Positions 1 through 64,000 of a stretch of 64,000 nt of DNA are shown one piece after another. Under the pieces are notes generated by a model. It worked only from the letters and a program-made list of their open reading frames with translations. It did no database searches and had not been told where the DNA came from. How positions within the stretch are numbered: the stretch's first letter is position 1; every line of letters starts with the position of its first letter. This DNA comes from a virus. Lineage: Duplodnaviria; Caudoviricetes. The translations under genes and the position numbers were made by a program. The stretch covers positions 524-64,523 of the IMG/VR virus record IMGVR_UViG_3300010885_017808; one strand, 5' to 3'.

Positions 1-2
1 CC

Positions 3-488
3 CTAAAAGGTGTTGACTTCCGTATTGCTAAAACTAGCAAAGGTGGATTTGCTGACTACTCTACTAGTAAGTGGAGCCGTCGTGAACGTGCTTTGAGCGA
101 AGTAGAAACCGCAGCATTGGTTGCTCACCAGCCTTGGAACTTGTCAGACTTTCTTCCAAAGAAACCCACTGATGTAGAATTAAAAGTAATGAAGGAAATG
201 TTTGAAGCATCTGTCGACGGCGAGCCATATGACATGGAACGTTGGGGTCAATACTTCAAACCAGCTGGTATGGGCCAGAATACCGGTGATCCTAACAAGG
301 CTTATACGCCTCGTGTGAGTGCAAGTACTCCTGCTCCAGTAGCAGACGAAGACGATGCACCGTTTGATACCGCTCCTATAGCACCAGTTAAAGGTGTTAA
401 CCTAGCAGACGCCGCTTCTGCAGGCAGTGATGGTGCAAGTCGTGCGCAAGATATTCTTGCAATGATTCGTAATCGTCAAAAGCAATAA
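3..488 (+). CDS. ssDNA-binding protein, T4 gp32-like (5'-truncated by window)
   Basis: Frame is open from base 3 (LKGVDFRIAKTSKGGFADYSTSKW..), has an acidic/Ala-Pro tail and lies upstream of uvsX. Confidence 0.75.
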   Translation, partial: LKGVDFRIAKTSKGGFADYSTSKWSRRERALSEVETAALVAHQPWNLSDFLPKKPTDVELKVMKEMFEASVDGEPYDMERWGQYFKPAGMGQNTGDPNKAYTPRVSASTPAPVADEDDAPFDTAPIAPVKGVNLADAASAGSDGASRAQDILAMIRNRQKQ

Positions 489-547
489 GTTGTCATAGAG
501 AATAAGGGACTGTGCCCTTATTCTCTTACCACTATAGGAGAATAAAA

Positions 548-760
548 ATGGCAAAAGTATTAAAAGTAAATGAGAACTTTTCTCTAAGTTATAATAGTCG
601 CGAAGATCAATCGGGCGACACAGTGGCAGATATTGATGTTAGATTTGATAATCCCAAGGATGATTCTGTTATAATTAAAAGACTAAACACTTGGCTGCAA
701 GCAATTGGTCGTGACGACATTGTTGTAAGCCCAAAGAAACTACCAAAGGGTGAACTATAA
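548..760 (+). CDS. hypothetical protein
   Basis: AGGAG SD before ATG 548; stop overlaps uvsX start. Confidence 0.6.
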   Translation: MAKVLKVNENFSLSYNSREDQSGDTVADIDVRFDNPKDDSVIIKRLNTWLQAIGRDDIVVSPKKLPKGEL

Positions 761-1839
761 TGGCAAAAGCATTTGATATTAGCAAATTTAGAAAATCGAT
801 CACTAAGTCTATTGACGGCTTGAGTATTGGCTTTAACGATCCAACTGATTGGGTCAGTACAAACAACTACGCATTAAACTATCTTATCAGCGGAGACTTT
901 AATCGAGGTATTCCGTTGGGTAAAGTTACTGTGTTTGCAGGTGAATCTGGTGCAGGTAAAAGTTTTATCTGTTCAGGTAACCTAGTTAAGAACGCACAAG
1001 CACAGGGCATTTACCCTATCTTAATCGATACAGAAAATGCGCTAGATGAAAAATGGTTACACGCTCTTGGTGTTGATACAAGCCCGGATAAGTTGTTAAA
1101 ACTTAACATGGCTATGATTGACGATGTGGCTAAGACTATCACAGAATTTATTGCAGAATACAAAACAATGGATGAGGCAGACCGTCCCAAGATCTTGTTT
1201 ATTATTGATTCATTGGGTATGTTGTTGACTCCCACAGATGTTAATCAATTCCAAGCAGGTGATATGAAAGGTGACATGGGTCGTAAGCCTAAGGCACTGA
1301 CCGCACTTGTTCGCAACTGCGTTAATATGTTCGGCGCATATAATATTGGTATGGTATGTACCAATCACACATATGCAAGTCAAGATATGTTTGATCCAGA
1401 TGATAAAATTTCAGGTGGTCAAGGTTTTATCTATGCAAGTTCGATTGTTGTTGCCATGCGTAAACTCAAGTTGAAACTTGATGCCGATGGCAATAAGACT
1501 TCAACTGTTCAAGGTATTCGTGCAGCCTGTAAGATTATGAAAACCCGTTATGCAAAGCCGTTTGAAAGTGTACAGGTTGAGATTCCTTACGAAACAGGTA
1601 TGAGTCCATATAGTGGATTAGTCGACTTGTTTGAAGCCAAAGGGTTGCTCAAGAAAGAAGGTAACAGTCTTGTCTACACTACCAAGGATGGCGAGATTAT
1701 CAAACAGTTCCGCAAGGCTTGGGAACGCAATGAGAAAGACGGTCTGGATATCACAATGGCAGACATTTCAAAACACGGCGAAATTTCCGCTTCGGAGATA
1801 ACTACTAATGTTGAACCTGAAACGGAGATTACTGAATGA
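760..1839 (+). CDS. uvsX: RecA-like recombinase UvsX
   Basis: Walker A GESGAGKS, IDTENA, IIDSLG, SGGQGFIYASS. Confidence 0.93.
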   Translation: MAKAFDISKFRKSITKSIDGLSIGFNDPTDWVSTNNYALNYLISGDFNRGIPLGKVTVFAGESGAGKSFICSGNLVKNAQAQGIYPILIDTENALDEKWLHALGVDTSPDKLLKLNMAMIDDVAKTITEFIAEYKTMDEADRPKILFIIDSLGMLLTPTDVNQFQAGDMKGDMGRKPKALTALVRNCVNMFGAYNIGMVCTNHTYASQDMFDPDDKISGGQGFIYASSIVVAMRKLKLKLDADGNKTSTVQGIRAACKIMKTRYAKPFESVQVEIPYETGMSPYSGLVDLFEAKGLLKKEGNSLVYTTKDGEIIKQFRKAWERNEKDGLDITMADISKHGEISASEITTNVEPETEITE

Positions 1840-2072
1840 AAGAAGATTTAATTGCAGACATTTGGACATTGGTCATTGAACACATTCCAGAAAAACATCG
1901 AAAAGATTTAGCCGCAGACTTTGTTAATACATTGTTAGACTATGGTATTAAAGAAAGTGTGTTACAAAGTCTGCAAGGTGTTGATGGATATCTCGATGAC
2001 GCTATTAACTATGCTATCGACGGTGAATCTATTGACGATGAAGATCCAGAATATTACGAAGATGAGGAATAA
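1836..2072 (+). CDS. acidic hypothetical protein
   Basis: ATGA overlap with uvsX; 78 aa. Confidence 0.6.
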   Translation: MKEDLIADIWTLVIEHIPEKHRKDLAADFVNTLLDYGIKESVLQSLQGVDGYLDDAINYAIDGESIDDEDPEYYEDEE

Positions 2073-2528
2073 ATGAATTGGTATGATCGGGTTTCTAAAG
2101 ATATTTCAAACATACCTGATGCTGTGGCATATTATGAAGTTGAACTACTAGCAGCAAAGACTGATGTTCGCATAGCGGGAAACCTTGAAAGAGCTGCTGC
2201 TAATATGCCAGGTATTGTTGAAAACCGATTTAACCAACTTCAAGAGATTGAAGGTATTTTAGAATATTTAAATATTGAACTAAGACGCCTTCGTAGTCAA
2301 CATTTTCGTAAGTATTTAGAAAGTTATCAACGTGCTTTGTCTTCTAGAGACTGTGAAAAGTTTGTAGAAGGCGAAGCAGACGTTGTAGACTTTGAAAAGA
2401 TTATCAACGACTTTGCTCTGTTGCGTAACAAGTGGCTTGGAATTATTAAAGCTCTTGATATTAAACAATGGCAGGTATCTAATATTGTTAAATTACGCAC
2501 AGCAGGATTGGAAGACGCAACATTATGA
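2073..2528 (+). CDS. uvsY: recombination mediator UvsY-like
   Basis: Helical 151 aa, C-terminal IIKALDIKQWQVSNIVKLRTAG, next to uvsX. Confidence 0.8.
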   Translation: MNWYDRVSKDISNIPDAVAYYEVELLAAKTDVRIAGNLERAAANMPGIVENRFNQLQEIEGILEYLNIELRRLRSQHFRKYLESYQRALSSRDCEKFVEGEADVVDFEKIINDFALLRNKWLGIIKALDIKQWQVSNIVKLRTAGLEDATL

Positions 2529-3490
2529 ACATTTTAGTAACAGGCGGTCTTGGATTAATAGGACATAATGTTGTTCAAAAGTTATCTAACTTAGGACACA
2601 AGGTTGTTATTTACGATAGTTGTACAAACTACGGAATCATCCCACAATCCGAACTAGATTATCTTATTAGCGAAAGAAAAAAGCTAGTAGGCAATCTTCC
2701 CTCATATGAAAGCGACATAGTCGAAAAGACTATGGTCGAACATGTCATTTCTCATAATAAGATTGATACTATTATTCATCTAGCTAGCTTTCCTAGACAA
2801 AAAGTAGTTAATGCAGATCCTGTATTAGGTAGTACTGTAATGAGCACTGGATTGTTGGTTTTATTAGAAGCCGCAGTTAAACACGGAATTAAAAGATTTA
2901 CCTATGCCAGTAGCAGTATGATCTATGGTGACTTTAAAGACTATGTTACCGAAGATGCAGCATGTAATCCAATTGGACAATATGGTATTATGAAACTTGC
3001 AGGAGAATGGTTAGTTAAAGACTATTCACGAAAGCATGGTATTGAGTATACTATATTAAGACCCAGTGCTGTTTACGGGCCTTTAGATGTTGAAGATCGT
3101 GTTATATCAAAATTCTTGTTAACAGCAATGAGGGATCAAACTCTCAAAGTAAATGGCAGCAATGAAACTTTAGATTTTACCTATGTTGATGATGCTGCTG
3201 ACGGCTTTGTTAATGCAACATTATCTCCCCTGGCTGCAAATAAGACATACAATATAACTAAAAGTCATAGTAAAACTTTATTAGCTGCTGCCAAATTAGC
3301 TGTTAAATTAGTAGGTAAAGGTTCAATCGAAGTTCGAGATAAAGATGCAGATTTCCCTAGTCGCGGAGCATTAGACATTACAGCAGCACGTCAAGACTTT
3401 GGATTTAATCCTAAAATTGACATCGACGAAGGTTTTGAAATTTACCATAACTGGCTTAAAAATTCCAAATACTGGCAAAGTCAGTTATAA
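2525..3490 (+). CDS. NAD-dependent sugar epimerase/dehydratase (extended SDR)
   Basis: TGGLGLIG, YASSS, YGIMK (YxxxK). Confidence 0.9.
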   Translation: MNILVTGGLGLIGHNVVQKLSNLGHKVVIYDSCTNYGIIPQSELDYLISERKKLVGNLPSYESDIVEKTMVEHVISHNKIDTIIHLASFPRQKVVNADPVLGSTVMSTGLLVLLEAAVKHGIKRFTYASSSMIYGDFKDYVTEDAACNPIGQYGIMKLAGEWLVKDYSRKHGIEYTILRPSAVYGPLDVEDRVISKFLLTAMRDQTLKVNGSNETLDFTYVDDAADGFVNATLSPLAANKTYNITKSHSKTLLAAAKLAVKLVGKGSIEVRDKDADFPSRGALDITAARQDFGFNPKIDIDEGFEIYHNWLKNSKYWQSQL

Positions 3491-3523
3491 ATTTTGAAGT
3501 AATATGCGCAGATAAATATCTGC

Positions 3524-5659
3524 ATGAAACGCATTGTACTAATCACAGGGGGTTTCGACCCCCTTCATTCTGGGCATATTGCCTACTTCAAAGCAGCAAA
3601 AGCCTTAGGCGATATGTTAATAGTAGGAATAAATTCCGACAATTGGCTACGTCGAAAAAAAGGTCGTGCATTTATGCCTCTTTTAGAACGACAAACAATC
3701 ATAGAAAATATTGCCGGTGTTGACAAAGTCATTACATTTAATGATAGCAATAATAGTGCAATTGCGGCTATTATTAAAGTTCGAGATGAATTTCCAGAAG
3801 ACAGAATAATTTTTGCTAATGGCGGTGATAGGACCAAAGATAATATTCCCGAAATGAGCGTCAATGATTTTAATTTAGAATTTGTATTCGGTGTAGGTGG
3901 TGAAGACAAAAAGAATTCCAGCAGCTGGATATTAGAAGATTGGAAATCACCAAAGACAATCAAACCTTGGGGCTATTATCGTGTGTTACACGAAGTTCCG
4001 GGAATGAAAGTTAAAGAACTCACAGTGAATCCAGGCAAAAGTTTATCAATGCAACGTCATTCACAAAGATCAGAATATTGGATTATTAGTGAAGGAAAAG
4101 CAGTAGTAAATCGTGCAATGGATAACGGCATCCCGATGCAGCAGATTACTATTAACAATCACGGCGAATATAAAGTTCCAGTCGGTGAATGGCATCAATT
4201 AACTAATCCGTTTGACGTTCCTGTTAAAGTCGTAGAAATACAATACGGTGATAAATGCGATGAACAAGATATTGTTAGAGAACAAGTACCTACAGTATAT
4301 GTTGGATGGGATTCAAGAGAAGATATTGCCTACAAAGTGTGTGAATATAGTATTCACAATCATAATAAAGATGTAAACGTCTTTCCTATTAAACAACACG
4401 AAGTTATTCAAAATAATTTATACTGGAGAGATCCGGATAAATTCTCCTCAACAGAATTTACCTTTACTCGATTCTTAGTTCCGTACCTATCAAACTATCA
4501 AGGTTGGGCAATTTTTACTGATTGTGATTTTTTATTTTTAGATGATGTAAAAAAAGTCTTTGATCAAGCAGACGAACAATATGCTGTTATGGTAGTTAAG
4601 CATGATTATACTCCTGCAGAAATAGAAAAAATGGACGGAGCATTACAGAGAAACTATCCAAGAAAAAATTGGAGTTCTTTTATTCTATGGAACTGCGGTC
4701 ATAGGCTAAATCGCGCATTAGATCTAAGAATGGTCAACGAAGAGCCAGGAAAATATCTGCACAGATTTGCCTGGTTACCAGATGAAGCTATCGGAAGTTT
4801 GTCTCTAGAATGGAATTGGCTAACAGACTGGTATAAAGAACCAATAGATGGGTCTCCAAAAGCTCTACACTATACGTTAGGGGGTCCGTGGTTTAAAAAT
4901 TATAAAACATGTGACTATTCAGAACATTGGATGAATGCGTACGATGCAGTAGTAGAGCGAGACGAAGGAAAAGAAAAAATGGATGCATTTATTATCCACT
5001 TGCCGTCTATACCAGCAAGTTTAAAAACAGCAGTAGATTTACAGAAATCTCTAAACGAATATGGTATCAATGCACATTTAGCTGAAGGTGTGTTAGGCAA
5101 TGAAGCTGTAGATGTTATGGAATTGGAAGGTAGAAAAGTACATCCATGGGGTATTAAAGGTCCAAATTCACCGCCTGCACCCGATGATACCTCTGTGCTT
5201 AAAGCAATGTCTCCGGGAGTACGAGGATGTTTCCTTGGACATTATAGACTATGGCAAAAATGCGTAGATTTGAATAAACCCATTATGATTTTTGAAGACG
5301 ATGTTGTATTAACCAGAGGATTTGAATCTGTTACTTGGGAAGATGTATTGATAGTAGCTATTGGACATCCTACTAAGAGTGCAGACTATTGGACCAATCT
5401 CAATAGTCCAAGTGGCCGCCCCTTTGCAGAACCGTGGACAAAGAGTTCTATGCCCGGAGCAATGGGATACGTAATCAAACCACATGCAGCAAAAAAACTT
5501 TTAGAAGTATATGAAAAAACATTCTTGCCTGCAGACAATGCTATAAATCAATACCATGTTAAAATTGAAATTTGTTCTCACCTAATGGGTCGTGCCTTAG
5601 TTGACGAAGACGGAAAGAAAAGTTTAACAAGAACAAAATTTTGGAATAATCCTAAATGA
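3524..5659 (+). CDS. four-domain fusion: HxGH cytidylyl/adenylyltransferase + cupin (M6P isomerase type II-like) + GT8-like + GT25-like glycosyltransferase
   Basis: GGFDPLHSGH; KPWG..LSMQRH..SEYW; STEFTFTRF/DCDFL/RKNWSS/LHYTLGGPW; GCFLGH..IFEDD. Confidence 0.8.
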   Translation: MKRIVLITGGFDPLHSGHIAYFKAAKALGDMLIVGINSDNWLRRKKGRAFMPLLERQTIIENIAGVDKVITFNDSNNSAIAAIIKVRDEFPEDRIIFANGGDRTKDNIPEMSVNDFNLEFVFGVGGEDKKNSSSWILEDWKSPKTIKPWGYYRVLHEVPGMKVKELTVNPGKSLSMQRHSQRSEYWIISEGKAVVNRAMDNGIPMQQITINNHGEYKVPVGEWHQLTNPFDVPVKVVEIQYGDKCDEQDIVREQVPTVYVGWDSREDIAYKVCEYSIHNHNKDVNVFPIKQHEVIQNNLYWRDPDKFSSTEFTFTRFLVPYLSNYQGWAIFTDCDFLFLDDVKKVFDQADEQYAVMVVKHDYTPAEIEKMDGALQRNYPRKNWSSFILWNCGHRLNRALDLRMVNEEPGKYLHRFAWLPDEAIGSLSLEWNWLTDWYKEPIDGSPKALHYTLGGPWFKNYKTCDYSEHWMNAYDAVVERDEGKEKMDAFIIHLPSIPASLKTAVDLQKSLNEYGINAHLAEGVLGNEAVDVMELEGRKVHPWGIKGPNSPPAPDDTSVLKAMSPGVRGCFLGHYRLWQKCVDLNKPIMIFEDDVVLTRGFESVTWEDVLIVAIGHPTKSADYWTNLNSPSGRPFAEPWTKSSMPGAMGYVIKPHAAKKLLEVYEKTFLPADNAINQYHVKIEICSHLMGRALVDEDGKKSLTRTKFWNNPK

Positions 5660-6462
5660 ACAACTGGATATTTTTAAGCAAAGACGGCCAAGACGAATAT
5701 ATTAATATGTTTGCCATGGGCACCGGTGGAAGAGTTGTATCTACTAAAGAATTTAATTTTGAAGATTCAACCGATCCCATAGTTATACGAGGTATTCTTA
5801 AAAAGAAAACAATTCAGGAATGTTGGAAGTCTAACAGAGATTTCTATTTTATGGATACTGGTTATATGGGTAATCAACAAAATCCCCTAAATCCGTTAGG
5901 TTGGAAATTGTATCATAGAATTGTTAAAAATGATTTACAACACAATAACGAAATCATTACAAGACCCGATGATAGATTTAAAAGACTGTCAATACCGTTG
6001 TATGATTGGAAGAAAGGTGGCCGTAAAATCCTAATAGCAAAACCAGACGAAAAACCAATGAAGTTCTATGGTTTAGATTTGGATCAATGGTTAGCAGAAA
6101 CTATTAATATTATTAAGCAACACACAGATAGAGAAATTGTAGTTAGAGATCGTGTAAAAAGCAGAATCGACAGAGTTGTACACAATACCTTAAAAGAAGC
6201 CTTAGATGACGATGTACATGCATTAGTAACATTTAATAGTAATGCTGCTACCGAAGCTGTGATGTATGGTTATCCGGCCTTTACGTTATCTGCAACACAT
6301 GCAGCTAGTCCAGTAACACTACAAGATTTAAGCAAAATAGAAACTCCTTATTATCCCGACAGAGATAAAAGATATGCATGGGCTTGCCACTTAGCCTATG
6401 GACAATTTCATAATACTGAATTAAAAGACGGATCCGCATTTAGGATACTGAACGAAACATGA
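5656..6462 (+). CDS. capsule-synthesis-like GT-B protein (paralog 1)
   Basis: IVVRDR..LVTFNSNAATEAVMYGYP. Confidence 0.5.
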   Translation: MNNWIFLSKDGQDEYINMFAMGTGGRVVSTKEFNFEDSTDPIVIRGILKKKTIQECWKSNRDFYFMDTGYMGNQQNPLNPLGWKLYHRIVKNDLQHNNEIITRPDDRFKRLSIPLYDWKKGGRKILIAKPDEKPMKFYGLDLDQWLAETINIIKQHTDREIVVRDRVKSRIDRVVHNTLKEALDDDVHALVTFNSNAATEAVMYGYPAFTLSATHAASPVTLQDLSKIETPYYPDRDKRYAWACHLAYGQFHNTELKDGSAFRILNET

Positions 6463-6463
6463 T

Positions 6464-7396
6464 ATGACTATATTAGCTGTTTATCATGGGTCTGTACCAA
6501 ATAAAAAAAGTCAAGAAAAAATTGATATTCTGTTAAACTTTTCCGAAGGGGCAAGAAAAGCAGGAACAATAGTGCATGACTATCAAGATCATAATTATAG
6601 ACCATCGGATATTGCTATCATACAAGGATGGGTTGCTCCGGGCATTCCATCTAGTAAACATTTGCAATTAAGAAATACAGTAATACAACAACAATTAAAA
6701 CTTAACAAGTATGTAGTAGCAGTCGACAGTAATTTATTCCTTTACAAAAATAAAGACAATCCACTACATTATCTACGATATAGTTTTAACGGAATATTTC
6801 CTAATACCGGAATATATTGTGACAGTGAAATAGATCCAACTAGATGGGCAAAAATTAGCGCCAGATCTAATCTACAATTAAAAGATTGGCGAACAAACGG
6901 TGACCACGTATTGCTCTGCTTACAACGTAACGGTGGTTGGTCAATGGGCGGATTGGATGTTCAAGATTGGGCAGTAACGGCTATCGAAGAAATACAAAGA
7001 CATACAGATAGACAAATTGTTGTTAGAGCACATCCGGGAGATAAACACAGTTTCGACTATCTCAATCCTAGATTAGGAAGATGCAAAATTAAATTTGGTA
7101 AACGTGTTGTTCTAAGTTACAATAAAAATCTAGAAGATGATTTAAAAGATTGCTGGGCCGCAGTAAATTATAATTCCAGTCCCGTAGTAGGTGCAGCAAT
7201 AGAAGGTGTTCCTATTTTTGTAACAGATCCGTTACGTAGCCAATGTGCAGAAGTTGCTAATACAGACTTATCACAAATAGAAAACCCACTACTGCCCGAT
7301 AGACAACGATGGGTTGAACGATTAAGTATGTTCCATTGGAACTTTGACGAATTAAAGTCCGGAGAATGCTGGACACATATGAAAAAATTTATTTAA
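6464..7396 (+). CDS. capsule-synthesis-like GT-B protein (paralog 2)
   Basis: IVVRAHP..VNYNSSPVVGAAIEGVP. Confidence 0.55.
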   Translation: MTILAVYHGSVPNKKSQEKIDILLNFSEGARKAGTIVHDYQDHNYRPSDIAIIQGWVAPGIPSSKHLQLRNTVIQQQLKLNKYVVAVDSNLFLYKNKDNPLHYLRYSFNGIFPNTGIYCDSEIDPTRWAKISARSNLQLKDWRTNGDHVLLCLQRNGGWSMGGLDVQDWAVTAIEEIQRHTDRQIVVRAHPGDKHSFDYLNPRLGRCKIKFGKRVVLSYNKNLEDDLKDCWAAVNYNSSPVVGAAIEGVPIFVTDPLRSQCAEVANTDLSQIENPLLPDRQRWVERLSMFHWNFDELKSGECWTHMKKFI

Positions 7397-8048
7397 ACTT
7401 TTTAATAGCATCAACTAATGCTGCGTAATCAGCATCTCGGTGACGTTGCGTTTTACTCCACATCCAATCGTCTTTCTGCTTCATCCAAGAGGTATGATAG
7501 TCATTAGTTACCTTATCTTTTACTACTTCAATGGGAAGCTCAAATGCACGTATTAGATGATGTCTTTCTATTCGTTGAGCTATTTCTAAAATCCAAGTAT
7601 CAACATACCAGTGATAAAAATGAGGAGGTAGAAAGTATCCCAGAGTATTGATCCAATTTTTATGTAGACAAAAATGCGGACTTTTATATTTGCTAACACT
7701 AGGTGCTCTAGGATAGACACACACTAGTTTATCTGGATATTGATCAAATGCATCAAGAACTAAAAAACTCCAATTTGGAGTTATGAATTCACAATCGTCT
7801 CCTACTAGAAATAATATATCATGTTTAGCCTTCTCTGCCATTAAATTCCAGCTGTATGATGTACTTTGGTTAGGACCAATGGTATATTGACTTGGATCGA
7901 ATAATTGTTTATATTCTTCTAATAGCGGATCGTCATTGTTGAGATATAACATTATTTCAAGATTACAACCTGCTGTTTTAATAGCAGAAGTAACCATTCG
8001 ATGTGCTAGTTGAGGTCTACTTCTACTAGGTGTTAAAATACTAATCAC
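7389..8048 (-). CDS. GT-A (GT2-like) glycosyltransferase
   Basis: ISILTPSRSR, VGDD, HWYVDTW. Confidence 0.7.
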   Translation of the reverse strand: MISILTPSRSRPQLAHRMVTSAIKTAGCNLEIMLYLNNDDPLLEEYKQLFDPSQYTIGPNQSTSYSWNLMAEKAKHDILFLVGDDCEFITPNWSFLVLDAFDQYPDKLVCVYPRAPSVSKYKSPHFCLHKNWINTLGYFLPPHFYHWYVDTWILEIAQRIERHHLIRAFELPIEVVKDKVTNDYHTSWMKQKDDWMWSKTQRHRDADYAALVDAIKKFK

Positions 8049-8581
8049 TTCTTTATGCCCCAGAAATATAAATCTTTAGACGAAGAGTTTGAAGAAAATT
8101 CAAAATTTGAAAACAACGAATTTAAATCTGCAATTCTTTCAAAATCTTCTTTTACTAAGTTTCTATAATAATCCCATCCTTTGCCTATAGTGAGGGGAGA
8201 ATCTGCAGGAGAAGTTCTAGTAGTTCCGTGTTCTTTTCTACCAGTAGTAGCACAGGTAAAAATTATAATGCCGCCAGACCGACAAATTCTAAGCATGTTA
8301 AAGAATGTTTCGGCCCAAAAAGGATTGTGTTCGAAGCATTCACAACTTATAACAGTATCGGCAGAATTATCCAAGGCATTGTATGTTTGTCCTTCACATA
8401 CTATATCAACATCTTTACCAGGTCCAACATCTATTCCTGTATAGTTGCAATTATCAAAAAACTGTCTTATAGATCCATTAATATTAAGACTTCCTATTTC
8501 GAGAACTGTTGAATTTTCAAAATTATTTTTAAATTTTTCTTTAATGCTGCTAATGTAGGTTAGTTGTTGTGTATGTGCCAT
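8045..8581 (-). CDS. class I SAM-dependent methyltransferase
   Basis: VLEIGS..YTGID..ECFEH. Confidence 0.8.
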   Translation of the reverse strand: MAHTQQLTYISSIKEKFKNNFENSTVLEIGSLNINGSIRQFFDNCNYTGIDVGPGKDVDIVCEGQTYNALDNSADTVISCECFEHNPFWAETFFNMLRICRSGGIIIFTCATTGRKEHGTTRTSPADSPLTIGKGWDYYRNLVKEDFERIADLNSLFSNFEFSSNSSSKDLYFWGIKK

Positions 8582-8603
8582 TTATTTAGATCCTAATCTA
8601 TTA

Positions 8604-9410
8604 TTATTGCCAATATGCTTCTGTTCTTTTTACTTTGAGATCCTTGCTTTTGCTTCGCCCTGTACTTTTTCTATCACCTTTAAGATGATCCAGGTATGCA
8701 CCCCACTCGCTGTTAATCAACGGATGCCCTTCACCTGCAATTATGCCAGCACTCCAGTTATTTTCCTTTAATGCTACTTGTTTTCTAACAGCATCAAATA
8801 CAAAACTGTCATGCCATTCGTCTAAGGTAAAAATTCCACTTTCTGCATTGTCATAAAAGTATTGGAACTTTTTTAAAAATTCTTGTACTGCCGGACTTCG
8901 AAGATTTAACGAATATAAACCACATTCTGTATATTTTCCTTCTCTACCTAAAAATCCCAAGTCAATTTCAGGAGAACAAAAACGTTCAATAGTCGATAAC
9001 GGTATAGGACTATGACAAACAGTGTCGGCATCCATCCAGAATAAAATATCTGCATCGGTATTTTTAGCACAGTCAAAAATTGCATAGACTTTGTGAGCAA
9101 AACGCACAGCATCCCACTTAAATCCCTTGCCAGCGTCTTTTCTTTTTGAGCGAACTGGATCGTTTGTTACGTCACCGTTGGCTTTAGGGACATTTTTCCA
9201 TTTTTCTTTGAATGCGGTTAGTGCTTCGACAGAATCTAAGTCAGTTAGCGTGATCCTAGAATGATCCGATACTCGAGGATTGCATTTTTCCGGATAAACA
9301 TGTAGGGTAATTTCTGTTGGCCAGTTTTTGCAGAAGGTATCGATCATACGTTGACCGTATTGTCTTAATCCTGGTTCATGAAACGTTGTTACAACCGCAA
9401 TTTTCGTCAT
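8604..9410 (-). CDS. glycosyltransferase-like protein (DxD)
   Basis: RFAHKV..WMDAD..EWHDSFVFD..HLKG. Confidence 0.6.
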   Translation of the reverse strand: MTKIAVVTTFHEPGLRQYGQRMIDTFCKNWPTEITLHVYPEKCNPRVSDHSRITLTDLDSVEALTAFKEKWKNVPKANGDVTNDPVRSKRKDAGKGFKWDAVRFAHKVYAIFDCAKNTDADILFWMDADTVCHSPIPLSTIERFCSPEIDLGFLGREGKYTECGLYSLNLRSPAVQEFLKKFQYFYDNAESGIFTLDEWHDSFVFDAVRKQVALKENNWSAGIIAGEGHPLINSEWGAYLDHLKGDRKSTGRSKSKDLKVKRTEAYWQ

Positions 9411-9802
9411 TAATTTTTCCAAAGATGATAATGTTTGTGTATGTCTATTATTTTATAACAATTAGATTTTAAAAATTTGTAATGTTCTTGAGAATTTTTA
9501 ATATCGCCTTCGATCATTATAAAAGGATAACATGCTCTCCATAAAGGTAACAATGTAGGTATCACATGAACCAGTTCTTTGTCGATAATGACAAAATCTA
9601 CCTCTGGTATTGTGAATGTACTTTCAATATTTTCTCTATGAATTAAATTTTTACGTCTTAATGATTCGTCTTTAGGATACAATACAAACACTGTCGGAGC
9701 ATCGTCGAGTAACTCTTCTAAATTTCCAAAAGCAGCACCTACTACTAAAATATTTCGGAAATTCTTGTTAATTTTTCTCAATCGTTTTGTAAATTTTCCC
9801 AT
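9410..9802 (-). CDS. hypothetical protein (degenerate Rossmann-like)
   Basis: ILVVGAAFG; coupled to downstream gene. Confidence 0.5.
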   Translation of the reverse strand: MGKFTKRLRKINKNFRNILVVGAAFGNLEELLDDAPTVFVLYPKDESLRRKNLIHRENIESTFTIPEVDFVIIDKELVHVIPTLLPLWRACYPFIMIEGDIKNSQEHYKFLKSNCYKIIDIHKHYHLWKN

Positions 9803-9838
9803 AGATAATCATTAAATACTCATATATTTATTAACTAG

Positions 9839-10672
9839 ATGAAGTTCAGAATTTATAAAGAGTATGGAGCATTAAACAGTGTACCTGTGTTCACTGCGCT
9901 AGAGCACGGGTTGAAAAATATTGGTTTTTCGGTGGTTGATAGTGGTCAAGACGTGGATGTTATATGGTCTGTTTTATGGCAAGGCAGGATGGAGTTCAAT
10001 CAACAAATATACGAAAGAGCCATAGCACTAGGACGACCTATCATGATTGTTGAAGTAGGTAATCTCATTCGTGGCAAGACATGGAGACTGTCTTTGACCA
10101 ATGTGAATGGTCATGGAATTTTTGCAAATAGCGAAAATTTAGACCTTGACAGACCTGAAAAATTAGGCATCGAGCTGGCACCTGAAAAATTTAATAGACG
10201 TCCTGAAATACTAATTGCAGGGCAACATCAACAAAGTCTGCAATGGAAAGGACAACCTCCACTAGACGAATGGATGAGACGAAAAATCACAGAAATTCGT
10301 AAATTTTCGGCAAGACCTATAATCGTCAGACCTCATCCTCGAGCATTGTTTAATCTACGTGTTCCCGGAGTTACAATAGATATTCCAAGACAGGTTCCCA
10401 AAACCTATGACGATTATAATTTTGATTGTAACTATCACTGCGTGGTAAATTTCAACAGTGGCCCAGCTATAAAAGCAGCAATTGATGGCGTTCCAATAAT
10501 AACAGACTCTTCAAGCCTAGCATATGATATTAGTGATATTATAGAGAATATAGAAAATCCAATACTCAAGCCTAGAGAAGATTGGTTTATAAAATTAGCA
10601 CATACTGAATGGACAATGCCCGAAATACTAACTGGAGCTCCCATGAAAAGTCTCATTGAAAAAATAAAATAA
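9839..10672 (+). CDS. capsule-synthesis-like GT-B protein (paralog 3)
   Basis: IIVRPHP..VVNFNSGPAIKAAIDGVP. Confidence 0.55.
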   Translation: MKFRIYKEYGALNSVPVFTALEHGLKNIGFSVVDSGQDVDVIWSVLWQGRMEFNQQIYERAIALGRPIMIVEVGNLIRGKTWRLSLTNVNGHGIFANSENLDLDRPEKLGIELAPEKFNRRPEILIAGQHQQSLQWKGQPPLDEWMRRKITEIRKFSARPIIVRPHPRALFNLRVPGVTIDIPRQVPKTYDDYNFDCNYHCVVNFNSGPAIKAAIDGVPIITDSSSLAYDISDIIENIENPILKPREDWFIKLAHTEWTMPEILTGAPMKSLIEKIK

Positions 10673-10675
10673 CTG

Positions 10676-10704
10676 TTGACTCTCACAGTGTAACATGTTA
10701 AAAT
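10676..10704 (+). promoter_or_regulatory. sigma70-type promoter, leaderless
   Basis: TTGACT-N17-TAAAAT with extended TG, 6 nt before ATG 10711. Confidence 0.7.
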
Positions 10705-10710
10705 AGTTAG

Positions 10711-11898
10711 ATGTCAACCTCTGTATATATTGAAGATACCTTCGTAGAATTTTTTGTATTATGTGGAACTCATACGACAATTCTACAAAAATCAGATTCA
10801 AGTGCATGCGATAGTTTTTATAATCAGATAGCTGCCGGAAAGAAACTAACTGCTAATCAGGGTGCATATCTTTTAAAAATTTTAGAAAAGTATAAACACT
10901 TTGCTAAAAAGTGCGGATTAGATTTTACTGATATATTACCTAATCTTGTTTGGAAAAATCCATTTAGAACTTTAGATTTAACAAAATCTATATTTGTTGA
11001 ACAGACAGAAACTGATATTAATGTTTGTTTAAAGTTTCCCTATTCCTTAAAGAAAGAGTTTGAAACTGAGATTGAAAATTCCAAAGGAGAACTTGTTAGC
11101 CAATGGGATCATAATAGGCAGTTACGAGTAATGAATTTGTATAATCAGAATATTATACATCTACATGAATTTTGTCAAAAATATAACTTTGAAATAGATA
11201 ATTCTTTTCTTGATGCTGTAAGTCAAGTAGAAGAAATTTGGCAGCATCAACACGATGTAATTTGCTATAGCACTGTTGAAAATGATACAGTTGTACTACA
11301 CAATGCCGTAGAATCTTCGCAGACATACTGGGAAGAACATAAAACTGATTCAGTTAATCACAACATGTTTTTAGCAAAAGTTATGGGATATCCTGTTAGC
11401 ATTGAAGGAGCTCCAAAAACAATAATTGATAAAATTTCATCAACAGACGAGAAATCTTTTTGGATTAAGTCAATAGATAGTTTTTTTGAACTGTACAATG
11501 ATATAGGTGGAATTGCCTGTGTGTTGTTAGACAGAAATACTAAAAATGTTGTAGAATGGTTAGAACATTTTGTAAGAGCAGCTGAGTTACATAATGCACG
11601 GAATTTAATTAAGGTGTGTTTTAGAGACGAAGCTGACAAAAATTCCAATCTAAATACCTGGATCAAAGAACAAGGTCTAGGTGGAAAAGTTGATGAGGGT
11701 CGTATTTTAATATTCAATCATAAACCGCCCAAGTGGTTGTTTACTAAGAATATAGATGTTAAAATCGTAGTAACAAATAGTTATACTCCTCATAATGAAC
11801 CCGTTGCGGCTTCGTGGTTAGCAAGCCACTCCTGTATATGTTATGTGGGAGAAATTACACCTACTCCCCCGAGGAATAAAAAAATTGTCAGTTTGTAA
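10711..11898 (+). CDS. hypothetical protein upstream of uvsW
   Basis: 395-aa ORF with its own promoter. Confidence 0.7.
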   Translation: MSTSVYIEDTFVEFFVLCGTHTTILQKSDSSACDSFYNQIAAGKKLTANQGAYLLKILEKYKHFAKKCGLDFTDILPNLVWKNPFRTLDLTKSIFVEQTETDINVCLKFPYSLKKEFETEIENSKGELVSQWDHNRQLRVMNLYNQNIIHLHEFCQKYNFEIDNSFLDAVSQVEEIWQHQHDVICYSTVENDTVVLHNAVESSQTYWEEHKTDSVNHNMFLAKVMGYPVSIEGAPKTIIDKISSTDEKSFWIKSIDSFFELYNDIGGIACVLLDRNTKNVVEWLEHFVRAAELHNARNLIKVCFRDEADKNSNLNTWIKEQGLGGKVDEGRILIFNHKPPKWLFTKNIDVKIVVTNSYTPHNEPVAASWLASHSCICYVGEITPTPPRNKKIVSL

Positions 11899-13339
11899 AT
11901 TAATAATAAAAGACGAAGTAAACATTAAGTGTGAAGGCTTAAGTGTTGAAACTAGGCGTAAAATTGTCAACAAACTAAAATTTGATTTGCCTTACGCTCG
12001 TCACATGCCTGCTTACAAATTGGGTCGTTGGGATGGCACTAAAACATATTTTGGTATTGGCGGAAACGGTTATCTTGCACACCTAGATGTTATTCTACCT
12101 ATCATCCAAGACTCTGGATATGAAATAGATATTGAAGATTTACGTCATCATAGCAAAATAGAATTTACACACGTTACTGAAAATTATTGGGCAGACAAAG
12201 GCAAGACTTGGCCCAAAGGTCACCCTAATGCTGGAGATCCGATTGTACTTCGTGATTATCAATACGATGTAGTCAATAAATTTTGCGATAATCCTCAAGC
12301 ATTACAAGAAGTTGCTACCGGTGCTGGCAAGACAATTACCACAGCTACACTGAGTCACCTTAGTGAAAAATACGGACGAACAATGGTTATTGTTCCTAAT
12401 AAAAGTCTAGTAGTACAAACTGAAGAAGATTATAAGAACCTAGGACTTGATGTTGGTGTATACTTCGGTGATCGTAAAGAACTAGGAAAAACCCATACTA
12501 TCTGTACTTGGCAAAGTCTTAATGTACTAGACAAAAATAGTTATGACGGCGATGCCTTATCTTTAGCAGAATTTATAGAAGGTGTAGCAGCTATTATTGT
12601 TGACGAAGTACATCAAGCTAAAGCAGAAGTACTTACTAAACTATTAACTCAAAACTTTAAAAACTGTGCCATACGATGGGGATTGACTGGAACTATACCT
12701 AAAGAAGCTTGGGAGTTTCAAGGCATTTTAGCTAGTATTGGTCCAGTTATTAATCAAGTTTCTGCACACGACCTACAAGAAAAAGGTGTGTTGGCACAGT
12801 TACAGATTAATATTTTACAAACAAATGAAGTACAGGCGTTTAGAAGTTTTGCAGACGAATATGCGTTCTTAGTCACCGACGACTCACGTGTTACTTGGTT
12901 GGCAAATAAAATTAAAGAATTGGCATTAACGGGAAACACATTGGTGTTAATTAATAGAATTGACACCGGCAATAAATTAATAGAACGTATTCCTGAAGCT
13001 GTCTTTGTTAGTGGTGGAATGAAACTTGACGACAGGAAAGATGAATATGATGAAATTAAAACAAGCAATGACAAGATTATTGTGGCGACTTATGGTGTGG
13101 CCGCTGTGGGTATTAATATTCCAAGGATTTTTAATTTGGTTCTTGTGGAACCCGGAAAGAGCTTTGTCAGAGTTATACAGAGTATTGGGCGAGGCATTAG
13201 AAAAGCGCAGGACAAAGACCACGTTGAGATCTGGGATATCACGTCCGCCTGCAAATATTCCAAGAGACATCTTACTGAAAGAAAGAAGTACTATAAAGAG
13301 GCGAAGTACCCCTTTACAATAACAAAAGTGAACATATGA
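11843..13339 (+). CDS. uvsW: SF2 helicase UvsW
   Basis: ATGAGKT, DEVH, TGT, QSIGRGIR; start may be slightly downstream. Confidence 0.9.
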   Translation: MWEKLHLLPRGIKKLSVCKLIIKDEVNIKCEGLSVETRRKIVNKLKFDLPYARHMPAYKLGRWDGTKTYFGIGGNGYLAHLDVILPIIQDSGYEIDIEDLRHHSKIEFTHVTENYWADKGKTWPKGHPNAGDPIVLRDYQYDVVNKFCDNPQALQEVATGAGKTITTATLSHLSEKYGRTMVIVPNKSLVVQTEEDYKNLGLDVGVYFGDRKELGKTHTICTWQSLNVLDKNSYDGDALSLAEFIEGVAAIIVDEVHQAKAEVLTKLLTQNFKNCAIRWGLTGTIPKEAWEFQGILASIGPVINQVSAHDLQEKGVLAQLQINILQTNEVQAFRSFADEYAFLVTDDSRVTWLANKIKELALTGNTLVLINRIDTGNKLIERIPEAVFVSGGMKLDDRKDEYDEIKTSNDKIIVATYGVAAVGINIPRIFNLVLVEPGKSFVRVIQSIGRGIRKAQDKDHVEIWDITSACKYSKRHLTERKKYYKEAKYPFTITKVNI

Positions 13340-13842
13340 AAATTTTAACATTAAACAATAGATCTTTTGATCTAAATGATTTACCAGACGAAGTTGATGA
13401 AGATACTCGATTTTCAGTCCTTGATAACAGCAATCCCAGCGAACCGGATTTCTATTTTATGCCACTGATTTTTTTAGAATCATTTAATAGTCCGGCTATT
13501 TTATTAAACATCGGAGGCTACGAAGTACAGATGCCTTTGGATTGGTGTATGATAGTCGGAGATAAGGATTGTGGTCTAGATCCAGAAGTATTACCGTTAA
13601 CTAGTTTAAACGAACGAGGATTTGATGCATTCTCTTTTAATCCTGTAAACGGATTTAAATGTGAATACTACCCTATCGAAATTGTAAATATCTATCAAGA
13701 TGTTCGGTGGTACTTTCCTAAAATGAAAAATGGACAACTGTTAACAGTGCCATTACACGACGGCCCTAGTCCGCCGTGTGTATTTTTTGTCAAAGAAATA
13801 AGTAGACAGAGCGAAATCTTACAATTAGATAAGGTGATTTAA
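13336..13842 (+). CDS. hypothetical protein (possible degenerate Hint fold)
   Basis: ATGA-coupled to uvsW; beta-rich. Confidence 0.6.
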   Translation: MKILTLNNRSFDLNDLPDEVDEDTRFSVLDNSNPSEPDFYFMPLIFLESFNSPAILLNIGGYEVQMPLDWCMIVGDKDCGLDPEVLPLTSLNERGFDAFSFNPVNGFKCEYYPIEIVNIYQDVRWYFPKMKNGQLLTVPLHDGPSPPCVFFVKEISRQSEILQLDKVI

Positions 13843-14199
13843 ATGAAAGCAGGAAAAGTTTGGGGAGTTACCGAATTGCTAGAAGCAAACGGAGTATTAG
13901 AATTCCATCGATTAGAAGCAAGGGCCGGCGGCGTTTGTTCTAAACATAAACACAAATATAAGTGGAATGGATTCTTTGTAGAATCTGGAGAAATGATTGT
14001 TCGAGTATGGAAAAACAACTACGATCTAGTAGATGAAACAATACTAACAGCTGGACAATATACAAAAGTTGCTCCGGGCGAATATCATCAATTCGAAGCA
14101 GTAACTGATATTGTAGCATTTGAATTGTATTGGGCAGAGTTTGATCATGACGATATTGAGCGGGAAACTGTGGGGTTTAACAAACATGGGACAGCTTAA
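13843..14199 (+). CDS. cupin-domain protein
   Basis: KVWG..CSKHKH..PGEYHQF. Confidence 0.75.
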   Translation: MKAGKVWGVTELLEANGVLEFHRLEARAGGVCSKHKHKYKWNGFFVESGEMIVRVWKNNYDLVDETILTAGQYTKVAPGEYHQFEAVTDIVAFELYWAEFDHDDIERETVGFNKHGTA

Positions 14200-14461
14200 A
14201 GAAAACACATCGTACATATACGAACGTGCCGACGGTATAGTCTACGCTAGAGAATTCGGCTCTGATCCAGCCACTCGTAAAGAAATTGGCTGGACTTACG
14301 ATAACAGAACTAATGACGGACGACCGTTACAAGAACATATTAAAGAAGATCAGTTGTGGGGTGAAATCCGTCGAATGGCTAAAACTAATCCTACTTTACA
14401 AGAGGCTATAGATCGTGTTAAAATAATCTACTTACTGAGTAAAGACAATGGGAAAAAATAA
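14186..14461 (+). CDS. hypothetical protein
   Basis: ORF starting MGQLKE. Confidence 0.55.
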   Translation: MGQLKENTSYIYERADGIVYAREFGSDPATRKEIGWTYDNRTNDGRPLQEHIKEDQLWGEIRRMAKTNPTLQEAIDRVKIIYLLSKDNGKK

Positions 14462-14927
14462 ACACGTAGATCTTTTTAGCGACATGATCCCGGCAGTGGA
14501 CATGGGCATGAAAGAATTGTGGGATGCTGTAACTGAAGAAGGCCGAAAAGAAATTAAAGGCGATTTTTGGAATCTTAATCGATATATCAGCAATGTTAAA
14601 AGTAATAATAGAGAATTACAAGAACATTTTTTATTAACTACAAACGAATTTTATAATAAAAACTGGTCGCTGATACAGAAACATCCTAAGCTGGTTTGGC
14701 AGACATTGTGTTTGTGTAGTCACGATTCAAAGAAAACTTATTTTCACGAATGGCTTCCTCTTAAAAAACAAAAAGATAAAAAAGTAGAATTTTTAGCAAA
14801 CTTATTTCCAGATATGAAAATATCTGATATAGAAACGTTGGCTGCTATTACAACTGATAAAGAGATTAAAGAATATGCTAAGGACCTTGGTTGGGACAAA
14901 AAGCAAATTAATGAAATTAAATTATAA
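14448..14927 (+). CDS. clamp-loader small subunit (gp62)-like
   Basis: LNRYIS..NEFYN..KHPKL..HEWL pattern, size and context. Confidence 0.45.
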   Translation: MGKNKHVDLFSDMIPAVDMGMKELWDAVTEEGRKEIKGDFWNLNRYISNVKSNNRELQEHFLLTTNEFYNKNWSLIQKHPKLVWQTLCLCSHDSKKTYFHEWLPLKKQKDKKVEFLANLFPDMKISDIETLAAITTDKEIKEYAKDLGWDKKQINEIKL

Positions 14928-15594
14928 GTGTGAATTCTGTGAAAAACTATTTGCTAAAGAAAAAACTTTAGTAATACACATCTGTGAGCAAAAACGCAGA
15001 TACTTAGGAAAATCTGAAAAACACGTACAACTAGGTTTGTTAACTTTTCAACGATTCTATGAATTAACACAAAAGGCAGCTAAACCTAAAACGTTTGATG
15101 AATTTGCTACAAGTAGTTTTTACACAGCATTTGTAAAATTTGGCAGTTTCCTATCTAACACAAATCCGATATATCCGGAAAGATTTATTGACTTTGTTGT
15201 TAAGAGTGGGATTAAACTTGACCATTGGTGTCGAGATGAACTGTATGACAAATATATTAGTGAGCTTATTAAAATTGAGCCTGCTGATGGAGCAATACAA
15301 AGAACTATCAAAACCATGATAGATTGGAGTGATGCAAATAAAGCACCCTGGGAGCATTATTTTGCATATGTAAATTTAAACAGAGCCACACACGATATTA
15401 AAGAAGGATTGATAAGTCCTTGGGTAGTGTTAAATAGCAAGTCAGGAAAAGACATGTTAAAAAGAATGAACGACGAGCAATTAGACATTATTGGTGCAGT
15501 AATTGACCCGCAACACTGGGCTCGTAAATTTAAAACTATGCCTGCCGATGTAGAATTAGTAAAAGCAGTACTTAAGGAGGCGAAGATATTGTAA
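14911..15594 (+). CDS. hypothetical protein with N-terminal Zn finger
   Basis: YKCEFCEKLF..HIC. Confidence 0.65.
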   Translation: MKLNYKCEFCEKLFAKEKTLVIHICEQKRRYLGKSEKHVQLGLLTFQRFYELTQKAAKPKTFDEFATSSFYTAFVKFGSFLSNTNPIYPERFIDFVVKSGIKLDHWCRDELYDKYISELIKIEPADGAIQRTIKTMIDWSDANKAPWEHYFAYVNLNRATHDIKEGLISPWVVLNSKSGKDMLKRMNDEQLDIIGAVIDPQHWARKFKTMPADVELVKAVLKEAKIL

Positions 15595-15812
15595 TGCCAA
15601 AAAGACCAGAACCACCCGAAGAAGAATTAAAACATAACGAAGAATTTATTTCTCGTGATGATATAGACATTGAAGTTGTTATAGGCGAAGAATCTCCGGA
15701 TGTGTATGTTAAATTTAGCGGATTTGATGATGCTGAAGATGCCGAAGAGTATGCGCAATTTTTAGCAGAAACGCTGCCACTCTTATTGTTTGAAAGTACA
15801 AGGTTACAATAA
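15594..15812 (+). CDS. acidic hypothetical protein
   Basis: AGGAGG SD; stop/start overlaps. Confidence 0.55.
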   Translation: MPKRPEPPEEELKHNEEFISRDDIDIEVVIGEESPDVYVKFSGFDDAEDAEEYAQFLAETLPLLLFESTRLQ

Positions 15813-16390
15813 TGCCCGATATTGACATAGACTTTTTAGATAGAGAAAAAGCATTGACACTTTTTAAACATACTGTAGCAAGTAGAAAGGAAGATGCTAA
15901 GTTAGTTAAACATAACACAGGAGTTTATCTTCACGAAGTTCCTGTTGATCCAATAACTGGTCTATGTTCTGTTCCCTATGACGAAGCAGACGATAGCGGA
16001 TATTTTAAAATAGATTTTTTAAACGTTGGAATTTATAAAGGTGTTCGCGACGAAGAACACCTAGTTCAATTAATGAATCAGGAGCCACTATGGGATCTAT
16101 TACTTCAGGACGAATTTGTAAATCTGTTATTTCATTTGAACGGGCATGGGGATATAATCCGGAAGACCCTGCCGACTTCCGTGGAACAATTATCTGCCGT
16201 CCTAGCAATGATCCGCCCTGCCAAACGTTATCTGATTGGGAAGCCATGGACGACGATTATGACGGAAGTTTGGACCAAGCCCGAGACTGGTGAGTACTAC
16301 TTTAAGAAGAGTCATGCTACAGCTTATGCTGTGGCCATTGTAGTGCAGATGAATTTAATCTGTGAACAAATCAGCTACGGATATACCTAA
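15812..16390 (+). CDS. minimal DNA polymerase III alpha (family C)-like protein
   Basis: MPDIDIDF, HNTG, KIDFL, IRP, FKKSHATAYA in 192 aa. Confidence 0.8.
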   Translation: MPDIDIDFLDREKALTLFKHTVASRKEDAKLVKHNTGVYLHEVPVDPITGLCSVPYDEADDSGYFKIDFLNVGIYKGVRDEEHLVQLMNQEPLWDLLLQDEFVNLLFHLNGHGDIIRKTLPTSVEQLSAVLAMIRPAKRYLIGKPWTTIMTEVWTKPETGEYYFKKSHATAYAVAIVVQMNLICEQISYGYT

Positions 16391-16956
16391 TGAACTTTGA
16401 CGCATTTAGTTCTGCACAACTGCAAAGTAAATTGTGGATGGTAGAGAAATTAGAATTTACACTAAACGAAAATATACCAACTGATAGTAGTAATGGTTTT
16501 AGAATTTGGATTTTAGCAGGGTGGTATGGATTAGCTAATTTATTAATAAGAACAAGAAATATCCTTCCTGTTTTAGAAGTTCGTAGTTTTGATATCGATC
16601 CCGAATGTGAATCTATAGCCGATGCTATTAATAACTTATGGGTTTGGCAAGCATGGCAATTTAAAGCACACACTGGCGATATTAATCAACTGACATATGA
16701 GCCTAGACCAGACGTAGTAATTAATACTGCGGTAGAGCATATGACATCAAATGAGTGGTGGGAGAACATTCCAAAAGGTACTGTAGTTTGTTTACAATCT
16801 AGTGATATGGATCACTCTGATCATGTAAATACATTTTCTAACTATCGATCATTACAGGAAAAATATCCAATGGAAGAATGGTATTATGAAGGAACCAAAC
16901 GTTTCCAATACGACGATTTTGCATTTAATCGAAGTATGGTTATTGGAGTTAAGTAG
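16390..16956 (+). CDS. SAM-dependent methyltransferase-like
   Basis: ILAGWYG, SFDIDP, INTAVEH. Confidence 0.6.
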   Translation: MNFDAFSSAQLQSKLWMVEKLEFTLNENIPTDSSNGFRIWILAGWYGLANLLIRTRNILPVLEVRSFDIDPECESIADAINNLWVWQAWQFKAHTGDINQLTYEPRPDVVINTAVEHMTSNEWWENIPKGTVVCLQSSDMDHSDHVNTFSNYRSLQEKYPMEEWYYEGTKRFQYDDFAFNRSMVIGVK

Positions 16957-17320
16957 GTTTTCTAACTAATGTAATAGATTTTCTTTTAATACGTTTAACA
17001 ATAATATCGTTTAAACTAGTGCATGGCCCAAACATTATCTTAACATCTTTTGTAGAGAAAGTTCTAATAGAATATCTAAAATTTGATATTTCTCTCAATA
17101 AGAAAATATTAATAGGAATTTGACGATTTGATTCCCACCACCAAGTCTCCCCTAACGCTATAAATTTAGCCTTATCTGGGTCTGACTTGATTAGGCTATA
17201 GTCGTACATACTTGTGACTTGTGCGTCTTGATTGATGATAATTCCCACGTATTCCTGATCTACATGATTTAACACGCTGATAAATGGAAAGTTTTGTTGT
17301 AAGTTTTCTGTTATTCTCAT
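16949..17320 (-). CDS. hypothetical protein
   Basis: 123-aa ORF, WWWESNRQIPI. Confidence 0.6.
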   Translation of the reverse strand: MRITENLQQNFPFISVLNHVDQEYVGIIINQDAQVTSMYDYSLIKSDPDKAKFIALGETWWWESNRQIPINIFLLREISNFRYSIRTFSTKDVKIMFGPCTSLNDIIVKRIKRKSITLVRKPT

Positions 17321-17348
17321 AGATAAATAGTGCTAAAGGTCCATATGT

Positions 17349-18164
17349 ATGCAAGCAATTTCAGTTTATTTATATCCAAACAAGCTCGACGTATTTACAA
17401 ATTTGCCAACCGCTTGGACTACAGAGAGGTATCGAAAAGTGTATAATAGAAATATAAAAGTTTTTAGAGGAGTCGATAATCGAGTAAATCTACAGGTTAA
17501 AAATCCCGATGAGAAAAAACAAGACATTACTGGATCTACTCTAGTATTTCATTTAGTTAGTCGAGAAACGCAGGAATTGCTTATACAAAAGGATTGTGTA
17601 GTATCAGATGCTAGTAAAGGGCAAGTATATGTGATGATATCTGAAGCAGAAGTAAACTTACTTGAATCGGGATTCTATCAGTATTCTATCATAAAAGAAT
17701 TAAGAACACAATTAGATAATAATACACACACTGTAACCAACAGAACTCCGTTATATATCGATAGTCAGTATGGTACTATTGCAACTATAGAAATTGGAGA
17801 CGGCATTAAAGGAGAACCGGTTGATAGTGTTAGGGTAACTGCATTTAGCAAACACCAACCGTTTGGAGAAACATTTACAACCCACTATTTTAGTAGTATT
17901 ATAGATGCTAATCCAAAGGTTACTACTCCTCAGAGTTTACATACATTTCAGCTTAATACGACATCATATTTTGGTAATATAGTATTTCAGGGAAGTATTA
18001 GCGATGGCGGTAATCCAAACGTATGGATTGATTTAGATACTATCACTGCTGTAGGTAATGCTATTCTATATAAGAATATCACAGGTAAGTATAATTGGTT
18101 TAGAGTAAAGCATACTCCTACAATTAGTAACACAGGAACTGTTGACAGCATTTTATACAGATAG
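17349..18164 (+). CDS. putative virion structural protein (BppU-like N-terminus)
   Basis: Beta-rich, GFYQYSI, preceded by late TAAATA motif. Confidence 0.5.
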   Translation: MQAISVYLYPNKLDVFTNLPTAWTTERYRKVYNRNIKVFRGVDNRVNLQVKNPDEKKQDITGSTLVFHLVSRETQELLIQKDCVVSDASKGQVYVMISEAEVNLLESGFYQYSIIKELRTQLDNNTHTVTNRTPLYIDSQYGTIATIEIGDGIKGEPVDSVRVTAFSKHQPFGETFTTHYFSSIIDANPKVTTPQSLHTFQLNTTSYFGNIVFQGSISDGGNPNVWIDLDTITAVGNAILYKNITGKYNWFRVKHTPTISNTGTVDSILYR

Positions 18165-18170
18165 TATAAT
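18142..18170 (+). promoter_or_regulatory. sigma70 consensus promoter, leaderless primase mRNA
   Basis: TTGACA-N17-TATAAT, 6 nt before ATG 18177. Confidence 0.8.
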
Positions 18171-18176
18171 AAATGC

Positions 18177-19187
18177 ATGACTCTGGTTCTCGATAAGTTT
18201 CGCACACTATTACCTAAAACTAAAACTAGCCCAAGTGGCTGGACAAGTTTTAATGCTCCTTGCTGTCACAATCGAGGACATGCTCGAGACACTAGAAAAC
18301 GTGCTGGTGTGATGTTTAGTGACGGAGTTATCTACAACTGTTTTAATTGCAAATTTACAGCAAATTGGCAACCAGGCAGACAACTATCAGAAAAATTCAA
18401 GAGCCTATGTAAGTGGATGGGAGCAAGTGACGACGAAGTCAACACTATGATCTTTGAAGCTATGAAGACTGAGAGCCCAGAATACAAGCCCACTGAATAC
18501 AAACCAAAAATAGAATTTCCTAATAGAGATCTACCCGACGGAGCATTGCCATTAGCCGAATGGATCGATGCTACTCTTACCTTTGATGAAGAACAACAGT
18601 TAATAAAAGTTGTAGAGTATGTTGTTAATCGAGGATTTGATCCTGTAAGTAAAGATTTTTATTGGACACCCGTACCTGGATTTATCGATAGGGTAATATT
18701 GCCATACTACTATGAAGGCAGAATTGTAGGGAATACCACACGTAAAATAACAGAAGGTAAACCTAAATATGTATCTGATCAGCCGCCATTCTTTGTCTAT
18801 AATAGTGACAATCAAGATGATGCTAACAAATATGTATTTGTTGTTGAGGGTCAGTTCGATGCTCTATCTGTAGGGGGTGTAGCGTTACTTACTAATGAAG
18901 TATCTGAGCAACAGGCTAGGATAATTAATAATATGGGTAAGACAGTTATTGTTATTCCGGATCAAGACAAAGCAGGTACAATGTTAATGGAACAAGCAGT
19001 GGCATTAGATTGGCATGTGGCATTTCCTTCTTGGAGCAATGACATAAAAGATTGTGCAGATGCTGTGCAGAAGTACGGAAAATTATTTGTAGTAGTCGAT
19101 GCCATAAAGACTGCAACTACAAACCCTGCTAAAATAGAAATTGAAAGATTAAAGTTATTAAAAAAATTGGAGTTGCGTAATGTTTAA
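18177..19187 (+). CDS. DNA primase (gp61-like)
   Basis: Zn-binding PCC..CFNC; TOPRIM VVEGQFDA, PDQD. Confidence 0.85.
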   Translation: MTLVLDKFRTLLPKTKTSPSGWTSFNAPCCHNRGHARDTRKRAGVMFSDGVIYNCFNCKFTANWQPGRQLSEKFKSLCKWMGASDDEVNTMIFEAMKTESPEYKPTEYKPKIEFPNRDLPDGALPLAEWIDATLTFDEEQQLIKVVEYVVNRGFDPVSKDFYWTPVPGFIDRVILPYYYEGRIVGNTTRKITEGKPKYVSDQPPFFVYNSDNQDDANKYVFVVEGQFDALSVGGVALLTNEVSEQQARIINNMGKTVIVIPDQDKAGTMLMEQAVALDWHVAFPSWSNDIKDCADAVQKYGKLFVVVDAIKTATTNPAKIEIERLKLLKKLELRNV

Positions 19188-19296
19188 AAAAATATTATCT
19201 ATCATCATATATCCTTATACAAAATATCAAGAACGTAAAGCATGGAAAAAACGTTTAGAAGAACTACGTAAACGTGATCCCTTTATCTACAAATGA
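19180..19296 (+). CDS. 38-aa peptide ending RKRDPFIYK (not in ORF track)
   Basis: GGAG SD; overlaps primase stop; ATGA-coupled to carbamoyltransferase. Confidence 0.6.
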   Translation: MFKKILSIIIYPYTKYQERKAWKKRLEELRKRDPFIYK

Positions 19297-20231
19297 TACA
19301 CTGGGGAATCAATGCACTGAATCACGGCAGCAGTCTAGCGGTATTTAAGGACGGCTCGTTAGTTCAACAAACTTCACACAGTTCAGATCGTGTCAGCGAT
19401 TTAGATACTGTAGGAGCATTACATTACGGTGCACCGGATCGTATCTTCTGGTATGAACGTCCGTGGATTAAAAAAGCCCGTCAGCTATATGCAGGACAAT
19501 ATTCTACAGCATTAGATATGTCAGTGTTGCCAAAAAAACATTTGAAACAATTTAAATATGCGCCAGTCACTTATACACCGCATCATGCCAGCCATGCAGC
19601 CGCAGGCTACTATACCAGTCCTTTTAATCATTGCGCTGTTGTGGTACTCGACGCTATAGGCGAGTTTGAATGTGCAACTATCTGGGAAGGTAAGCACGGA
19701 GAAATGCGTAAAGTGTGGAGCAGAAGTTATCCGCACAGTCTAGGATTGTTCTATAGTGCGTTTACTAAGTTAGTTGGCTTGACTCCTATTAAAGACGAAT
19801 ACCTGTTACAAAAAATGGCAGAGCAAGGTGATCCAGATCGTTACTATAGGACAATGTTGGATTATATGACAGGCTTAATTGAATCAGGTTATAATATGCA
19901 TCGTGGCATATTAAATTGGCCGCACGACATTGTCAATTTACAAGACCAATGCGACATTGCAGCCGCAGTACAAACTGTATTTGAAACTCAAATACAACGT
20001 GTTATGAGCAAGGCCAAAGAATTAACCAACGCAGATTCTCTAGTATACATGGGCGGCTGTGCTATGAATAGTAAGACAAACCAAACAATAGTTGAACCTA
20101 TGTGGAAGTATCGATGGAGTTTACCGCAACCTGGGGATCCTAGTAGTAGCATTGGCGCAGTATTGTATCACACCAAGAACCGAGTTCGTTGGGACGGATC
20201 TCTTGCAAAGCACCTAACAATTAATGTATAA
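19293..20231 (+). CDS. carbamoyltransferase (NodU/CmcH/TobZ family), N-terminal Kae1-like domain only
   Basis: HHASHAAAGY, LDAIGE, SLGLFY, GGCAMN, PGD..IGA. Confidence 0.8.
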   Translation: MIHWGINALNHGSSLAVFKDGSLVQQTSHSSDRVSDLDTVGALHYGAPDRIFWYERPWIKKARQLYAGQYSTALDMSVLPKKHLKQFKYAPVTYTPHHASHAAAGYYTSPFNHCAVVVLDAIGEFECATIWEGKHGEMRKVWSRSYPHSLGLFYSAFTKLVGLTPIKDEYLLQKMAEQGDPDRYYRTMLDYMTGLIESGYNMHRGILNWPHDIVNLQDQCDIAAAVQTVFETQIQRVMSKAKELTNADSLVYMGGCAMNSKTNQTIVEPMWKYRWSLPQPGDPSSSIGAVLYHTKNRVRWDGSLAKHLTINV

Positions 20232-20239
20232 TAACTAAT

Positions 20240-21673
20240 ATGATTAAAGACTACGGAATAGAAGTACAGAAATTATACCTTGAAATGATGTTGGCAGATG
20301 CAGAAGTATTTGTTCGTTGTCAAGGTATCTTTGATCACACGTTGTTTGATCGAAAACTGCAGGACGCTGCTGAGTTTATCAACGAGTATGCCAAGGGCTA
20401 TAATGTATTACCAGACTTTGAAATGGTCAATGCAAGTTGTCGAACGGATCTTAAACGACCAGACGATCTCAAAGACGGGCACATGGATTGGCTCATGGAT
20501 GAGTTTGAAAGTTTTACTAGACACAAAGCTATTGAACGTGCAATTATTGCCAGTGCTGATTTATTGGAAAAACATAATTATGGTGAAGTCGAAGCACTAA
20601 TTAAAGAAGCTGTGCAAATTGGACTTGCTCGAGACATGGGCACAGATTACTTTTTAGATCCACGTGGACGCCTATTAGGCCTTAAAGATAAAAACGGTCA
20701 AGTATCTACTGGCTGGGCTACCATGGACAAGCGATTGTTCGGCGGATTCAATCGTGGTGAACTAAACATCTTTGCTGGCGGATCGGGTGCAGGTAAGAGT
20801 CTATTCCTGGCAAACTTAGGCGTTAACTTTGCACTCTCCGGTCTTAATGTAGTTTATCTAACACTAGAACTTAGTGAAGCACTAGTAGGTATGCGTATTG
20901 ACAGTATGGTAACTGGAGTATCAACTAGAGAGATTTTTAAAGATCTTGACGCTGTTGAAATGAAAGTTAAGATGATTGGCAAGAAGTCTGGTATGTTACA
21001 GATCAAATACATGCCGTCGGGTAAGACAACTAATGATATTAGAGCCTATCTAAAAGAATACGAAATCAAATGTGGTAAGAAAGTAGACGTACTATTGGTA
21101 GACTACTTGGACTTGTTAATGCCTATTGGTAAGAAGATTTCAGCAGAAAACTTGTTTATCAAAGACAAATATGTATCAGAAGAACTTAGAAATCTAGCCA
21201 TGGAAAAGAAATGTGTGTTCGTTACTGCGGCACAGTTGAATCGTGGTGCTGTTGAAGAAGTTGAGTTTGATCACAGTCACATTTCAGGCGGGCTTAGTAA
21301 GATTCAAACAGCGGATAATGTCTTTGGTATCTTTACCAGTCGTGCTATGCGTGAACGTGGCAAGTATCAACTTCAGCTGATGAAAACTCGTAGTTCGAGC
21401 GGAGTAGGTATGAAGATTGACCTAAACTTCGATATTGAAACTTTAAAAATTACAGACTGTCCTGAAGATGAGCAAGACAGCAACGGAGCCACTAATAGAG
21501 GTAGTAGCAGTATCATTGAAAGTATCAAAGCACGTAGTACTATTAAAGCAGATGCAGACGGTGTTATACATGACGATCCTACAAAAGGCATGCCCGTGGG
21601 AAAGATAAGAGCCACTGTAGAAAGCAGCAAGCTCAGAGAAATTTTAAATAATCAGTTTGGCGATGAAGACTAA
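20240..21673 (+). CDS. replicative helicase gp41/DnaB-like
   Basis: GGSGAGKS, TLEL, VDYLD, AQLNR, MKTR. Confidence 0.9.
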   Translation: MIKDYGIEVQKLYLEMMLADAEVFVRCQGIFDHTLFDRKLQDAAEFINEYAKGYNVLPDFEMVNASCRTDLKRPDDLKDGHMDWLMDEFESFTRHKAIERAIIASADLLEKHNYGEVEALIKEAVQIGLARDMGTDYFLDPRGRLLGLKDKNGQVSTGWATMDKRLFGGFNRGELNIFAGGSGAGKSLFLANLGVNFALSGLNVVYLTLELSEALVGMRIDSMVTGVSTREIFKDLDAVEMKVKMIGKKSGMLQIKYMPSGKTTNDIRAYLKEYEIKCGKKVDVLLVDYLDLLMPIGKKISAENLFIKDKYVSEELRNLAMEKKCVFVTAAQLNRGAVEEVEFDHSHISGGLSKIQTADNVFGIFTSRAMRERGKYQLQLMKTRSSSGVGMKIDLNFDIETLKITDCPEDEQDSNGATNRGSSSIIESIKARSTIKADADGVIHDDPTKGMPVGKIRATVESSKLREILNNQFGDED

Positions 21674-21899
21674 CGTAGTAGAGATTTTAAAGTGGTTGCC
21701 CGAAGAAGGTGAAAACATAGAGATAGATTGGCCCAAGGTACATAAAACCATAGGCATAGATCACACTAACTGGTTACTAAAACAACTACCCACAACGTGT
21801 CAGCTGATGTTGTATAGAAACGATATCTATTGCAGACTTGTAGCGGAATTTTATGACGACACACTGTTGTTACAATATCGTTTAATGTGGGCTAAATAA
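21657..21899 (+). CDS. hypothetical protein
   Basis: ORF overlapping helicase end. Confidence 0.5.
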   Translation: MAMKTNVVEILKWLPEEGENIEIDWPKVHKTIGIDHTNWLLKQLPTTCQLMLYRNDIYCRLVAEFYDDTLLLQYRLMWAK

Positions 21900-21902
21900 T
21901 GA

Positions 21903-22295
21903 ATGCGAGCAAAAGAATTTATTATTGAATATCGTGCAAAAACCAGCGGAAATGCCAAGGCAGTCAGTCTAGCCAAAGATGCTGCATTGCCCGGAGTTTT
22001 TGTACAGCGTCAGTTAAGAAATACCGATCCTTATATGCAATATCGCCTAGGCATGGCAGTTGCAGCAGCGAGAGCAAATAAAGCAGGTGATGTAGAGTTT
22101 AGCCAAGAAAGTGCCTGGGCCGAAAATCTAACGCAGATAATGTATGCTCCCGAAGATGAAGAAACCATTATGCTGGCCAGTAAATTAATGGGTGTAAAAC
22201 CAACAAGAATTACAGATAACGCCAGCCGCGAATCCAAGGGTACCGTTGTACATAGCCCTGTGGCCAACGTAAAAAAGAACAAGTACGGAGTCTAA
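21903..22295 (+). CDS. putative head-internal protein (CTS-like N-terminus)
   Basis: MRAKEFIIE; TAAATA 4 nt upstream. Confidence 0.55.
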   Translation: MRAKEFIIEYRAKTSGNAKAVSLAKDAALPGVFVQRQLRNTDPYMQYRLGMAVAAARANKAGDVEFSQESAWAENLTQIMYAPEDEETIMLASKLMGVKPTRITDNASRESKGTVVHSPVANVKKNKYGV

Positions 22296-22296
22296 A

Positions 22297-23007
22297 GTGC
22301 GTCTTAGAGAACTACGAGAACAGTCAGACGCCATTACAATTAACCGGCGCCTTAACCCTAAAATATGGCAGGACGGCAATCTTGACCCACAGGTTGCAGA
22401 TAAGTTAAAAGAAATTGCCGAGGCCTTTGTAGACTTTATAGCTATTGAGTTAGACATTGTAGATCTTACCATAACAGGAAGTAATGCCAACTACACCTGG
22501 ACAGAATACAGCGATTTGGATCTACACGTTATTGTCTCAGGCATGCCCGATGAACGCAGTCGCGAACTATTCAATGCAAAAAAGACTCTATGGGCCGATC
22601 AACACGATATCACAGTCAAAGGCTTGCCTGTTGAGTGTTACGTACAGGGCGAGGAAGAAAAACATCACAGCACGGGTGTTTATAGCCTGTTAGACGCTGC
22701 GTGGGTAGTGGAACCTAAAAAGACCAAGCCCCAGGTAGATGATAGTGCTGTAGACGCTAAAAAAGACGCAGTATTGCATGATATAGAAGTAGCCCTACTC
22801 AGCAAGGATCTAGATAAGATTCGCACAGTCAAGGACAAGATCACACAGATGCGCAAAGCGGGCCTGGCCCGTGCCGGAGAGTGGTCAACAGAAAACCTAG
22901 TTTTCAAAATAATTCGAAACCTAGGTTTGATTGATCAAATTGCGGAAAAGATTCGTGAACTAGAAGATCAAGAACTCAGCCTAGAACAGGCCCAGCAGTT
23001 GGTCTAA
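22297..23007 (+). CDS. Pol-beta superfamily nucleotidyltransferase
   Basis: ITGS..SDLDLHV..VECY; GGAG SD before GTG. Confidence 0.7.
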   Translation: MRLRELREQSDAITINRRLNPKIWQDGNLDPQVADKLKEIAEAFVDFIAIELDIVDLTITGSNANYTWTEYSDLDLHVIVSGMPDERSRELFNAKKTLWADQHDITVKGLPVECYVQGEEEKHHSTGVYSLLDAAWVVEPKKTKPQVDDSAVDAKKDAVLHDIEVALLSKDLDKIRTVKDKITQMRKAGLARAGEWSTENLVFKIIRNLGLIDQIAEKIRELEDQELSLEQAQQLV

Positions 23008-23138
23008 GCTAACTTATAAAACTCTCTAACGTTCCAACAGTTTATTCTATAGACCACAAATCTAGTGGCTTCTTTAAGAGAGGGAAACGTTTTTGATGTC
23101 AACGTTCCGCCCACCATATAATAACTCACATACCACAT
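23004..23138 (-). CDS. 44-aa hypothetical (MWYVSYYMVGG..; not in ORF track)
   Basis: TAATG coupling to upstream gene; fills the gap exactly. Confidence 0.5.
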   Translation of the reverse strand: MWYVSYYMVGGTLTSKTFPSLKEATRFVVYRINCWNVREFYKLA

Positions 23139-23830
23139 TAATCTTTCTTGCCGCCAAACAACTGTAGAAGATTCAGGAACAGGTTGATAAAGTCCATGTA
23201 TAGAGTTAGAGCACCCATGACTTCCAATCTGCCATCATTCTCCATGCTGATCATTTCACGAATCTGCTGTGTGTCATAGGCAGTTAGTCCCAGGAAGATA
23301 ATGATAGCAATGGCTGAAATAACCATCTGCATGACTGTGCTGCCAATAAAGATATTTACAATGCTGGCAATCACAATGGCAATAAGTCCCACTATCATCA
23401 ATTGCCCCATTGAGCTTAGATCCTTCTTGGTAAAGTAGCCATAGCCGCTCATGACCGCAAACAAAATAGCGGCACCCATGAAAGCATTAATAATACTGCC
23501 CATTTGGTAAACAGCAAAGATTGTGGCAAAACTCAAGCCCATTAGAGCAGCAAATGCATGTAGCAGCAGTTGAGCACCCTGCTTGCTGACCTTGTCCATG
23601 AAATAGCCCACGGCAAAAATAGCTGCCAAGGGAGCAAATATCACAATCCATTTCATAATGCCGGTAAAGAAAAATGCCAGCAATTCTGGTGTAGTGCCCA
23701 CAAAGTAGCTGACCAGCATACTGGTGGTGACTGCCAGGCTCATCTGTGCATAGACACGCCCCATGGCTGAGTTTACAGCATCAGCGGAACGATAGGTGTC
23801 CGACGACATAAAATTATCAAGTGTATTCAT
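23138..23830 (-). CDS. Bax inhibitor-1/YccA family membrane protein
   Basis: About 7 TM; AYDTQ, LTLYMDFINLF. Confidence 0.9.
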   Translation of the reverse strand: MNTLDNFMSSDTYRSADAVNSAMGRVYAQMSLAVTTSMLVSYFVGTTPELLAFFFTGIMKWIVIFAPLAAIFAVGYFMDKVSKQGAQLLLHAFAALMGLSFATIFAVYQMGSIINAFMGAAILFAVMSGYGYFTKKDLSSMGQLMIVGLIAIVIASIVNIFIGSTVMQMVISAIAIIIFLGLTAYDTQQIREMISMENDGRLEVMGALTLYMDFINLFLNLLQLFGGKKD

Positions 23831-23853
23831 TGTATCTCCTTGTATGTGAATAT

Positions 23854-24015
23854 TTATTTACTGTTAATGACTTCTAAAATCTTTGTTTCAAAATGCTCTG
23901 AGTAGCGACGCTCATCCAACGAAGTCTCACTGTTGGGATACTCCAGGCATTTGCGTAGATTATCAGCAAGTTCCAGAACTTCTTTGACCCGGGGATCGTT
24001 AATGAATGTATACAT
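23854..24015 (-). CDS. hypothetical protein
   Basis: AAGGA SD, upstream TTGACT-N17-TATACT. Confidence 0.5.
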   Translation of the reverse strand: MYTFINDPRVKEVLELADNLRKCLEYPNSETSLDERRYSEHFETKILEVINSK

Positions 24016-24151
24016 GGCAAATTCCTTTAGTGATAGTTTACAGTATACACTCACAATCAGATCCAGTCAAATACAAGGTTTCTTGACATTTTTGTTAAAT
24101 ACGCATATAATGTAATATGTTATTACAACCATCCTAGAGGACACGACCAAA

Positions 24152-24586
24152 ATGTTGCAGGTATTCACAGAGATCACAGACGAATTATTGAAGCTACTCA
24201 AGGACGATCCAGTTCGTCCCGAACTATCTGCAGAATTTAGAATCAACGACAACAGTCGTGTGTTTGTGTTAAAGAGTCCCGAAGGTGATACCTTGGCTGT
24301 GACCTGTGTCAAGTTCCTTAGCGATATTCCTGAATCAGTAGATGATCTGGCCAATGTCACTGTTAATACCAGTACAGCAGTGTTCTATACCATATGGAGT
24401 TATGCAGCGGGTGCGGGTCGTAGACTTATACAAGCAGCACAAGCAGATATCAAAGAAACAACTCCTCAAGTGGCTACCTTTGTTACACTAAGCCCCAAGA
24501 CAGAAATGGCTCGACGTTTTCACCATAAAAACGGTGCCAAAACCTACAGAGAAAACTCAGATACTGTTAACTATCTTTACGATTGA
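24152..24586 (+). CDS. GNAT-fold protein resembling malonyl-CoA decarboxylase core
   Basis: TAVFYTIW..GAGRRLI..TFVTLSP..RFHHKNG; promoter TTGACA-N17-TATAAT at 24083-24111. Confidence 0.55.
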   Translation: MLQVFTEITDELLKLLKDDPVRPELSAEFRINDNSRVFVLKSPEGDTLAVTCVKFLSDIPESVDDLANVTVNTSTAVFYTIWSYAAGAGRRLIQAAQADIKETTPQVATFVTLSPKTEMARRFHHKNGAKTYRENSDTVNYLYD

Positions 24587-24598
24587 AAGCCTGCACTA

Positions 24599-25204
24599 AT
24601 GCAACCTCACCACTACAGTAACATTGGTTACGGACTGCACAAATTTACCAGTGAGGAACTCCGACCCATATGGGACGAAATCAACAGCCTGGGCCATGAT
24701 CTAGAAACTGCTACGGGATTAGTCAATCATAAATGCAGTCTAGTACACAGCATGGCTCATGTTGAACAGTTGGTAGGTGAGCAAATTGCCGAGTTTAACT
24801 GGGCCAACAACTGGCCTAATCGAATGAAAATCTTAAAAGAACCAACTCCCTTAAAGCTGTCAGAGCTGTGGGTTAATTGGATGAGCCGTCACGAGTTTAG
24901 CTCTATACACAAGCACGACGGTGTCATGAGTTTTGTCATATGGTTAACAGTGCCATATACTCTAGAATCAGAGCTGGCTGCTAGACCCTATGTTCCCGAT
25001 TATATTAACTTTGGGGGCCAGTTTGCCCTGCACTATACAGACTCACTGGGACAGATATCTACAAAATTTCTACCTGTGTACAAAGACTGGGAGTCAACGT
25101 TGTGCTTGTTTCCAGCGGGCACGAGCCACAGTGTATTTCCCTACTACAGCAGCAACAAACTACGTGTCAGCGTTGCGGGTAATTTTACCTTCGACACCGA
25201 TTAA
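24599..25204 (+). CDS. putative 2OG-Fe(II) oxygenase
   Basis: WVN..HKH..LFP..HSV..RVSVAGN. Confidence 0.65.
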   Translation: MQPHHYSNIGYGLHKFTSEELRPIWDEINSLGHDLETATGLVNHKCSLVHSMAHVEQLVGEQIAEFNWANNWPNRMKILKEPTPLKLSELWVNWMSRHEFSSIHKHDGVMSFVIWLTVPYTLESELAARPYVPDYINFGGQFALHYTDSLGQISTKFLPVYKDWESTLCLFPAGTSHSVFPYYSSNKLRVSVAGNFTFDTD

Positions 25205-25395
25205 CGATCTGTCGTAGTAGTCCAAACTAGTCGAGCTGTCCACGAATCCCTACTGCGTATACTGAGTTTTTCAGCAAAGGCATGTGCCGCATCCCATGCG
25301 CGATCTTCATTGATTTCACGATAGCCTGATAGATCCTGGTGTTTGACAGTTTGTCCAGTACGTGTGTTTTGTGCTTGTATATTCCAATATTGCAT
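25201..25395 (-). CDS. hypothetical protein
   Basis: GGAG SD; 64 aa. Confidence 0.55.
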   Translation of the reverse strand: MQYWNIQAQNTRTGQTVKHQDLSGYREINEDRAWDAAHAFAEKLSIRSRDSWTARLVWTTTTDR

Positions 25396-25419
25396 ATCAT
25401 TCTCCCATAATATACTTAT

Positions 25420-25820
25420 CGCAATTCAGCTAGATCGAGAGTCACGAAGCGCGAAGCGCACCGCGCAAAAAAAAGATTTTTCAGATGGGGTTTTCAGAGT
25501 AGTTAATGATGATATTCACAGTGAGTCTAGTGTATAGTCTACAGTAGAGTTAGAGTCTAGGCCGTGGCTGGGCCTAGTGTGTGCAGAGTGAGAGAACTGT
25601 GAAAAAAGAGTCTGCAGGGTGAAAAAAATTGTGTGCAAATTTTCTCGTAATGAGAAAACAGTGGCGGCATGGTGATTTTCACTGTGTGCCCAAATGGGTC
25701 CTAGAGAGTGAAAAAAATTGCGCTGTAAAAAATTAGGGTGGAGTACTTTTCGTTTCATGGTGGTGATTTGCTACCCCTGTGGCGTTTTTACAACACTACT
25801 ACACGCATACACCGGCCGGG
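25420..25820. other. structured non-coding region (A-tract repeats), left boundary of early block
   Basis: GTGAAAAAAATTG at 25619 and 25708, GAGTCTAG x2, CTAGGCC/GGCCTAG hairpin; no convincing ORF. Confidence 0.55.
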
Positions 25821-25864
25821 GTTTATTATACTACCACCACCCCCCACCTGTCAACCAAAATGAA

Positions 25865-26068
25865 TCAACAACCGGTCGACCTCTCGCCTCGGACCTTCTC
25901 CCTCAGGTGACCACCACAGGTCCTTCTGGCCTTGTCGTCCCAGTTAGGAATCTGATCTAAGAGTGAATGACCCGGCTTAGGATCCCAGGGCGCATCCCTG
26001 CTATCGCGCATAGAACCACACGCAGCTAAGTTAGCGGCTAGCGCGAGCAATAGCAGCTTGTGCAGCAT
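25865..26068 (-). CDS. small lipoprotein
   Basis: Signal peptide with lipobox LAAC. Confidence 0.6.
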   Translation of the reverse strand: MLHKLLLLALAANLAACGSMRDSRDAPWDPKPGHSLLDQIPNWDDKARRTCGGHLREKVRGERSTGC

Positions 26069-26261
26069 CTGCGTAGTCCTCTAGTCTGTTATCTTCTTCT
26101 AGGCTAGCCTGTACTGCGATAGCTATAAGGCTAAGGCAATCCATACGATCCCTAGCTGGGAGAGTCTTAATGAATGCTTCTACCTGTGGCATCTCTTCCA
26201 TGCTCCACATGACATCCATCAATGCCTTCTGCTTGGCTGTCAATCCCTCAATACTGATCAT
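26031..26261 (-). CDS. early hypothetical protein
   Basis: ORF in promoter cassette. Confidence 0.55.
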   Translation of the reverse strand: MISIEGLTAKQKALMDVMWSMEEMPQVEAFIKTLPARDRMDCLSLIAIAVQASLEEDNRLEDYADAAQAAIARASR

Positions 26262-26433
26262 TGCGGATCCTTGTGCCCAAGTAGGCAGCGTAACAGGCTA
26301 ACAGTCCCAGTAGACTAATCACTGCGCTGGACATCAGTTGCTCGTTAGTCTCTGACAGTTCAATGCCACCCACACCGCCCAGGACCAGTATGGCGCCTGC
26401 GATGGCTACGATGGTTGTTTGTACTTGGTTCAT
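26248..26433 (-). CDS. small 2-TM membrane protein
   Basis: AGGAG SD; two hydrophobic segments. Confidence 0.55.
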   Translation of the reverse strand: MNQVQTTIVAIAGAILVLGGVGGIELSETNEQLMSSAVISLLGLLACYAAYLGTRIRNDQY

Positions 26434-26493
26434 GCTATGCTCCTGCGTTGTTGATGTGTCTAGTATAACAGGGGCGTGTGCCCCCGTCAACCA

Positions 26494-26940
26494 TTATTTT
26501 ACTGCCTGCAAACTGCCTACCTTAATGGTAAACACTTCGTTGTCTGTGTCCCCACGGAACTCGCTAGCCAGGCACATGGCTTCTGCTTCGGCTCGCGTAA
26601 TGGCCTGTCCCTGGCAGGTGTATTCTACCTGCGGGATAAAGCTATTGCGTACACGAGTGCAACGGTAGTAGTACTCGCCCTTGTGCTCGATAATGTGGGG
26701 ATAATCGTACCACTCGCCCCAGGGCAGACCTGCGTTGACTGCAGGCAGTTCACCATTGGCTCGCTTGTCTTTCACTGCTTGGATGTTGTCGTACTCCACT
26801 CCCACACGGGCTTGGAAGGTGCTCAGCTTGAGGATTTGTTCCTGTCCCTTGCGGACCTTCATTGGACGCAAGGTTGTCAGGGTAGCGATAGTTCCACGCT
26901 TCTTGTTCAGCAGTTGCAGGATTTCGTTTGTAGCAATCAT
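26494..26940 (-). CDS. early hypothetical protein
   Basis: Promoter plus AAGGAG SD. Confidence 0.7.
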   Translation of the reverse strand: MIATNEILQLLNKKRGTIATLTTLRPMKVRKGQEQILKLSTFQARVGVEYDNIQAVKDKRANGELPAVNAGLPWGEWYDYPHIIEHKGEYYYRCTRVRNSFIPQVEYTCQGQAITRAEAEAMCLASEFRGDTDNEVFTIKVGSLQAVK

Positions 26941-27289
26941 TTAAGACTCCTTTGTGTGTGTATGTGTATATTATACGGCACTCTGTCCAAACTGTCAACC
27001 AATATTACGAATTATCTGCCGTTGTTTCTTTGCCACGTAAAAGCTGAATCCCAAGCGGAACAGGGTGATGAAGTGCAGTCCCCCTACTTTCTTGTAGGTA
27101 GCCACTGGCCGGTTGAAGAAGGTAAAAGTGGTCATTGCGTGTCCTTAGATCTTTGTGAGGATGTAAACTTTGGCAGCGAATATGACTGCTACCACTAGGC
27201 TTGTTACGAGAATCTCTGTACCTGTCATCTTGTGCTCCTTGTTGCTATGTGTAGATTATATGATCACTTAGCCAAAATGTCAACCAAAA

Positions 27290-27586
27290 TTAATAGTATT
27301 TGCATTCCTGAACATAGACAGGTCCCTGCCCTACCATAGGCCAAGCCTCTCGAAGATAGCAGTGAGGTTGCCGGCTAGGTCTAAGGTTGATAGCCTGGGA
27401 TTGCTGCTGATAGACCGGCGGGTGGATCACACGGGGTTCTTCTCGCTGCTGCATGATGTGGTATCCTATGATGGCTCCCGCGACTATGCCAATGACTTCA
27501 CGTGGCTGGAGTTCTTGACTCTGCGCTGGCAAGATGCTCAGGGCCACGAGGGCCGCCACTATCAACCTTTTGATTGCTGTCATCAT
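27290..27586 (-). CDS. secreted/membrane hypothetical protein
   Basis: Signal peptide plus glycine-zipper-like segment. Confidence 0.6.
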   Translation of the reverse strand: MMTAIKRLIVAALVALSILPAQSQELQPREVIGIVAGAIIGYHIMQQREEPRVIHPPVYQQQSQAINLRPSRQPHCYLREAWPMVGQGPVYVQECKYY

Positions 27587-27627
27587 CTACTCCTTGTTGC
27601 TATGTCTAGATTATACTGCCGAATGCT

Positions 27628-27675
27628 CAAAATGTCAACCAAAATGAAAAAGACCCTAGTGCAAGTAGGGCCTTT
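27628..27675 (-). repeat. terminator-promoter cassette copy A
   Basis: 44/48 nt identical to 32621-32668; stem-loop, U-tract and -35 box. Confidence 0.8.
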
Positions 27676-27885
27676 ATGTGTGTTGTTATGCTACAACGTC
27701 TTCGATTGTTTGTGCGAGTGCGCTAATAGCTTCTTGTACTGCGTCGTCGTCTAAGTCGGTTAACAGTTGCAGTTGTGCTAATTTTGCGTACAATGCGGCT
27801 TGTGCTGGTGACATAGTGGTCCTTTGTTGCTAAGTGTATATTGTAATGCACTTAGCCCCAAACTGTCAACCAAAATGTAAAGCCC

Positions 27886-28182
27886 CTAAGGGCGTTGTGG
27901 GCTTTCTTGTCTCAACTGTTCTCTCTGCAGTTGCGCCTCTCCCATGGCATCGAACGCAGCATCATTGGCATTTAGCGTGTAGAGGATCGCAGCCAACCCC
28001 ACGGTGCTCATGACAAGGTTAGTGACGATCAAGGGCCAGTCTCGGATACGGATTGCGACAATCAGCCACATGAATCCTCCCAGGACCAGCATGGCGGGAC
28101 CTTCCGGATAGTAGCCTAGACCGTTGATCCCTGTGCCTACGATGAGGACCCCAGTGGCTAGCCATTTGATGATGTTGTTCAA
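27886..28182 (-). CDS. small membrane protein
   Basis: 3 hydrophobic segments. Confidence 0.55.
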   Translation of the reverse strand: MNNIIKWLATGVLIVGTGINGLGYYPEGPAMLVLGGFMWLIVAIRIRDWPLIVTNLVMSTVGLAAILYTLNANDAAFDAMGEAQLQREQLRQESPQRP

Positions 28183-28373
28183 ATCATCTCTCCTTCGCCC
28201 GATGTCATGCAGTCTAGGTCGTAGTTGGCCTCTAGGATGTCCACTTCAAAGGTGTTAAGCTCGTAGGCTACGCTGGTGCTGTAAACCGCATCAGGGAACT
28301 CTGCGCCTACTGCAATCAGGCCCTTGAGGTGTGCTAGGGCTTCTGTGAATCGTGTGCGGCGTTGCTTGGTCAT
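28179..28373 (-). CDS. early hypothetical protein
   Basis: Promoter plus GGAG SD. Confidence 0.6.
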   Translation of the reverse strand: MTKQRRTRFTEALAHLKGLIAVGAEFPDAVYSTSVAYELNTFEVDILEANYDLDCMTSGEGEMI

Positions 28374-28461
28374 TTAGTTCTCCAGTTGCTGTGTGTATGT
28401 GTTTATTATACAACCAAAATCGTCTGCTGTCAACCTCTTAAGCAGCGGTGCCGGACCCCAA

Positions 28462-28668
28462 CTAGCATTCGATATCAATGTTGCGGCCCTTGTCGAGATC
28501 TAAACGAAGATTCCTGCTGACTCTCTCTGCGATGATTCGGTCCAGTCTGCGTTCTTCGATCTGTTTGGCGTAGTCGTCAGTGCGTTGCTTTTCCATGCGA
28601 GCTGCGTCTAGACGATACTGTTCGAGGTTGTATTTTATACTGCTTTGTTCGGCTCTTGATATTTGCAT
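28462..28668 (-). CDS. early hypothetical protein
   Basis: Promoter immediately upstream. Confidence 0.6.
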   Translation of the reverse strand: MQISRAEQSSIKYNLEQYRLDAARMEKQRTDDYAKQIEERRLDRIIAERVSRNLRLDLDKGRNIDIEC

Positions 28669-28702
28669 GATGTGTCTATTATACTGCCAAACTTGCCAGC
28701 AG

Positions 28703-29113
28703 TCAACCTTTTGAAACTATCTTGCCGTCGTGGGTGACGTTGAAGTTGCCGCCGATGAGTTCAGCGCCATCATCCTCTGAGATCAGCAGCTTCTTACCCG
28801 TCATAGTTTCTCCCAGGCGAGTGATCAATAACTCTTTGGAGTTGCCTTGTCCGATAAACTCTTGATTGTCTTTACGGTAGGCGTAGAGATTCAAACCGTG
28901 TTGTTCTACTCTAATCTCAACGACTTCACGAAGATCCTCGTCCTCAACATCAAGTTCCTTCTTCCAGTGGCCCACAAACTGGTCAAGATCCTTGTGTGTG
29001 ATACCAGCCTTGGCAAACATATCTACCATGGTCATGAACATTAACTTCTCTTGAATCTTCCAGCCCACATAACAGCCAAGGACAAATACAATAATCAACT
29101 CTAGGTAATCCAT
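28703..29113 (-). CDS. hypothetical protein with N-terminal TM
   Basis: TAATG coupling. Confidence 0.6.
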   Translation of the reverse strand: MDYLELIIVFVLGCYVGWKIQEKLMFMTMVDMFAKAGITHKDLDQFVGHWKKELDVEDEDLREVVEIRVEQHGLNLYAYRKDNQEFIGQGNSKELLITRLGETMTGKKLLISEDDGAELIGGNFNVTHDGKIVSKG

Positions 29114-29439
29114 TAGATTCTCCGGGGACTGTGTAGCGCAGCCGCTTCCTTACGCATTGACCCTGCTCGCTTGTACAATAAGTCTGCGGAGGTAGTCAGT
29201 GCTTGGCTTCGTTCCATTGCCAGTCGCCCGCCACCGAACTCACGATCGATGTAGTACTGGATCAAGGCGTTCTTGATCATGCTGATCAAATCGCCGCCGG
29301 TATCGTCTGGGCAGATAAATCTAACAGGGCAACGACCCCAGGTTTTATTCTCTACAAATTCAGCGTAGTATCTACGATGATCCTTGTTGTTAGCATCAAA
29401 TGCTGTCAGCGGCCTTCCAAAATATTCTAGTCTGCTCAT
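29113..29439 (-). CDS. hypothetical protein (WGRCPVRF)
   Basis: TAAATA 5 nt before ATG 29439. Confidence 0.6.
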   Translation of the reverse strand: MSRLEYFGRPLTAFDANNKDHRRYYAEFVENKTWGRCPVRFICPDDTGGDLISMIKNALIQYYIDREFGGGRLAMERSQALTTSADLLYKRAGSMRKEAAALHSPRRI

Positions 29440-29526
29440 ATGTGTATTTACTGTTAGATAATAAAGAAGCCCCCTAAGCAAGAGTGCAAAGAGGGCTGTT
29501 GTGTCATCGCCATCTAGCGAATCTAG

Positions 29527-29829
29527 TTAGGCTGCAACGGTTTCGGCCGCGGCTTGTGTGCGTGTAGCAGCGGGGCCTGCTGGGTTCTTCTTAGCCACAT
29601 AGGCAATCGCTGCCTCAACGGCTGGGTTGCCTTTACCGTAGCTGGTATCAACCAAGAACTGAGCGATCTCTGCCTTAGTCATCTCGTTGGGCAAGGGGAT
29701 CAAGTCCACGTCCTTGTGATCGTTCTTTGCAAGGATCTTGATACGCATTGTATCATTTGCAAAGCGAATCTTTGTCTTACCGTTCAGTGTCGAAACACCT
29801 GCTACTGCGAATTTTTTTGCTGTCGTCAT
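29527..29829 (-). CDS. hypothetical protein
   Basis: KIRFAND motif; AAGGT SD. Confidence 0.6.
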   Translation of the reverse strand: MTTAKKFAVAGVSTLNGKTKIRFANDTMRIKILAKNDHKDVDLIPLPNEMTKAEIAQFLVDTSYGKGNPAVEAAIAYVAKKNPAGPAATRTQAAAETVAA

Positions 29830-30086
29830 AATAATTACCTTTGTGTGTGTTGTCTGCCAAAAGCGGCATTGTTACTATATTAACTTCTATCCAATCCAAT
29901 TGTCAACCATTTAATTAACCATTTTAACATTTATTGTCACGCTCTCCTTTTCATCTAATGCCGCGATGAACTCGTCGTCGAATACAAGATCCTGCATACT
30001 GAGATCGATCATGGATTCAACCTTGGCCAAGTCAGCATCGCCCTGCCCGGCACATTCGATAGTGAATGAGAATGTAATAGTCCTAG

Positions 30087-30716
30087 TCATTCTGTTACCA
30101 ACCCTAGTTTCTCTTTACCATCCTTGATCCACTCTGTGAGATCCTCAGTGTCTGCGTTCTCTGCTTCGTATTCAGCCATTGACTCTGAGATGCAGAACAG
30201 TTCGTCTAGTTCTGCGGGCAGGGTATCGGCTACCTCAACGGAATTCATCTCGCTATACTCATAGCAGTCATCACAGCCGTCTTCGTAGAGTCCTGCGTAG
30301 CACATGCCTGGTTCGTAGTAGCCTGCCTTAACCCCAAAGCCCAAGTCCATGAGTTTCTCGTAGGCTGCGATAGGTGGAGCCCACGCAGTATCGAAGCCCG
30401 TAGTCAGCATCTTGCCGTCCGGGTGGATGTCACTGTTGCCCGCTTCGCCTGTGTCCCACTTAGTGCCCCACTCGCCTACGCAGTAGTCATACCAGTTGCC
30501 GTAGCCATACTTCTTGACGTTGGCTTTAGTCTGTGCTTCTAACTTCTTCTGTTCGTCCGGATCACCCATGTGTCCACTGACGGTGTCTTTGAGTTCCTCA
30601 GGAACTGGAATGAACTCTTGCAGGAACTCTCCACGCTCCAGGGCATCGTATGCTCGCTGGATCATCGCTGGATCTTCGTGCGTGAGTGTAAGATGATTGT
30701 TGCACCAATTAGGCAT
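30087..30716 (-). CDS. MPNWC/YubB ferredoxin-like family protein
   Basis: MPNWCNN, WGTKWD, FDTAWAPP, YYEPG. Confidence 0.75.
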   Translation of the reverse strand: MPNWCNNHLTLTHEDPAMIQRAYDALERGEFLQEFIPVPEELKDTVSGHMGDPDEQKKLEAQTKANVKKYGYGNWYDYCVGEWGTKWDTGEAGNSDIHPDGKMLTTGFDTAWAPPIAAYEKLMDLGFGVKAGYYEPGMCYAGLYEDGCDDCYEYSEMNSVEVADTLPAELDELFCISESMAEYEAENADTEDLTEWIKDGKEKLGLVTE

Positions 30717-30940
30717 TTGTGTTCCTTTCTAGTTCTATTGCCAACTCAATGTCAGAGGCCGCTTGTGCAGTCAGCTGACTGATAACCTTTAGAATCTTTA
30801 CTTGATCCTTCATGCTTGTCTCGCTGGTTAGTGCGATAACAGAGCGTTGTAGATATGCAATTACTTCTGGTGTCATCACTGCTCCTTTGTGTTAAACTAT
30901 GCGTCTAGTATAACACCAAACGCATAGTCTGTCAACCAAA

Positions 30941-31276
30941 TTACAGTTCTACACTATCCCAACTGCCTACAGTTGCTTTCTTGATAGTTCCCTTCAGGGC
31001 ATCCTGTACCAGCTGAATCGCTTGCTTGTTCTTGCCACCGATGTGCCATTGATACTGTCCCATGGGAGTCTCGTACTCTTTCCAGTCATAGACAGTTGCT
31101 ACTGTGCCGTCTTCGCCTACGATGATCCACTCCTGTGTAGTCTTGTCACCGCCGCCCAAGCCTTCGCCGAATGTGGCAACCAGCGTTGCGTAATCAGTTG
31201 TGATGTAACCTTGCAGGCTAGTCATGTTGGCTGCTGAGAAGTCGTCTGCTACTGTGTAAGTTGCGTTGCGTTTCAT
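30941..31276 (-). CDS. early hypothetical protein
   Basis: TSLQG..ATVYDWK..WHIGG. Confidence 0.65.
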   Translation of the reverse strand: MKRNATYTVADDFSAANMTSLQGYITTDYATLVATFGEGLGGGDKTTQEWIIVGEDGTVATVYDWKEYETPMGQYQWHIGGKNKQAIQLVQDALKGTIKKATVGSWDSVEL

Positions 31277-31391
31277 AGTTGCTCCTATTGCGTTGTTGAT
31301 GTGTCTATTATACAACCAAAATGCCAAACTGTCAACCTACGAAGTGCCCAGGCGTGTTGCAGGGCCTAGTGGTAGGCTGACAGCTGACAAA

Positions 31392-31778
31392 TTAATCTAT
31401 CCAGCTTTCTACCATTAACACGGGCTTCTTAAGCACACGCTTAACGAAGTCTTCTGGGGTATCGTCGGTGCGTACTAGCACAAAGCCCATGCTCTCTACC
31501 AAGTCTGTCTCGCACACTTGCAGGTCTAGTCCTGCGGCTTCAAATGCAATGTTCATCTTAGTAAGCGCATACTTGACACCGGCTTCAAATGCCATATACT
31601 CGCTGTCGGCAGTGTCTTCAAAGTCAAACTCTGTTTCCATAATGTTCACATAGTCTTGACCGTCTGCTACAATGAACTTGCCGATCTTCTTCCAGTTGCT
31701 CTGCTTCTCACTGTCAAAGTGGTCACAGGCTTCGTTGAGGTCGAAGCTGGAGAAACTGTTATAATTTACTTTAGCCAT
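31392..31778 (-). CDS. early hypothetical protein
   Basis: Promoter plus GGGAG SD. Confidence 0.65.
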   Translation of the reverse strand: MAKVNYNSFSSFDLNEACDHFDSEKQSNWKKIGKFIVADGQDYVNIMETEFDFEDTADSEYMAFEAGVKYALTKMNIAFEAAGLDLQVCETDLVESMGFVLVRTDDTPEDFVKRVLKKPVLMVESWID

Positions 31779-31834
31779 GTTGCGCTCCCTGTTGTGTTAC
31801 TATGTATCTATTATACAACCAAACTACAGTTGTG

Positions 31835-32065
31835 TCAACCAATTACTACCACTCGGCGGATCTTTTCGTTGTCCTCTTCGTCGTAGTCGACTTCGACGAG
31901 CTTGTCCATACGATGGTATTCACTGTAGCGTACAGTTCCCTCGAAGACTTCGCTAATCTTAGGGGCAACCTGTGTGCGCCAGTGATCGCCGTAGCCGTAG
32001 CTAAAGTGAACATCCGAATCCTGGTTCTCACCCTCTAACATTGCTATAAGTGCTGCGACTTTCAT
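31835..32065 (-). CDS. early hypothetical protein
   Basis: YGYGDHWRTQVAP; SD. Confidence 0.6.
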   Translation of the reverse strand: MKVAALIAMLEGENQDSDVHFSYGYGDHWRTQVAPKISEVFEGTVRYSEYHRMDKLVEVDYDEEDNEKIRRVVVIG

Positions 32066-32145
32066 CTTGTGCTCCTTTGTTGCTATGTGTTTATTATAGC
32101 ACAGCCTTGCCCAAAATGCAAGTGCTGTGCTAATAACCCTACAAG

Positions 32146-32547
32146 TTAGTCAACTTCTAGTTGCCCGTATTTTGCTTCCCATGCAGTAATAAAGTCCCCG
32201 TCTATGTCACAGCTAACATAGTTGTCCCCTTGCATGCCCTGCTCGCTGTACTCCGCAGTTGCAAGTCCCTGCGCAATTAAATATTCGTTTAGTTGCTGTT
32301 TAAACAAGCTGTCTGTGTATATAAGCCCGTCTTTGTTAACACGCCAGTCGTCTGTGTTAAAGTATATGCAAAGCTCGCCAAAATCTTTGTCCTCACTACA
32401 GTATGTTACCTGCATATCTGTAATGCGTACAGCAGTTGCTTTGTCGCTCCACAAACTATCGCCCGCAGTATTAAAAACAATTTTGCTGTCCCGTGTGTCG
32501 TTATCAGCATTGTCCCAATCCGTGTGCATGTCGTTTATAAGTTGCAT
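32146..32547 (-). CDS. early hypothetical protein
   Basis: GLIYTD..YSEQGMQGDNYVS. Confidence 0.65.
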   Translation of the reverse strand: MQLINDMHTDWDNADNDTRDSKIVFNTAGDSLWSDKATAVRITDMQVTYCSEDKDFGELCIYFNTDDWRVNKDGLIYTDSLFKQQLNEYLIAQGLATAEYSEQGMQGDNYVSCDIDGDFITAWEAKYGQLEVD

Positions 32548-32620
32548 AGTGTGCTCCGTTTTGTTTACAAAGTATGCGCTGTTTTGTTTAGCGCATGTAT
32601 GTATTATATGGCCACTTGTC

Positions 32621-32668
32621 CAAAATGTCAACCAAAATAAAAAAGACCCTAGTGTTAGTAGGGTCTTT
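32621..32668 (-). repeat. terminator-promoter cassette copy B
   Basis: 44/48 nt identical to 27628-27675. Confidence 0.8.
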
Positions 32669-32686
32669 CTTGGAGTCAGTCCGTTA

Positions 32687-33046
32687 TTAGAAGACTTTCA
32701 TCTTGCTGTAGCCAGTTGCCAACAGCGCCAGCGCATCTTCTGCTGTGCATGATACAGTGGCTACTCGCTTGCGGTCGATGCTGCCGTTCTGTGGGTAGTA
32801 ACGTCCACCGCCATTGCCATAGCCGCCTGGTGCGCCGCCAGCATTGAACTTCTGATTAGCGCCGACGATCCAACGGTTAAGGCGACCGCTTTTAGTTGGT
32901 ACACGAAGGCGGTCCGAAGTCTCAAGTTGATTCATCAACTTGCTAGTATGCTCTGTGGTATGACCGATGTGGTAAGCCACGTCTTCGGTAAAACAGAGTG
33001 GATTCTTTGCGACGAATTCGCAAATAGTTTGATTAGTGCTTTTCAT
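32687..33046 (-). CDS. possible winged-HTH protein
   Basis: Helix-turn-helix-like N-terminal half; SD. Confidence 0.45.
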   Translation of the reverse strand: MKSTNQTICEFVAKNPLCFTEDVAYHIGHTTEHTSKLMNQLETSDRLRVPTKSGRLNRWIVGANQKFNAGGAPGGYGNGGGRYYPQNGSIDRKRVATVSCTAEDALALLATGYSKMKVF

Positions 33047-33126
33047 AATATGAGCTCCTGTGTGTGTGTTACTGTATTGTTTACAGTGTGTTAATAATAA
33101 CTTCAAATCGCCGTTTTGTCAACCAA

Positions 33127-33540
33127 TTACTTGACCAGTGCGTAGGGTTTATTCCACGATCCCACATTCACGTCGATGTAGTAGGCAGTGTCAAAGTAGT
33201 CTGTCATCGCATCGCTGCGATCGTACCACTCAGTCCCTTTAGCTGCTGCAAAGAGTTCAATGAGGAAGTTCTTGCAGCTTCCGTCGAAGTGCTCGTGGAA
33301 CCAATAGGGGTTAATGTCGAGGTAGTCTTTGATTTCCCGTCGAAGTGCTCCCTGCTGCTGCATTCTATCTGAACCGACTCGGTTGCAGTTCTCGATGAAG
33401 TCCAGCTTGCCCTGCTTGATGTTAACAACCAGCGTTGAATGATTGCGTACGGCATAGCTGGCCTTGACGCCATACTTGTCGCAGACTGCTTTCATTGCGG
33501 GGACTAGCTTTGCCTTGCGTTCCTGATTCATCCATGCCAT
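33127..33540 (-). CDS. early hypothetical protein
   Basis: SDAMTDYFD..GSWNKPY. Confidence 0.7.
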   Translation of the reverse strand: MAWMNQERKAKLVPAMKAVCDKYGVKASYAVRNHSTLVVNIKQGKLDFIENCNRVGSDRMQQQGALRREIKDYLDINPYWFHEHFDGSCKNFLIELFAAAKGTEWYDRSDAMTDYFDTAYYIDVNVGSWNKPYALVK

Positions 33541-33591
33541 GATGCGCTCCTTGTTGTGATGTATTGATTATACTGCCAATTGCCCAAAATG

Positions 33592-33819
33592 TCAACCGGA
33601 TTGAGTGTTGCAAAATTGCCACATCTTTAACTCAGCGCCTTCCAGTCCCAAGAGCACTCCCTCGAAGTCTCTGTAGGTGCAGCAGGCATGGGCTCTGGGC
33701 CAACTCATATGCCCTTCAGCTACAGCCTTGTGATAGCGTGTTACAGAGGCCTTGGCGGGCCCGGCCTTCTTGTAGTATTTTACAAAGTTGCCGCGATCGT
33801 CGTAGACTACCCAGCCCAT
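33592..33819 (-). CDS. early hypothetical protein
   Basis: Follows upstream ORF. Confidence 0.5.
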   Translation of the reverse strand: MGWVVYDDRGNFVKYYKKAGPAKASVTRYHKAVAEGHMSWPRAHACCTYRDFEGVLLGLEGAELKMWQFCNTQSG

Positions 33820-33820
33820 A

Positions 33821-34132
33821 TCACCACGCTATCTCTTTTGAAGCGAAGCGGATCACGCCTTCGTAGTCCAACTGACTCTGCTCGAACTCTGTAAGAGCGT
33901 TGTCAGCAACAATGGACCAATCGATGATGTGCTCGCGGAAGGCTTGATTGTCCTGCTCAATTTGGCTGCGAACACCCATCACGGTCTCTGTTGCCTTGTT
34001 GGGGTTAACCTTCTTGACCACATAGTCTGAACCGCCCTTGGCTTTCCAGTACTGGGGGCACTCACCAACTCCGTCCCAATCGTGGGCTCCGTAGTTCTCA
34101 TAAACCTGTGTAGTGATTAAGAGTTTTGCCAT
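33821..34132 (-). CDS. early hypothetical protein
   Basis: ENYGAHDWDG..WKAKGG. Confidence 0.65.
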   Translation of the reverse strand: MAKLLITTQVYENYGAHDWDGVGECPQYWKAKGGSDYVVKKVNPNKATETVMGVRSQIEQDNQAFREHIIDWSIVADNALTEFEQSQLDYEGVIRFASKEIAW

Positions 34133-34176
34133 TTTGTGTTCTCCAGTGTGTTGCTGTCTATGTGTTTATTATACCA

Positions 34177-34380
34177 TCACCTAGCCAAAATGTCAACCAA
34201 TTTCTGATTCAATTGGTCCATCTCACTCTGCTCCACGTAGAAGTCTGTGGTGGGATCCCAGTAGCTGCCCTCCTTGGGATCATAGTAGAGGACACGGTTC
34301 ACAAACCAGAAAGGACCTTCGAGCCCCTTGCGGGGCTCCCACTTGGCATCGCGTGTTCCAAGTACTTTAAATCCCATCAC
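34177..34380 (-). CDS. early hypothetical protein
   Basis: GLEGPF..YYDPKEG.YWDPTTD. Confidence 0.6.
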   Translation of the reverse strand: MMGFKVLGTRDAKWEPRKGLEGPFWFVNRVLYYDPKEGSYWDPTTDFYVEQSEMDQLNQKLVDILAR

Positions 34381-34640
34381 ATGCTCCAGTAAGCTTCGGA
34401 ACTTGGGGAGCAGTAACGCGGAGTGTCATAGCGTTCCTGATACTCCTTGCCGCCCATCATGTTATTGCGTGTTACCATTGTCTCGTGTATCTCAACGCGA
34501 TAGCCTTTGCTAGCTGGATACTTGACAGCGTAGACCTCTACGATAGCACTACGATCTGCTGTGCTGTGGTCTACTTTGCGGTCCAAACGCTCGCCGGACT
34601 TTTGACGTGCATCTTTTTTGTAAAGTTCTACGGTGTACAT
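34377..34640 (-). CDS. early hypothetical protein
   Basis: TPRYCSPSSEAYWSM. Confidence 0.6.
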   Translation of the reverse strand: MYTVELYKKDARQKSGERLDRKVDHSTADRSAIVEVYAVKYPASKGYRVEIHETMVTRNNMMGGKEYQERYDTPRYCSPSSEAYWSM

Positions 34641-34699
34641 AAGTTTCGCTCCTTGTGTGTTTGTGTAAGTCTTAATTATACTGCCAGCTGTCCAATCTG

Positions 34700-34900
34700 T
34701 CAACCCCACTGGCAATCACGTTCACGATCGCAAACCAATTCCCAATACTCTTTAAGATTCGCTTTAGCACGGGCAACATCCCCGCCTACTTCGTCCAGGA
34801 TCTCTTGATAATCTGCAACATCGTAGCACTCGAATACCCAATGACCACCCGCTTCGTAATTCGCTGCGGCGTAATCTGATAATTCTTTGATAGCTGTCAT
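34700..34900 (-). CDS. early hypothetical protein
   Basis: Promoter plus SD. Confidence 0.6.
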   Translation of the reverse strand: MTAIKELSDYAAANYEAGGHWVFECYDVADYQEILDEVGGDVARAKANLKEYWELVCDRERDCQWG

Positions 34901-34973
34901 CTGCTTGTCCTATTGCGTTGTTGATGTATCTATTATATGTCCAATCCGGCAGGCTGTCAACCAAAAAGATTTG

Positions 34974-35002
34974 TTGACATTTTGGATAGATGGCAGTATA
35001 AT
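34974..35002 (+). promoter_or_regulatory. counter-oriented consensus promoter
   Basis: TTGACA-N17-TATAAT on + strand, back-to-back with minus promoter 34932-34960. Confidence 0.8.
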
Positions 35003-35007
35003 CTAGT

Positions 35008-35101
35008 CATAGGTTCGAACTACTACGTAGGGGGTGGACATGGAGAGCCACCGTGTTGACCTCGCGGTGAAGAAGGTAAAAAAAGGACCCCGAAGGGTCC
35101 T
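35008..35101 (+). ncRNA. candidate small RNA
   Basis: Downstream of + promoter; hairpins GGTGG/CCACC and CACCG/CGGTG; ends at GGACCC-CGAA-GGGTCC. Confidence 0.35.
35077..35101 (-). terminator. intrinsic terminator with cUUCGg tetraloop
   Basis: Minus strand AGGACCC-TTCG-GGGTCC-TTTTTTT. Confidence 0.85.
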
Positions 35102-35294
35102 AAAGTCTACCAGGAGAAATCTTATGAGTTCACAGTCTCGAACGGACTGAGTTCTTCACTGTCCGCAACACCCATGTCAGTGAGTGCAGCGAATACTAGT
35201 TCTATGTTACACTCAAGGATGCTGGCAATCATCTTTGCGCTATGTCCCTCGATGTAGAGTTCTTGAATGTCATATGATAGTTCTGCGAGTTTGC

Positions 35295-35519
35295 TCATGT
35301 TGTTTCCTTTTGTGTGTGTTGTTTAATCATTAAGTATAATGGATCTATAATCTCTACGTCTTCTAGTTCAAAGTCTCGTGTGGCCCAGTCCATCCACTCT
35401 TCGGAGAACACTTCCACTTCTCCGTTCATCAACATGGTTCGGGCCTGTTCCTCTGTCTCACATTCAACCACGTAGGTTTCAGCGACTATGGAATTACGCC
35501 AAAAGGTAAACTTCTTCAT
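35295..35519 (-). CDS. early hypothetical protein
   Basis: Coupled ORF. Confidence 0.55.
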   Translation of the reverse strand: MKKFTFWRNSIVAETYVVECETEEQARTMLMNGEVEVFSEEWMDWATRDFELEDVEIIDPLYLMIKQHTQKETT

Positions 35520-35716
35520 CAGTCAATCCAGCAGTCACTGGCCTGTTGTACAGTTGTTTCCTGCCTACCAATGTAGCCGCCTTCGAAGCCATCAGGCCCT
35601 GCACGTAGGAACAAGCGATCACCTTCTATCTTGTAGATGACTCCGCCCTGCTCCACATCGCACTTGAAGCCCACGTAGTCACCTACCTTAACAGTCTTGC
35701 CTTCAACAGTTGTCAT
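35519..35716 (-). CDS. small SH3/KOW-like protein
   Basis: VKVGDYVGFK. Confidence 0.5.
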   Translation of the reverse strand: MTTVEGKTVKVGDYVGFKCDVEQGGVIYKIEGDRLFLRAGPDGFEGGYIGRQETTVQQASDCWID

Positions 35717-36080
35717 TTAGCCAACTCCTGTGACTGTTGCTTGACAGTGTCAACGCCCTTGTCTAGCATACGAGCAATGCCCTGGAAGCCTACAGTTGCT
35801 AAGATAAGTCCGAAGACTGCCCCAAGAATAAAGTTTCTCATACTTCTTCTCCTTCGTAGTTGTAAACGGGTTTGGGATCGTTGCGATGTTTCCAGCGATA
35901 GTACAAGGCCTGCGGGATGCCTAGCTTGAAGGCCCACATAACGTCCATTACTATCATACCTACTGCGAATGCTAAGATAAGTTCCATGTCAGCTCCTTTG
36001 TGTGTGTATGCGTGTATTATATGCTCGCTATGCGGAATTGTCAACCACTTTAGCAGCGGGGCCTATAGCCCCATACTACT

Positions 36081-37289
36081 TTATGCCGCGTCCTTTTCGT
36101 AGATCACAGTCTGTCCAAAGGGTGCTTCGGCTTCTGTGTTACCTTTAACAATAAAGACTGTATCAACTTGATCGTCAGGTCCCCAACTACCGCAGGGGAA
36201 GCCATCTGTGAACATAATGAACTTCTTAGCCTCGATGCCCTGCTCAAGCATATAGGTAAAGTTAATATCGAAGTCTGTACCACCACCACCCTGTGGCTCA
36301 TACTCTTCTAGTTCGTGACTGTTGTCTTGTGTGATCTTAACATAGTTATAGATGTCAGTATCGAAGCACCACAAGTGAATACTGAAGTCTTCGTATTGAT
36401 CCATAATGCCTTTGACTTCGCTAAGGAATACAGTAGCATCTTCTACTCCGATACTGCCACTCATGTCAATTGCAATAGCCACGTCAATAGTTGTGTCCTG
36501 ACGCATCCCTGGAAGGATTGCACCTGAGTGCATTGACTTACGGTTAGGACGAGTAAAGGAATAGTCGTTGCGGATAATGCTTTGGATCTCTTGACGGATC
36601 AACTGGCGCCAGCTAATCTTAGGCTCAGTCATGTCCTTGATCAAACGCTGGATACCTGCGGGCACTTTGCCAGCGCCAGCGGCACTTGCACTCTGGATCA
36701 TTGCTTCTTTGATCTCATCGCGGATCTGTTGTGCTTCTTCCTTAGTCATGCCGGGTATGCCTTTACCCTTGCCTTCTTTGTCGCTTTCTTTGCCCGGGCC
36801 TGTGCCGTCTTCGTTAATGTGCTCGTCGAGCAGTTCGCCTAATTGCTTGAGCAAGTCTGGCATGGAGATCTTTTCTGCTTTCTCGTAGAGCTCATCATAG
36901 ATCTCTTCCCAAGCCATGCCGCGATACTTTTGATCGTAGCAGATCTTAACTTCAGTAATCTTCTCACCAATGCGTTCGTCTACAAGGATCTGATTGACAG
37001 CGTAGTCTTGTGCGATGTTTGACAACTGGCGATCACGTGATCCAACTCGCCCGAAGTGATCAAAGACGCAATGACAAATCTCGTGTCCAAACAAGAACTC
37101 TAGTTTCTTAACACTGAGCTTCTCAATGAACTTCTTGTTATAGTAGAAGTTGCGACCGTTAGTAGCCGCTGTTGGGCACCATTCGCTAGCGTCAATCAAC
37201 AGCATACGAGTTGCCATGTTACCGAAGAAGGGTGCTTTGAGTAGTAAGCCTACTCGGGCTGTTGTTAGTTTCTCTACGATGGGATCCAT
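36081..37289 (-). CDS. HEXXH metallopeptidase-like + VWA domain protein (DUF2201-type)
   Basis: TAATNG, HEICH, MIDAS DMSGS, GGGTDF, FTDG. Confidence 0.85.
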   Translation of the reverse strand: MDPIVEKLTTARVGLLLKAPFFGNMATRMLLIDASEWCPTAATNGRNFYYNKKFIEKLSVKKLEFLFGHEICHCVFDHFGRVGSRDRQLSNIAQDYAVNQILVDERIGEKITEVKICYDQKYRGMAWEEIYDELYEKAEKISMPDLLKQLGELLDEHINEDGTGPGKESDKEGKGKGIPGMTKEEAQQIRDEIKEAMIQSASAAGAGKVPAGIQRLIKDMTEPKISWRQLIRQEIQSIIRNDYSFTRPNRKSMHSGAILPGMRQDTTIDVAIAIDMSGSIGVEDATVFLSEVKGIMDQYEDFSIHLWCFDTDIYNYVKITQDNSHELEEYEPQGGGGTDFDINFTYMLEQGIEAKKFIMFTDGFPCGSWGPDDQVDTVFIVKGNTEAEAPFGQTVIYEKDAA

Positions 37290-37347
37290 TAGTCGCTCTC
37301 CTTAGTATATGTATAGTATATACTCAATCTATCCATTTGTCAACAAA

Positions 37348-37379
37348 TAAAAAAAGGGTGTTGCGTTTCCACAACACCC
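37348..37379 (-). terminator. intrinsic terminator
   Basis: GGGTGTTG/CAACACCC stem plus U-tract on minus strand. Confidence 0.7.
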
Positions 37380-37397
37380 CCAGCAATGGGCGAGGTC

Positions 37398-38483
37398 TTA
37401 ATTCTCCATTGCTGACAAAACATACTTACCAAAACGCTTGTGGAACTCATCGAAGCTCTTCATCTTCGTAGCGTCGAAGGGCAAGTTATAGTTAGTGAGG
37501 CCCGTCTTAGCACCCATCACTACCAACTCTGTTGGGAAGTTATCCATCATGTAGCGGAAGAAGCAGTCAGCCTGTGCGTCAAAGTCTTTAGCCTTCTTCT
37601 CTGCTTGATCCTTCAACTCGTAGCACAATGACACCGTCAATGAATACATCGCTGAGACTTCTTTGATGCTCAAGTCTTTGACCTTGCCCTTGAGGATGTC
37701 TTCTGCCTTAGGCAAGCGTCCCGCAATCTTACGGTGTGCCATAAACTTAACAGCCAAGCCATCACCTACAGCACCTGCGATCAAGTTGTGCAGGGTGTCG
37801 ATATCGCAATCGTCGTCCTTCAACAAGTCGCTGACGAACACCCACGAGCGTGGAGTTGCGAATGCCTTGCTAGGGCTCTTAGGATCAAAGTCATACAAGT
37901 CCTGCTTGGCAAAGCCTACATAACCTAACACCTCAGGGTGAACAGCGTTGTTCACAGCCCACTCTTGGAAGTCGTCGAAGTCAATCTTCATTTCCAAGTG
38001 GATGAAACGATTAGCCAACGGTGCTGGCATACGATATGTCACGCCACGATCGCCTTCACGGTTACCAGCGGCAACCACGTCAACACCTTTAGGCAGTTCG
38101 TATGTACCTACACGACGATTCAGAATCAATTGGTAGGCAGCGGCCTGTACAGCAGGAGGAGCGGAGTTCAGCTCGTCCAGGAAGATAATTGCTGTGGACT
38201 CTGGGTCCGTAGGAAGCTCACTAGGAGGAGCCCAAACCATCTTGCCTTGATCTGCGTTGTAATAAGGGATACCTTTGATGTCTGTAGGTTCCCACAGGGC
38301 TAGTCGAACGTCAACGACTTCGCGTCCTGCGTCTTCGCCAATCTGCTTGACAATGTCCGACTTACCAATGCCCGGGGGTCCCCATAGGAACACTGGACGA
38401 CGTGTTTGAATTGCTTTACGAATAGAACGCTTTGCGGACTTTGGACCGACTTGGCGAACTGACATATCTGATGATTTTGCCAT
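37398..38483 (-). CDS. MoxR-like AAA+ ATPase
   Basis: GPPGIGKS, FLDELN, AAGN, LANRF, TPRSW. Confidence 0.9.
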   Translation of the reverse strand: MAKSSDMSVRQVGPKSAKRSIRKAIQTRRPVFLWGPPGIGKSDIVKQIGEDAGREVVDVRLALWEPTDIKGIPYYNADQGKMVWAPPSELPTDPESTAIIFLDELNSAPPAVQAAAYQLILNRRVGTYELPKGVDVVAAGNREGDRGVTYRMPAPLANRFIHLEMKIDFDDFQEWAVNNAVHPEVLGYVGFAKQDLYDFDPKSPSKAFATPRSWVFVSDLLKDDDCDIDTLHNLIAGAVGDGLAVKFMAHRKIAGRLPKAEDILKGKVKDLSIKEVSAMYSLTVSLCYELKDQAEKKAKDFDAQADCFFRYMMDNFPTELVVMGAKTGLTNYNLPFDATKMKSFDEFHKRFGKYVLSAMEN

Positions 38484-38559
38484 TTAAGACCTCGCTTTAA
38501 GAAAATTAAAATTACTGTGTTTCTCAGTGTTTAAAGTATAACGCCGAACTGTGATCCTG

Positions 38560-39300
38560 TCAACCTATTTTCTTCACATAATGAAATTGCGTTGTCTTGT
38601 CATCTCGGTGTGCTTTAATCTTAGCCTTGATGCGATAGCTGGCATCCTTGTTCATGTTAGTGCCAAACCAGAAGTCTACAATAGACTCGCCCATCCTTGC
38701 TGTGATACGATACTTCTCGTATTGCTGCGAGTAGCGGCTGTCCATGACTGTGATGTCACCGATGACTGTTTCTCCCACGTTGCCTGCCAGCTGCTCGCTA
38801 GCAAAGACTTCCCGTTTGATCTCTTGACGCTGCGAGTCTCGACGGGCTATACTAGGCAAGCAGCTTACGATAGCAAACTCTAACAGGTTGCGTCCTGTAA
38901 AGGATTCTGTGCAGGCAACCTTGTATGCCTGCTGCTGGAAGTCATTGAGTCCACCAGCCATGGCTAACATGGTATAGCCTGTGAAGTGTCTGCGGTATGC
39001 TGCACCATTAACACGATCAGCATCAGTGACAATGCTGAAGTCGTTGGTACGAAGATGTTCACGAACAACTGCCTTGTTGGCAGTCTTGTCCAAGCCGGCG
39101 TCTGTGTAGACGTTCTCTTTGAAGTAGCCACCATTGAGACGATCCACTGCTGTTGCCAATGCCCAGACATCGTCTGCTGCGAATTGCTGCTGTTGTGGGA
39201 TTTTATATGCAGGCTTACTGGCTTCTTCACAGTCGTCTGCATGCCCAAGGCGCCGAATAGCATTTGGGCTCCAACCTGTTACATCTACAAATCCTGACAT
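38560..39300 (-). CDS. hypothetical protein, C-terminal OB-fold-like
   Basis: AAGGAG SD and promoter. Confidence 0.65.
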   Translation of the reverse strand: MSGFVDVTGWSPNAIRRLGHADDCEEASKPAYKIPQQQQFAADDVWALATAVDRLNGGYFKENVYTDAGLDKTANKAVVREHLRTNDFSIVTDADRVNGAAYRRHFTGYTMLAMAGGLNDFQQQAYKVACTESFTGRNLLEFAIVSCLPSIARRDSQRQEIKREVFASEQLAGNVGETVIGDITVMDSRYSQQYEKYRITARMGESIVDFWFGTNMNKDASYRIKAKIKAHRDDKTTQFHYVKKIG

Positions 39301-39436
39301 AGTTCGCTCCTTGCGTTTAACAATAGCTCTATTATATAGTCTCGTTCCTGATGTGTCAACCAAAAAGAAAGGACCCCTAAGGATCCTTCCTCAAACCCGC
39401 CCCGGGAGCGAATCGGTATAGGTTTGAAACTTGCTA

Positions 39437-39709
39437 TTAAAGCGTGATGCCCATAGCCTGTGCTTTGTAACCCAAAGCAACAATCTTACGTGATGGCTTG
39501 CCCATTTCGTATTCAGTAACCACAACACCGTTGCCGGCTGTACGTGACTTGCTGTAGACTGCATAACCATTCTGACGAATGCGTGATGCCTCAGCGGACA
39601 AGTTCTTAACACCGAAACGCTTTGCGGCGTCTGATGCTGTCAACTTCTCACCGTTGTACAATGCGGTGAATACCTTGAATGTTTTAGTGTCTTTAGAGAT
39701 AAATTTCAT
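39437..39709 (-). CDS. winged-HTH DNA-binding protein
   Basis: LTASDAAKRFGVKNLSAEASRIRQNGY. Confidence 0.7.
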   Translation of the reverse strand: MKFISKDTKTFKVFTALYNGEKLTASDAAKRFGVKNLSAEASRIRQNGYAVYSKSRTAGNGVVVTEYEMGKPSRKIVALGYKAQAMGITL

Positions 39710-39802
39710 TTTAGTTTCCTTTGTTGGGCTGATAATAAGTTGTTCAGCGTGTTACTAGTATAGCAGGGTGATCATTATTAATCAACCCCGCATTTTACCA
39801 AT

Positions 39803-39994
39803 TTACTTCTTGTAGCTTACCGAACCCTTAAGGAATGCACCTAACAGCACAACCGAGGCCCAGGTCTCAAGGGTTAATGGGATAGCCAATACGGGGAACA
39901 AGGTGTTCAATGCCCAAATGGTTAGTATGGGCCCAATGGCAACCAAAAACACAATCAATGCAATAATCAGTACCAATTTAATAACATCACTCAT
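39803..39994 (-). CDS. small membrane protein
   Basis: IWALNTLFP; hydrophobic. Confidence 0.6.
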   Translation of the reverse strand: MSDVIKLVLIIALIVFLVAIGPILTIWALNTLFPVLAIPLTLETWASVVLLGAFLKGSVSYKK

Positions 39995-40235
39995 TTTCTA
40001 ACTCCTGTATGTCTCGCTGACGTTCTAGTTCAGCAATCTCGGCATCAATTTCTTTAGCCTTACGTTTACCAGCTACCGCAGTCCCTTTGTTATAGACTTG
40101 CCAGTAGTGCTCACCACAGTATGCCTTCTTATTAAGAGTTTTGCAACCACACATCTTAATGGGCCAGTTTCGCCAAGGGTCTTGATCAGCGCCAATGAAT
40201 TGACAGCTATCAAACAGCATAGTATCTGCTGACAT
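39987..40235 (-). CDS. small Cys/His zinc-binding protein (GcrA C-terminus-like)
   Basis: CQFIG..MCG..YCGEH. Confidence 0.55.
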   Translation of the reverse strand: MSADTMLFDSCQFIGADQDPWRNWPIKMCGCKTLNKKAYCGEHYWQVYNKGTAVAGKRKAKEIDAEIAELERQRDIQELENE

Positions 40236-40236
40236 A

Positions 40237-41301
40237 TTAAGCCCTTCGCATCACTGTAACTTCTGCCATGTCTTTCCACTGCACTGGGAAGCTCTTACGC
40301 AAGTCCGCAATCTTAAGAACTGTACGCAGGCTCAACTCTCGCAGACGCTCACGGTTAGTGTCCATGAACTCGATGATCTCATCTTTGGCGATGGGTTCGA
40401 ATTCGTAGCTGTCCAGCATGCCATCTGCTGTGATCTGTTTGATACGCAGAACCTTCTCACGGTCCGTGTCCATCTGCAGATCAATATAGTGACAGCGTGA
40501 CTCTAGTGCCGCCAAGTGATCCTGTAGCTTCTTACTGCGAACATTCTCGAACTTGATGTTGGTAATAAAGATAGCACCACCTTTGAACTCAAACTTGTCT
40601 GGGATGCCTTCTGAGCGCAGGAGTCTGCTGTCAGTGTTCCAGCTGATAGTGCGCTTCTTGCTACTATCTAATGCCGCTTTGAGAATGTTCAGTGACACAT
40701 CGTCTAGCAGTACACTATCGCAGTCATCAAACACCACAACACTCTTGCTGTCGCTGAACTTGTATAGCTTGGCATACAAGCCCAATGCTGACATAGCACC
40801 CTTGACTACTTCATAGCGTGGCTTACGCTCGCCTAGTGTATTAAACAAGTCGTCACGTGTTAGTACTTCCTCAACACCAAAGCTCTTGCCTACGCCTGGG
40901 GGTCCGCTGACAATCATAGCACGTACATCACCAGACTTAACAGCCTTGGTCATGTCAGTGAGGATTTGGAAGCGAGCCCTAGTCTTCTCGATGAGCTCTT
41001 CGTCTGTATACTGTGATACTACAGCGTCTGCTACTTTGATCTGTTCCAAGCTCTTGTCTGTGACAGTAGACTGGGGCATGTTGCCGCTGACTACCACATA
41101 GCTTTCAGGGCTAGCGCATTTGATGCGAATGTTGCGTTCCGGGACGCCGTTGTTAGCAGGCTGACAGGTGCCGCCGTCTACAACCACATAGCCCGAGTCC
41201 GGACGGTATGCTTCTACAAGCATGAAACGGTAGCCTGCAAGACTAGTGTCTTTGCCGCGAATCTTGTAAGTACCTTCTCTAACTTCAATTAATGCTGTCA
41301 T
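40237..41301 (-). CDS. P-loop AAA-type ATPase
   Basis: GPPGVGKS, VFDDCD, FITN, LESR. Confidence 0.8.
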   Translation of the reverse strand: MTALIEVREGTYKIRGKDTSLAGYRFMLVEAYRPDSGYVVVDGGTCQPANNGVPERNIRIKCASPESYVVVSGNMPQSTVTDKSLEQIKVADAVVSQYTDEELIEKTRARFQILTDMTKAVKSGDVRAMIVSGPPGVGKSFGVEEVLTRDDLFNTLGERKPRYEVVKGAMSALGLYAKLYKFSDSKSVVVFDDCDSVLLDDVSLNILKAALDSSKKRTISWNTDSRLLRSEGIPDKFEFKGGAIFITNIKFENVRSKKLQDHLAALESRCHYIDLQMDTDREKVLRIKQITADGMLDSYEFEPIAKDEIIEFMDTNRERLRELSLRTVLKIADLRKSFPVQWKDMAEVTVMRRA

Positions 41302-41369
41302 TTCTCGCTCTCCAAAGTTGTTTAACTAAGCCTCTATTGTATGACAAATCCCAGGACCTGTCAACCTCT

Positions 41370-41828
41370 TTATGCATCTTCTTCTTCCAAATGGCTAATA
41401 CGAAGTTCTTCCGCAATGGCATCTGAAAGCAAGATGTAGTCTTCACCATTCATGCAGACATACCACAGTCCATCGCTGCGAAGAATGTATTCAAATTCCT
41501 CGTACTGGGGATTAGCACGGTAGTCATTGAAGTTGGTAAACATGAGATAACCGCTGTCCTCTTCGCCACGATCACGTCCGTAGAAGGTGGTCCACTTGCT
41601 GCGAGCATCTGTATCATCGAACCTCTCATTGAAGTCGTGCTGCTCTCCTGTGGTCTCACGTAGGCTGCTGATGCTGCCCTGTGTGATTAACTCTTCTGCT
41701 ACTATGGGATCCGTATAGTGAGCCAGCAAGAGCTTGCCGTTGTTAGCTAGATACCCGTCCCAGTGGCAGTAGACCTGCTTGATGACACCGTCGTCTAGTT
41801 CTATTGAGATAGTGCTACGTGTTGCCAT
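41370..41828 (-). CDS. conserved phage early protein (YCHWDGY)
   Basis: MATRS..YCHWDGY..YGRDRGE. Confidence 0.7.
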   Translation of the reverse strand: MATRSTISIELDDGVIKQVYCHWDGYLANNGKLLLAHYTDPIVAEELITQGSISSLRETTGEQHDFNERFDDTDARSKWTTFYGRDRGEEDSGYLMFTNFNDYRANPQYEEFEYILRSDGLWYVCMNGEDYILLSDAIAEELRISHLEEEDA

Positions 41829-41865
41829 TTGCGCTCCTGTGTGTTACTATGACTAGAGTATACGC

Positions 41866-42243
41866 TCAAGCATAGAGATTGTCAACAGCATTTTCATCTA
41901 GATCAGCAAATCGTTTCTTCATGTCTGCTGCTGTGGCCTGTGCCTGCTGCAGAGCCTGGTAGATGATGTCTTCTGCTGTACCGTCTAGCATGACTTCGCG
42001 AGCATCTGCATACAAGCAACCGCCCAAGTACTCTGCAGCCAGCTCTACGTCCTGAAACAGTACACGTACCCTAAGCATGAACCACTCCAGCTTGCCGCTG
42101 TCGATGTCCTCGCAGAGCTGCTGTATATCAGTCACTGAGTCGTCAAAGCAATCACGTGGATGCATGTCTTCCCAGCTACGATCCACAATGACTGTGAACG
42201 GACCGCGTTGTGTGTCAGCAATTGTTTCGTAGTGTCGTTGCAT
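41866..42243 (-). CDS. early hypothetical protein
   Basis: EYLGGCLY. Confidence 0.6.
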   Translation of the reverse strand: MQRHYETIADTQRGPFTVIVDRSWEDMHPRDCFDDSVTDIQQLCEDIDSGKLEWFMLRVRVLFQDVELAAEYLGGCLYADAREVMLDGTAEDIIYQALQQAQATAADMKKRFADLDENAVDNLYA

Positions 42244-42251
42244 ATTAATCC

Positions 42252-42512
42252 TTAGATCTCTGAGAACTCAATTTTGGGATCCAGGCTGCGCAATTGATTC
42301 GCTACAGTGACTAGTTCTTTATAGCGTCTACGGGTCTCTGCAATAGGCAGCTCACCGTCGCAACTTAAGTTCTCTGGACTCAGTGCAGAGTCAATGATGT
42401 CAGCTAGCCTAGCACGATCAACGTAGAGTGTCATGTCTAGTGGCTTGGCTGTCTTGTCAAAGCATAGATCCCAACGATGTTTACGATCTATGTATGCCTG
42501 CAATGCTTTCAT
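42252..42512 (-). CDS. early hypothetical protein
   Basis: LSPENLSCDGE. Confidence 0.65.
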   Translation of the reverse strand: MKALQAYIDRKHRWDLCFDKTAKPLDMTLYVDRARLADIIDSALSPENLSCDGELPIAETRRRYKELVTVANQLRSLDPKIEFSEI

Positions 42513-42580
42513 GTTCGCTCCTTAGTGTGTGTAAGCCTAGAGTATACATGAAAAGGGGGTCTGTGTCAACCCCTAGTGGA

Positions 42581-42814
42581 TTAAAAGATCCAGCCGCCGA
42601 AGTTCTCGTAGTCGTAGACTGCTACTGGAACACCTTCTTTTAGATAGACAATAATGCCCCCAAGATCGTGACTGATACAGGCCTGCAGCACCTGCTCATG
42701 ATCTTTCTCGAACTTATCGGTGTATTCAACAACGCTGCTGTCGTCGTCGCCTGCTGCTGCACTGTAGTCCACAGTCTTGGGCATGGTGTTGATTATGCTG
42801 ATGTCATAGCTCAT
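42581..42814 (-). CDS. early hypothetical protein
   Basis: Promoter plus SD. Confidence 0.6.
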   Translation of the reverse strand: MSYDISIINTMPKTVDYSAAAGDDDSSVVEYTDKFEKDHEQVLQACISHDLGGIIVYLKEGVPVAVYDYENFGGWIF

Positions 42815-42870
42815 TGTGTTGTCCTCTCGGTGTGTCTAAGTCACTAGTATACGATCATCTATCCAAAATG

Positions 42871-43164
42871 TCAAGCGAATTCGTGTTCGTCAGCAATGAT
42901 CTGCAGCATGTTAGCGGGAACTCTCCACATGCCGTGAGCAGTGTTCACAGTCACGTACTTGACGGCAATCTTTGTGACTACCCCCGTAACGTTGCGTCCC
43001 AGCTTGGCGCTGTCAAAGTTGACATTGCTGCCTATACGTAGCTGCTGCTTGGCCTGTCTAGTCAGCTGCGCTCGATTCCACTTGATAGCTTCTATCACAG
43101 TATTCAGTTCCGCGTTCGTGAACTCGCCCTGCATGATAGCTGCGTTGATTTGCTTGATGTTCAT
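42871..43164 (-). CDS. small SH3-like protein
   Basis: GVVTKI..WRVPANML. Confidence 0.6.
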   Translation of the reverse strand: MNIKQINAAIMQGEFTNAELNTVIEAIKWNRAQLTRQAKQQLRIGSNVNFDSAKLGRNVTGVVTKIAVKYVTVNTAHGMWRVPANMLQIIADEHEFA

Positions 43165-43245
43165 AATGGCTCCTGTGTGTAAGTATGCATTGATTATATA
43201 TGGAAACTGCTGCTGTGTCAACTAGTACTTGCAGCATCTAACTAG

Positions 43246-43322
43246 TGGCCTGCCCTGAGGGATTCGAACCCCCGACCGACGCCTTAGAAGGGCGTTGCTC
43301 TATCCAACTGAGCTAAGGACAG
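43246..43322 (-). tRNA. tRNA-Arg(UCU)
   Basis: Cloverleaf, anticodon loop CTTCTAA, TTCGAA T-loop, encoded CCA. Confidence 0.93.
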
Positions 43323-43326
43323 ATTC

Positions 43327-43403
43327 TGGTGGGCCGTGAGTGATTCGAACACTCCACCAATGGATTATGAGTCCACTGCTCTAACCTAATGAGCTAACGG
43401 CCC
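43327..43403 (-). tRNA. tRNA with CAU anticodon, probably Ile2 (lysidine-type)
   Basis: ACTCATAAT anticodon arm, G1:C72 pair, encoded CCA. Confidence 0.85.
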
Positions 43404-43408
43404 TTGTA

Positions 43409-43496
43409 TGGTGCTCGAGCCCGGAATCGAACCGGGACGCCCTTTACGAGCGAGAGATTTTAAGTCTCTTGTGTCTACCTATTTCACCACTCGAGC
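43409..43496 (-). tRNA. tRNA-Leu(UAA)
   Basis: Long variable arm, loop CTTAAAA, encoded CCA. Confidence 0.93.
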
Positions 43497-43514
43497 CTAG
43501 CTGTAATTATACAG

Positions 43515-43799
43515 TCATTTATCGGTAGTGTCAAGTCCCATGTCTTCTGCAATGTCATCTTGCAGCTTCTTGCTCAGCACCATCTTATATAGAGGTTCCA
43601 TCTCACGAGCGAACACGTCCGGGCTACGTGCTGCACAGCGATCTAGATCATATGTACTAGGGAAGTGTCGAAGAATGCTCATAGCTTCTCGTCTCACAGC
43701 AGCACCCACTCTAGGATACTTCTTGCGATCCGTGGCTAGTTCGCGGAGGAACTGTTCAGCGTATTTCACACTGCGATATCTTTCATCTGGTAATGTCAT
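43515..43799 (-). CDS. conserved phage protein (MTLPDERY..LRHFP)
   Basis: AGGAG SD and promoter. Confidence 0.7.
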   Translation of the reverse strand: MTLPDERYRSVKYAEQFLRELATDRKKYPRVGAAVRREAMSILRHFPSTYDLDRCAARSPDVFAREMEPLYKMVLSKKLQDDIAEDMGLDTTDK

Positions 43800-43889
43800 T
43801 GATTCTCTGCTCCTGGATAAGAGACGTTTCTTCTGCATGTATATATTATACAGCTAGAGCAAGTTGTAGTCAACCTGAAACACAGGGTC

Positions 43890-44750
43890 TAGCAGCGGGG
43901 CCTCTCTAGTGAACACACGAGTCTGTGGATGCAATAAGGGATCGGCCGCGAACAGTCTCGTTGTAGTAGAGTATGACTGTATAGTATAAGGTTTCTGATT
44001 ATCTTTATATAGTAATAGAATCCCGTCGGGAGTAGCTTGCATAAGAGTATTTACATAGTATATACGTATACGTATACAGTAACATAGTCATCGACACAGT
44101 ATACGTAACGCCTAGCAGCGGGGCCTATGTATAGATACTAGTATAAGCGTGTGACTTTCAGTGGCTCCGCAGTGGGAGAGCTGTCAAGAGGCAGTGGGAG
44201 AACTGTGGCTTATTGGCAACTATGGTAGAGTCACAGTCTGGCTGCTGTAGAACCACCATGATTTTATAGTGATAAATACTGGCGACGCCATCATCTCCAT
44301 GGTGAGAAACCCTGAAACCGCACCGTTCGGCCATATTTTGATACCGTTCTAATAGGGTTAGAGAATCTTTTGGCCGGTGGTTTGACTGGCTATGCTAGAA
44401 TGGTTGCACTTCTTTGCACTTTATTGCACTTCCCCACACAGATCCACCATAATTTCACCATAAATCCACGGCCACCCCCACTATATCTACGTATACACAC
44501 AGTCACGGCCATCATGCGCAGCGGGGCCTAGTACTTGAACCTACTCTACTTCAGCGTTTTTACAGCTCCCTTACTGTGGTCAACGCAAGGAAGAAGCTTG
44601 CGCTTCCTCTTAGACTATTATGTCTACGTATACGTTAATGTTATCACTACATGTATTCATAGTGTGTACGTTACTATACGTATATACATTATCTATGTTA
44701 CTACTAGTGTTGTTGTACTTGTAGTCAATACACTCGCAGCGGGGCCACTA
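43890..44750. repeat. non-coding iteron region at strand switch (candidate origin/terminus)
   Basis: GCAGCGGGGCC x4, TTGCACTT x3 at 10-bp period, GCAGTGGGAGA x2, TATACG repeats. Confidence 0.7.
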
Positions 44751-44779
44751 GCCTTTTGAGTTTTTTATCTAAATACACA

Positions 44780-44956
44780 ATGATATACACCATGGAACTC
44801 TCATTTGAAGAACTAGATCGTGTTCAAGATTATTGTTTGGGACACAACCAAGATCTACTACGTATTATACATATATTATACGACGACTGTGAGGATTACT
44901 ATGTTACCATAGTAGAAACTGATCCAATAACTGCTACGTTATTATACCTATTATGA
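44780..44956 (+). CDS. hypothetical protein
   Basis: TAAATA 4 nt before ATG. Confidence 0.5.
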   Translation: MIYTMELSFEELDRVQDYCLGHNQDLLRIIHILYDDCEDYYVTIVETDPITATLLYLL

Positions 44957-45168
44957 CACATCCATTGGCCAACAGTATATGCTATCGTTATCAAGCATGG
45001 GCACATGACTATGATGAGGAATTGGTATGGCAGTTTGTACAGCGACATGGGGGACATATCAGTGTGCGTCAGGATTCGATAGACTTCTTTATACCCGTGG
45101 ATTATCGCTGCTTGTTTGAATTGGCTTGGCCTGATCTATCGAGACAGCCCGGGTTAGATTTGATATAA
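44953..45168 (+). CDS. hypothetical protein
   Basis: ATGA coupling. Confidence 0.55.
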   Translation: MTHPLANSICYRYQAWAHDYDEELVWQFVQRHGGHISVRQDSIDFFIPVDYRCLFELAWPDLSRQPGLDLI

Positions 45169-45241
45169 AAAATTTTTACCCGGGCCCTTTACAGGGCTAT
45201 TCTAAAAGCATCGAGTTGAGGATTCTTTGAGTAAATACAGT

Positions 45242-45634
45242 ATGAAAATACTCATCGCTACCTTGACCTTATTACTCGCTGGTTGTGCCAACATCACCAG
45301 CCTTGTACCCAGCTTTTGGGACGATAATCAAAGCTATAAAATCATAGATGTTAGACTCAGCGTGGACAAACTCAACTGCGCACAAGCTCAGGCACCACAG
45401 GTTGATCGCATACGTGATAATCTACGTTGGTTCCACTTGTACAGTGCCAGCAAAGGCTCACGTCAAACTGATGTGATTAAACTACTAGCACCCATGGAAG
45501 AAACTGTGGAAGACTTCTATCGTCGTGTTACCAGTGTAGATCACAAGGACAATGTCATATATTGTAACCTTAAAAAACAAGTCATGACTGAACAGGCGGC
45601 ACGAGCTGCCACTGCCATACTAGGGAGATTTTAA
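45242..45634 (+). CDS. late lipoprotein
   Basis: Lipobox LAGC; TAAATA 4 nt upstream. Confidence 0.7.
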   Translation: MKILIATLTLLLAGCANITSLVPSFWDDNQSYKIIDVRLSVDKLNCAQAQAPQVDRIRDNLRWFHLYSASKGSRQTDVIKLLAPMEETVEDFYRRVTSVDHKDNVIYCNLKKQVMTEQAARAATAILGRF

Positions 45635-45871
45635 ATGAGCATGCAGATGTTATACGAAATAGCGGGCTGTCCTCGTGGCTGGGCCGCACAAAGAGCCGCA
45701 ATGGTCATAGCCATTACAGAGCAGCTACAGGCCAATAATATCACCCGCGAAGAAGCCCTGGAGCTCATGCAGGATCTAGTACGCATGGATGTCTTAGACA
45801 GTGAAGCTGATGACATCGAATTAAAGACAGCATTGGTTTCAGCTGTCTATGCTGTTGCCAAGGTTATATAA
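45635..45871 (+). CDS. hypothetical protein
   Basis: GGGAG SD. Confidence 0.6.
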   Translation: MSMQMLYEIAGCPRGWAAQRAAMVIAITEQLQANNITREEALELMQDLVRMDVLDSEADDIELKTALVSAVYAVAKVI

Positions 45872-45872
45872 T

Positions 45873-46397
45873 ATGAAAATCACTGAAATTATCACGGAAA
45901 ACATCTTTACCACAGACTACCACAAGGTCATGCAGGCCGTGGCAGAACTCTACAACAATCACTACGATATCAACGTATGGGAAAATGCCGACGCACATGA
46001 TGAAGCTGCCAAGGTCTTGTTAAAGGTACACCCCACAGCAGAAGAGCTGGACTACATCATTGATACAGCCCAACTACCCGAGCGTTTTATGGATCTAGAC
46101 TTTCCCATCAACGATGATCTCATGTTCAATGGATCGGGTGCTAACACAGATGATGTTGTCGAGGGTGACCTAGACGAGGACGCAGATCTAGATGAAGAGC
46201 CCGCAAGTCGCGCACTGTGTACCAGCGGTAAGCCAGACTCAGCTCTGGGTGCTAGTCAATTGAGTAGTTGCAAGAGCCAGGGCTATCGCAGCCGTGAGGG
46301 TGCCAAGAGTCACAAGGTGGGCTCAGAGCGTGTCAAAGTCAGAGGCAAGAAAATCAAGGGCAAAAAGTACGGCGGCCCCCTTCCAGACTGGAGTTAA
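45873..46397 (+). CDS. putative head-internal protein (CTS-like N-terminus)
   Basis: MKITEIITE; acidic middle, basic C-terminus. Confidence 0.55.
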   Translation: MKITEIITENIFTTDYHKVMQAVAELYNNHYDINVWENADAHDEAAKVLLKVHPTAEELDYIIDTAQLPERFMDLDFPINDDLMFNGSGANTDDVVEGDLDEDADLDEEPASRALCTSGKPDSALGASQLSSCKSQGYRSREGAKSHKVGSERVKVRGKKIKGKKYGGPLPDWS

Positions 46398-46403
46398 CAT
46401 CTT

Positions 46404-46964
46404 ATGGCGTGTCTAATCAGCACGGGTGATATACTAGTGTCTCCGCCCACTATGCCGGACCCTAGATTCACCAACACAGTACTATTAGTTACTCATCATG
46501 GTGCCAGGGCCAGTCAAGCACTGTGTCTAAACAAGCCCAGTGAGTATACCCTAAATGAAATAATCAAGCCCTTGAATCTACGTCTAGATAGGGACCCTAG
46601 ACTCTACTGGGGTGGACCCATTAGCCCCAACACTGTTTGGATGCTGCATGACCCTAATTGGCTAACCGAGGGCACGGTCATGATCAACGATGAATGGGCC
46701 ATGACCAGTCACATGCAGATGTTTAACAAGATAGTCAATCACAGCTGGCCTACCCGATATCGTATTATGTTTGGGCACAGCACGTGGGGGCCCGGGCAAT
46801 TAGAAAGCGAACTAGACGGTGCCGATGCTTTTCCTTTAGAGGGCAGTTGGTTGGTAGTTCACAAGCCCAACCCAGACTGGTTAGTCAACAGCAGTGTAGA
46901 TCATCTATGGAGCAGCAGTTGTGGCCTATGTGGGCAACAGGCTGTAGATTCATGGATGTCCTAA
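46404..46964 (+). CDS. YqgE/AlgH family protein
   Basis: MPDPRF, LNKP, WGGP, WGPGQLESE. Confidence 0.85.
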   Translation: MACLISTGDILVSPPTMPDPRFTNTVLLVTHHGARASQALCLNKPSEYTLNEIIKPLNLRLDRDPRLYWGGPISPNTVWMLHDPNWLTEGTVMINDEWAMTSHMQMFNKIVNHSWPTRYRIMFGHSTWGPGQLESELDGADAFPLEGSWLVVHKPNPDWLVNSSVDHLWSSSCGLCGQQAVDSWMS

Positions 46965-47849
46965 ATGCAGCTACACAGTACCCGCAACCCCAATAAGTTT
47001 TACGTAGATTGGTGGTTAATGAACCACTGCACCTGGCACTGTGATTACTGTCACGATGTCCTACGCAGTGGTAACATAGCACTTCCCTATCTACGTGATT
47101 GCCTGCGTTTTATAGACACTGCACAGCTTTGGGCACAGGCCCAGGGCAAGACCACACGCATCAAGTTCACAGGGGGTGAAGTCACCGAGTGGGCTGACTT
47201 TGAGCAACTATTAAAATACGCACACAGTCAGGGCTGTGAAACAGAGTTCCGTACCAATGCCAATGTAGAACGCCATCGTTGGCTGGCATTAATGGCCCAC
47301 ACAGATCTAGTCAGTATAGGCTACCACCCCAAGCATACATCCAAGACCCAGTTCTTGCTGGCCATAGATGGCGCTGTGCGTTTGGGTGTAAACCCCATGA
47401 TAGACGTTAACATGCTGCCCGATGAGTTTGACGAACTAGAAGCTCTAGTTGAATACCTACAACACCGTTGGCCCATGATTAGAGTCAATAAGACTATGCG
47501 TTTCAACAACCCTATAGATAATACCCAGCCCTTGGATTACACCCCCATGCAAGAGCTCAAACTCAAAAGACAGTATGGGGATCTACAATGGGATAATGGG
47601 GACTATACAGACTATCAGGAAATGATTCTAGACAATACCAACAAGTTCAAAGGATGGGCCTGCGCCGCGGGTATGGAACAATGTGTAGTTGATGCCTGGG
47701 GCAGGGTCTATCGTGGACACTGTCGTATGAACGGATTTATGGGCAATATTGCAGAACAAATAACATGGCCAGAAGCACTGACAGTCTGCAATGTTGATAG
47801 TTGCGTTAACGCCTTTGACATACAAGCAACCAAGACATCAGCGCCTTAG
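46965..47849 (+). CDS. radical SAM protein with SPASM/twitch-like C-terminus
   Basis: CTWHCDYC, FTGGE, CAAG..G.VYRGHC. Confidence 0.85.
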   Translation: MQLHSTRNPNKFYVDWWLMNHCTWHCDYCHDVLRSGNIALPYLRDCLRFIDTAQLWAQAQGKTTRIKFTGGEVTEWADFEQLLKYAHSQGCETEFRTNANVERHRWLALMAHTDLVSIGYHPKHTSKTQFLLAIDGAVRLGVNPMIDVNMLPDEFDELEALVEYLQHRWPMIRVNKTMRFNNPIDNTQPLDYTPMQELKLKRQYGDLQWDNGDYTDYQEMILDNTNKFKGWACAAGMEQCVVDAWGRVYRGHCRMNGFMGNIAEQITWPEALTVCNVDSCVNAFDIQATKTSAP

Positions 47850-48614
47850 TTCGGTGTATACTGTTCGTTCTACAATCTTTGTACGATGTTCTTTATTCGT
47901 GGCACCCAAGACAATTAAGGCATAGCTTTTATTGTGTTCTTCTAGGGCTAGGGCAACACACCATCCTGCAGGATTTGTCAGTCCTGTTTTGCTGAAGATA
48001 ATACTGCTAAATTCTTCCAACAAGGTTATATTAGTATTTTGTACTATGACCTTTACGGGTTTCTTTTTACCTTCTACCTGAAGTTCTGTACGTTGAATAA
48101 CAGCTAGATTGCGTAGAGTTTCGTAGGTCAACGCTGCTTTTAGCATGACCATAATATCTAGGGCTGTTGATGTATTCAACTTACTAAGTCCACTGGGATC
48201 GTCAAAATGTGTATTATACATGCCTAGTTGTTGAGCCTTGGAATTCATCAATCGCATAAATGATTCACGCCCATAGGGATGATCCCTAGCCAGAGTTTCA
48301 GCAGCTGAATTGTCACTGCGAACAATCATTGCTGTTAGTATCTCGTGACGTGTGAACTCTTTCTTTGGAAGAATACCACCGAGACCTTTGTAGACTGCAA
48401 GTTTGCCCTGCGGATCATGCTTTAACTCTAGAGCCACTATGGCTGTCATGACCTTGGTTATACTGGCCATAGGTCTAACTACCTGTGTGTGCTCTGCGTA
48501 AACTACAGCATTGTCTGTTAAATTATATAAAAGAACACTGGGCTCAAGTCTATCAGGTGCAGGTTTGGCCCAGGCCGTATTCACTACCAATAACAGTAGT
48601 AACAACAATCTCAT
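47838..48614 (-). CDS. peptidase S11 D-Ala-D-Ala carboxy/endopeptidase (PBP7-like)
   Basis: Signal peptide, SITK (SxxK), SDN, KTG. Confidence 0.88.
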   Translation of the reverse strand: MRLLLLLLLVVNTAWAKPAPDRLEPSVLLYNLTDNAVVYAEHTQVVRPMASITKVMTAIVALELKHDPQGKLAVYKGLGGILPKKEFTRHEILTAMIVRSDNSAAETLARDHPYGRESFMRLMNSKAQQLGMYNTHFDDPSGLSKLNTSTALDIMVMLKAALTYETLRNLAVIQRTELQVEGKKKPVKVIVQNTNITLLEEFSSIIFSKTGLTNPAGWCVALALEEHNKSYALIVLGATNKEHRTKIVERTVYTELRR

Positions 48615-48626
48615 CGTTCTTAATAA

Positions 48627-49157
48627 TTAAGGAACTGATGGAACAAGTGCATGATCTTCCACTGCTCGCCGCAGCAGATTCTCTACCAATTGATTAAGAG
48701 TAAGATCCTGTGCGTGTGCCATTTTCATGAGCTCGTACATCTCATTGTCTTCTAGAGTCAAGGGTACTTGAACACGAGTATCGTATTCTTGACCTTCAAT
48801 CATAGCTAGAGCTTTTTCCAATAGATCATCGGCTAGTTCTAAATCAATATAGTTATCTGAATCAATGGCATTTGCAAAATCAAGTCCTCGATTTTTGTAT
48901 TCATCTTTAACCGCATCAATGTAGTCGGGATTGATCCAACGATAATATCGAGTGGTGGCATAGTCCCAAGCTTCTAATTGATAAACAGTTTGATCGTGTT
49001 TATCGAAAGTACAATTAATAGTGTAGCCACCGTCGTCATGTAGACCATTCCAACTATCTAATTGATAAGCATTGGGTCCGTAACAATCCCAACAGTAGTC
49101 CGATCCTTCGGTTATTTTGTATTCAATTGTTTCTAAAAAATCTTTAATATCAGTCAT
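48627..49157 (-). CDS. hypothetical protein, C-terminal RHH/HicB-like
   Basis: LMKMAHAQDLTLNQLVE. Confidence 0.6.
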   Translation of the reverse strand: MTDIKDFLETIEYKITEGSDYCWDCYGPNAYQLDSWNGLHDDGGYTINCTFDKHDQTVYQLEAWDYATTRYYRWINPDYIDAVKDEYKNRGLDFANAIDSDNYIDLELADDLLEKALAMIEGQEYDTRVQVPLTLEDNEMYELMKMAHAQDLTLNQLVENLLRRAVEDHALVPSVP

Positions 49158-49941
49158 TGCTATCTTCCTTGGGGTTTGTGGGTAATTCAACATCGTGTGC
49201 ATCTACACTATATGACTTTTTCTCTCGCATGTATTTCATCCAACCACTAAAAGCCATGTCGTGCAGATAAGATAGACCGAAATATCTCTTTCGAGTAACA
49301 TCATTCGGTGCGCCCGTGTAGGCAGTAATTGCCTCACGTTTAAAAGGAACAACCTGTACAAGAGGTTCTCCCATTTTAATCATAGTTTGTTTTGGCTCTT
49401 TAAGCATGATATTAATAGGGCTTTGTATCGCTCCAATATCGTGATCAATAATGCCCGGCAATGCTTCCCAATTATTTGTATCATTATAATAGTACATTGG
49501 AAAGTACATCAAACTATAACCTTCAGCGGCCCACATGTACCACGGGTTATCTAATTTAACGCTCATCCTAACATTAAATTTAGTGGACATAAAGTCTTGT
49601 ATCACAGCAGGCGGATGATTCCCTGGTTTAAATTTAGGATGACTATAACGAACTGATACATTCTGTCCGTCAGGTGATGGATTAATTTCCATATCGCACC
49701 AAGCTGGAATTACAAATCCCGAACTACAAAAATCTACAATACCAGGACATGACTTGATAGTTTTAACACTGTCGAGTACATGCTCTTTTTTTAGAAGATA
49801 CGTTTCCATATCCTTAAATGACAACGGCAGAAATTTCTTTGCTGGTTGAATAGGTGCATACTTTCTAATAGCCCATTCATCACAGGTAAAATAAATCTGA
49901 TGTTGCTCTTTCTTTTTAAACGGCCACATTTTTAACTCCAC
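49150..49941 (-). CDS. hypothetical protein (dUTPase-like beta-clip?)
   Basis: TIKSCPG..GFVIP..GEPLVQVVPF. Confidence 0.55.
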   Translation of the reverse strand: MELKMWPFKKKEQHQIYFTCDEWAIRKYAPIQPAKKFLPLSFKDMETYLLKKEHVLDSVKTIKSCPGIVDFCSSGFVIPAWCDMEINPSPDGQNVSVRYSHPKFKPGNHPPAVIQDFMSTKFNVRMSVKLDNPWYMWAAEGYSLMYFPMYYYNDTNNWEALPGIIDHDIGAIQSPINIMLKEPKQTMIKMGEPLVQVVPFKREAITAYTGAPNDVTRKRYFGLSYLHDMAFSGWMKYMREKKSYSVDAHDVELPTNPKEDSND

Positions 49942-49950
49942 AATATTCTT

Positions 49951-50346
49951 TTAGTATAACACAGGTTCAACCGTAGTCTCGCCTTGTAGGGTCATCCACA
50001 CTTCTTTTTCTTCTGTATAAATCAAGCCGTGTTCTTCTAGTACAGTTCTACGAGCCTGTGGTTGCATCTTCAACCAACGGGCAACTACATCATAACTACC
50101 TTGACTTTCACGAGGAGCACAGTCTAAAATCCACCCTCCTAGATTCTTCAATGCTTCTATGGTATTACTAGGATGACTGCGACTAATAGCACTGTGGAAG
50201 TCGTTGGCTAGCACACTAGTAAAGAAGCTGCCGGGTTCATATCCATACACAAGATAGTAGTACATGGGATCAGCAAAGTCTTTGGACACGGCCCACTTGG
50301 CAAAAGTAGCCAACAGTAGATTGCGACTGTAGTCTGTTAGTTTCAT
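49951..50346 (-). CDS. hypothetical protein
   Basis: EPGSFFTSVLAND. Confidence 0.6.
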   Translation of the reverse strand: MKLTDYSRNLLLATFAKWAVSKDFADPMYYYLVYGYEPGSFFTSVLANDFHSAISRSHPSNTIEALKNLGGWILDCAPRESQGSYDVVARWLKMQPQARRTVLEEHGLIYTEEKEVWMTLQGETTVEPVLY

Positions 50347-50349
50347 TCT

Positions 50350-50580
50350 TCAACTCTCAAAGTGCTTGATGATTAAGTTAAGGGCATTGATAGCCACAGT
50401 GTTACCTGTTACGTCTTCGGGATGTAGCCATACACCATCTGGATTATCTTCTGTACGGGGGTTCTTACGCCACGCAGTCAATTCTTTTGTGAGATAACTC
50501 TTGTACTCTTTCAAGTTCAGCAGGGTAATACGATCTGCTGTTTCACCGTCTAAGGTAATGGGTCCAATACGTTTGCTCAT
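50350..50580 (-). CDS. hypothetical protein
   Basis: WLHPEDV. Confidence 0.6.
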   Translation of the reverse strand: MSKRIGPITLDGETADRITLLNLKEYKSYLTKELTAWRKNPRTEDNPDGVWLHPEDVTGNTVAINALNLIIKHFES

Positions 50581-50783
50581 TCTTCAACTCCGAAATGTGC
50601 CATAATCTGATTACGAACCTCATACTCGCCACCCTCATACAGATGACCAATGTCAGCGCATTCCCGCACAATCAACTCAGCGAAACAACTAAGTCTTGTC
50701 TTTTCTGCAAATTCAGAAAACGATTCTTCGCCATCAACATTAAGCCCTGACATACGAGCAAGTTCTTTAATTCGTTCGTTCAT
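50577..50783 (-). CDS. MNERI..FAELIVREC..HFGVEE family protein, copy 1
   Basis: Paralog of 50984-51235. Confidence 0.7.
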   Translation of the reverse strand: MNERIKELARMSGLNVDGEESFSEFAEKTRLSCFAELIVRECADIGHLYEGGEYEVRNQIMAHFGVEE

Positions 50784-50786
50784 CGG

Positions 50787-50987
50787 TCAGCCTCCCCAAG
50801 GACAATGGTTTGCTTTCAGTGTAATCTTCCATCCGGCAGTTGCTTTTCTAATCTCTTTATTTTCATGGGGATATTCATCTATCACTTCAACAGGATACCC
50901 AGCATCACGTAATGCTCGTTCAATGATTAGCATTTCATTACCAATACATTCGCCAGGTCCCGTGACCTGCACAGTGACGTTAATCAT
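50787..50987 (-). CDS. hypothetical protein
   Basis: Ends HCPWGG. Confidence 0.55.
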   Translation of the reverse strand: MINVTVQVTGPGECIGNEMLIIERALRDAGYPVEVIDEYPHENKEIRKATAGWKITLKANHCPWGG

Positions 50988-51235
50988 TCTTCAACTCCGA
51001 AATGTTCTTTAACATAACGCTCCACTTGAACAGTAATATCTTCATTGCTGTTCACATCCAAATACCGCCTGTAGAAGTCAACAATACATTCCCTAACAAT
51101 CAGCTCGGCGAACTTTTCTAATGTAATCCATTCATCCTTGCTATCAGTTTCGACAGTTTTACACTCGTGTGTTTCTGTTAAGTCATACAAGTAATAACCA
51201 GCCTGTTCAGCAAGTTCTCGAATTCGTTCGTTCAT
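50984..51235 (-). CDS. MNERI..FAELIVREC..HFGVEE family protein, copy 2
   Basis: Paralog; upstream sigma70 promoter. Confidence 0.7.
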   Translation of the reverse strand: MNERIRELAEQAGYYLYDLTETHECKTVETDSKDEWITLEKFAELIVRECIVDFYRRYLDVNSNEDITVQVERYVKEHFGVEE

Positions 51236-51303
51236 AATAACTTTCGGTGTAAGTCTAACTAGTATACATTCATACCTGTTGTATGTCAACATAAATAAAT
51301 TAT

Positions 51304-51990
51304 ATGACGCCGTATCTAACTATTCCGTTTTCCTTTAGCAACAGTTCATTAGCATGGGTTAAAAATAAAATGGCACCCATTTTTGAAAACTATCAAAAAA
51401 ATGCACCAGAAGATGCATCACTGATCGAATTGCCGCATGAGGAAACACAAGATTGGTACAATTCGAGTGTTTACAACGAAGTATTGGACCATCTAAAATT
51501 ATTTGGCATTACAGAAAAACCAATAATACAATTTTTTGTATATAAAAAACTAGAACAGCCATTGCCACTTCCTTGGTTGGGTAATCCTCATTTTGACACA
51601 TTTAAAGGAATTGATAATATTGTAACATATCGACTTAACATCTTAATTGAAGGAGATGATGATACTGAAATGGTATGGTGGAACATTCACGATAGACAAA
51701 ACGATCCTCGTTTACATAATGTTAAATTTCCTTGGCATAAAGATAAAACTCAGTTTCTTGTTAGATGTCAACCACATGGGGAAACAAACGAAGAAAAATG
51801 GGAAACTGTTGGAAAGCCTGATTGGTCTAAAACAGATCTACTAAAACAAAACACTTATGCTAGTTTTGTTAGAACAGACTATCTCCATGCATTAAATTGG
51901 AGTGGAAAGAATCCTCGTGTAGTTCTAACTCTTAGATTTTTAGAGCCTTGGGATACTACTATAGAAATACTTAGAAACCAGATTGAGTAG
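51304..51990 (+). CDS. hypothetical protein (possible DSBH oxygenase)
   Basis: PHFD..LH..RVVLTLRF; TAAATA upstream. Confidence 0.55.
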   Translation: MTPYLTIPFSFSNSSLAWVKNKMAPIFENYQKNAPEDASLIELPHEETQDWYNSSVYNEVLDHLKLFGITEKPIIQFFVYKKLEQPLPLPWLGNPHFDTFKGIDNIVTYRLNILIEGDDDTEMVWWNIHDRQNDPRLHNVKFPWHKDKTQFLVRCQPHGETNEEKWETVGKPDWSKTDLLKQNTYASFVRTDYLHALNWSGKNPRVVLTLRFLEPWDTTIEILRNQIE

Positions 51991-52264
51991 GAGTTGGTTG
52001 TGCAGGCTTGGCTGCAGATCTTGCCTGGGGTTTAGGAGCAAACTTGCCGCGAACATCACGTATCTTAGGACGACGGACAACACCCGTTTTTTGTTGATCA
52101 GCTGCTATTTCACAGCCTTTATTAAAGCTAGGATTTGATGAGTTACATGCCGATGTGCCTTTGTTTTGCATTGCATATGCATAACCGGCACTGTGTCCAC
52201 CACAGTCTTTGGTACACTTACTGCCGTGAAATGATAGTTCATTAAGTAATTCGTTTAATCGCAT
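51971..52264 (-). CDS. putative head-internal protein (CTS-like N-terminus)
   Basis: MRLNELLNE; CTKDCGGH; TAAATA 5 nt upstream. Confidence 0.55.
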   Translation of the reverse strand: MRLNELLNELSFHGSKCTKDCGGHSAGYAYAMQNKGTSACNSSNPSFNKGCEIAADQQKTGVVRRPKIRDVRGKFAPKPQARSAAKPAQPTPTQSGF

Positions 52265-52272
52265 GTAGATAT

Positions 52273-52464
52273 TTATCCGCAGTCAATTCTCCAAGGACAT
52301 CTCATCAATGTGTCGGTTGAACAGTCATCTTCGCCCCAACATACAGGTGCATCTGTTCCGCGAAGCTGTTTGATTTCGGCATGTATAATCCAACGGAAGT
52401 CGTTATTCTGTCCGCGATTAGACAGTTCAGCTTCTTTGTCTAATAACTCCTGAATGTGCGACAT
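52273..52464 (-). CDS. hypothetical protein
   Basis: Coupled ORF with Cys motif. Confidence 0.5.
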   Translation of the reverse strand: MSHIQELLDKEAELSNRGQNNDFRWIIHAEIKQLRGTDAPVCWGEDDCSTDTLMRCPWRIDCG

Positions 52465-52706
52465 TATGATTTATGCAGTTCTTGCCACATTAAAAACTGT
52501 TTAAAAGCATTGTATACTGTTTCAGCTTCTTTATCGTCTTGAGTGATTTGTACACCTCGTACCCAAAAACCTTCATCAGTAATCTTTATCATCTCAGCGT
52601 CACCTGATGTTAATACGATGTTATCAGGAATAGGATCTTTAAGAGTAACAGTTGCCCATGATCCTACAATTTTATCTAATGTATTTAGATTGCTGTTATA
52701 CGCCAT
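52464..52706 (-). CDS. hypothetical protein
   Basis: Coupled ORF. Confidence 0.55.
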   Translation of the reverse strand: MAYNSNLNTLDKIVGSWATVTLKDPIPDNIVLTSGDAEMIKITDEGFWVRGVQITQDDKEAETVYNAFKQFLMWQELHKS

Positions 52707-52942
52707 TATTTGAATTCTTTTATATTGTTAGGATTGATGATAATAAAACTGTGAATCTTATCTTGATATTTAATAGGCAAATCTAGATGTACACTTACTC
52801 GCGGACCTTCGATTTCATTAATCAATGTATCGTTGCCCACAGTACCAACAAAGGGAATCTTATTCCATTTACCGGTAACACGATCGCCAATTTGCCATTT
52901 TCCTTGATATCTATTCTTGGCAAAGTATTCTGCTAGATTCAT
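52706..52942 (-). CDS. small SH3-like protein
   Basis: IGDRVTG..IPFVGTV. Confidence 0.6.
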   Translation of the reverse strand: MNLAEYFAKNRYQGKWQIGDRVTGKWNKIPFVGTVGNDTLINEIEGPRVSVHLDLPIKYQDKIHSFIIINPNNIKEFK

Positions 52943-53202
52943 TCGTGACTATCTTTAATAGTTGTAAACAGTTCTTGTTTTTCTGTTTTATACTTAGTCC
53001 ACTGTTCTTTAGCACCATCCCATACCCACCATTTAAAAGTGAACATAAAAACTACACCCATAGGTATCATACCTAAAAACTGAGAGTATGGTGGAGGTGC
53101 AACAATGCTAGCACCAATGAATGAACATGAGCAGATAAAACATTTTTGCCAAAACTCCCACTTATTCCATTGCCATGTAATAAAATCTAATAGTTCTTTC
53201 AT
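52939..53202 (-). CDS. small membrane protein
   Basis: 2 hydrophobic segments. Confidence 0.55.
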   Translation of the reverse strand: MKELLDFITWQWNKWEFWQKCFICSCSFIGASIVAPPPYSQFLGMIPMGVVFMFTFKWWVWDGAKEQWTKYKTEKQELFTTIKDSHE

Positions 53203-54510
53203 TTAGATCTTCTCCCCAGCCTTGAAGCCACGGAATCGCAGGAAGCGTGGAAAACGCAGACTATATGTGCCGTCTTGATTTTGTGTTATAGCATCAGCAC
53301 GGACTTCGACTACCTGCCCGTCTACCCTGCACTCCCAAAACTCGTCACGGTCTTTGTCCGAGAAGCCCGAACCCACATTCACTTTAATAGTCTTGCCATC
53401 CTCTACACCCTCACATACTAGGGCACCCATCTTGCCTGCATTACGGCCTGTACCTTCTTCTGTTTCAATTACAGTAAGACTAACTTCAATAAAGGGCTTT
53501 TGCTTGAGCCAAGATGTAGATCGTTTGCATTCATATTTAGAATCTGGATCTTTGATCATAATACCTTCAAAGCCTTCAGCAACCATCTTCTTGTTGTAGT
53601 CTCGATATTCAATGTCGCCCAAGAACTCGTCTAGGTTAACTTCAATCTGCGGAATGATTTCAAGACAGCCGCTATCCCCAAAGAGCTTGCTGAAATTCTC
53701 TTTAAGGAACTTAGAACGTCGACGCTGTCCCATCACACTCTTGCCAGCTTTGAACTCTACAAGTGGAACAACATCGAACAAACATAGACGTGCATCTTGT
53801 GCCTGCACATCTGATTTACGATGGACCTGCTTCATAAGGTCCTGGAATGAATGACTAACAACTTCGCCGTCGAATACAGTACTACGACCAATCTCTTCAA
53901 TATGATCTTGTAGGTATTGAGTAATGTGACTAAAGTTTTCAAGTACCTTGCCGTTACGTGTATACATTGTAACAGTACGACTCTCATAGTCCACTACAGT
54001 GATAGCACGAACACCATCCAACTTAGGCTCGAGTAGTTTCTTGCCTGTAATCTTCTTTTCGTGATTAGCACCATCATGTGCCAACATACATTCAAACACA
54101 GGCACAGGTGCAATGTCTGTACCTTTGAGTACTTTGTTTACAGTCTTTTCACTAACTCCACAACGTAAATCTTTTATAAGAATTCTACGATAGAAGTCGT
54201 TCCACTGTTGTTTAGAAGCCACACTCATTGCCAATTGGATAGCATCGCGAGCAGCATGCCCTGTTAGTTGTCGACGATATAAGCTGTCGGCTAGTTCTTT
54301 AAAATTGTCCCAGCTGAGTCCTTGCCCGTCTACTTCACTGACAGGAACTTCTTTAACACCAAAGGTATAAAGATTATCAAGAGCCATTCGAACACCTTCG
54401 AAGAACTCCGGCAAGCCTTCTTTGGCTGCTTCGGCTAGGATAGCTTCTTTAGCAAGACGACTGTTGTCTGCTTCTAGCTTTTGAATAATAACTTGAGGTT
54501 GGGTACGCAC
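53203..54510 (-). CDS. ATP-dependent DNA ligase
   Basis: EPKLDGVR, FDGE, EGIMIK, SLRFPRF; GTG start after AGGAG. Confidence 0.93.
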   Translation of the reverse strand: MRTQPQVIIQKLEADNSRLAKEAILAEAAKEGLPEFFEGVRMALDNLYTFGVKEVPVSEVDGQGLSWDNFKELADSLYRRQLTGHAARDAIQLAMSVASKQQWNDFYRRILIKDLRCGVSEKTVNKVLKGTDIAPVPVFECMLAHDGANHEKKITGKKLLEPKLDGVRAITVVDYESRTVTMYTRNGKVLENFSHITQYLQDHIEEIGRSTVFDGEVVSHSFQDLMKQVHRKSDVQAQDARLCLFDVVPLVEFKAGKSVMGQRRRSKFLKENFSKLFGDSGCLEIIPQIEVNLDEFLGDIEYRDYNKKMVAEGFEGIMIKDPDSKYECKRSTSWLKQKPFIEVSLTVIETEEGTGRNAGKMGALVCEGVEDGKTIKVNVGSGFSDKDRDEFWECRVDGQVVEVRADAITQNQDGTYSLRFPRFLRFRGFKAGEKI

Positions 54511-54573
54511 GTTTTCTCCTAACAATTTAAACTATACGCATAGTATAGCATCGTTAGGAGAAACTGTCAATCG

Positions 54574-55449
54574 TTATTCTTCGACAAAAAAGTTTAGGAT
54601 AACTTTATCGGGATTGTATAAGTCTGTACGCTCTGCAGGAATCATAAATCGATCCATCATCTTCTTAACGTAACACCACTCAGGTCCGCGAATGATACCG
54701 TCCGCTGTTGTGATAATATAATTGCGACTATTAAAATAATCAAACAAGTCTTGAATCTTAGAACCAAATGCTCTAGGCTGTGTCTCTACACATTCAACTT
54801 GTACAATTGGACGATTAGTTGCAATTGTTTGATCCGCACCTTTAAGAACTTCTAGCTCGTAACCTTCTACATCAATTTTAATAATGTCTACGTTCTCGAA
54901 GTGGTAGCTGTCTAGTGTATGTTGGGGAACACTAACACGTTGGTAGCCTGTATTTGCTTTAACTGTTTTACCTGTAGGTGTAGAGTAGCCGTCATTAGAT
55001 ACACGATTGTGTCCGTCGTTCTTTTTAATGTGCATTTCTACAGTACCAGGCACTGGTCCTAGAGCAACGTTCTCTGTTTGTATCTGTCCTGTTGGCAATA
55101 AACTTGCCCAACCGTTACCATCATTGAACCAACCTTTAGTTGGATCTTGATGTTGTATGTTTAATGCAATATTGTCTATAGCAATTTGATATGTAGTAGG
55201 TACTGGTTCGAACCCTACAACCTTCTCTGCAAATGTTGCATACTCAAGTGTGTTCATACCTATGTTCATACCAATGTCAAGTACTGTCCTAGGCCTGGGA
55301 CATAGATGGCGAAGATGTAATAGATTTTGCTTTTGATAAGGGCCTGCTTGTAGTCGTTGTGTATAGAAGCTATCGCTATCCCACAACCAGTATTGTCTGC
55401 CTATCTTGTTTGTAATTAGAATTTTTTGTGTTTGTGCCTGTACAGTCAT
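54574..55449 (-). CDS. FkbM-family methyltransferase
   Basis: LDIGMNIG, FEP, IKIDVEGYE. Confidence 0.85.
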   Translation of the reverse strand: MTVQAQTQKILITNKIGRQYWLWDSDSFYTQRLQAGPYQKQNLLHLRHLCPRPRTVLDIGMNIGMNTLEYATFAEKVVGFEPVPTTYQIAIDNIALNIQHQDPTKGWFNDGNGWASLLPTGQIQTENVALGPVPGTVEMHIKKNDGHNRVSNDGYSTPTGKTVKANTGYQRVSVPQHTLDSYHFENVDIIKIDVEGYELEVLKGADQTIATNRPIVQVECVETQPRAFGSKIQDLFDYFNSRNYIITTADGIIRGPEWCYVKKMMDRFMIPAERTDLYNPDKVILNFFVEE

Positions 55450-55508
55450 AAGTTCTCCTTGTGTGTATTATATATGGTCGCAGGAGAAAAGCCAAGGCAA
55501 AACTGGCC

Positions 55509-56057
55509 TTAGATATCCCATACTTGGAATAGACTTTCTTCGGTATTATTACAGAATGGAATCATTCCGTACTTGGCTTCATAGGCGCCCATAAGCTGAT
55601 CTTCGAGCGCATCAAACTTGTCAGTGAACCAAAAAGCAACTTCAACGTCATCAAAGTTAGTTAAACCTTTTTCCAATCGAAGTTCACGATACTTGGCAAA
55701 GTATTCTGTAGTACCCACACCCTTGTTCCATTTGTCTGTGCCATCTAACTTAACACCATGCTTCCAGATGCGATCGCTAATGTCTTTGCCCTTACCAATA
55801 TAGAATCCATTTGGAAAGATACTATCGCGCAGAATGTAGATACCCGGCTTGCCTTCTTGTAGTGGGCAAGAACGAGTATCTAGACTTTCAGTTAGTGCAG
55901 TTTTGGCAAAGGTAGCTGTACCGCCGTACTTTTTATTACGCAGCCGCCAACCGCAATCAGTATGAGTGCGTTCTTTGCTGTTGCGATCTTGTTCGTAGAG
56001 TTCGTAAACATCTCCAACAAACTTATAAAACTTAGTGCGATTTACCTTTGCCATCAC
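55509..56057 (-). CDS. GIY-YIG-like endonuclease
   Basis: PGIY..FYIG..R...H..LE..N. Confidence 0.65.
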   Translation of the reverse strand: MMAKVNRTKFYKFVGDVYELYEQDRNSKERTHTDCGWRLRNKKYGGTATFAKTALTESLDTRSCPLQEGKPGIYILRDSIFPNGFYIGKGKDISDRIWKHGVKLDGTDKWNKGVGTTEYFAKYRELRLEKGLTNFDDVEVAFWFTDKFDALEDQLMGAYEAKYGMIPFCNNTEESLFQVWDI

Positions 56058-56107
56058 GAGCCTTTGCTATTAATATGTTAGCAGTATAACATCAATGATG
56101 TAGTTTG

Positions 56108-56572
56108 TCAACCAATGATAGATTTTCTGCCATCATTATTGATAACAGTTTTAACCCAATGACAGAATGAACAATAAGCATTAGTATTCTCGGCACTGTT
56201 ATCACCACCGTCGGCTTTTCGAAAGTCGTGATCTCCGTGATTGTATCTACGTTTAACTTCATGCTTCTGTTGTTCATTTAGACTAGTGTTAAAGAACTTT
56301 TCCGCTTTCTCCCAACGAGGATCATCGTTAATATCTTGTCCGCAACACGCACAAGTATCTGCTCGATGAAACGTATGCGGACGATCAAGTCTTCCGTATC
56401 CGCCATATTCTCTTTGTTGTAGCTGATGCTCTCTACACAACGCTTCTGAACCTGGTCCTAACATTGTAGTTAAAGTTTGCCCGCATCCAGGAATAGCGCA
56501 AACAGTGCCTAATTCTAATTCTTTCCTTATCTGTTTAAAGGGTTTTGGTTGATCCCATTGTCCATCCCTCAT
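56108..56572 (-). CDS. Zn-binding HNH endonuclease
   Basis: CACCG..HGDH..GG.N..N...CSFCH. Confidence 0.7.
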   Translation of the reverse strand: MRDGQWDQPKPFKQIRKELELGTVCAIPGCGQTLTTMLGPGSEALCREHQLQQREYGGYGRLDRPHTFHRADTCACCGQDINDDPRWEKAEKFFNTSLNEQQKHEVKRRYNHGDHDFRKADGGDNSAENTNAYCSFCHWVKTVINNDGRKSIIG

Positions 56573-57774
56573 AGAAACAGATCTCCAGAATCGGGTCTAA
56601 ATTCTGATCCTGACCGAGCATCTGGGAACAAGTGATGTGGAAGATCCTTTTTCAATTGTTCTACTAAGAACGGATAACCGTGATTAGGTTCTTTATAGAA
56701 ATGTGGTGTAGTACCGTTTCCTACAGTAAGATTATGCCATCCGATGTAGGCCATGTTACATTGCACCCAGAAATTGCTCATAGGACTAAAGTCTGCATTC
56801 CAATGACGTTTGGCTACTGATGCAATATCATATATAAATGTAGTATCTACTTTAATTTTGTCCCGACGGCACTTGTCAAAGAAATAACACATCATAACCA
56901 TTTCTTTTTCTTCCACTGGGCGACCGGTTGCTCCAACGGCTACAAGGTATTCACACAGCCAGTTCAACGACTCTACTGACATTTTGTTAACTTCTTGCAT
57001 ACGACTAATAGCACCGTCTTCTTGATCGTCTCCAAACTTCTTGCTAGTCAAAAACAAACCATGTGACTCGACAACAGCTTGCTTCATTTCTGCCCAAACC
57101 CATTCTGGATTAGTGTTTTTATCAATACGTACACCATAGACCATTTGTTCAAATAAGTCAAACTGATCTAGTTGTCGACTACCGTCGTTGCTGTTCAAAG
57201 ATACAAAACCGCTACGCATCTCTGATTTATAGTGGCTGTCATATATGTTAACAGGGATAGTAACATTCTCTGGGTCTTCTCCAAACACTTGAGTTGCAAT
57301 CAACCAAAGTAATACTATAGTATGCTGGCCATCCCATGCTAGATATTCTTCAATAGAGGAATCAGGTTGATATACTTGGATAGGAACAACGCGAGTAGTA
57401 GTGAACTTGTTAAACAGTTCCAACACCCATTCGATGTTTAGTAGTCTCTGCATAGTTGCATCGATCTTAACCGTAACCATTCCTGTATTGTGTGCTTTAG
57501 CTAGGCGTCTCTCAACGTCCTTCCATGTGAGCAAAGACGGATTGCGTCGACGAAACTCTGCAATTGCAGCAGACAACATGTGCAGAATTACCTTTTGTTG
57601 TCTAGTGGGAAGATTATTGTAAGTCTCGTCCCAACGCTCTTTAATTGTAAGAACTTGACTACTGCTATTATTAAATCTAGCATTTTTGATATCGGCATAT
57701 GATTGCTGAGTTTGCGGAATTGCAACTACAGCCGTAGGCGTGCCGAAAGCGCCATTGGTACTTGTTACTAACAT
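56569..57774 (-). CDS. ParB/Srx-like (DGQH) domain protein
   Basis: IDATMQR..AWDGQHT. Confidence 0.6.
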   Translation of the reverse strand: MLVTSTNGAFGTPTAVVAIPQTQQSYADIKNARFNNSSSQVLTIKERWDETYNNLPTRQQKVILHMLSAAIAEFRRRNPSLLTWKDVERRLAKAHNTGMVTVKIDATMQRLLNIEWVLELFNKFTTTRVVPIQVYQPDSSIEEYLAWDGQHTIVLLWLIATQVFGEDPENVTIPVNIYDSHYKSEMRSGFVSLNSNDGSRQLDQFDLFEQMVYGVRIDKNTNPEWVWAEMKQAVVESHGLFLTSKKFGDDQEDGAISRMQEVNKMSVESLNWLCEYLVAVGATGRPVEEKEMVMMCYFFDKCRRDKIKVDTTFIYDIASVAKRHWNADFSPMSNFWVQCNMAYIGWHNLTVGNGTTPHFYKEPNHGYPFLVEQLKKDLPHHLFPDARSGSEFRPDSGDLFL

Positions 57775-57874
57775 TTTGGTATCTCCAGTTTTGTATAGTA
57801 CCAGATGCAATGGAACATCTGATAATCTATTTTAGCAAAACTGAAGATACATTTGCAATAGTAATGATTACCAA

Positions 57875-58387
57875 TTATTCTAGATACGTTGCCCAACTTG
57901 GATGTTGGTAATGGAAACCACGCTTCTTGCGTTTTTCTGCAAGGTCCCAAAAGTGAGGCTTGTATGGTGTTAACTTAGGTTTAAATTTACCTACATGAGC
58001 AGCCTTGCGATAGTTGCAGGGTTTGCATGCCGTAGTGGAGTTTTCCCAGGTAGTCTTTCCGCCTTTGCTCACGGGCAATACATGATCCAATGTTGCAGAT
58101 TGATCTGTAACAGCAGTGCCACAGTACTGACATAGATACTCGTCTCGCAAGAATATATTACGCTTGCTCATGCGCATTGTGTGTTTGGGTTTCTGATAGT
58201 CCTTAAGCATTACTACAGCAGGCACACGAGTTTGCCAATTGGCAGAATGAACTATCCAATCGTCGTGCCACTCTACTACCTCAATCTTATCCAGAACGAG
58301 ATATCGAATGGCTTCTTGCCAATCTACAATAGATAATGGTAGAATGCTAACAGGTTGCATGTCTGCATTCAATAATAGTGTGCTCAT
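57875..58387 (-). CDS. HNH endonuclease (McrA-like)
   Basis: RDEYLCQYCG..TLDHVLP.SKGG..WEN..CKPCN. Confidence 0.88.
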   Translation of the reverse strand: MSTLLLNADMQPVSILPLSIVDWQEAIRYLVLDKIEVVEWHDDWIVHSANWQTRVPAVVMLKDYQKPKHTMRMSKRNIFLRDEYLCQYCGTAVTDQSATLDHVLPVSKGGKTTWENSTTACKPCNYRKAAHVGKFKPKLTPYKPHFWDLAEKRKKRGFHYQHPSWATYLE

Positions 58388-58516
58388 TTTATTTTAAATT
58401 GTCCGTGGACAAGTATTTAACTCCAGTGTTCATTATATAGTCAGATTACTTGCAAATCAAGGACTTTTTGTATAAACTATACAACACACTGAAATTTTTC
58501 TTAAAAGGACTCACGA

Positions 58517-59113
58517 ATGACATTAGTACCGATGGTAGTTGAAAGCACAAGCAAAGGCGAACGTGCCTATGACATCTATAGCCGCTTGCTTAAAGAGCGT
58601 ATTGTAATGCTAAATGGACCAGTAGAAGACAACATGTCCAATATCATTGTAGCTCAACTATTATTTTTAGAATCCGAAAATCCGGACAAAGAAATCAGCA
58701 TGTTTATCAACAGCCCCGGAGGCGTTATTACATCAGGTATGGCTATCTATGATACAATGCAGTTTATTCGTTGCCCTGTATCTACCTATGTAATGGGACA
58801 GGCCTGTTCAATGGGTTCCTTTCTAGCACAGGCAGGCACAGCAGGTAAGCGTTATATGTTGCCTTATGCACGTCACATGATTCATCAGCCCAGCGGCGGT
58901 GCTCGAGGTATGCAAAGCGATATTGAAATCCAATACAAAGAGATTACCAAGATGAAAACAATCTTAACTGAACTCTATGTTAAACATAACACAGCAGGAA
59001 AGACCTATGCTGACTTTGAACGTGACATGGATCGTGACACCTTCATGAGTGCGCAAGAAGCACTCGAATACGGATTAGTAGATAAAATTATTACCAAACG
59101 AGACCAACAATGA
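58517..59113 (+). CDS. clpP: ATP-dependent Clp protease proteolytic subunit
   Basis: [30 protein letters not shown]. Confidence 0.95.
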
Positions 59114-59517
59114 CACAATTAACAGGTAAAATAGACAAGGGGTGGGGATATGAAATCATATGGGCCACTAACGACAAGTACTGTGGCAAGATTATGGTAT
59201 TTGAAAAGGTAGGCGCTAAATTTAGTATGCACTTCCATAAAGAAAAAGATGAGTCGTGGTTTGTTAACGCTGGCGAATTTAAATTAGTTTGGTGCGATAC
59301 CGCAACTGCGACCTACAAAGAAGAAATTCTAAGAGAAGGCGATACCCGCCACGTACCCCCAATGGTACCACATCAGCTCATTGCATTAAAACCTAACTCA
59401 ATGATATTTGAAGTCAGTACACCAGACTCAGTAGAAGATAATTACAGAATCATACCAGGAGATAGCCAAAGTGTGGGAACAACCGCAGCCGCAGCCGCAA
59501 CAGTCAACCCAACCTAA
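59110..59517 (+). CDS. cupin-domain protein
   Basis: KGWGYE..SMHFH..E..PH. Confidence 0.8.
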
Positions 59518-60100
59518 GATAATATGGTCCGGGGGATTATTTAGAACCAAGTGTGTTATTGGTTTAGATAGAGACGGTGTAATTAATCGAGACTTGGGCA
59601 CATATTGTTTTAGCCCTGCCACCTTTGATCCTATCCCAGGAAGCATTGATGCCATCGCTGAACTTAGAAGCAAGGGATATAAAATTGCAATAATTACAGA
59701 TCAAGGTGGCATCGAAAAAGGATTGTACACTCAAGAAGATGTAGATCTAACACATGAATATCTGCTAAAACTCCTAGGAGAAGCAGGCTGTACTAGTATC
59801 GACGGAATTTATTACAGTGCCAGCAGTCGCAAAGAAGATATATATGCAAAGCCAAACACTGGAATGTTCAAACGATGTGAAAAAGAAATACCAGACATAA
59901 AATTCAAAGAAGGATATTATGTTGGTGACAAAATGAAAGATCTCAAAGCTGCAATAAATGTAGGTGCCAGACCTGTGTTAGTACGAACAGGGTATGGTGA
60001 AGAAACCGAAAAAGAGTTAGAGAAGTTCACTTATAGAAAAATTAAACAACAAACTATTATATTCGATAACCTAGCACAGTTTGTGGAGTCGCTTGAATGA
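59471..60100 (+). CDS. gmhB: D,D-heptose 1,7-bisphosphate phosphatase (HAD)
   Basis: DRDGVIN, KPNTGM, VGD..D, VRTGYG. Confidence 0.8.
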   Translation: MWEQPQPQPQQSTQPKIIWSGGLFRTKCVIGLDRDGVINRDLGTYCFSPATFDPIPGSIDAIAELRSKGYKIAIITDQGGIEKGLYTQEDVDLTHEYLLKLLGEAGCTSIDGIYYSASSRKEDIYAKPNTGMFKRCEKEIPDIKFKEGYYVGDKMKDLKAAINVGARPVLVRTGYGEETEKELEKFTYRKIKQQTIIFDNLAQFVESLE

Positions 60101-60501
60101 CCCGAGTTGTTGTTAACGGAACCTTTGATATTATACATCTAGGACATTTAAAGTTACTAGAGTATGCAAGGAGTTTCCCTAACAGCTATGTTTTAGTATT
60201 AACTGACAGCGATCAGAGAATAACAGAATTGAAAGGATCTGATCGTCCAATCAACAATGAATATGAACGATGCAGTATGCTATCTGCAATGAAATATGTA
60301 GATCGTATAGAAACATTTAACAGTGATCAAGAACTGATAGATTTAATCAAAGACTTTAAGCCCGACATTATGGTTAAAGGTAGCGATTATCAAGACAAGA
60401 CAATAATAGGTGCAGAGTATTGTAAAGATATAAAATTTTATGACAGATTTAAACACTACTCAACAACTGACACTATTCAACGTATTAATAAAAGAGAATA
60501 A
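60097..60501 (+). CDS. heptose-1-phosphate adenylyltransferase (HldE domain II/RfaE2)
   Basis: NGTFDIIHLGH, LKG..RP, KGSDY, STT. Confidence 0.85.
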   Translation: MTRVVVNGTFDIIHLGHLKLLEYARSFPNSYVLVLTDSDQRITELKGSDRPINNEYERCSMLSAMKYVDRIETFNSDQELIDLIKDFKPDIMVKGSDYQDKTIIGAEYCKDIKFYDRFKHYSTTDTIQRINKRE

Positions 60502-60506
60502 AAATT

Positions 60507-61166
60507 ATGCCCTTAATGACTATTAAAAGTATGTATCCCACAAATGAATTTGCTCCTTCGTGGACAATACCTATTCATTTGTCCGAATGGAACGACTATG
60601 AAAAAATTGATAAAATTAGAAATTTTTTAATCGATAAAGAACCTAAATTGTTAAACAATCCTCCAAGTGTTGTTTATTCTGCACACCACGATCGAGATAG
60701 TTTATTTAATTATGTAGATGTATTGCCCGAGCTGAATGAGCTATTAAGATTCTTAAGAATTAGTTTTGTAAATTGTATACACGATACGCATAGCGAGTTA
60801 CGAGATTGTCATATTGTATCTTGGTGGAACGTTGTATATAAAGGTCAAGAACTAACTAAGCATTTACATGATGCAGGGCCTACCGGTTACCTAAGTGGAA
60901 ACATGCATTTAGATAATTATGAAACAACAACTGATTATCATGTTCCATTCGATCGTACAAATATAAATCCTTTTCCTAATCGAAAAGGAGGTCTAACAAT
61001 TTTTCCAAGTTACCTGCCTCATAGTGTAGGTGTGTATAACGGTGATAGTCCAAGAGTTAGTCTTGGTTTTGATTTCACTTTATCAAAGCCAAATGAACAC
61101 GATAACATTCCATTTATGAGTAAAGAAATTTTAGATTCATTGAGAATAGTAAGACCTAACAGTTAA
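60507..61166 (+). CDS. putative 2OG-Fe(II) oxygenase, paralog A
   Basis: HLH..YLSGNMHLD..FPSYLPH..RVS. Confidence 0.65.
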   Translation: MPLMTIKSMYPTNEFAPSWTIPIHLSEWNDYEKIDKIRNFLIDKEPKLLNNPPSVVYSAHHDRDSLFNYVDVLPELNELLRFLRISFVNCIHDTHSELRDCHIVSWWNVVYKGQELTKHLHDAGPTGYLSGNMHLDNYETTTDYHVPFDRTNINPFPNRKGGLTIFPSYLPHSVGVYNGDSPRVSLGFDFTLSKPNEHDNIPFMSKEILDSLRIVRPNS

Positions 61167-61183
61167 TTGCTATAGGAAAAATT

Positions 61184-61870
61184 ATGAATATAATTAGATT
61201 TAAAAGTTTACATCCTAAAACTGAATTTTCTCCTGAGTGGGATATTCCTCTATATGTATCACAATGGAAAGAATCCGATAAGATTAATAAAATTAAAAAT
61301 TTTTTAATTAATAAAGAAGAAGAAGTAAAATCTTTACCGATGGGAACTAGTGCAGCATACGGTGACGGTCGAACAGGGTTAGGTCTAAACAGTGTAACTT
61401 CAAAATCGGGAACATATAGTTTATTTGACTTTAGAAATGAATTACCCGAGTTTGATGAGCTGTTAAATTTTTTAAGATGCAGCTATGTAGATTTTGTTTT
61501 ACAAAATCAGTCAGAAATTCGTAATTTACACATTGTATGTTGGTACAATATTGTTAGGACAGGGCAAGAAATACAAAAACATTTCCACGGTGCTAATCAT
61601 AACATGTATCTAAGTGGCAACATGCATCTTGATGACTATCCAACATCAACAGATTATCATATACCTCACGATGATAGCATAGTCCATAAAATTGAAAATA
61701 TAATTGGTGGAATAACAATGTTTCCAAGTTACTTGCCTCATAAAGTAGGAGTGTATACTGGAGAGGAACTTAGAGTAAGTGTTGCATTTGATTTACATAT
61801 ACAAGAACCCAAAGAGCTTGTATCAATTCCATTTATGAACGAAGAAATTTTAAATTCATTAGGATTTTAA
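61184..61870 (+). CDS. putative 2OG-Fe(II) oxygenase, paralog B
   Basis: HFH..YLSGNMHLD..FPSYLPH..RVS. Confidence 0.65.
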   Translation: MNIIRFKSLHPKTEFSPEWDIPLYVSQWKESDKINKIKNFLINKEEEVKSLPMGTSAAYGDGRTGLGLNSVTSKSGTYSLFDFRNELPEFDELLNFLRCSYVDFVLQNQSEIRNLHIVCWYNIVRTGQEIQKHFHGANHNMYLSGNMHLDDYPTSTDYHIPHDDSIVHKIENIIGGITMFPSYLPHKVGVYTGEELRVSVAFDLHIQEPKELVSIPFMNEEILNSLGF

Positions 61871-61876
61871 TACTTT

Positions 61877-62614
61877 ATGACTACCCAACCAAAATTCAAA
61901 ATATTGTTAATAGGCGATGACTGTGTTGATGTATATCAATATGGAACAGTAGATCGTATTAGTCCAGAAGCCCCTGTGCCGATATTCAAATACATTGACG
62001 AAGTATCTAAGCCCGGCATGGCTGCAAATGTCAAGGCTAACCTAGAAGCACTGGGCTGTGATGTTTCTTACATGCACGGTGAAACTAGCACAAAGACTAG
62101 ACTAATAGATATTCGTAGCAAACAACACATTGTAAGAATTGATAACGATGTACAATCAAAACCCATTGACTTTACTAATATTTCTGAATCATACGATGCT
62201 GTGGTAATCAGCGACTACAACAAAGGAACAGTTAGCTATGAGCTAATTGAAGGTATACGAAAGAACTATCGAGGCCCAATCTTTGTTGATACAAAGAAAA
62301 CTGATCTTGCTAGACTAGAAGGATGCATTGTAAAAATTAACAGTTTAGAAAATAGCCTAATCAAAACTACCTGCACTGATTTAATTGTTACTTTGGGCAA
62401 GCATGGTGCAGTATATAAAAACGAAACGTATCCTGCACAAGCCGTCGAAGTTGCAGATGTATGCGGCGCCGGCGATACATTCTTAGCAGCATTGACCTAT
62501 CAGTATATTGACACTGACAATATCGAACAATCAATACGATTTGCCATACAGGCCAGTGCAGTGACAGTACAGCATTTAGGAGTCTATGCTCCGACATTAA
62601 AGGAAATGGGATGA
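61877..62614 (+). CDS. heptose-7-phosphate kinase (HldE domain I/RfaE1, PfkB)
   Basis: RISPEAPVP, SDYNKG, DVCGAGDTF. Confidence 0.88.
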   Translation: MTTQPKFKILLIGDDCVDVYQYGTVDRISPEAPVPIFKYIDEVSKPGMAANVKANLEALGCDVSYMHGETSTKTRLIDIRSKQHIVRIDNDVQSKPIDFTNISESYDAVVISDYNKGTVSYELIEGIRKNYRGPIFVDTKKTDLARLEGCIVKINSLENSLIKTTCTDLIVTLGKHGAVYKNETYPAQAVEVADVCGAGDTFLAALTYQYIDTDNIEQSIRFAIQASAVTVQHLGVYAPTLKEMG

Positions 62615-63477
62615 TAGTAGTAACAGGTGCCGGAGGCTTCATAGGCAGTGTTGTAGTTGGGTATTTGAATTCTCAAGGTATAACTGACCTAATATTGTTC
62701 GACGACTTGCCAACTGGCAATCAGTATAAAAATTTAATAGGTAAACAATATATTAGTTTGCACAGCGCAGATGAGATGTTGACAGATGCAGAAGACATAG
62801 AATATGTTATTCATCTAGGTGCAAACTCTAATACACTAGAGCGTGACTGGGCCAGTTTATACAAAACTAATGTTTGCAGTACTCGCAGATGGAACCAGTT
62901 TTGTGCAGAAAATAATATTCCGTTTATCTTTGCCAGCAGTGCCGCAGTTTATGGAAATGGGCAAGGACCGATGAATCATTATGCATTTAGTAAAGCAGTA
63001 AGTGAGAATGAAATCAACGGAGTTGTACTTAGATTGTTTAATGTCTACGGACCCAACGAATACCATAAAGGTCGTATGGCCAGTACTATAATGCACTGGT
63101 ACAATCAAATACAAGAAACTGGACAGTACAAAATATTTGAAGGTAGTAGACAACTACGTAGAGATTTAATTCACGTAGAAGATGTTGCAAAAACAATCTA
63201 TCATTTTGTGTTAAACTATCAACCAGGTACTTACGATCTAGGCACAGGTGTTAGTGTAGACTTTGAAACAGTAGCAGACACCGTAGCAGCAACTATGTGT
63301 AAAGGTAATAAAAATTTTATAATAATGCCCGAGGATCTTAAAGCACAATATCAAAAAGATACAAAGGCAGATACAACAGCATTACGTAATTTTGGCGTTG
63401 ATGTTAGCGAATTTCTAACAATTAAAAACGGCATTGAAAACTACGTTGAATATTTAAATTCTAATACGTTCTACTAA
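62611..63477 (+). CDS. hldD: ADP-L-glycero-D-manno-heptose 6-epimerase-like
   Basis: [39 protein letters not shown]. Confidence 0.85.
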
Positions 63478-64000
63478 ACACATCTTTAAGAGACATAACT
63501 AGATCTTCAATCATACCATCATCGTGGAATGGAGTTGGGGCAAATCTTAAACGTTCAGTTCCTACTGCAACGGTAGGATGATTGATGGGCTGTACATAGA
63601 TGTTGTGATCGTTTAAAAGAGCATCGCTCATTGCCTTGCACTTCTTTGCTTCTCCCACTAACACAGGTACGATGTGCGTAGTTGAGCATTCCATGACTGG
63701 GATGCCTGCTTTCATTAAACGATGTTTAAGTTTACGGGCACGTTCTTGATGTTGATCACGGAGTTCATTATGATCCTTAAGATATTTAACAGCAGCTAGA
63801 GCACCTGCACAACTCACAGGGCTCATTGAAGTTGTAAAGATAAAACCTGCAGCTACTGAACGAATGGCATCAACAATCTCAACATCGGCAGCAATATAGC
63901 CACCTTGGACTCCATAGGCTTTCCCTAATGTACCATTGACTATGTCAATACGGGATTGTAGCCCAAGCTCTTCGACCTTCCCACCACCGTGGGGACCATA
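63461..64000 (-). CDS. hemA: 5-aminolevulinate synthase (C4 pathway), 5'-truncated by window
   Basis: Frame open to window end: [46 protein letters not shown]. Confidence 0.88.

What the first reader, a model, noticed from the sequence alone, without database searches (positions are those of the whole stretch)
29565..44746. Strand-polarised GCAGCGGGGCC motif, symmetrically placed at the strand switch
Seen: the exact 11-mer GCAGCGGGGCC occurs at 29567, 36053, 43892, 44115, 44518 and 44736, with a 1-mismatch copy at 28442. All are on the + strand and I saw none on the minus. Four copies extend to TAGCAGCGGGGCCT. The four clustered copies are spaced 223/403/218 bp, almost symmetric about ~44320, and one copy sits inside a coding sequence. 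Chance expectation for a given 11-mer in 64 kb is far below 1. Inference: a directional DNA signal (Chi/KOPS-like, initiator or terminase binding, or an ejection-pause signal) that I do not recognise as described.
Basis: partly seen in the sequence, partly recalled or inferred. Interest (0 to 1): 0.8.

Follow-up and report, generated by a model that had tools for sequence, protein, structure and literature searches.

The report
Conserved one-way motif, jumbo-phage early region
A strictly conserved 11-letter DNA word marks, always in the same direction, the control region and a few gene junctions of the early genes of a family of uncultivated freshwater giant phages; it is real and undescribed, but what reads it is still unknown.

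Summary
GCAGCGGGGCC occurs 6 times exactly and once with one mismatch, all on the + strand (chance 0.27).

The Chi/KOPS reading does not hold. The window is a 64.5-kb fragment of a freshwater jumbo phage. All copies lie in its early-gene block, which is on the minus strand and packed with consensus sigma70 promoters. Read on the sense strand the word is GGCCCCGCTGC, refined to GRCCCCGCTGY.

In 80 related loci (1.17 Mb) there are 188 exact copies on the gene strand and 0 on the other. In five records of 147-353 kb there are 4-7 copies each, and 24 of 25 lie within 8-14 kb of the early region.

Positions are syntenic. There is a 3-4-copy cluster in a non-coding region ahead of the first early promoter (28 of 30 loci). 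One copy sits just after a DUF2201/VWA gene (67 of 68).

It is not a fixed-distance promoter element, not a terminator, and not consistently a hairpin. Most clusters have no consensus promoter upstream, which favours recognition on DNA.

Best guess (0.35): a directional protein-binding site, stoperator-like or boundary-like, perhaps read by the conserved early winged-helix protein. Rivals are an RNA signal, a strand-specific nick or entry site, and an origin accessory. I found no paper on it.

The parts
44736..44746 (-). Copy G, the first copy in the direction of early transcription. It reads GGCCCCGCTGC on the minus strand. It lies 23 nt from a TAAATA (44770-44775) and 33 nt from the ATG (44780) of the divergent + strand gene.
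44518..44528 (-). Copy F. In the early direction it is followed by an R/Y tract and then iterons of about 10-11-nt period (GTGGA/GTGCA type, about 44403-44480) and a conserved block.
44115..44125 (-). Copy E. It is followed by TATACGTATAC-type palindromes.
43892..43902 (-). Copy D, the last of the cluster. It lies 18 nt upstream of the -35 of the first strong early promoter.
43845..43873 (-). First early promoter, TTGACT-N17-TATAAT (11 of 12). It drives the BPSL0761-family gene and then the tRNA genes.
43839..44779 (.). Non-coding control region at the strand switch. It holds copies D-G, iterons and palindromes.
43515..43799 (-). First early gene, a BPSL0761-family protein (94 aa; NF041728, 63.1 bits against a cut-off of 35). 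It is found in 24 of 24 relatives.
36053..36063 (-). Copy C. It lies 17 nt after the stop of the DUF2201/VWA gene and forms the 3' arm of a GGGGC-TATA-GCCCC mini-hairpin. It is 8 nt upstream of the -35 of promoter 36016-36044. This is the orthologous site found in 67 of 68 relatives.
36081..37289 (-). DUF2201_N + DUF2201 (VWA-like) gene, paired with the MoxR-like ATPase gene at 37398-38483. It was the anchor used to fetch relatives.
29567..29577 (-). Copy B. It lies inside the last 17 codons of ORF 29527-29829 (-), read as GPAA. The same arrangement is seen in relative L010.
28442..28452 (-). Copy A, with one mismatch (GGCACCGCTGC). It lies 9 nt after the stop of ORF 28462-28668 and 8 nt upstream of the -35 of promoter 28405-28433.
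39437..39709 (-). Winged-helix protein (HTH_39, 90 aa), a conserved early gene found in 24 of 24 relatives. It is the candidate reader of the motif. This is inference only.

Best explanation
GRCCCCGCTGY is a sequence-specific, orientation-locked recognition site on duplex DNA. It belongs to the early region, transcribed by host RNA polymerase, of a family of freshwater jumbo phages. Three or four copies, 140-490 bp apart, punctuate the non-coding control region that lies upstream of the first strong early promoter. Single copies sit at a few fixed intergenic junctions further down: after the DUF2201 gene, and before two or three particular promoters. I propose that a conserved phage early protein binds each copy as a monomer. 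The only recognisable DNA binder among the core early genes is the 90-aa winged-helix protein at 39437-39709. Because the site is asymmetric, I further propose that it acts directionally on transcription as a boundary or operator element. It would delimit and tune early transcription units, much as the asymmetric 'stoperator' sites of cluster A mycobacteriophages act on RNA polymerase. Shown here: existence, strict conservation, strand lock, restriction to the early region, syntenic placement, intergenic preference, and lack of a fixed promoter geometry. Inferred: that a protein reads it, which protein, and the effect on transcription.
For:: there are 188 exact and 50 one-mismatch copies on the gene strand against 0 and 2 on the other. 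There is no excess at two mismatches (62 against 62). Variation is limited to G2>A (19), C11>T (25) and C8>T/G (5), with 1 at position 1. The specificity is therefore sharp and asymmetric; in an alignment of 31 distinct cluster regions, the motif copies are the conserved islands in otherwise diverged non-coding DNA; placement is syntenic. A cluster of at least 3 copies occurs in 28 of 30 loci with 10 kb of upstream flank. The post-gene copy occurs in 67 of 68 loci; 124 of 173 distinct instances lie outside any same-strand ORF of 50 aa or more, and 89 have a strong sigma70 promoter within 50 nt downstream; of 65 distinct clusters, 49 have no strong same-strand promoter within 600 nt upstream of the first copy. 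58 have none between copies. 44 have one within 80 nt after the last copy. Most of the array is therefore upstream of the first consensus promoter, which fits a DNA site better than an RNA signal; the first copy abuts the start of the divergent gene; the winged-helix gene is present in 24 of 24 relatives, and 101 distinct sequences are 60-88% identical with near-invariant helix-3 and wing residues; the model (pLDDT 82) has a winged-helix fold; stoperators show that asymmetric, transcription-oriented 13-mers read by a monomer exist in phages.
Against: No binding was tested, and the link to the winged-helix protein rests only on co-conservation within one phage family, which is confounded by descent. 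The distance from motif to -35 varies (6 to 50 nt). There is no fixed spacing to a -10 element, so a classical activator geometry is absent. Only 3 of about 27 early promoters in the window carry the motif. The first cluster copies have no obvious transcription to block. A distant relative (L178) whose winged-helix homologue is only 41% identical over 56 aa keeps the identical motif. Near-invariance of 8-9 positions is more typical of nucleases than of transcription factors. Weak promoters upstream of the cluster cannot be excluded (one search lists a 10-of-12 site at 44864-44893 on the minus strand).
Confidence: 0.35

Rival explanations
1. It is an RNA-level signal. The motif acts in early transcripts as GGCCCCGCUGC, for example as a processing, stability, pausing or antitermination element in 3' UTRs and in a long leader RNA.
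For: The motif is always on the sense strand of the early genes (188 against 0). It sits 0-40 nt after stop codons at many sites. At the DUF2201 site of relatives it directly follows a hairpin (GTGGC/GCCAC) that keeps pairing through changes on both sides in 2-3 of 48 sequences. The window's own copy is the 3' arm of a GGGGC-TATA-GCCCC hairpin. Upstream sequence is slightly more structured than shuffles (-5.10 against -3.90 kcal/mol, 354 instances). In several relatives a true terminator follows the motif, so there it lies inside the 3' UTR.
Against: 49 of 65 clusters have no strong same-strand promoter within 600 nt upstream, and the first copy abuts the divergent gene. The motif is paired with upstream sequence only a little more than in shuffles (0.39 against 0.33). 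Flanks differ between site classes. Rfam gives no family. The window holds no complementary 7-9-mer on the early sense (minus) strand. The two invariant partner segments that RNAalifold pairs cannot show covariation.
Confidence: 0.2
2. It is a strand-specific nick or entry site for DNA metabolism. A phage nuclease or loader would recognise the word on one strand, as at the localized nicks of T5, phiKMV-like phages and tf. The breaks or loaded factors would serve replication start, DNA ejection or packaging, or clamp loading.
For: All copies are on one strand, there are few per genome, the recognition word is long and nearly invariant, and positions are conserved among relatives. These are the features reported for tf, phiKMV and T5 nick sites (passages read in PMC3517423). 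In phiKMV-like phages the nicks lie in the non-coding strand. The cluster brackets iterons, and strict DnaA-box-like words (TTWTNCACA) on the opposite strand are about 8 times denser there than in the rest of the loci (0.61 against 0.076 per kb per strand).
Against: Known nick sites are spread along the whole genome. Here 24 of 25 copies lie within 8-14 kb of 147-353-kb records, and they strongly prefer intergenic junctions. Four nicks within 0.85 kb on one strand would be odd. No physical evidence exists, because only assembled contigs could be laid. Only 2 of 73 clusters have two or more strict DnaA-box words. Contig ends of relatives fall at varied places in the cluster, not at one fixed nucleotide.
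Confidence: 0.2
3. It is an accessory site of a replication origin or a partition-like array. An initiator or centromere-binding protein would bind the direct repeats that flank the iterons, and the downstream copies would be secondary sites.
For: The cluster lies in a conserved non-coding, iteron-bearing region at a divergent junction. A more distant contig (L175) carries six copies matching GRCCCCGCTGY in a tandem array of about 46-nt units, plus one degenerate copy. Arrays of that kind are typical of protein-binding repeats.
Against: The 140-490-bp spacing is far wider than known iteron or centromere arrays. The most strongly conserved single site (67 of 68) is 7-8 kb away, after a gene. 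There is no GC-skew extremum at 44.3 kb.
Confidence: 0.1
4. It is a recombination boundary. The invariant word would be a crossover point that lets small early-gene modules be exchanged between related phages.
For: The modules between copies are hypervariable while the word is invariant. Some modules hold small variable ORFs. Many metagenome contigs break in this region.
Against: The joints actually seen between related genomes in the DNA runs lie at the repeated early promoters, for example 28411 to 31330, not at the motif (tables 5 and 5c). Module order and number are largely conserved. Eleven bases is short for homologous exchange.
Confidence: 0.05
5. It is a genome-wide polar word (Chi-like or KOPS-like) read by a host translocase or nuclease.
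For: The strand bias is strict. The invariant core is 8-9 nt. The + strand form contains AGCGG, which I recall as the Bacillus subtilis Chi sequence; this was not checked here.
Against: There are only 4-7 copies per 147-353-kb record, confined to one region. Placement is syntenic and intergenic.
Confidence: 0.02

Closest known systems
Stoperators / asymmetric operators of cluster A mycobacteriophages (L5 gp71, TipsytheTRex repressor); passages read in PMC9283540, PMC6550527 seen in the search listing only
   Same: Both are asymmetric words of 11-13 bp that are tightly conserved within a genome. Both lie in short intergenic spaces and next to promoters. In both, orientation is locked to the direction of transcription. 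Recognition by a monomer is shown there and plausible here.
   Different: Stoperators number more than 20 and are spread over the whole genome of a temperate phage. They are read by its immunity repressor, and some overlap promoters. Here there are 4-7 copies in one 8-14-kb early region of a large, apparently lytic phage. Most sit upstream of the first promoter, none overlaps a -35 or -10 element, and no repressor or integrase is known.
Localized single-strand nick sites of phages T5/BF23, phiKMV-like phages and tf (passages read in PMC3517423)
   Same: A strand-exclusive, long, nearly invariant word with few copies per genome, at positions conserved among relatives. Its function is enigmatic there too.
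   Different: Nick sites are spread along the genome (14 in the 46-kb phage tf) and are not tied to intergenic junctions. The sequences are unrelated (TACTRTGMC; CGACxxxxxCCTACTCCGG; RGCGCRGG). No nick has been shown here.
T4 MotA box of middle promoters (recalled, not retrieved)
   Same: An asymmetric box read by a monomeric phage protein upstream of a -10 element in a T4-like setting. The 3' end CTGCTA faintly resembles TGCTTtA.
   Different: The MotA box sits at a fixed 11-13 bp from the -10 element and replaces the -35. Here the spacing is not fixed, and full -35/-10 promoters follow at 6-50 nt.
PeSL (promoter-early stem-loop) cassettes of T4-type phages (recalled, not retrieved)
   Same: Repeated regulatory punctuation between small early genes in a plastic region. 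Promoter repeats act as recombination points, as in the joints seen.
   Different: PeSLs are the promoter plus a stem-loop themselves. This word is separate from the promoters, occurs at only a few of them, and is invariant across the family.

Membership tests
Chi / KOPS-type genome-wide polar words | Many copies spread over the whole replicon | tested here: not met
   There are 4-7 copies per 147-353-kb record, and 24 of 25 lie within 8-14 kb.
Chi / KOPS-type genome-wide polar words | Strand skew tied to replication direction | tested here: inconclusive
   All copies are on one strand, but also all in one co-transcribed block. There is no GC-skew extremum at the cluster.
Stoperator-type asymmetric repressor sites | Asymmetric conserved word of about 13 bp | tested here: met
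   GRCCCCGCTGY is non-palindromic. Counts are 188 exact and 50 one-mismatch copies against 0 and 2 on the other strand.
Stoperator-type asymmetric repressor sites | Orientation follows the direction of transcription | tested here: met
   The word is always on the sense strand of the early genes. Only one transcription direction was available, so a flip with gene direction could not be seen.
Stoperator-type asymmetric repressor sites | More than 20 sites across the genome, including operators that overlap promoters | tested here: not met
   There are 4-7 sites in one region. The sites lie 6-50 nt upstream of the -35 and do not overlap it.
Stoperator-type asymmetric repressor sites | Bound by a phage repressor that stops elongation | not testable with these tools
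Localized nick sites (T5, phiKMV, tf) | Consensus present on one strand only, at positions conserved in relatives | tested here: met
Localized nick sites (T5, phiKMV, tf) | Physical single-strand break in virion DNA at the site | not testable with these tools
   Only assembled contigs of public runs could be laid.
Intrinsic (Rho-independent) terminator | G+C-rich hairpin followed by a U tract | tested here: not met
   No T run follows the motif. In relatives a separate true terminator can follow it.
T4-type middle promoter (MotA box) | Box at a fixed 11-13 bp from a -10 element, no -35 | tested here: not met
   -10-like hexamers show no single preferred offset. TATA shows only small peaks at +11-14 and +20-25 among 241 instances.
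Known RNA families (Rfam 15) | Match to a curated covariance model | tested here: not met
   Only the three tRNAs match in 27000-46000.

The most novel reading that the evidence does not exclude
The word is a strand-specific entry or break site on the DNA of the end of the genome that acts first. It would be a programmed nick or loading point whose polarity tells a tracking machine which way to go. That machine could be a sliding clamp, a helicase, the ejection apparatus or a host exonuclease. The four-copy array next to the iterons would then be the phage's start site for replication, or a checkpoint for staged DNA entry. The downstream copies would be relay points. That would make it a new directional DNA signal of giant phages rather than a transcription-factor site.
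Probability: 0.12. Interest if true: 0.8.

Novelty: new variant of a known kind. Interest (0 to 1): 0.5.

Why it matters
Giant phages of lakes are known almost only from metagenomes, and nothing is known of how they organise the first minutes of infection. This 11-letter word stays invariant while the proteins around it diverge to 40-60% identity. It is always in one direction and sits at the same few places of the early region, so it is a handle on that control circuit. It can be tested in vitro without a cultured host, using gel shifts with the conserved early proteins and orientation-dependent reporter assays. If it proves to be a nick or entry site, it would extend the still unexplained localized nicks of T5, phiKMV and tf to giant phages. 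The motif is also a practical marker for finding the early region and the probable control or origin region in contigs of this family.

Tried and rejected
Promoter element at fixed distance: rejected. The distance from motif to -35 is 6-50 nt, and there is no single -10 offset.

Terminator: rejected. No T run follows the motif, and true terminators can follow it.

Obligate hairpin: rejected. Pairing with upstream sequence is 0.39 against 0.33 in shuffles. Only 11 of 354 instances have GGGG within 4-10 nt upstream, and 34 of 354 have a TGGC...GCCA-like stem.

Pairing between the tract after the motif and the CA-rich 5' UTR of the next gene (a read-through occlusion model): rejected. The real duplex energy, -7.28, is weaker than with other loci (-8.19) or shuffles (-7.77), over 82 pairs.

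Trans-acting antisense partner in the window: none. There is no 7-9-mer of the complement on the early sense (minus) strand.

tRNA-end mimicry: the three phage tRNAs do not contain the word.

sigma54-like reading of the conserved block after copy F: the GG of the -24 element is not conserved, judged by inspection.

DnaA boxes: strict words are 8-fold enriched, but only 24 occur in 73 clusters. I therefore make no claim of a DnaA-dependent origin.

BPSL0761-family first gene as binder: its model (pLDDT 87.6) is a helical bundle with no Foldseek match at E <= 0.001, the best being E = 2.6. That gives no support and no exclusion.

The winged-helix protein has no PDB sequence relative and only generic winged-helix fold matches at E >= 0.011.

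Search for more distant winged-helix loci: it returned only the same family (70-88% identity), so co-occurrence with the motif cannot be separated from descent.

Public runs: all four runs laid were assembled contigs. The one RNA run (X20) gave 61 small pieces. The pieces listed as identical to the window lie at 37122-37317, 41004-41194 and 42248-42398, and one near-identical piece (2 differing letters) lies at 39403-39730. No listed piece crosses a motif copy, and the bins 44118-45385 have no RNA cover.

Contig depths in X1 (about 9.5-14.6 in the early block, 8.0 for 43785-45250, 5.0 for 45240-45938) could hint at a two-fold covered terminal repeat. They are one figure per contig and are confounded by relatives and by G+C content, so I make no claim.

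Contig ends of relatives inside the cluster fall at varied distances from the copies, so they give no evidence for a fixed physical end.

Literature: a full-text search for the 11-mer, its complement and the 8-mer core found 666 papers holding at least one term. The 20 listed show no phage regulatory context in their titles or abstract starts, and I read none of them. Searches for BPSL0761 (1 unrelated paper) and for jumbo-phage, freshwater, early-promoter and motif terms (3 unrelated papers) gave nothing. Supplementary files were not consulted.

Earlier scan notes: nothing on look-alike DNA elsewhere.

Full report
OBSERVATION. The exact 11-mer GCAGCGGGGCC is at 29567, 36053, 43892, 44115, 44518 and 44736, and a one-mismatch copy is at 28442. 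All seven are on the + strand. Dinucleotide shuffles give 0.27 matches on average, and none of 100 reaches 7. The window is all but the first 523 bases of a 64,523-base contig, which holds no further copy on either strand. Four copies extend to TAGCAGCGGGGCCT, and the clustered copies are 223, 403 and 218 bp apart.

SETTING. G+C content is about 0.47-0.49 from about 26 to 44 kb (0.44 at 22-26 kb), against about 0.32-0.41 in the flanks. Between 27 and 44 kb the minus strand carries 25 sigma70-type promoters that match TTGACA-N16-18-TATAAT in 11 or 12 of 12 positions. The + strand carries two. In all, 61 promoter-like sites were found against 27.8 +/- 6.1 in shuffles. Over the whole window, 30 minus-strand sites have at most one mismatch, and 27 of them lie between 25854 and 43873. 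Small genes follow one another on the minus strand, and three tRNA genes lie at 43246-43496. This is the early, host-polymerase-transcribed block of a large lytic phage.

The window's other genes include helicases, a DNA ligase and sugar-modification enzymes. Megablast of window 26000-48000 finds no close relative among cultured phages. IMG/VR holds many relatives, and the public runs that hold the DNA are labelled freshwater or lake water. A search with the 402-aa DUF2201/VWA protein (36081-37289) confirmed 162 related stretches. The best 80 were kept; they are 76-87% identical and include contigs of up to 353 kb. One such record is rated 98% complete at 353 kb. The window is therefore a fragment of a freshwater jumbo-phage genome.

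THE MOTIF RE-READ. On the minus strand, the sense strand of the early genes, the word is GGCCCCGCTGC. The 80 related loci (1,168,091 bases) are oriented so that the DUF2201 gene is on +. In them the exact word occurs 188 times on the gene strand and never on the other. One-mismatch copies number 50 against 2, and two-mismatch copies 62 against 62, so the signal ends sharply. The tolerated changes are G2>A (19), C11>T (25) and C8>T or G (5), with 1 at position 1. This gives GRCCCCGCTGY with an invariant CCCCGCTG core. Flanks carry little information beyond A at -3 and A/T at -1.

Of the 62 of these that hold two or more copies, 61 have all copies on one strand.

DISTRIBUTION. In five records of 147-353 kb the pattern occurs 5, 7, 5, 4 and 4 times, while the reversed control pattern occurs 0 times. 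24 of the 25 copies lie within spans of 8.4-13.7 kb and are co-oriented. The one stray copy lies inside a 514-aa ORF. My arithmetic gives about 0.7 chance matches in 353 kb, so it may be chance. The word is therefore local to the early region, not genome-wide, and the Chi/KOPS idea fails.

SYNTENY. 28 of 30 loci with a full 10 kb upstream of the DUF2201 gene carry a cluster of at least three copies 5.5-10 kb upstream. The exceptions are L067 and L080. 67 of 68 loci that reach 2 kb past the gene start carry a copy 1150-2000 nt after it, that is, just behind the stop. The exception is L029. Some loci carry a further copy 5-8 kb on.

The window follows this plan. Copies G, F, E and D form the cluster. 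Copy C lies 17 nt behind the DUF2201 stop. Copies B and A lie about 6.5 and 7.6 kb downstream of copy C (7.7 and 8.8 kb from the gene start).

In an alignment of 31 distinct cluster regions, the copies and a block of iterons after copy F are the conserved islands in otherwise diverged DNA. Across 173 distinct instances, 124 lie outside any same-strand ORF of 50 aa or more. 89 have a strong promoter within 50 nt downstream.

TESTS OF MECHANISM.
- Promoter part: no. The distance to the -35 runs from 6 to 50 nt with several modes. Only 3 of about 27 early promoters in the window have the motif. -10-like hexamers have no preferred offset.
- Terminator: no. No T run follows, and in several relatives a proper terminator comes after the motif.
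- Structured RNA: weakly at best. At the DUF2201 site of relatives the motif follows a hairpin with a few compensatory changes, and in the window it forms a 5-bp hairpin. Over all instances, though, pairing exceeds shuffles only slightly. Rfam has nothing.
- A second feature is real. An alternating purine/pyrimidine tract of 10 nt or more lies within 30 nt downstream in 127 of 354 instances, against 43 of 354 upstream. The mean longest run is 8.8 against 5.4 in shuffles. A model in which this tract pairs with the CA-rich leader of the next gene failed.

DNA OR RNA. Of 65 distinct clusters, 49 have no strong same-strand promoter within 600 nt upstream of the first copy. 58 have none between copies. 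44 have one within 80 nt after the last copy. In the window the first copy lies 23 nt from a TAAATA and 33 nt from the ATG of the divergent gene. The reading of TAAATA as a T4-type late promoter is recalled and untested. So most of the array stands upstream of the first consensus early promoter. That favours recognition on duplex DNA, although weak promoters cannot be ruled out.

CANDIDATE READER. Six early genes are found in 24 of 24 relatives: a BPSL0761-family gene directly after the cluster, a 354-aa and a 267-aa protein, a MoxR-like ATPase, the DUF2201 protein, and a 90-aa HTH_39 winged-helix protein. The winged-helix protein is the only evident DNA binder. 101 distinct sequences are 60-88% identical, with near-invariant helix-3 and wing residues, and the model is a winged helix. 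In one divergent contig (L172) its gene lies next to the motif cluster. This is co-conservation within one lineage, not proof. A contig with a 41%-identical homologue keeps the identical word.

COMPARISON.
- Stoperators. In logic, the closest known things are the asymmetric 13-mer stoperators of cluster A mycobacteriophages. They lie in intergenic spaces, their orientation is tied to transcription, and a monomeric repressor reads them (PMC9283540, passages). The present motif differs in number, range, position relative to promoters and phage lifestyle, so it is not a member of that system.
- Nick sites. In statistics, the closest are the localized nick sites of T5, phiKMV-like phages and tf. 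These have a strand-exclusive consensus, few copies and conserved positions (PMC3517423, passages). Those sites are spread over the genome, however, and no nick could be tested here.

VERDICT. This is a real, strongly selected, directional cis-element of the early region of a jumbo-phage family, and I found no paper that describes it. Its function is not established. I put 0.35 on a directional protein-binding boundary or operator site, 0.2 on an RNA signal, 0.2 on a nick or entry site, 0.1 on an origin or partition accessory, and the rest on recombination or chance-free unknowns.

Noticed in passing
window 25854-43873, minus strand: About 27 near-perfect early promoters share an extended consensus (ttGG-TTGACA-ttttgg...-TATAAT-a.acacat). 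They are often preceded directly by a terminator hairpin and T run, and followed by CA-rich leaders before AGGAG.
   Followed up: partly
window 28411/31330, 31092/34661, 31313/39887 and others: Contigs of related genomes in three DNA runs join distant early promoters to one another, skipping 2.6-8.6 kb. The repeated promoters therefore look like the points where early-gene modules are exchanged or lost (tables 5 and 5c).
   Followed up: no
relatives, 20-120 nt after the DUF2201 gene (e.g. L001:8208-8278): A conserved element of about 50 nt, AGTGCC-N6-7-hairpin(GTGGC/GCCAC)-motif-R/Y tract. AGTGCC is invariant in 48 of 48 sequences, and the hairpin keeps pairing through double changes in 2-3 of them. 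The window has a shortened form, GGGGC-TATA-GCCCC.
   Followed up: partly
L175:8638-8920: A more distant contig carries six copies matching GRCCCCGCTGY, plus one degenerate copy, in a tandem array of about 46-nt units. Each copy is followed by a CA-rich tract.
   Followed up: no
window 44403-44480 and the same place in relatives: Iterons of about 10-11-nt period follow copy F. Strict DnaA-box-like words (TTWTNCACA) on the opposite strand are about 8 times denser in the clusters than in the rest of the loci, but they are few (24 in 73 clusters).
   Followed up: partly
window 43515-43799 (-): The first early gene encodes a BPSL0761-family protein (NF041728). It is a confident helical model (pLDDT 87.6) with no Foldseek match in the PDB at E <= 0.001 (best E = 2.6), and its function is unknown. 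The N-terminus MTLPDERYR is nearly invariant (8 of its 9 residues invariant) across the 34 aligned sequences.
   Followed up: partly
window 22000-48000 against the flanks: G+C content steps up from about 0.32-0.41 to about 0.47-0.49 across the early block, which is unusual within one phage genome.
   Followed up: no
window 43785-45938: In the best DNA holder, identical contigs have mean word depths of 9.5-14.6 in the early block, 8.0 across the cluster and 5.0 beyond it. This might reflect a terminal repeat, but it cannot be judged from contig depths.
   Followed up: no
window 44046-44107 and 44619-44705: TATACGTATAC-type palindromes flank the core of the non-coding region on both sides, with inverted-repeat arms up to 31 nt. 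They may be operators of a dimeric regulator.
   Followed up: no

Follow-up and report, generated by a model that had tools for sequence, protein, structure and literature searches.

A host-type promoter that points against the early genes of an uncultured phage very probably drives a non-coding RNA gene of a new family. The locus lies in a stretch of 64,000 nucleotides (hereafter the window) that covers almost all of a linear IMG/VR viral record of 64.5 kb, estimated to be 16% complete, and its conserved part is the predicted 5' end of the RNA, in which two near-invariant motifs flank a small hairpin that keeps its pairing as its sequence changes. Because promoter and core recur together in 43 distinct lineages, the features of the locus are far beyond what chance would give. 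To the fuller reading, that the product is a stand-alone early non-coding RNA of this new family, action in trans included, we give about even chances.

A plus-strand promoter in a leftward early block

Freshwater and lake metagenomes contain near-identical DNA, in 20 runs that belong to 9 studies and include 1 RNA run. The window has 18 perfect copies of TTGACA-N17-TATAAT, where shuffles lead one to expect 0.06, and 16 of them fall in a leftward early block at 26970-43534; 15 of these are on the minus strand, and the single plus-strand copy is the promoter considered here. The remaining two perfect plus-strand promoters of the window are at 18142 and 24083. Each of the 15 minus promoters precedes a small leftward gene, and they have in common the spacer pattern TTGACA-TTTTGG...G-TATAAT, from which we conclude that the phage leans heavily on the sigma-70 polymerase of its host across this long early block.

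The spacer of the plus promoter follows the extended consensus of the block (TTGACATTTTGG...GCAGTATAAT), and the minus promoter at 33567-33595 has the same. It had been proposed that the plus promoter is perfect, that it is the only one of its strand in the early block, and that it stands back-to-back with a minus promoter, and each of these points was confirmed (Table 1): the partner is the promoter at 34932-34960, and the -35 hexamers of the pair are 13 bases apart. The sequence features described in the initial annotation were likewise all found in place. The spacing by itself would put the start of the RNA at about 35009, an A that lies 7 bases past the -10.

Two other regions of the block attracted our attention. 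A trio of tRNA genes (Arg-TCT, Met-CAT and Leu-TAA) lies on the minus strand at 43246-43496 with a perfect promoter on either side, at 43193-43221 and 43506-43534. At 36081-38483, also on the minus strand, a VWA-domain-like protein of 402 aa adjoins a MoxR-like AAA ATPase of 361 aa, and for both the relatives in jumbo phages (PA5oct, Atu_ph07 and Phosso among them) are only distant, at 34-46% identity. Among cultured phage records, 815 have a conserved counterpart of the VWA protein, 796 of them over most of its length, and it is annotated there in many conflicting ways (homing endonuclease, hydrolase, hypothetical).

Table 1. Features of the locus, by position in the window
Feature	Position	Strand	Evidence or remark
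Neighbouring perfect promoter, drives the 66-aa gene at 34700-34900	34932-34960	-	Consensus match; context, outside the RNA; same arrangement in the close relative L149
RNA promoter, sigma-70 consensus	34974-35002	+	TTGACA, 17-base spacer, TATAAT
Conserved 5' core of the RNA	35009-35047	+	Covariance model R1, 54.2 bits, E 5.5e-13, a score to be read with the window being one of the 12 sequences from which R1 was built
Motif A, GGTTCGAA	35012-35019	+	Near-invariant
Slot hairpin, CTAC / GTAG	35020-35023 with 35027-35030	+	Covarying stem-loop of 3-4 bp
Octamer palindrome CTACGTAG	35023-35030	+	Part of the slot hairpin
Motif B, GGGGGTGGAC	35030-35039	+	Near-invariant
Alternative pairing, GGTGG (in motif B) with CCACC	35033-35037 with 35048-35052	+	Overlaps the 5' arm of the 35049-35069 hairpin
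Open frame, 38 codons from GTG 35034 or 36 from ATG 35040	35034-35150	+	Rejected as a gene
GAG, 3 variable bases after motif B	35043-35045	+	Conserved
Lineage-specific hairpin, CACCGTG 35049-35055 / CGCGGTG 35063-35069, 7-base loop	35049-35069	+	Sequence and relatives
Seven A, then GC hairpin (35084-35101); intrinsic terminator of the convergent minus operon	35078-35101	.	T-run on the minus strand
58-aa gene convergent with the RNA, which meets its terminator	35122-35298	-	Synteny; not a fixed partner of the RNA

The conserved core and its relatives

A nucleotide search of cultured phage records with 34600-35400 gave no match. A pattern taken from the sequence shared by the window and L009 led to L047, L048 and L054, and the same pattern without its first two bases and with GAG added found 17 stretches in viral contigs, 16 of them family-like. 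From 12 family cores we built the covariance model R1. When run on 48 whole viral records it matched 21, second copies and divergent members included, and the divergent members L115, L116, L117, L119, L120 and L121 were within its reach, beyond that of the patterns. The pattern scan of metagenome contigs gave at least 118 stretches; 80 loci were scored, and R1 produced 67 matches, 38 of them at 34 bits or more. The 29 metagenome matches below 34 bits, together with L063, were left out as chance; the 12 of these 29 that were inspected are mostly GC-rich, and none has a promoter at the right spacing. A total of at least 51 instances was thereby reduced to at least 43 distinct ones by collapsing at 93% identity over 120 bases, and on the family R1 gives 44 core matches, of which 43 are distinct.

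Two further leads were tried and rejected. L058 resembles a member by eye and has DnaA boxes nearby, and was dropped at an R1 score of just 13.7 bits; a looser pattern, ATAGGTTCGAA...GGGGTG, brought in chiefly tRNAs and unrelated stretches. Among bacteria and archaea, taken at one genome per species (185,579 species), 88 stretches fit the pattern, with a best R1 score of 32.6 bits, which is background for DNA selected by pattern, and the five cultured jumbo phages with the VWA protein that were scanned gave no R1 match (0/5) at E up to 1. The suggestion that Rfam might supply a known family came to nothing: on 33500-36500, at E up to 10, Rfam 15 returned three weak chance matches (E 1.9-9.2), all to the minus strand, and at the gathering score it returned nothing at the element in the loci of ten relatives. 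In literature searches, the titles and the openings of abstracts held nothing on these motifs. As far as these scans reach, the family is one of uncultured, mostly freshwater phages, and its distribution appears to be phage-only.

The contig of one relative, L070, also carries a permuted two-piece tmRNA at 4616-5032 on the minus strand, with the tag ANDEKFALAA. It scores 130.9 bits with the permuted tmRNA model of Rfam and 130.7 bits with the betaproteobacterial one, and these scores are a hint that the L070 phage has a betaproteobacterial host.

The core begins with motif A, continues through a slot of 6-17 bases to motif B, and ends with three variable bases and GAG; in short-leader members it is preceded, in order, by the -10, 6 bases, an A and two further bases. 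All four features of the family are present in the window, namely the host-type promoter, motif A, the covarying slot hairpin, and motif B with GAG. A search by regular expression found a -35/-10 pair ending 3-7 bases 5' of the core in 18 of the 43 members, and the rest have variant -10 hexamers or a longer leader. In the long-leader members the distance from promoter to core is greater by about 30-40 bases, and an added 5' hairpin precedes the core; the stem of this hairpin differs from member to member with its pairing kept, as judged by eye and uncounted. These members indicate that the core need not touch the start site, yet is always transcribed. The near-invariance of motifs A and B is in part built in, because the retrieval pattern for most members demands both; the members that R1 alone could find show [G/A]TTCGA[A/T] and GGG[G/A]TGGAC, with one or two variable positions per motif.

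Covariation across relatives had been put forward as a check on the structure, and it was found at all three pairs of the slot helix. All cells (100%) are paired, and changes on both sides occur in 8, 15 and 4 cells of the three pairs, which take the forms C-G, U-A, G-C and U.G at the first, A-U, G-C, C-G, U-A and G.U at the second, and G-C, A-U and C-G at the third. The observed covariation score was reached by none of 500 shuffles. The alignment had been fitted to R1 and is to that extent biased toward the structure; we nonetheless take the slot hairpin to be real, because sliding the 3' partner by 1-3 columns lowers pairing to 35-49% and because the pair types are so various. The wobble cells, five of them G.U or U.G and none A.C, fit the sense strand only. 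Two members, L116 and L117, have a slot of just six bases without a hairpin. The palindrome of the initial annotation is thus present as an octamer, but it is better read as part of this covarying stem-loop. Other helices proposed by RNAalifold are of a different kind: one between the motifs (GTTCG with TGGAC) never varies and is broken by an A.C in 2 of the 43 members, and those that join motif A to motif B or to GAG involve invariant bases only.

Motif invariance is also what would be expected of bases contacted by a protein, and the conserved stretches could in principle bind, as duplex DNA, a regulator of the divergent promoters, the transcript being a by-product. The 8-base palindrome GTTCGAAC, at +5 to +12 of short-leader members, would suit such a site. 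We consider this very improbable, given that the core of the long-leader members is displaced from the promoter by those 30-40 bases, that a slot of 6-17 bases changes the helical phase, and that the covariation in the slot is that of a hairpin, with G.U cells confined to one strand.

The frame that opens within motif B deserves a similar hearing, since it could encode a small basic peptide of 36-38 residues from 35034 or 35040. It is open, at 25-61 codons, in the window and its three closest relatives, and a G-rich stretch lies 5' of ATG 35040. In most relatives, however, this ATG has become GTC, GGC, GTA or GAG, and in some GTG; across 42 members the frame from a G/ATG within motif B ranges from 6 to 103 codons with a median of about 12, and in one more it runs off the contig. 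The codon-pattern conservation that would have spoken for a peptide was not found in the four closest sequences, where the variable columns number 8, 5 and 4 at codon positions 1, 2 and 3, and where each pair of sequences shows one synonymous codon change to 3-7 non-synonymous ones. The frame also runs through the terminator hairpin and into the convergent gene. A peptide is in our judgement scarcely credible, and the proposal that the promoter drives a non-coding product, the frame being only the alternative, is upheld by a start, a length and a codon pattern that are all unconserved.

The 3' end and the neighbouring genes

Past the core, the members of the family diverge into lineage-specific hairpins. 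That of the window (35049-35069) is kept in L107, L110 and L149 with compensating changes and one mismatch: a T.G is replaced by T-A in the close relatives, and a G-C by A-T in L149, whose version also contains the G.G mismatch. The alternative pairing of GGTGG with CCACC, in which invariant bases take part, is present in the sub-lineage of the window. Two mutually exclusive hairpins, as had been described, can therefore be drawn for the window, but the arrangement is confined to its own sub-lineage. Folded as a single sequence, 35009-35108 gives -32.5 kcal/mol (z -1.85), which is unremarkable, and in this fold motif B pairs with window-specific sequence.

The RNA had been expected to end at the next stem, an expectation that is open to doubt. 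Read on the plus strand, the hairpin at 35084-35101 comes after seven A, and the eight bases that follow it contain two T; its T-run serves the minus strand, which makes termination of the plus RNA there doubtful. It could possibly act as a weak stop at best, and the RNA would then be about 93 nt long. The stem shows compensating changes in L107, L110 and L149. No further plus-strand terminator-like site is listed after the locus before 37236, and our own scan, which covered 330 bases, detected intrinsic terminators on the strand of the RNA in 4 of the 43 members, the window not being among them; the clearest, in L054/L110, is a hairpin with an A-run on one side and a T-run on the other. With such a terminator in just 4 of 43, the product would not be a classic terminator-ended small RNA, and in the window a GC hairpin with a U-run on its own strand, of the Hfq type, was not found.

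Contigs of the RNA run, which show neither strand nor ends, matched 34692-34905 and 35233-35420, with none listed on 35009-35110. The first of these, a lake metatranscriptome contig, corresponds to the 66-aa gene beside the minus promoter at 100% identity, which indicates that the phage of the window, or a near-identical one, was present in an RNA library.

The RNA unit keeps its own company rather than that of its neighbours. Homologues of the 58-aa protein, the middle part of which we take to resemble a helix-turn-helix, occur at 29 viral loci with 45-83% identity, and the RNA lies beside one of them at a single locus (L009, where a counter-oriented promoter and a similar stretch stand behind the gene); in L054 it adjoins a different gene. 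The 66-aa gene has homologues at 9 loci, and of the 8 records scanned with R1 one gave a match (the record of L040), elsewhere on the contig. Between the window and L107, L110 and L149 the plus promoter is identical at 24-25 of 29 positions and the core at 28-29 of 39, whereas L107 and L110 have an unrelated gene and minus promoter upstream (6-7/29 for the promoter), and L110 has an unrelated gene downstream as well (65/177). In several contigs the unit is present twice, at a distance of 0.5-3.4 kb, and each copy has a promoter of its own. In L047 (7028-7345, minus strand) and L048 (8921-9241, plus strand), the gene divergent from the RNA promoter encodes about 105 aa with a GIY-YIG-like N-terminus, as judged by eye.

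Where heuristic calling gives a neighbouring ORF, the nearest one downstream is convergent with the unit in 25 of 33 members and co-oriented in 8, and the nearest one upstream diverges from it in about 25 of 34, so that the lone counter-oriented promoter is a recurrent trait of the family and no accident of this phage. The same orientations would suit a counter-transcript that acts in cis only, whether as antisense, by convergent block of upstream minus-strand read-through or by cleavage of that read-through, and that insulates early operons; in the window, L107, L149, L193, L200 and L147 the RNA does meet a convergent terminator from behind. Antisense in cis needs no particular sequence, however, yet the core is conserved across lineages with different neighbours, and the 8 co-oriented members also argue against it. 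In the window, moreover, a plus RNA ending at 35101 would fall short of the 58-aa frame, which ends at 35122. We hold action purely in cis to be quite improbable.

Possible roles of the RNA

A link to DNA replication has more in its favour, although we still regard it as unlikely. The promoter would in that case fire into a replication origin, and the start of the RNA would serve as a primer, an R-loop seed or a transcriptional activator. In 7 of the 43 members the 450 bases that follow the core contain perfect DnaA boxes (1, 2, 3, 3, 4, 5 and 5 boxes), and in none do the 450 bases upstream. In L116 and L117 the five boxes and the stretch of 70% A+T that follows them lie in an origin-like region at about 70-200 bases after the core; in L108, three perfect boxes and one near-perfect box, followed by about ten repeats that contain ACCGGT, span about 140-520 bases after the core; and in L099 the boxes are accompanied by other short repeats. 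The genome G039 (166 kb, 99% complete) has six perfect boxes, and the sole close pair among them follows the element at a distance of about 250 bases. Repeated 8-mers were counted on both sides: 11 of 40 members have them downstream, and 3 of 38 upstream. The core is G-rich on the RNA strand (skew +0.445). Four relatives, L198, L124, L168 and L137, have repeated near-palindromes, ATAAGAAT..ATTCTTA, at 90-200 bases past the core, where others have DnaA boxes, and these may be sites for another DNA-binding protein.

Against this, 36 of the 43 members are without a perfect DnaA box nearby, and the window has none in its entire 64 kb, nor are repeats clustered around the locus; a cluster of boxes or iterons with an A+T-rich stretch by the promoter, as at a DnaA-dependent origin, was not found there. 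The G-richness, examined as a sign of R-loop formation, ends with the 40-base core, beyond which the skew is about 0, the cumulative GC skew of G039 tracks gene orientation with no turning point, and paired copies 0.5-3.4 kb apart in several contigs would be odd for origins. The clusters in 7 of the 43 do point to a DNA-level role of the locus in some lineages. That the RNA start is the primer or activator of a host-DnaA-assisted, transcription-dependent origin throughout a large uncultured freshwater phage clade, with the boxes lost or moved in compact lineages, is a tentative proposal that we regard as unlikely.

Several known systems offer points of comparison. The oop RNA of lambda is a short RNA with its own constitutive host-type promoter that opposes an early operon near the replication origin; it overlaps its target at the coding end and stops at a terminator of its own. 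The present RNA resembles it in having a counter-oriented host-type promoter of its own, would likewise end close to the 3' end of a convergent gene, and may share the position next to a replication origin. Unlike oop, with which it has no relation in sequence or structure, it meets a terminator that belongs to the other strand, and it may not overlap the 58-aa gene; conservation here is of the 5' end and does not depend on the neighbour. ColE1 RNA II and the T4 origins oriF and oriG are cases of RNA-primed or transcription-activated origins, and they share with the family a strong promoter directed toward an origin-like region, a G-run and, in some relatives, DnaA boxes downstream; the window, in contrast, is without a DnaA box, repeats or an extended G-rich zone, and about 100 bases are involved rather than several hundred.

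The nut and put sites of lambdoid phages are promoter-proximal RNA elements that act on long co-oriented operons. As in these, conserved single-stranded boxes here flank a small variable hairpin just past an early promoter, and more than one copy per genome is possible, but most of the present units face convergent genes, and Rfam gave no match. These three groups (oop, the RNA-primed origins, nut and put) are the nearest analogues in function, and the unit appears to belong to none of them.

Motif A had been described as T-loop-like. The octamer is indeed invariant, GGTTCGAA being the commonest T-loop sequence of tRNAs, and loose pattern scans also caught true tRNAs. The closing stem, however, is absent: T-stem, acceptor end and cloverleaf are all missing, the bases that flank GGTTCGAA are unpaired in the alignment, and ARAGORN found three tRNAs in the window, at 43246-43496 only, and none at the locus. 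Possible likenesses to the tRNA-like domain of tmRNA, to T-box elements, to the 5' end of initiator tRNA, to a recombination hotspot and to a suppressor of operon polarity, as well as to pairing with the anti-Shine-Dalgarno sequence, were also considered; we claim none of them.

We return, then, to a non-coding RNA that acts in trans, and for which the following course of events can be proposed. Host RNA polymerase with sigma-70 would start at about 35009. The first 40 or so bases of the transcript would be its conserved part, in which the motifs flank a hairpin of 3-4 bp with freely changing sequence; a lineage-specific hairpin would come next, and then the terminator of the convergent operon, met from the wrong side. 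The variable hairpins would be scaffolding, displaying the two invariant stretches to one partner common to all these phages, for which a universal host component or a conserved phage protein is a candidate. Invariant sequence amid changing neighbours argues for such a shared partner and against purely local antisense, and the RNA might accordingly be a binder, a decoy or a regulator, rather than antisense to its neighbours.

Target prediction, one of the checks suggested earlier, showed no advantage of the core over its shuffled versions, the duplex energies with the 84 translation start regions of the window being equal for both. The ribosome-binding-site form GGAGCGA, which is common in relatives, occurs at 3 of the 84 genes of the window. 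The original idea of an abundant early non-coding RNA that acts as decoy, antitoxin mimic or regulator is supported in part: what stands is the non-coding RNA unit, as a promoter and core that are kept together as a module and contain a covarying hairpin, whereas abundance and each of the three roles would be proposals.

Phage-encoded small RNAs are few and come mostly from cultured model phages. The present element, a 40-base core kept behind a consensus host promoter in at least 43 distinct lineages of uncultured phages, lies outside Rfam and outside the bacterial genomes scanned, and its genomic setting, unusual as it is, is a repeated one. Should it bind a universal host component, it would be a tool of early take-over in wide use; should it mark an origin, it would offer a way into the start of replication in these large phages. 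In either case, R1 lets the element be annotated in metagenomes, and the core is a short and easily synthesised RNA for use in pull-downs.
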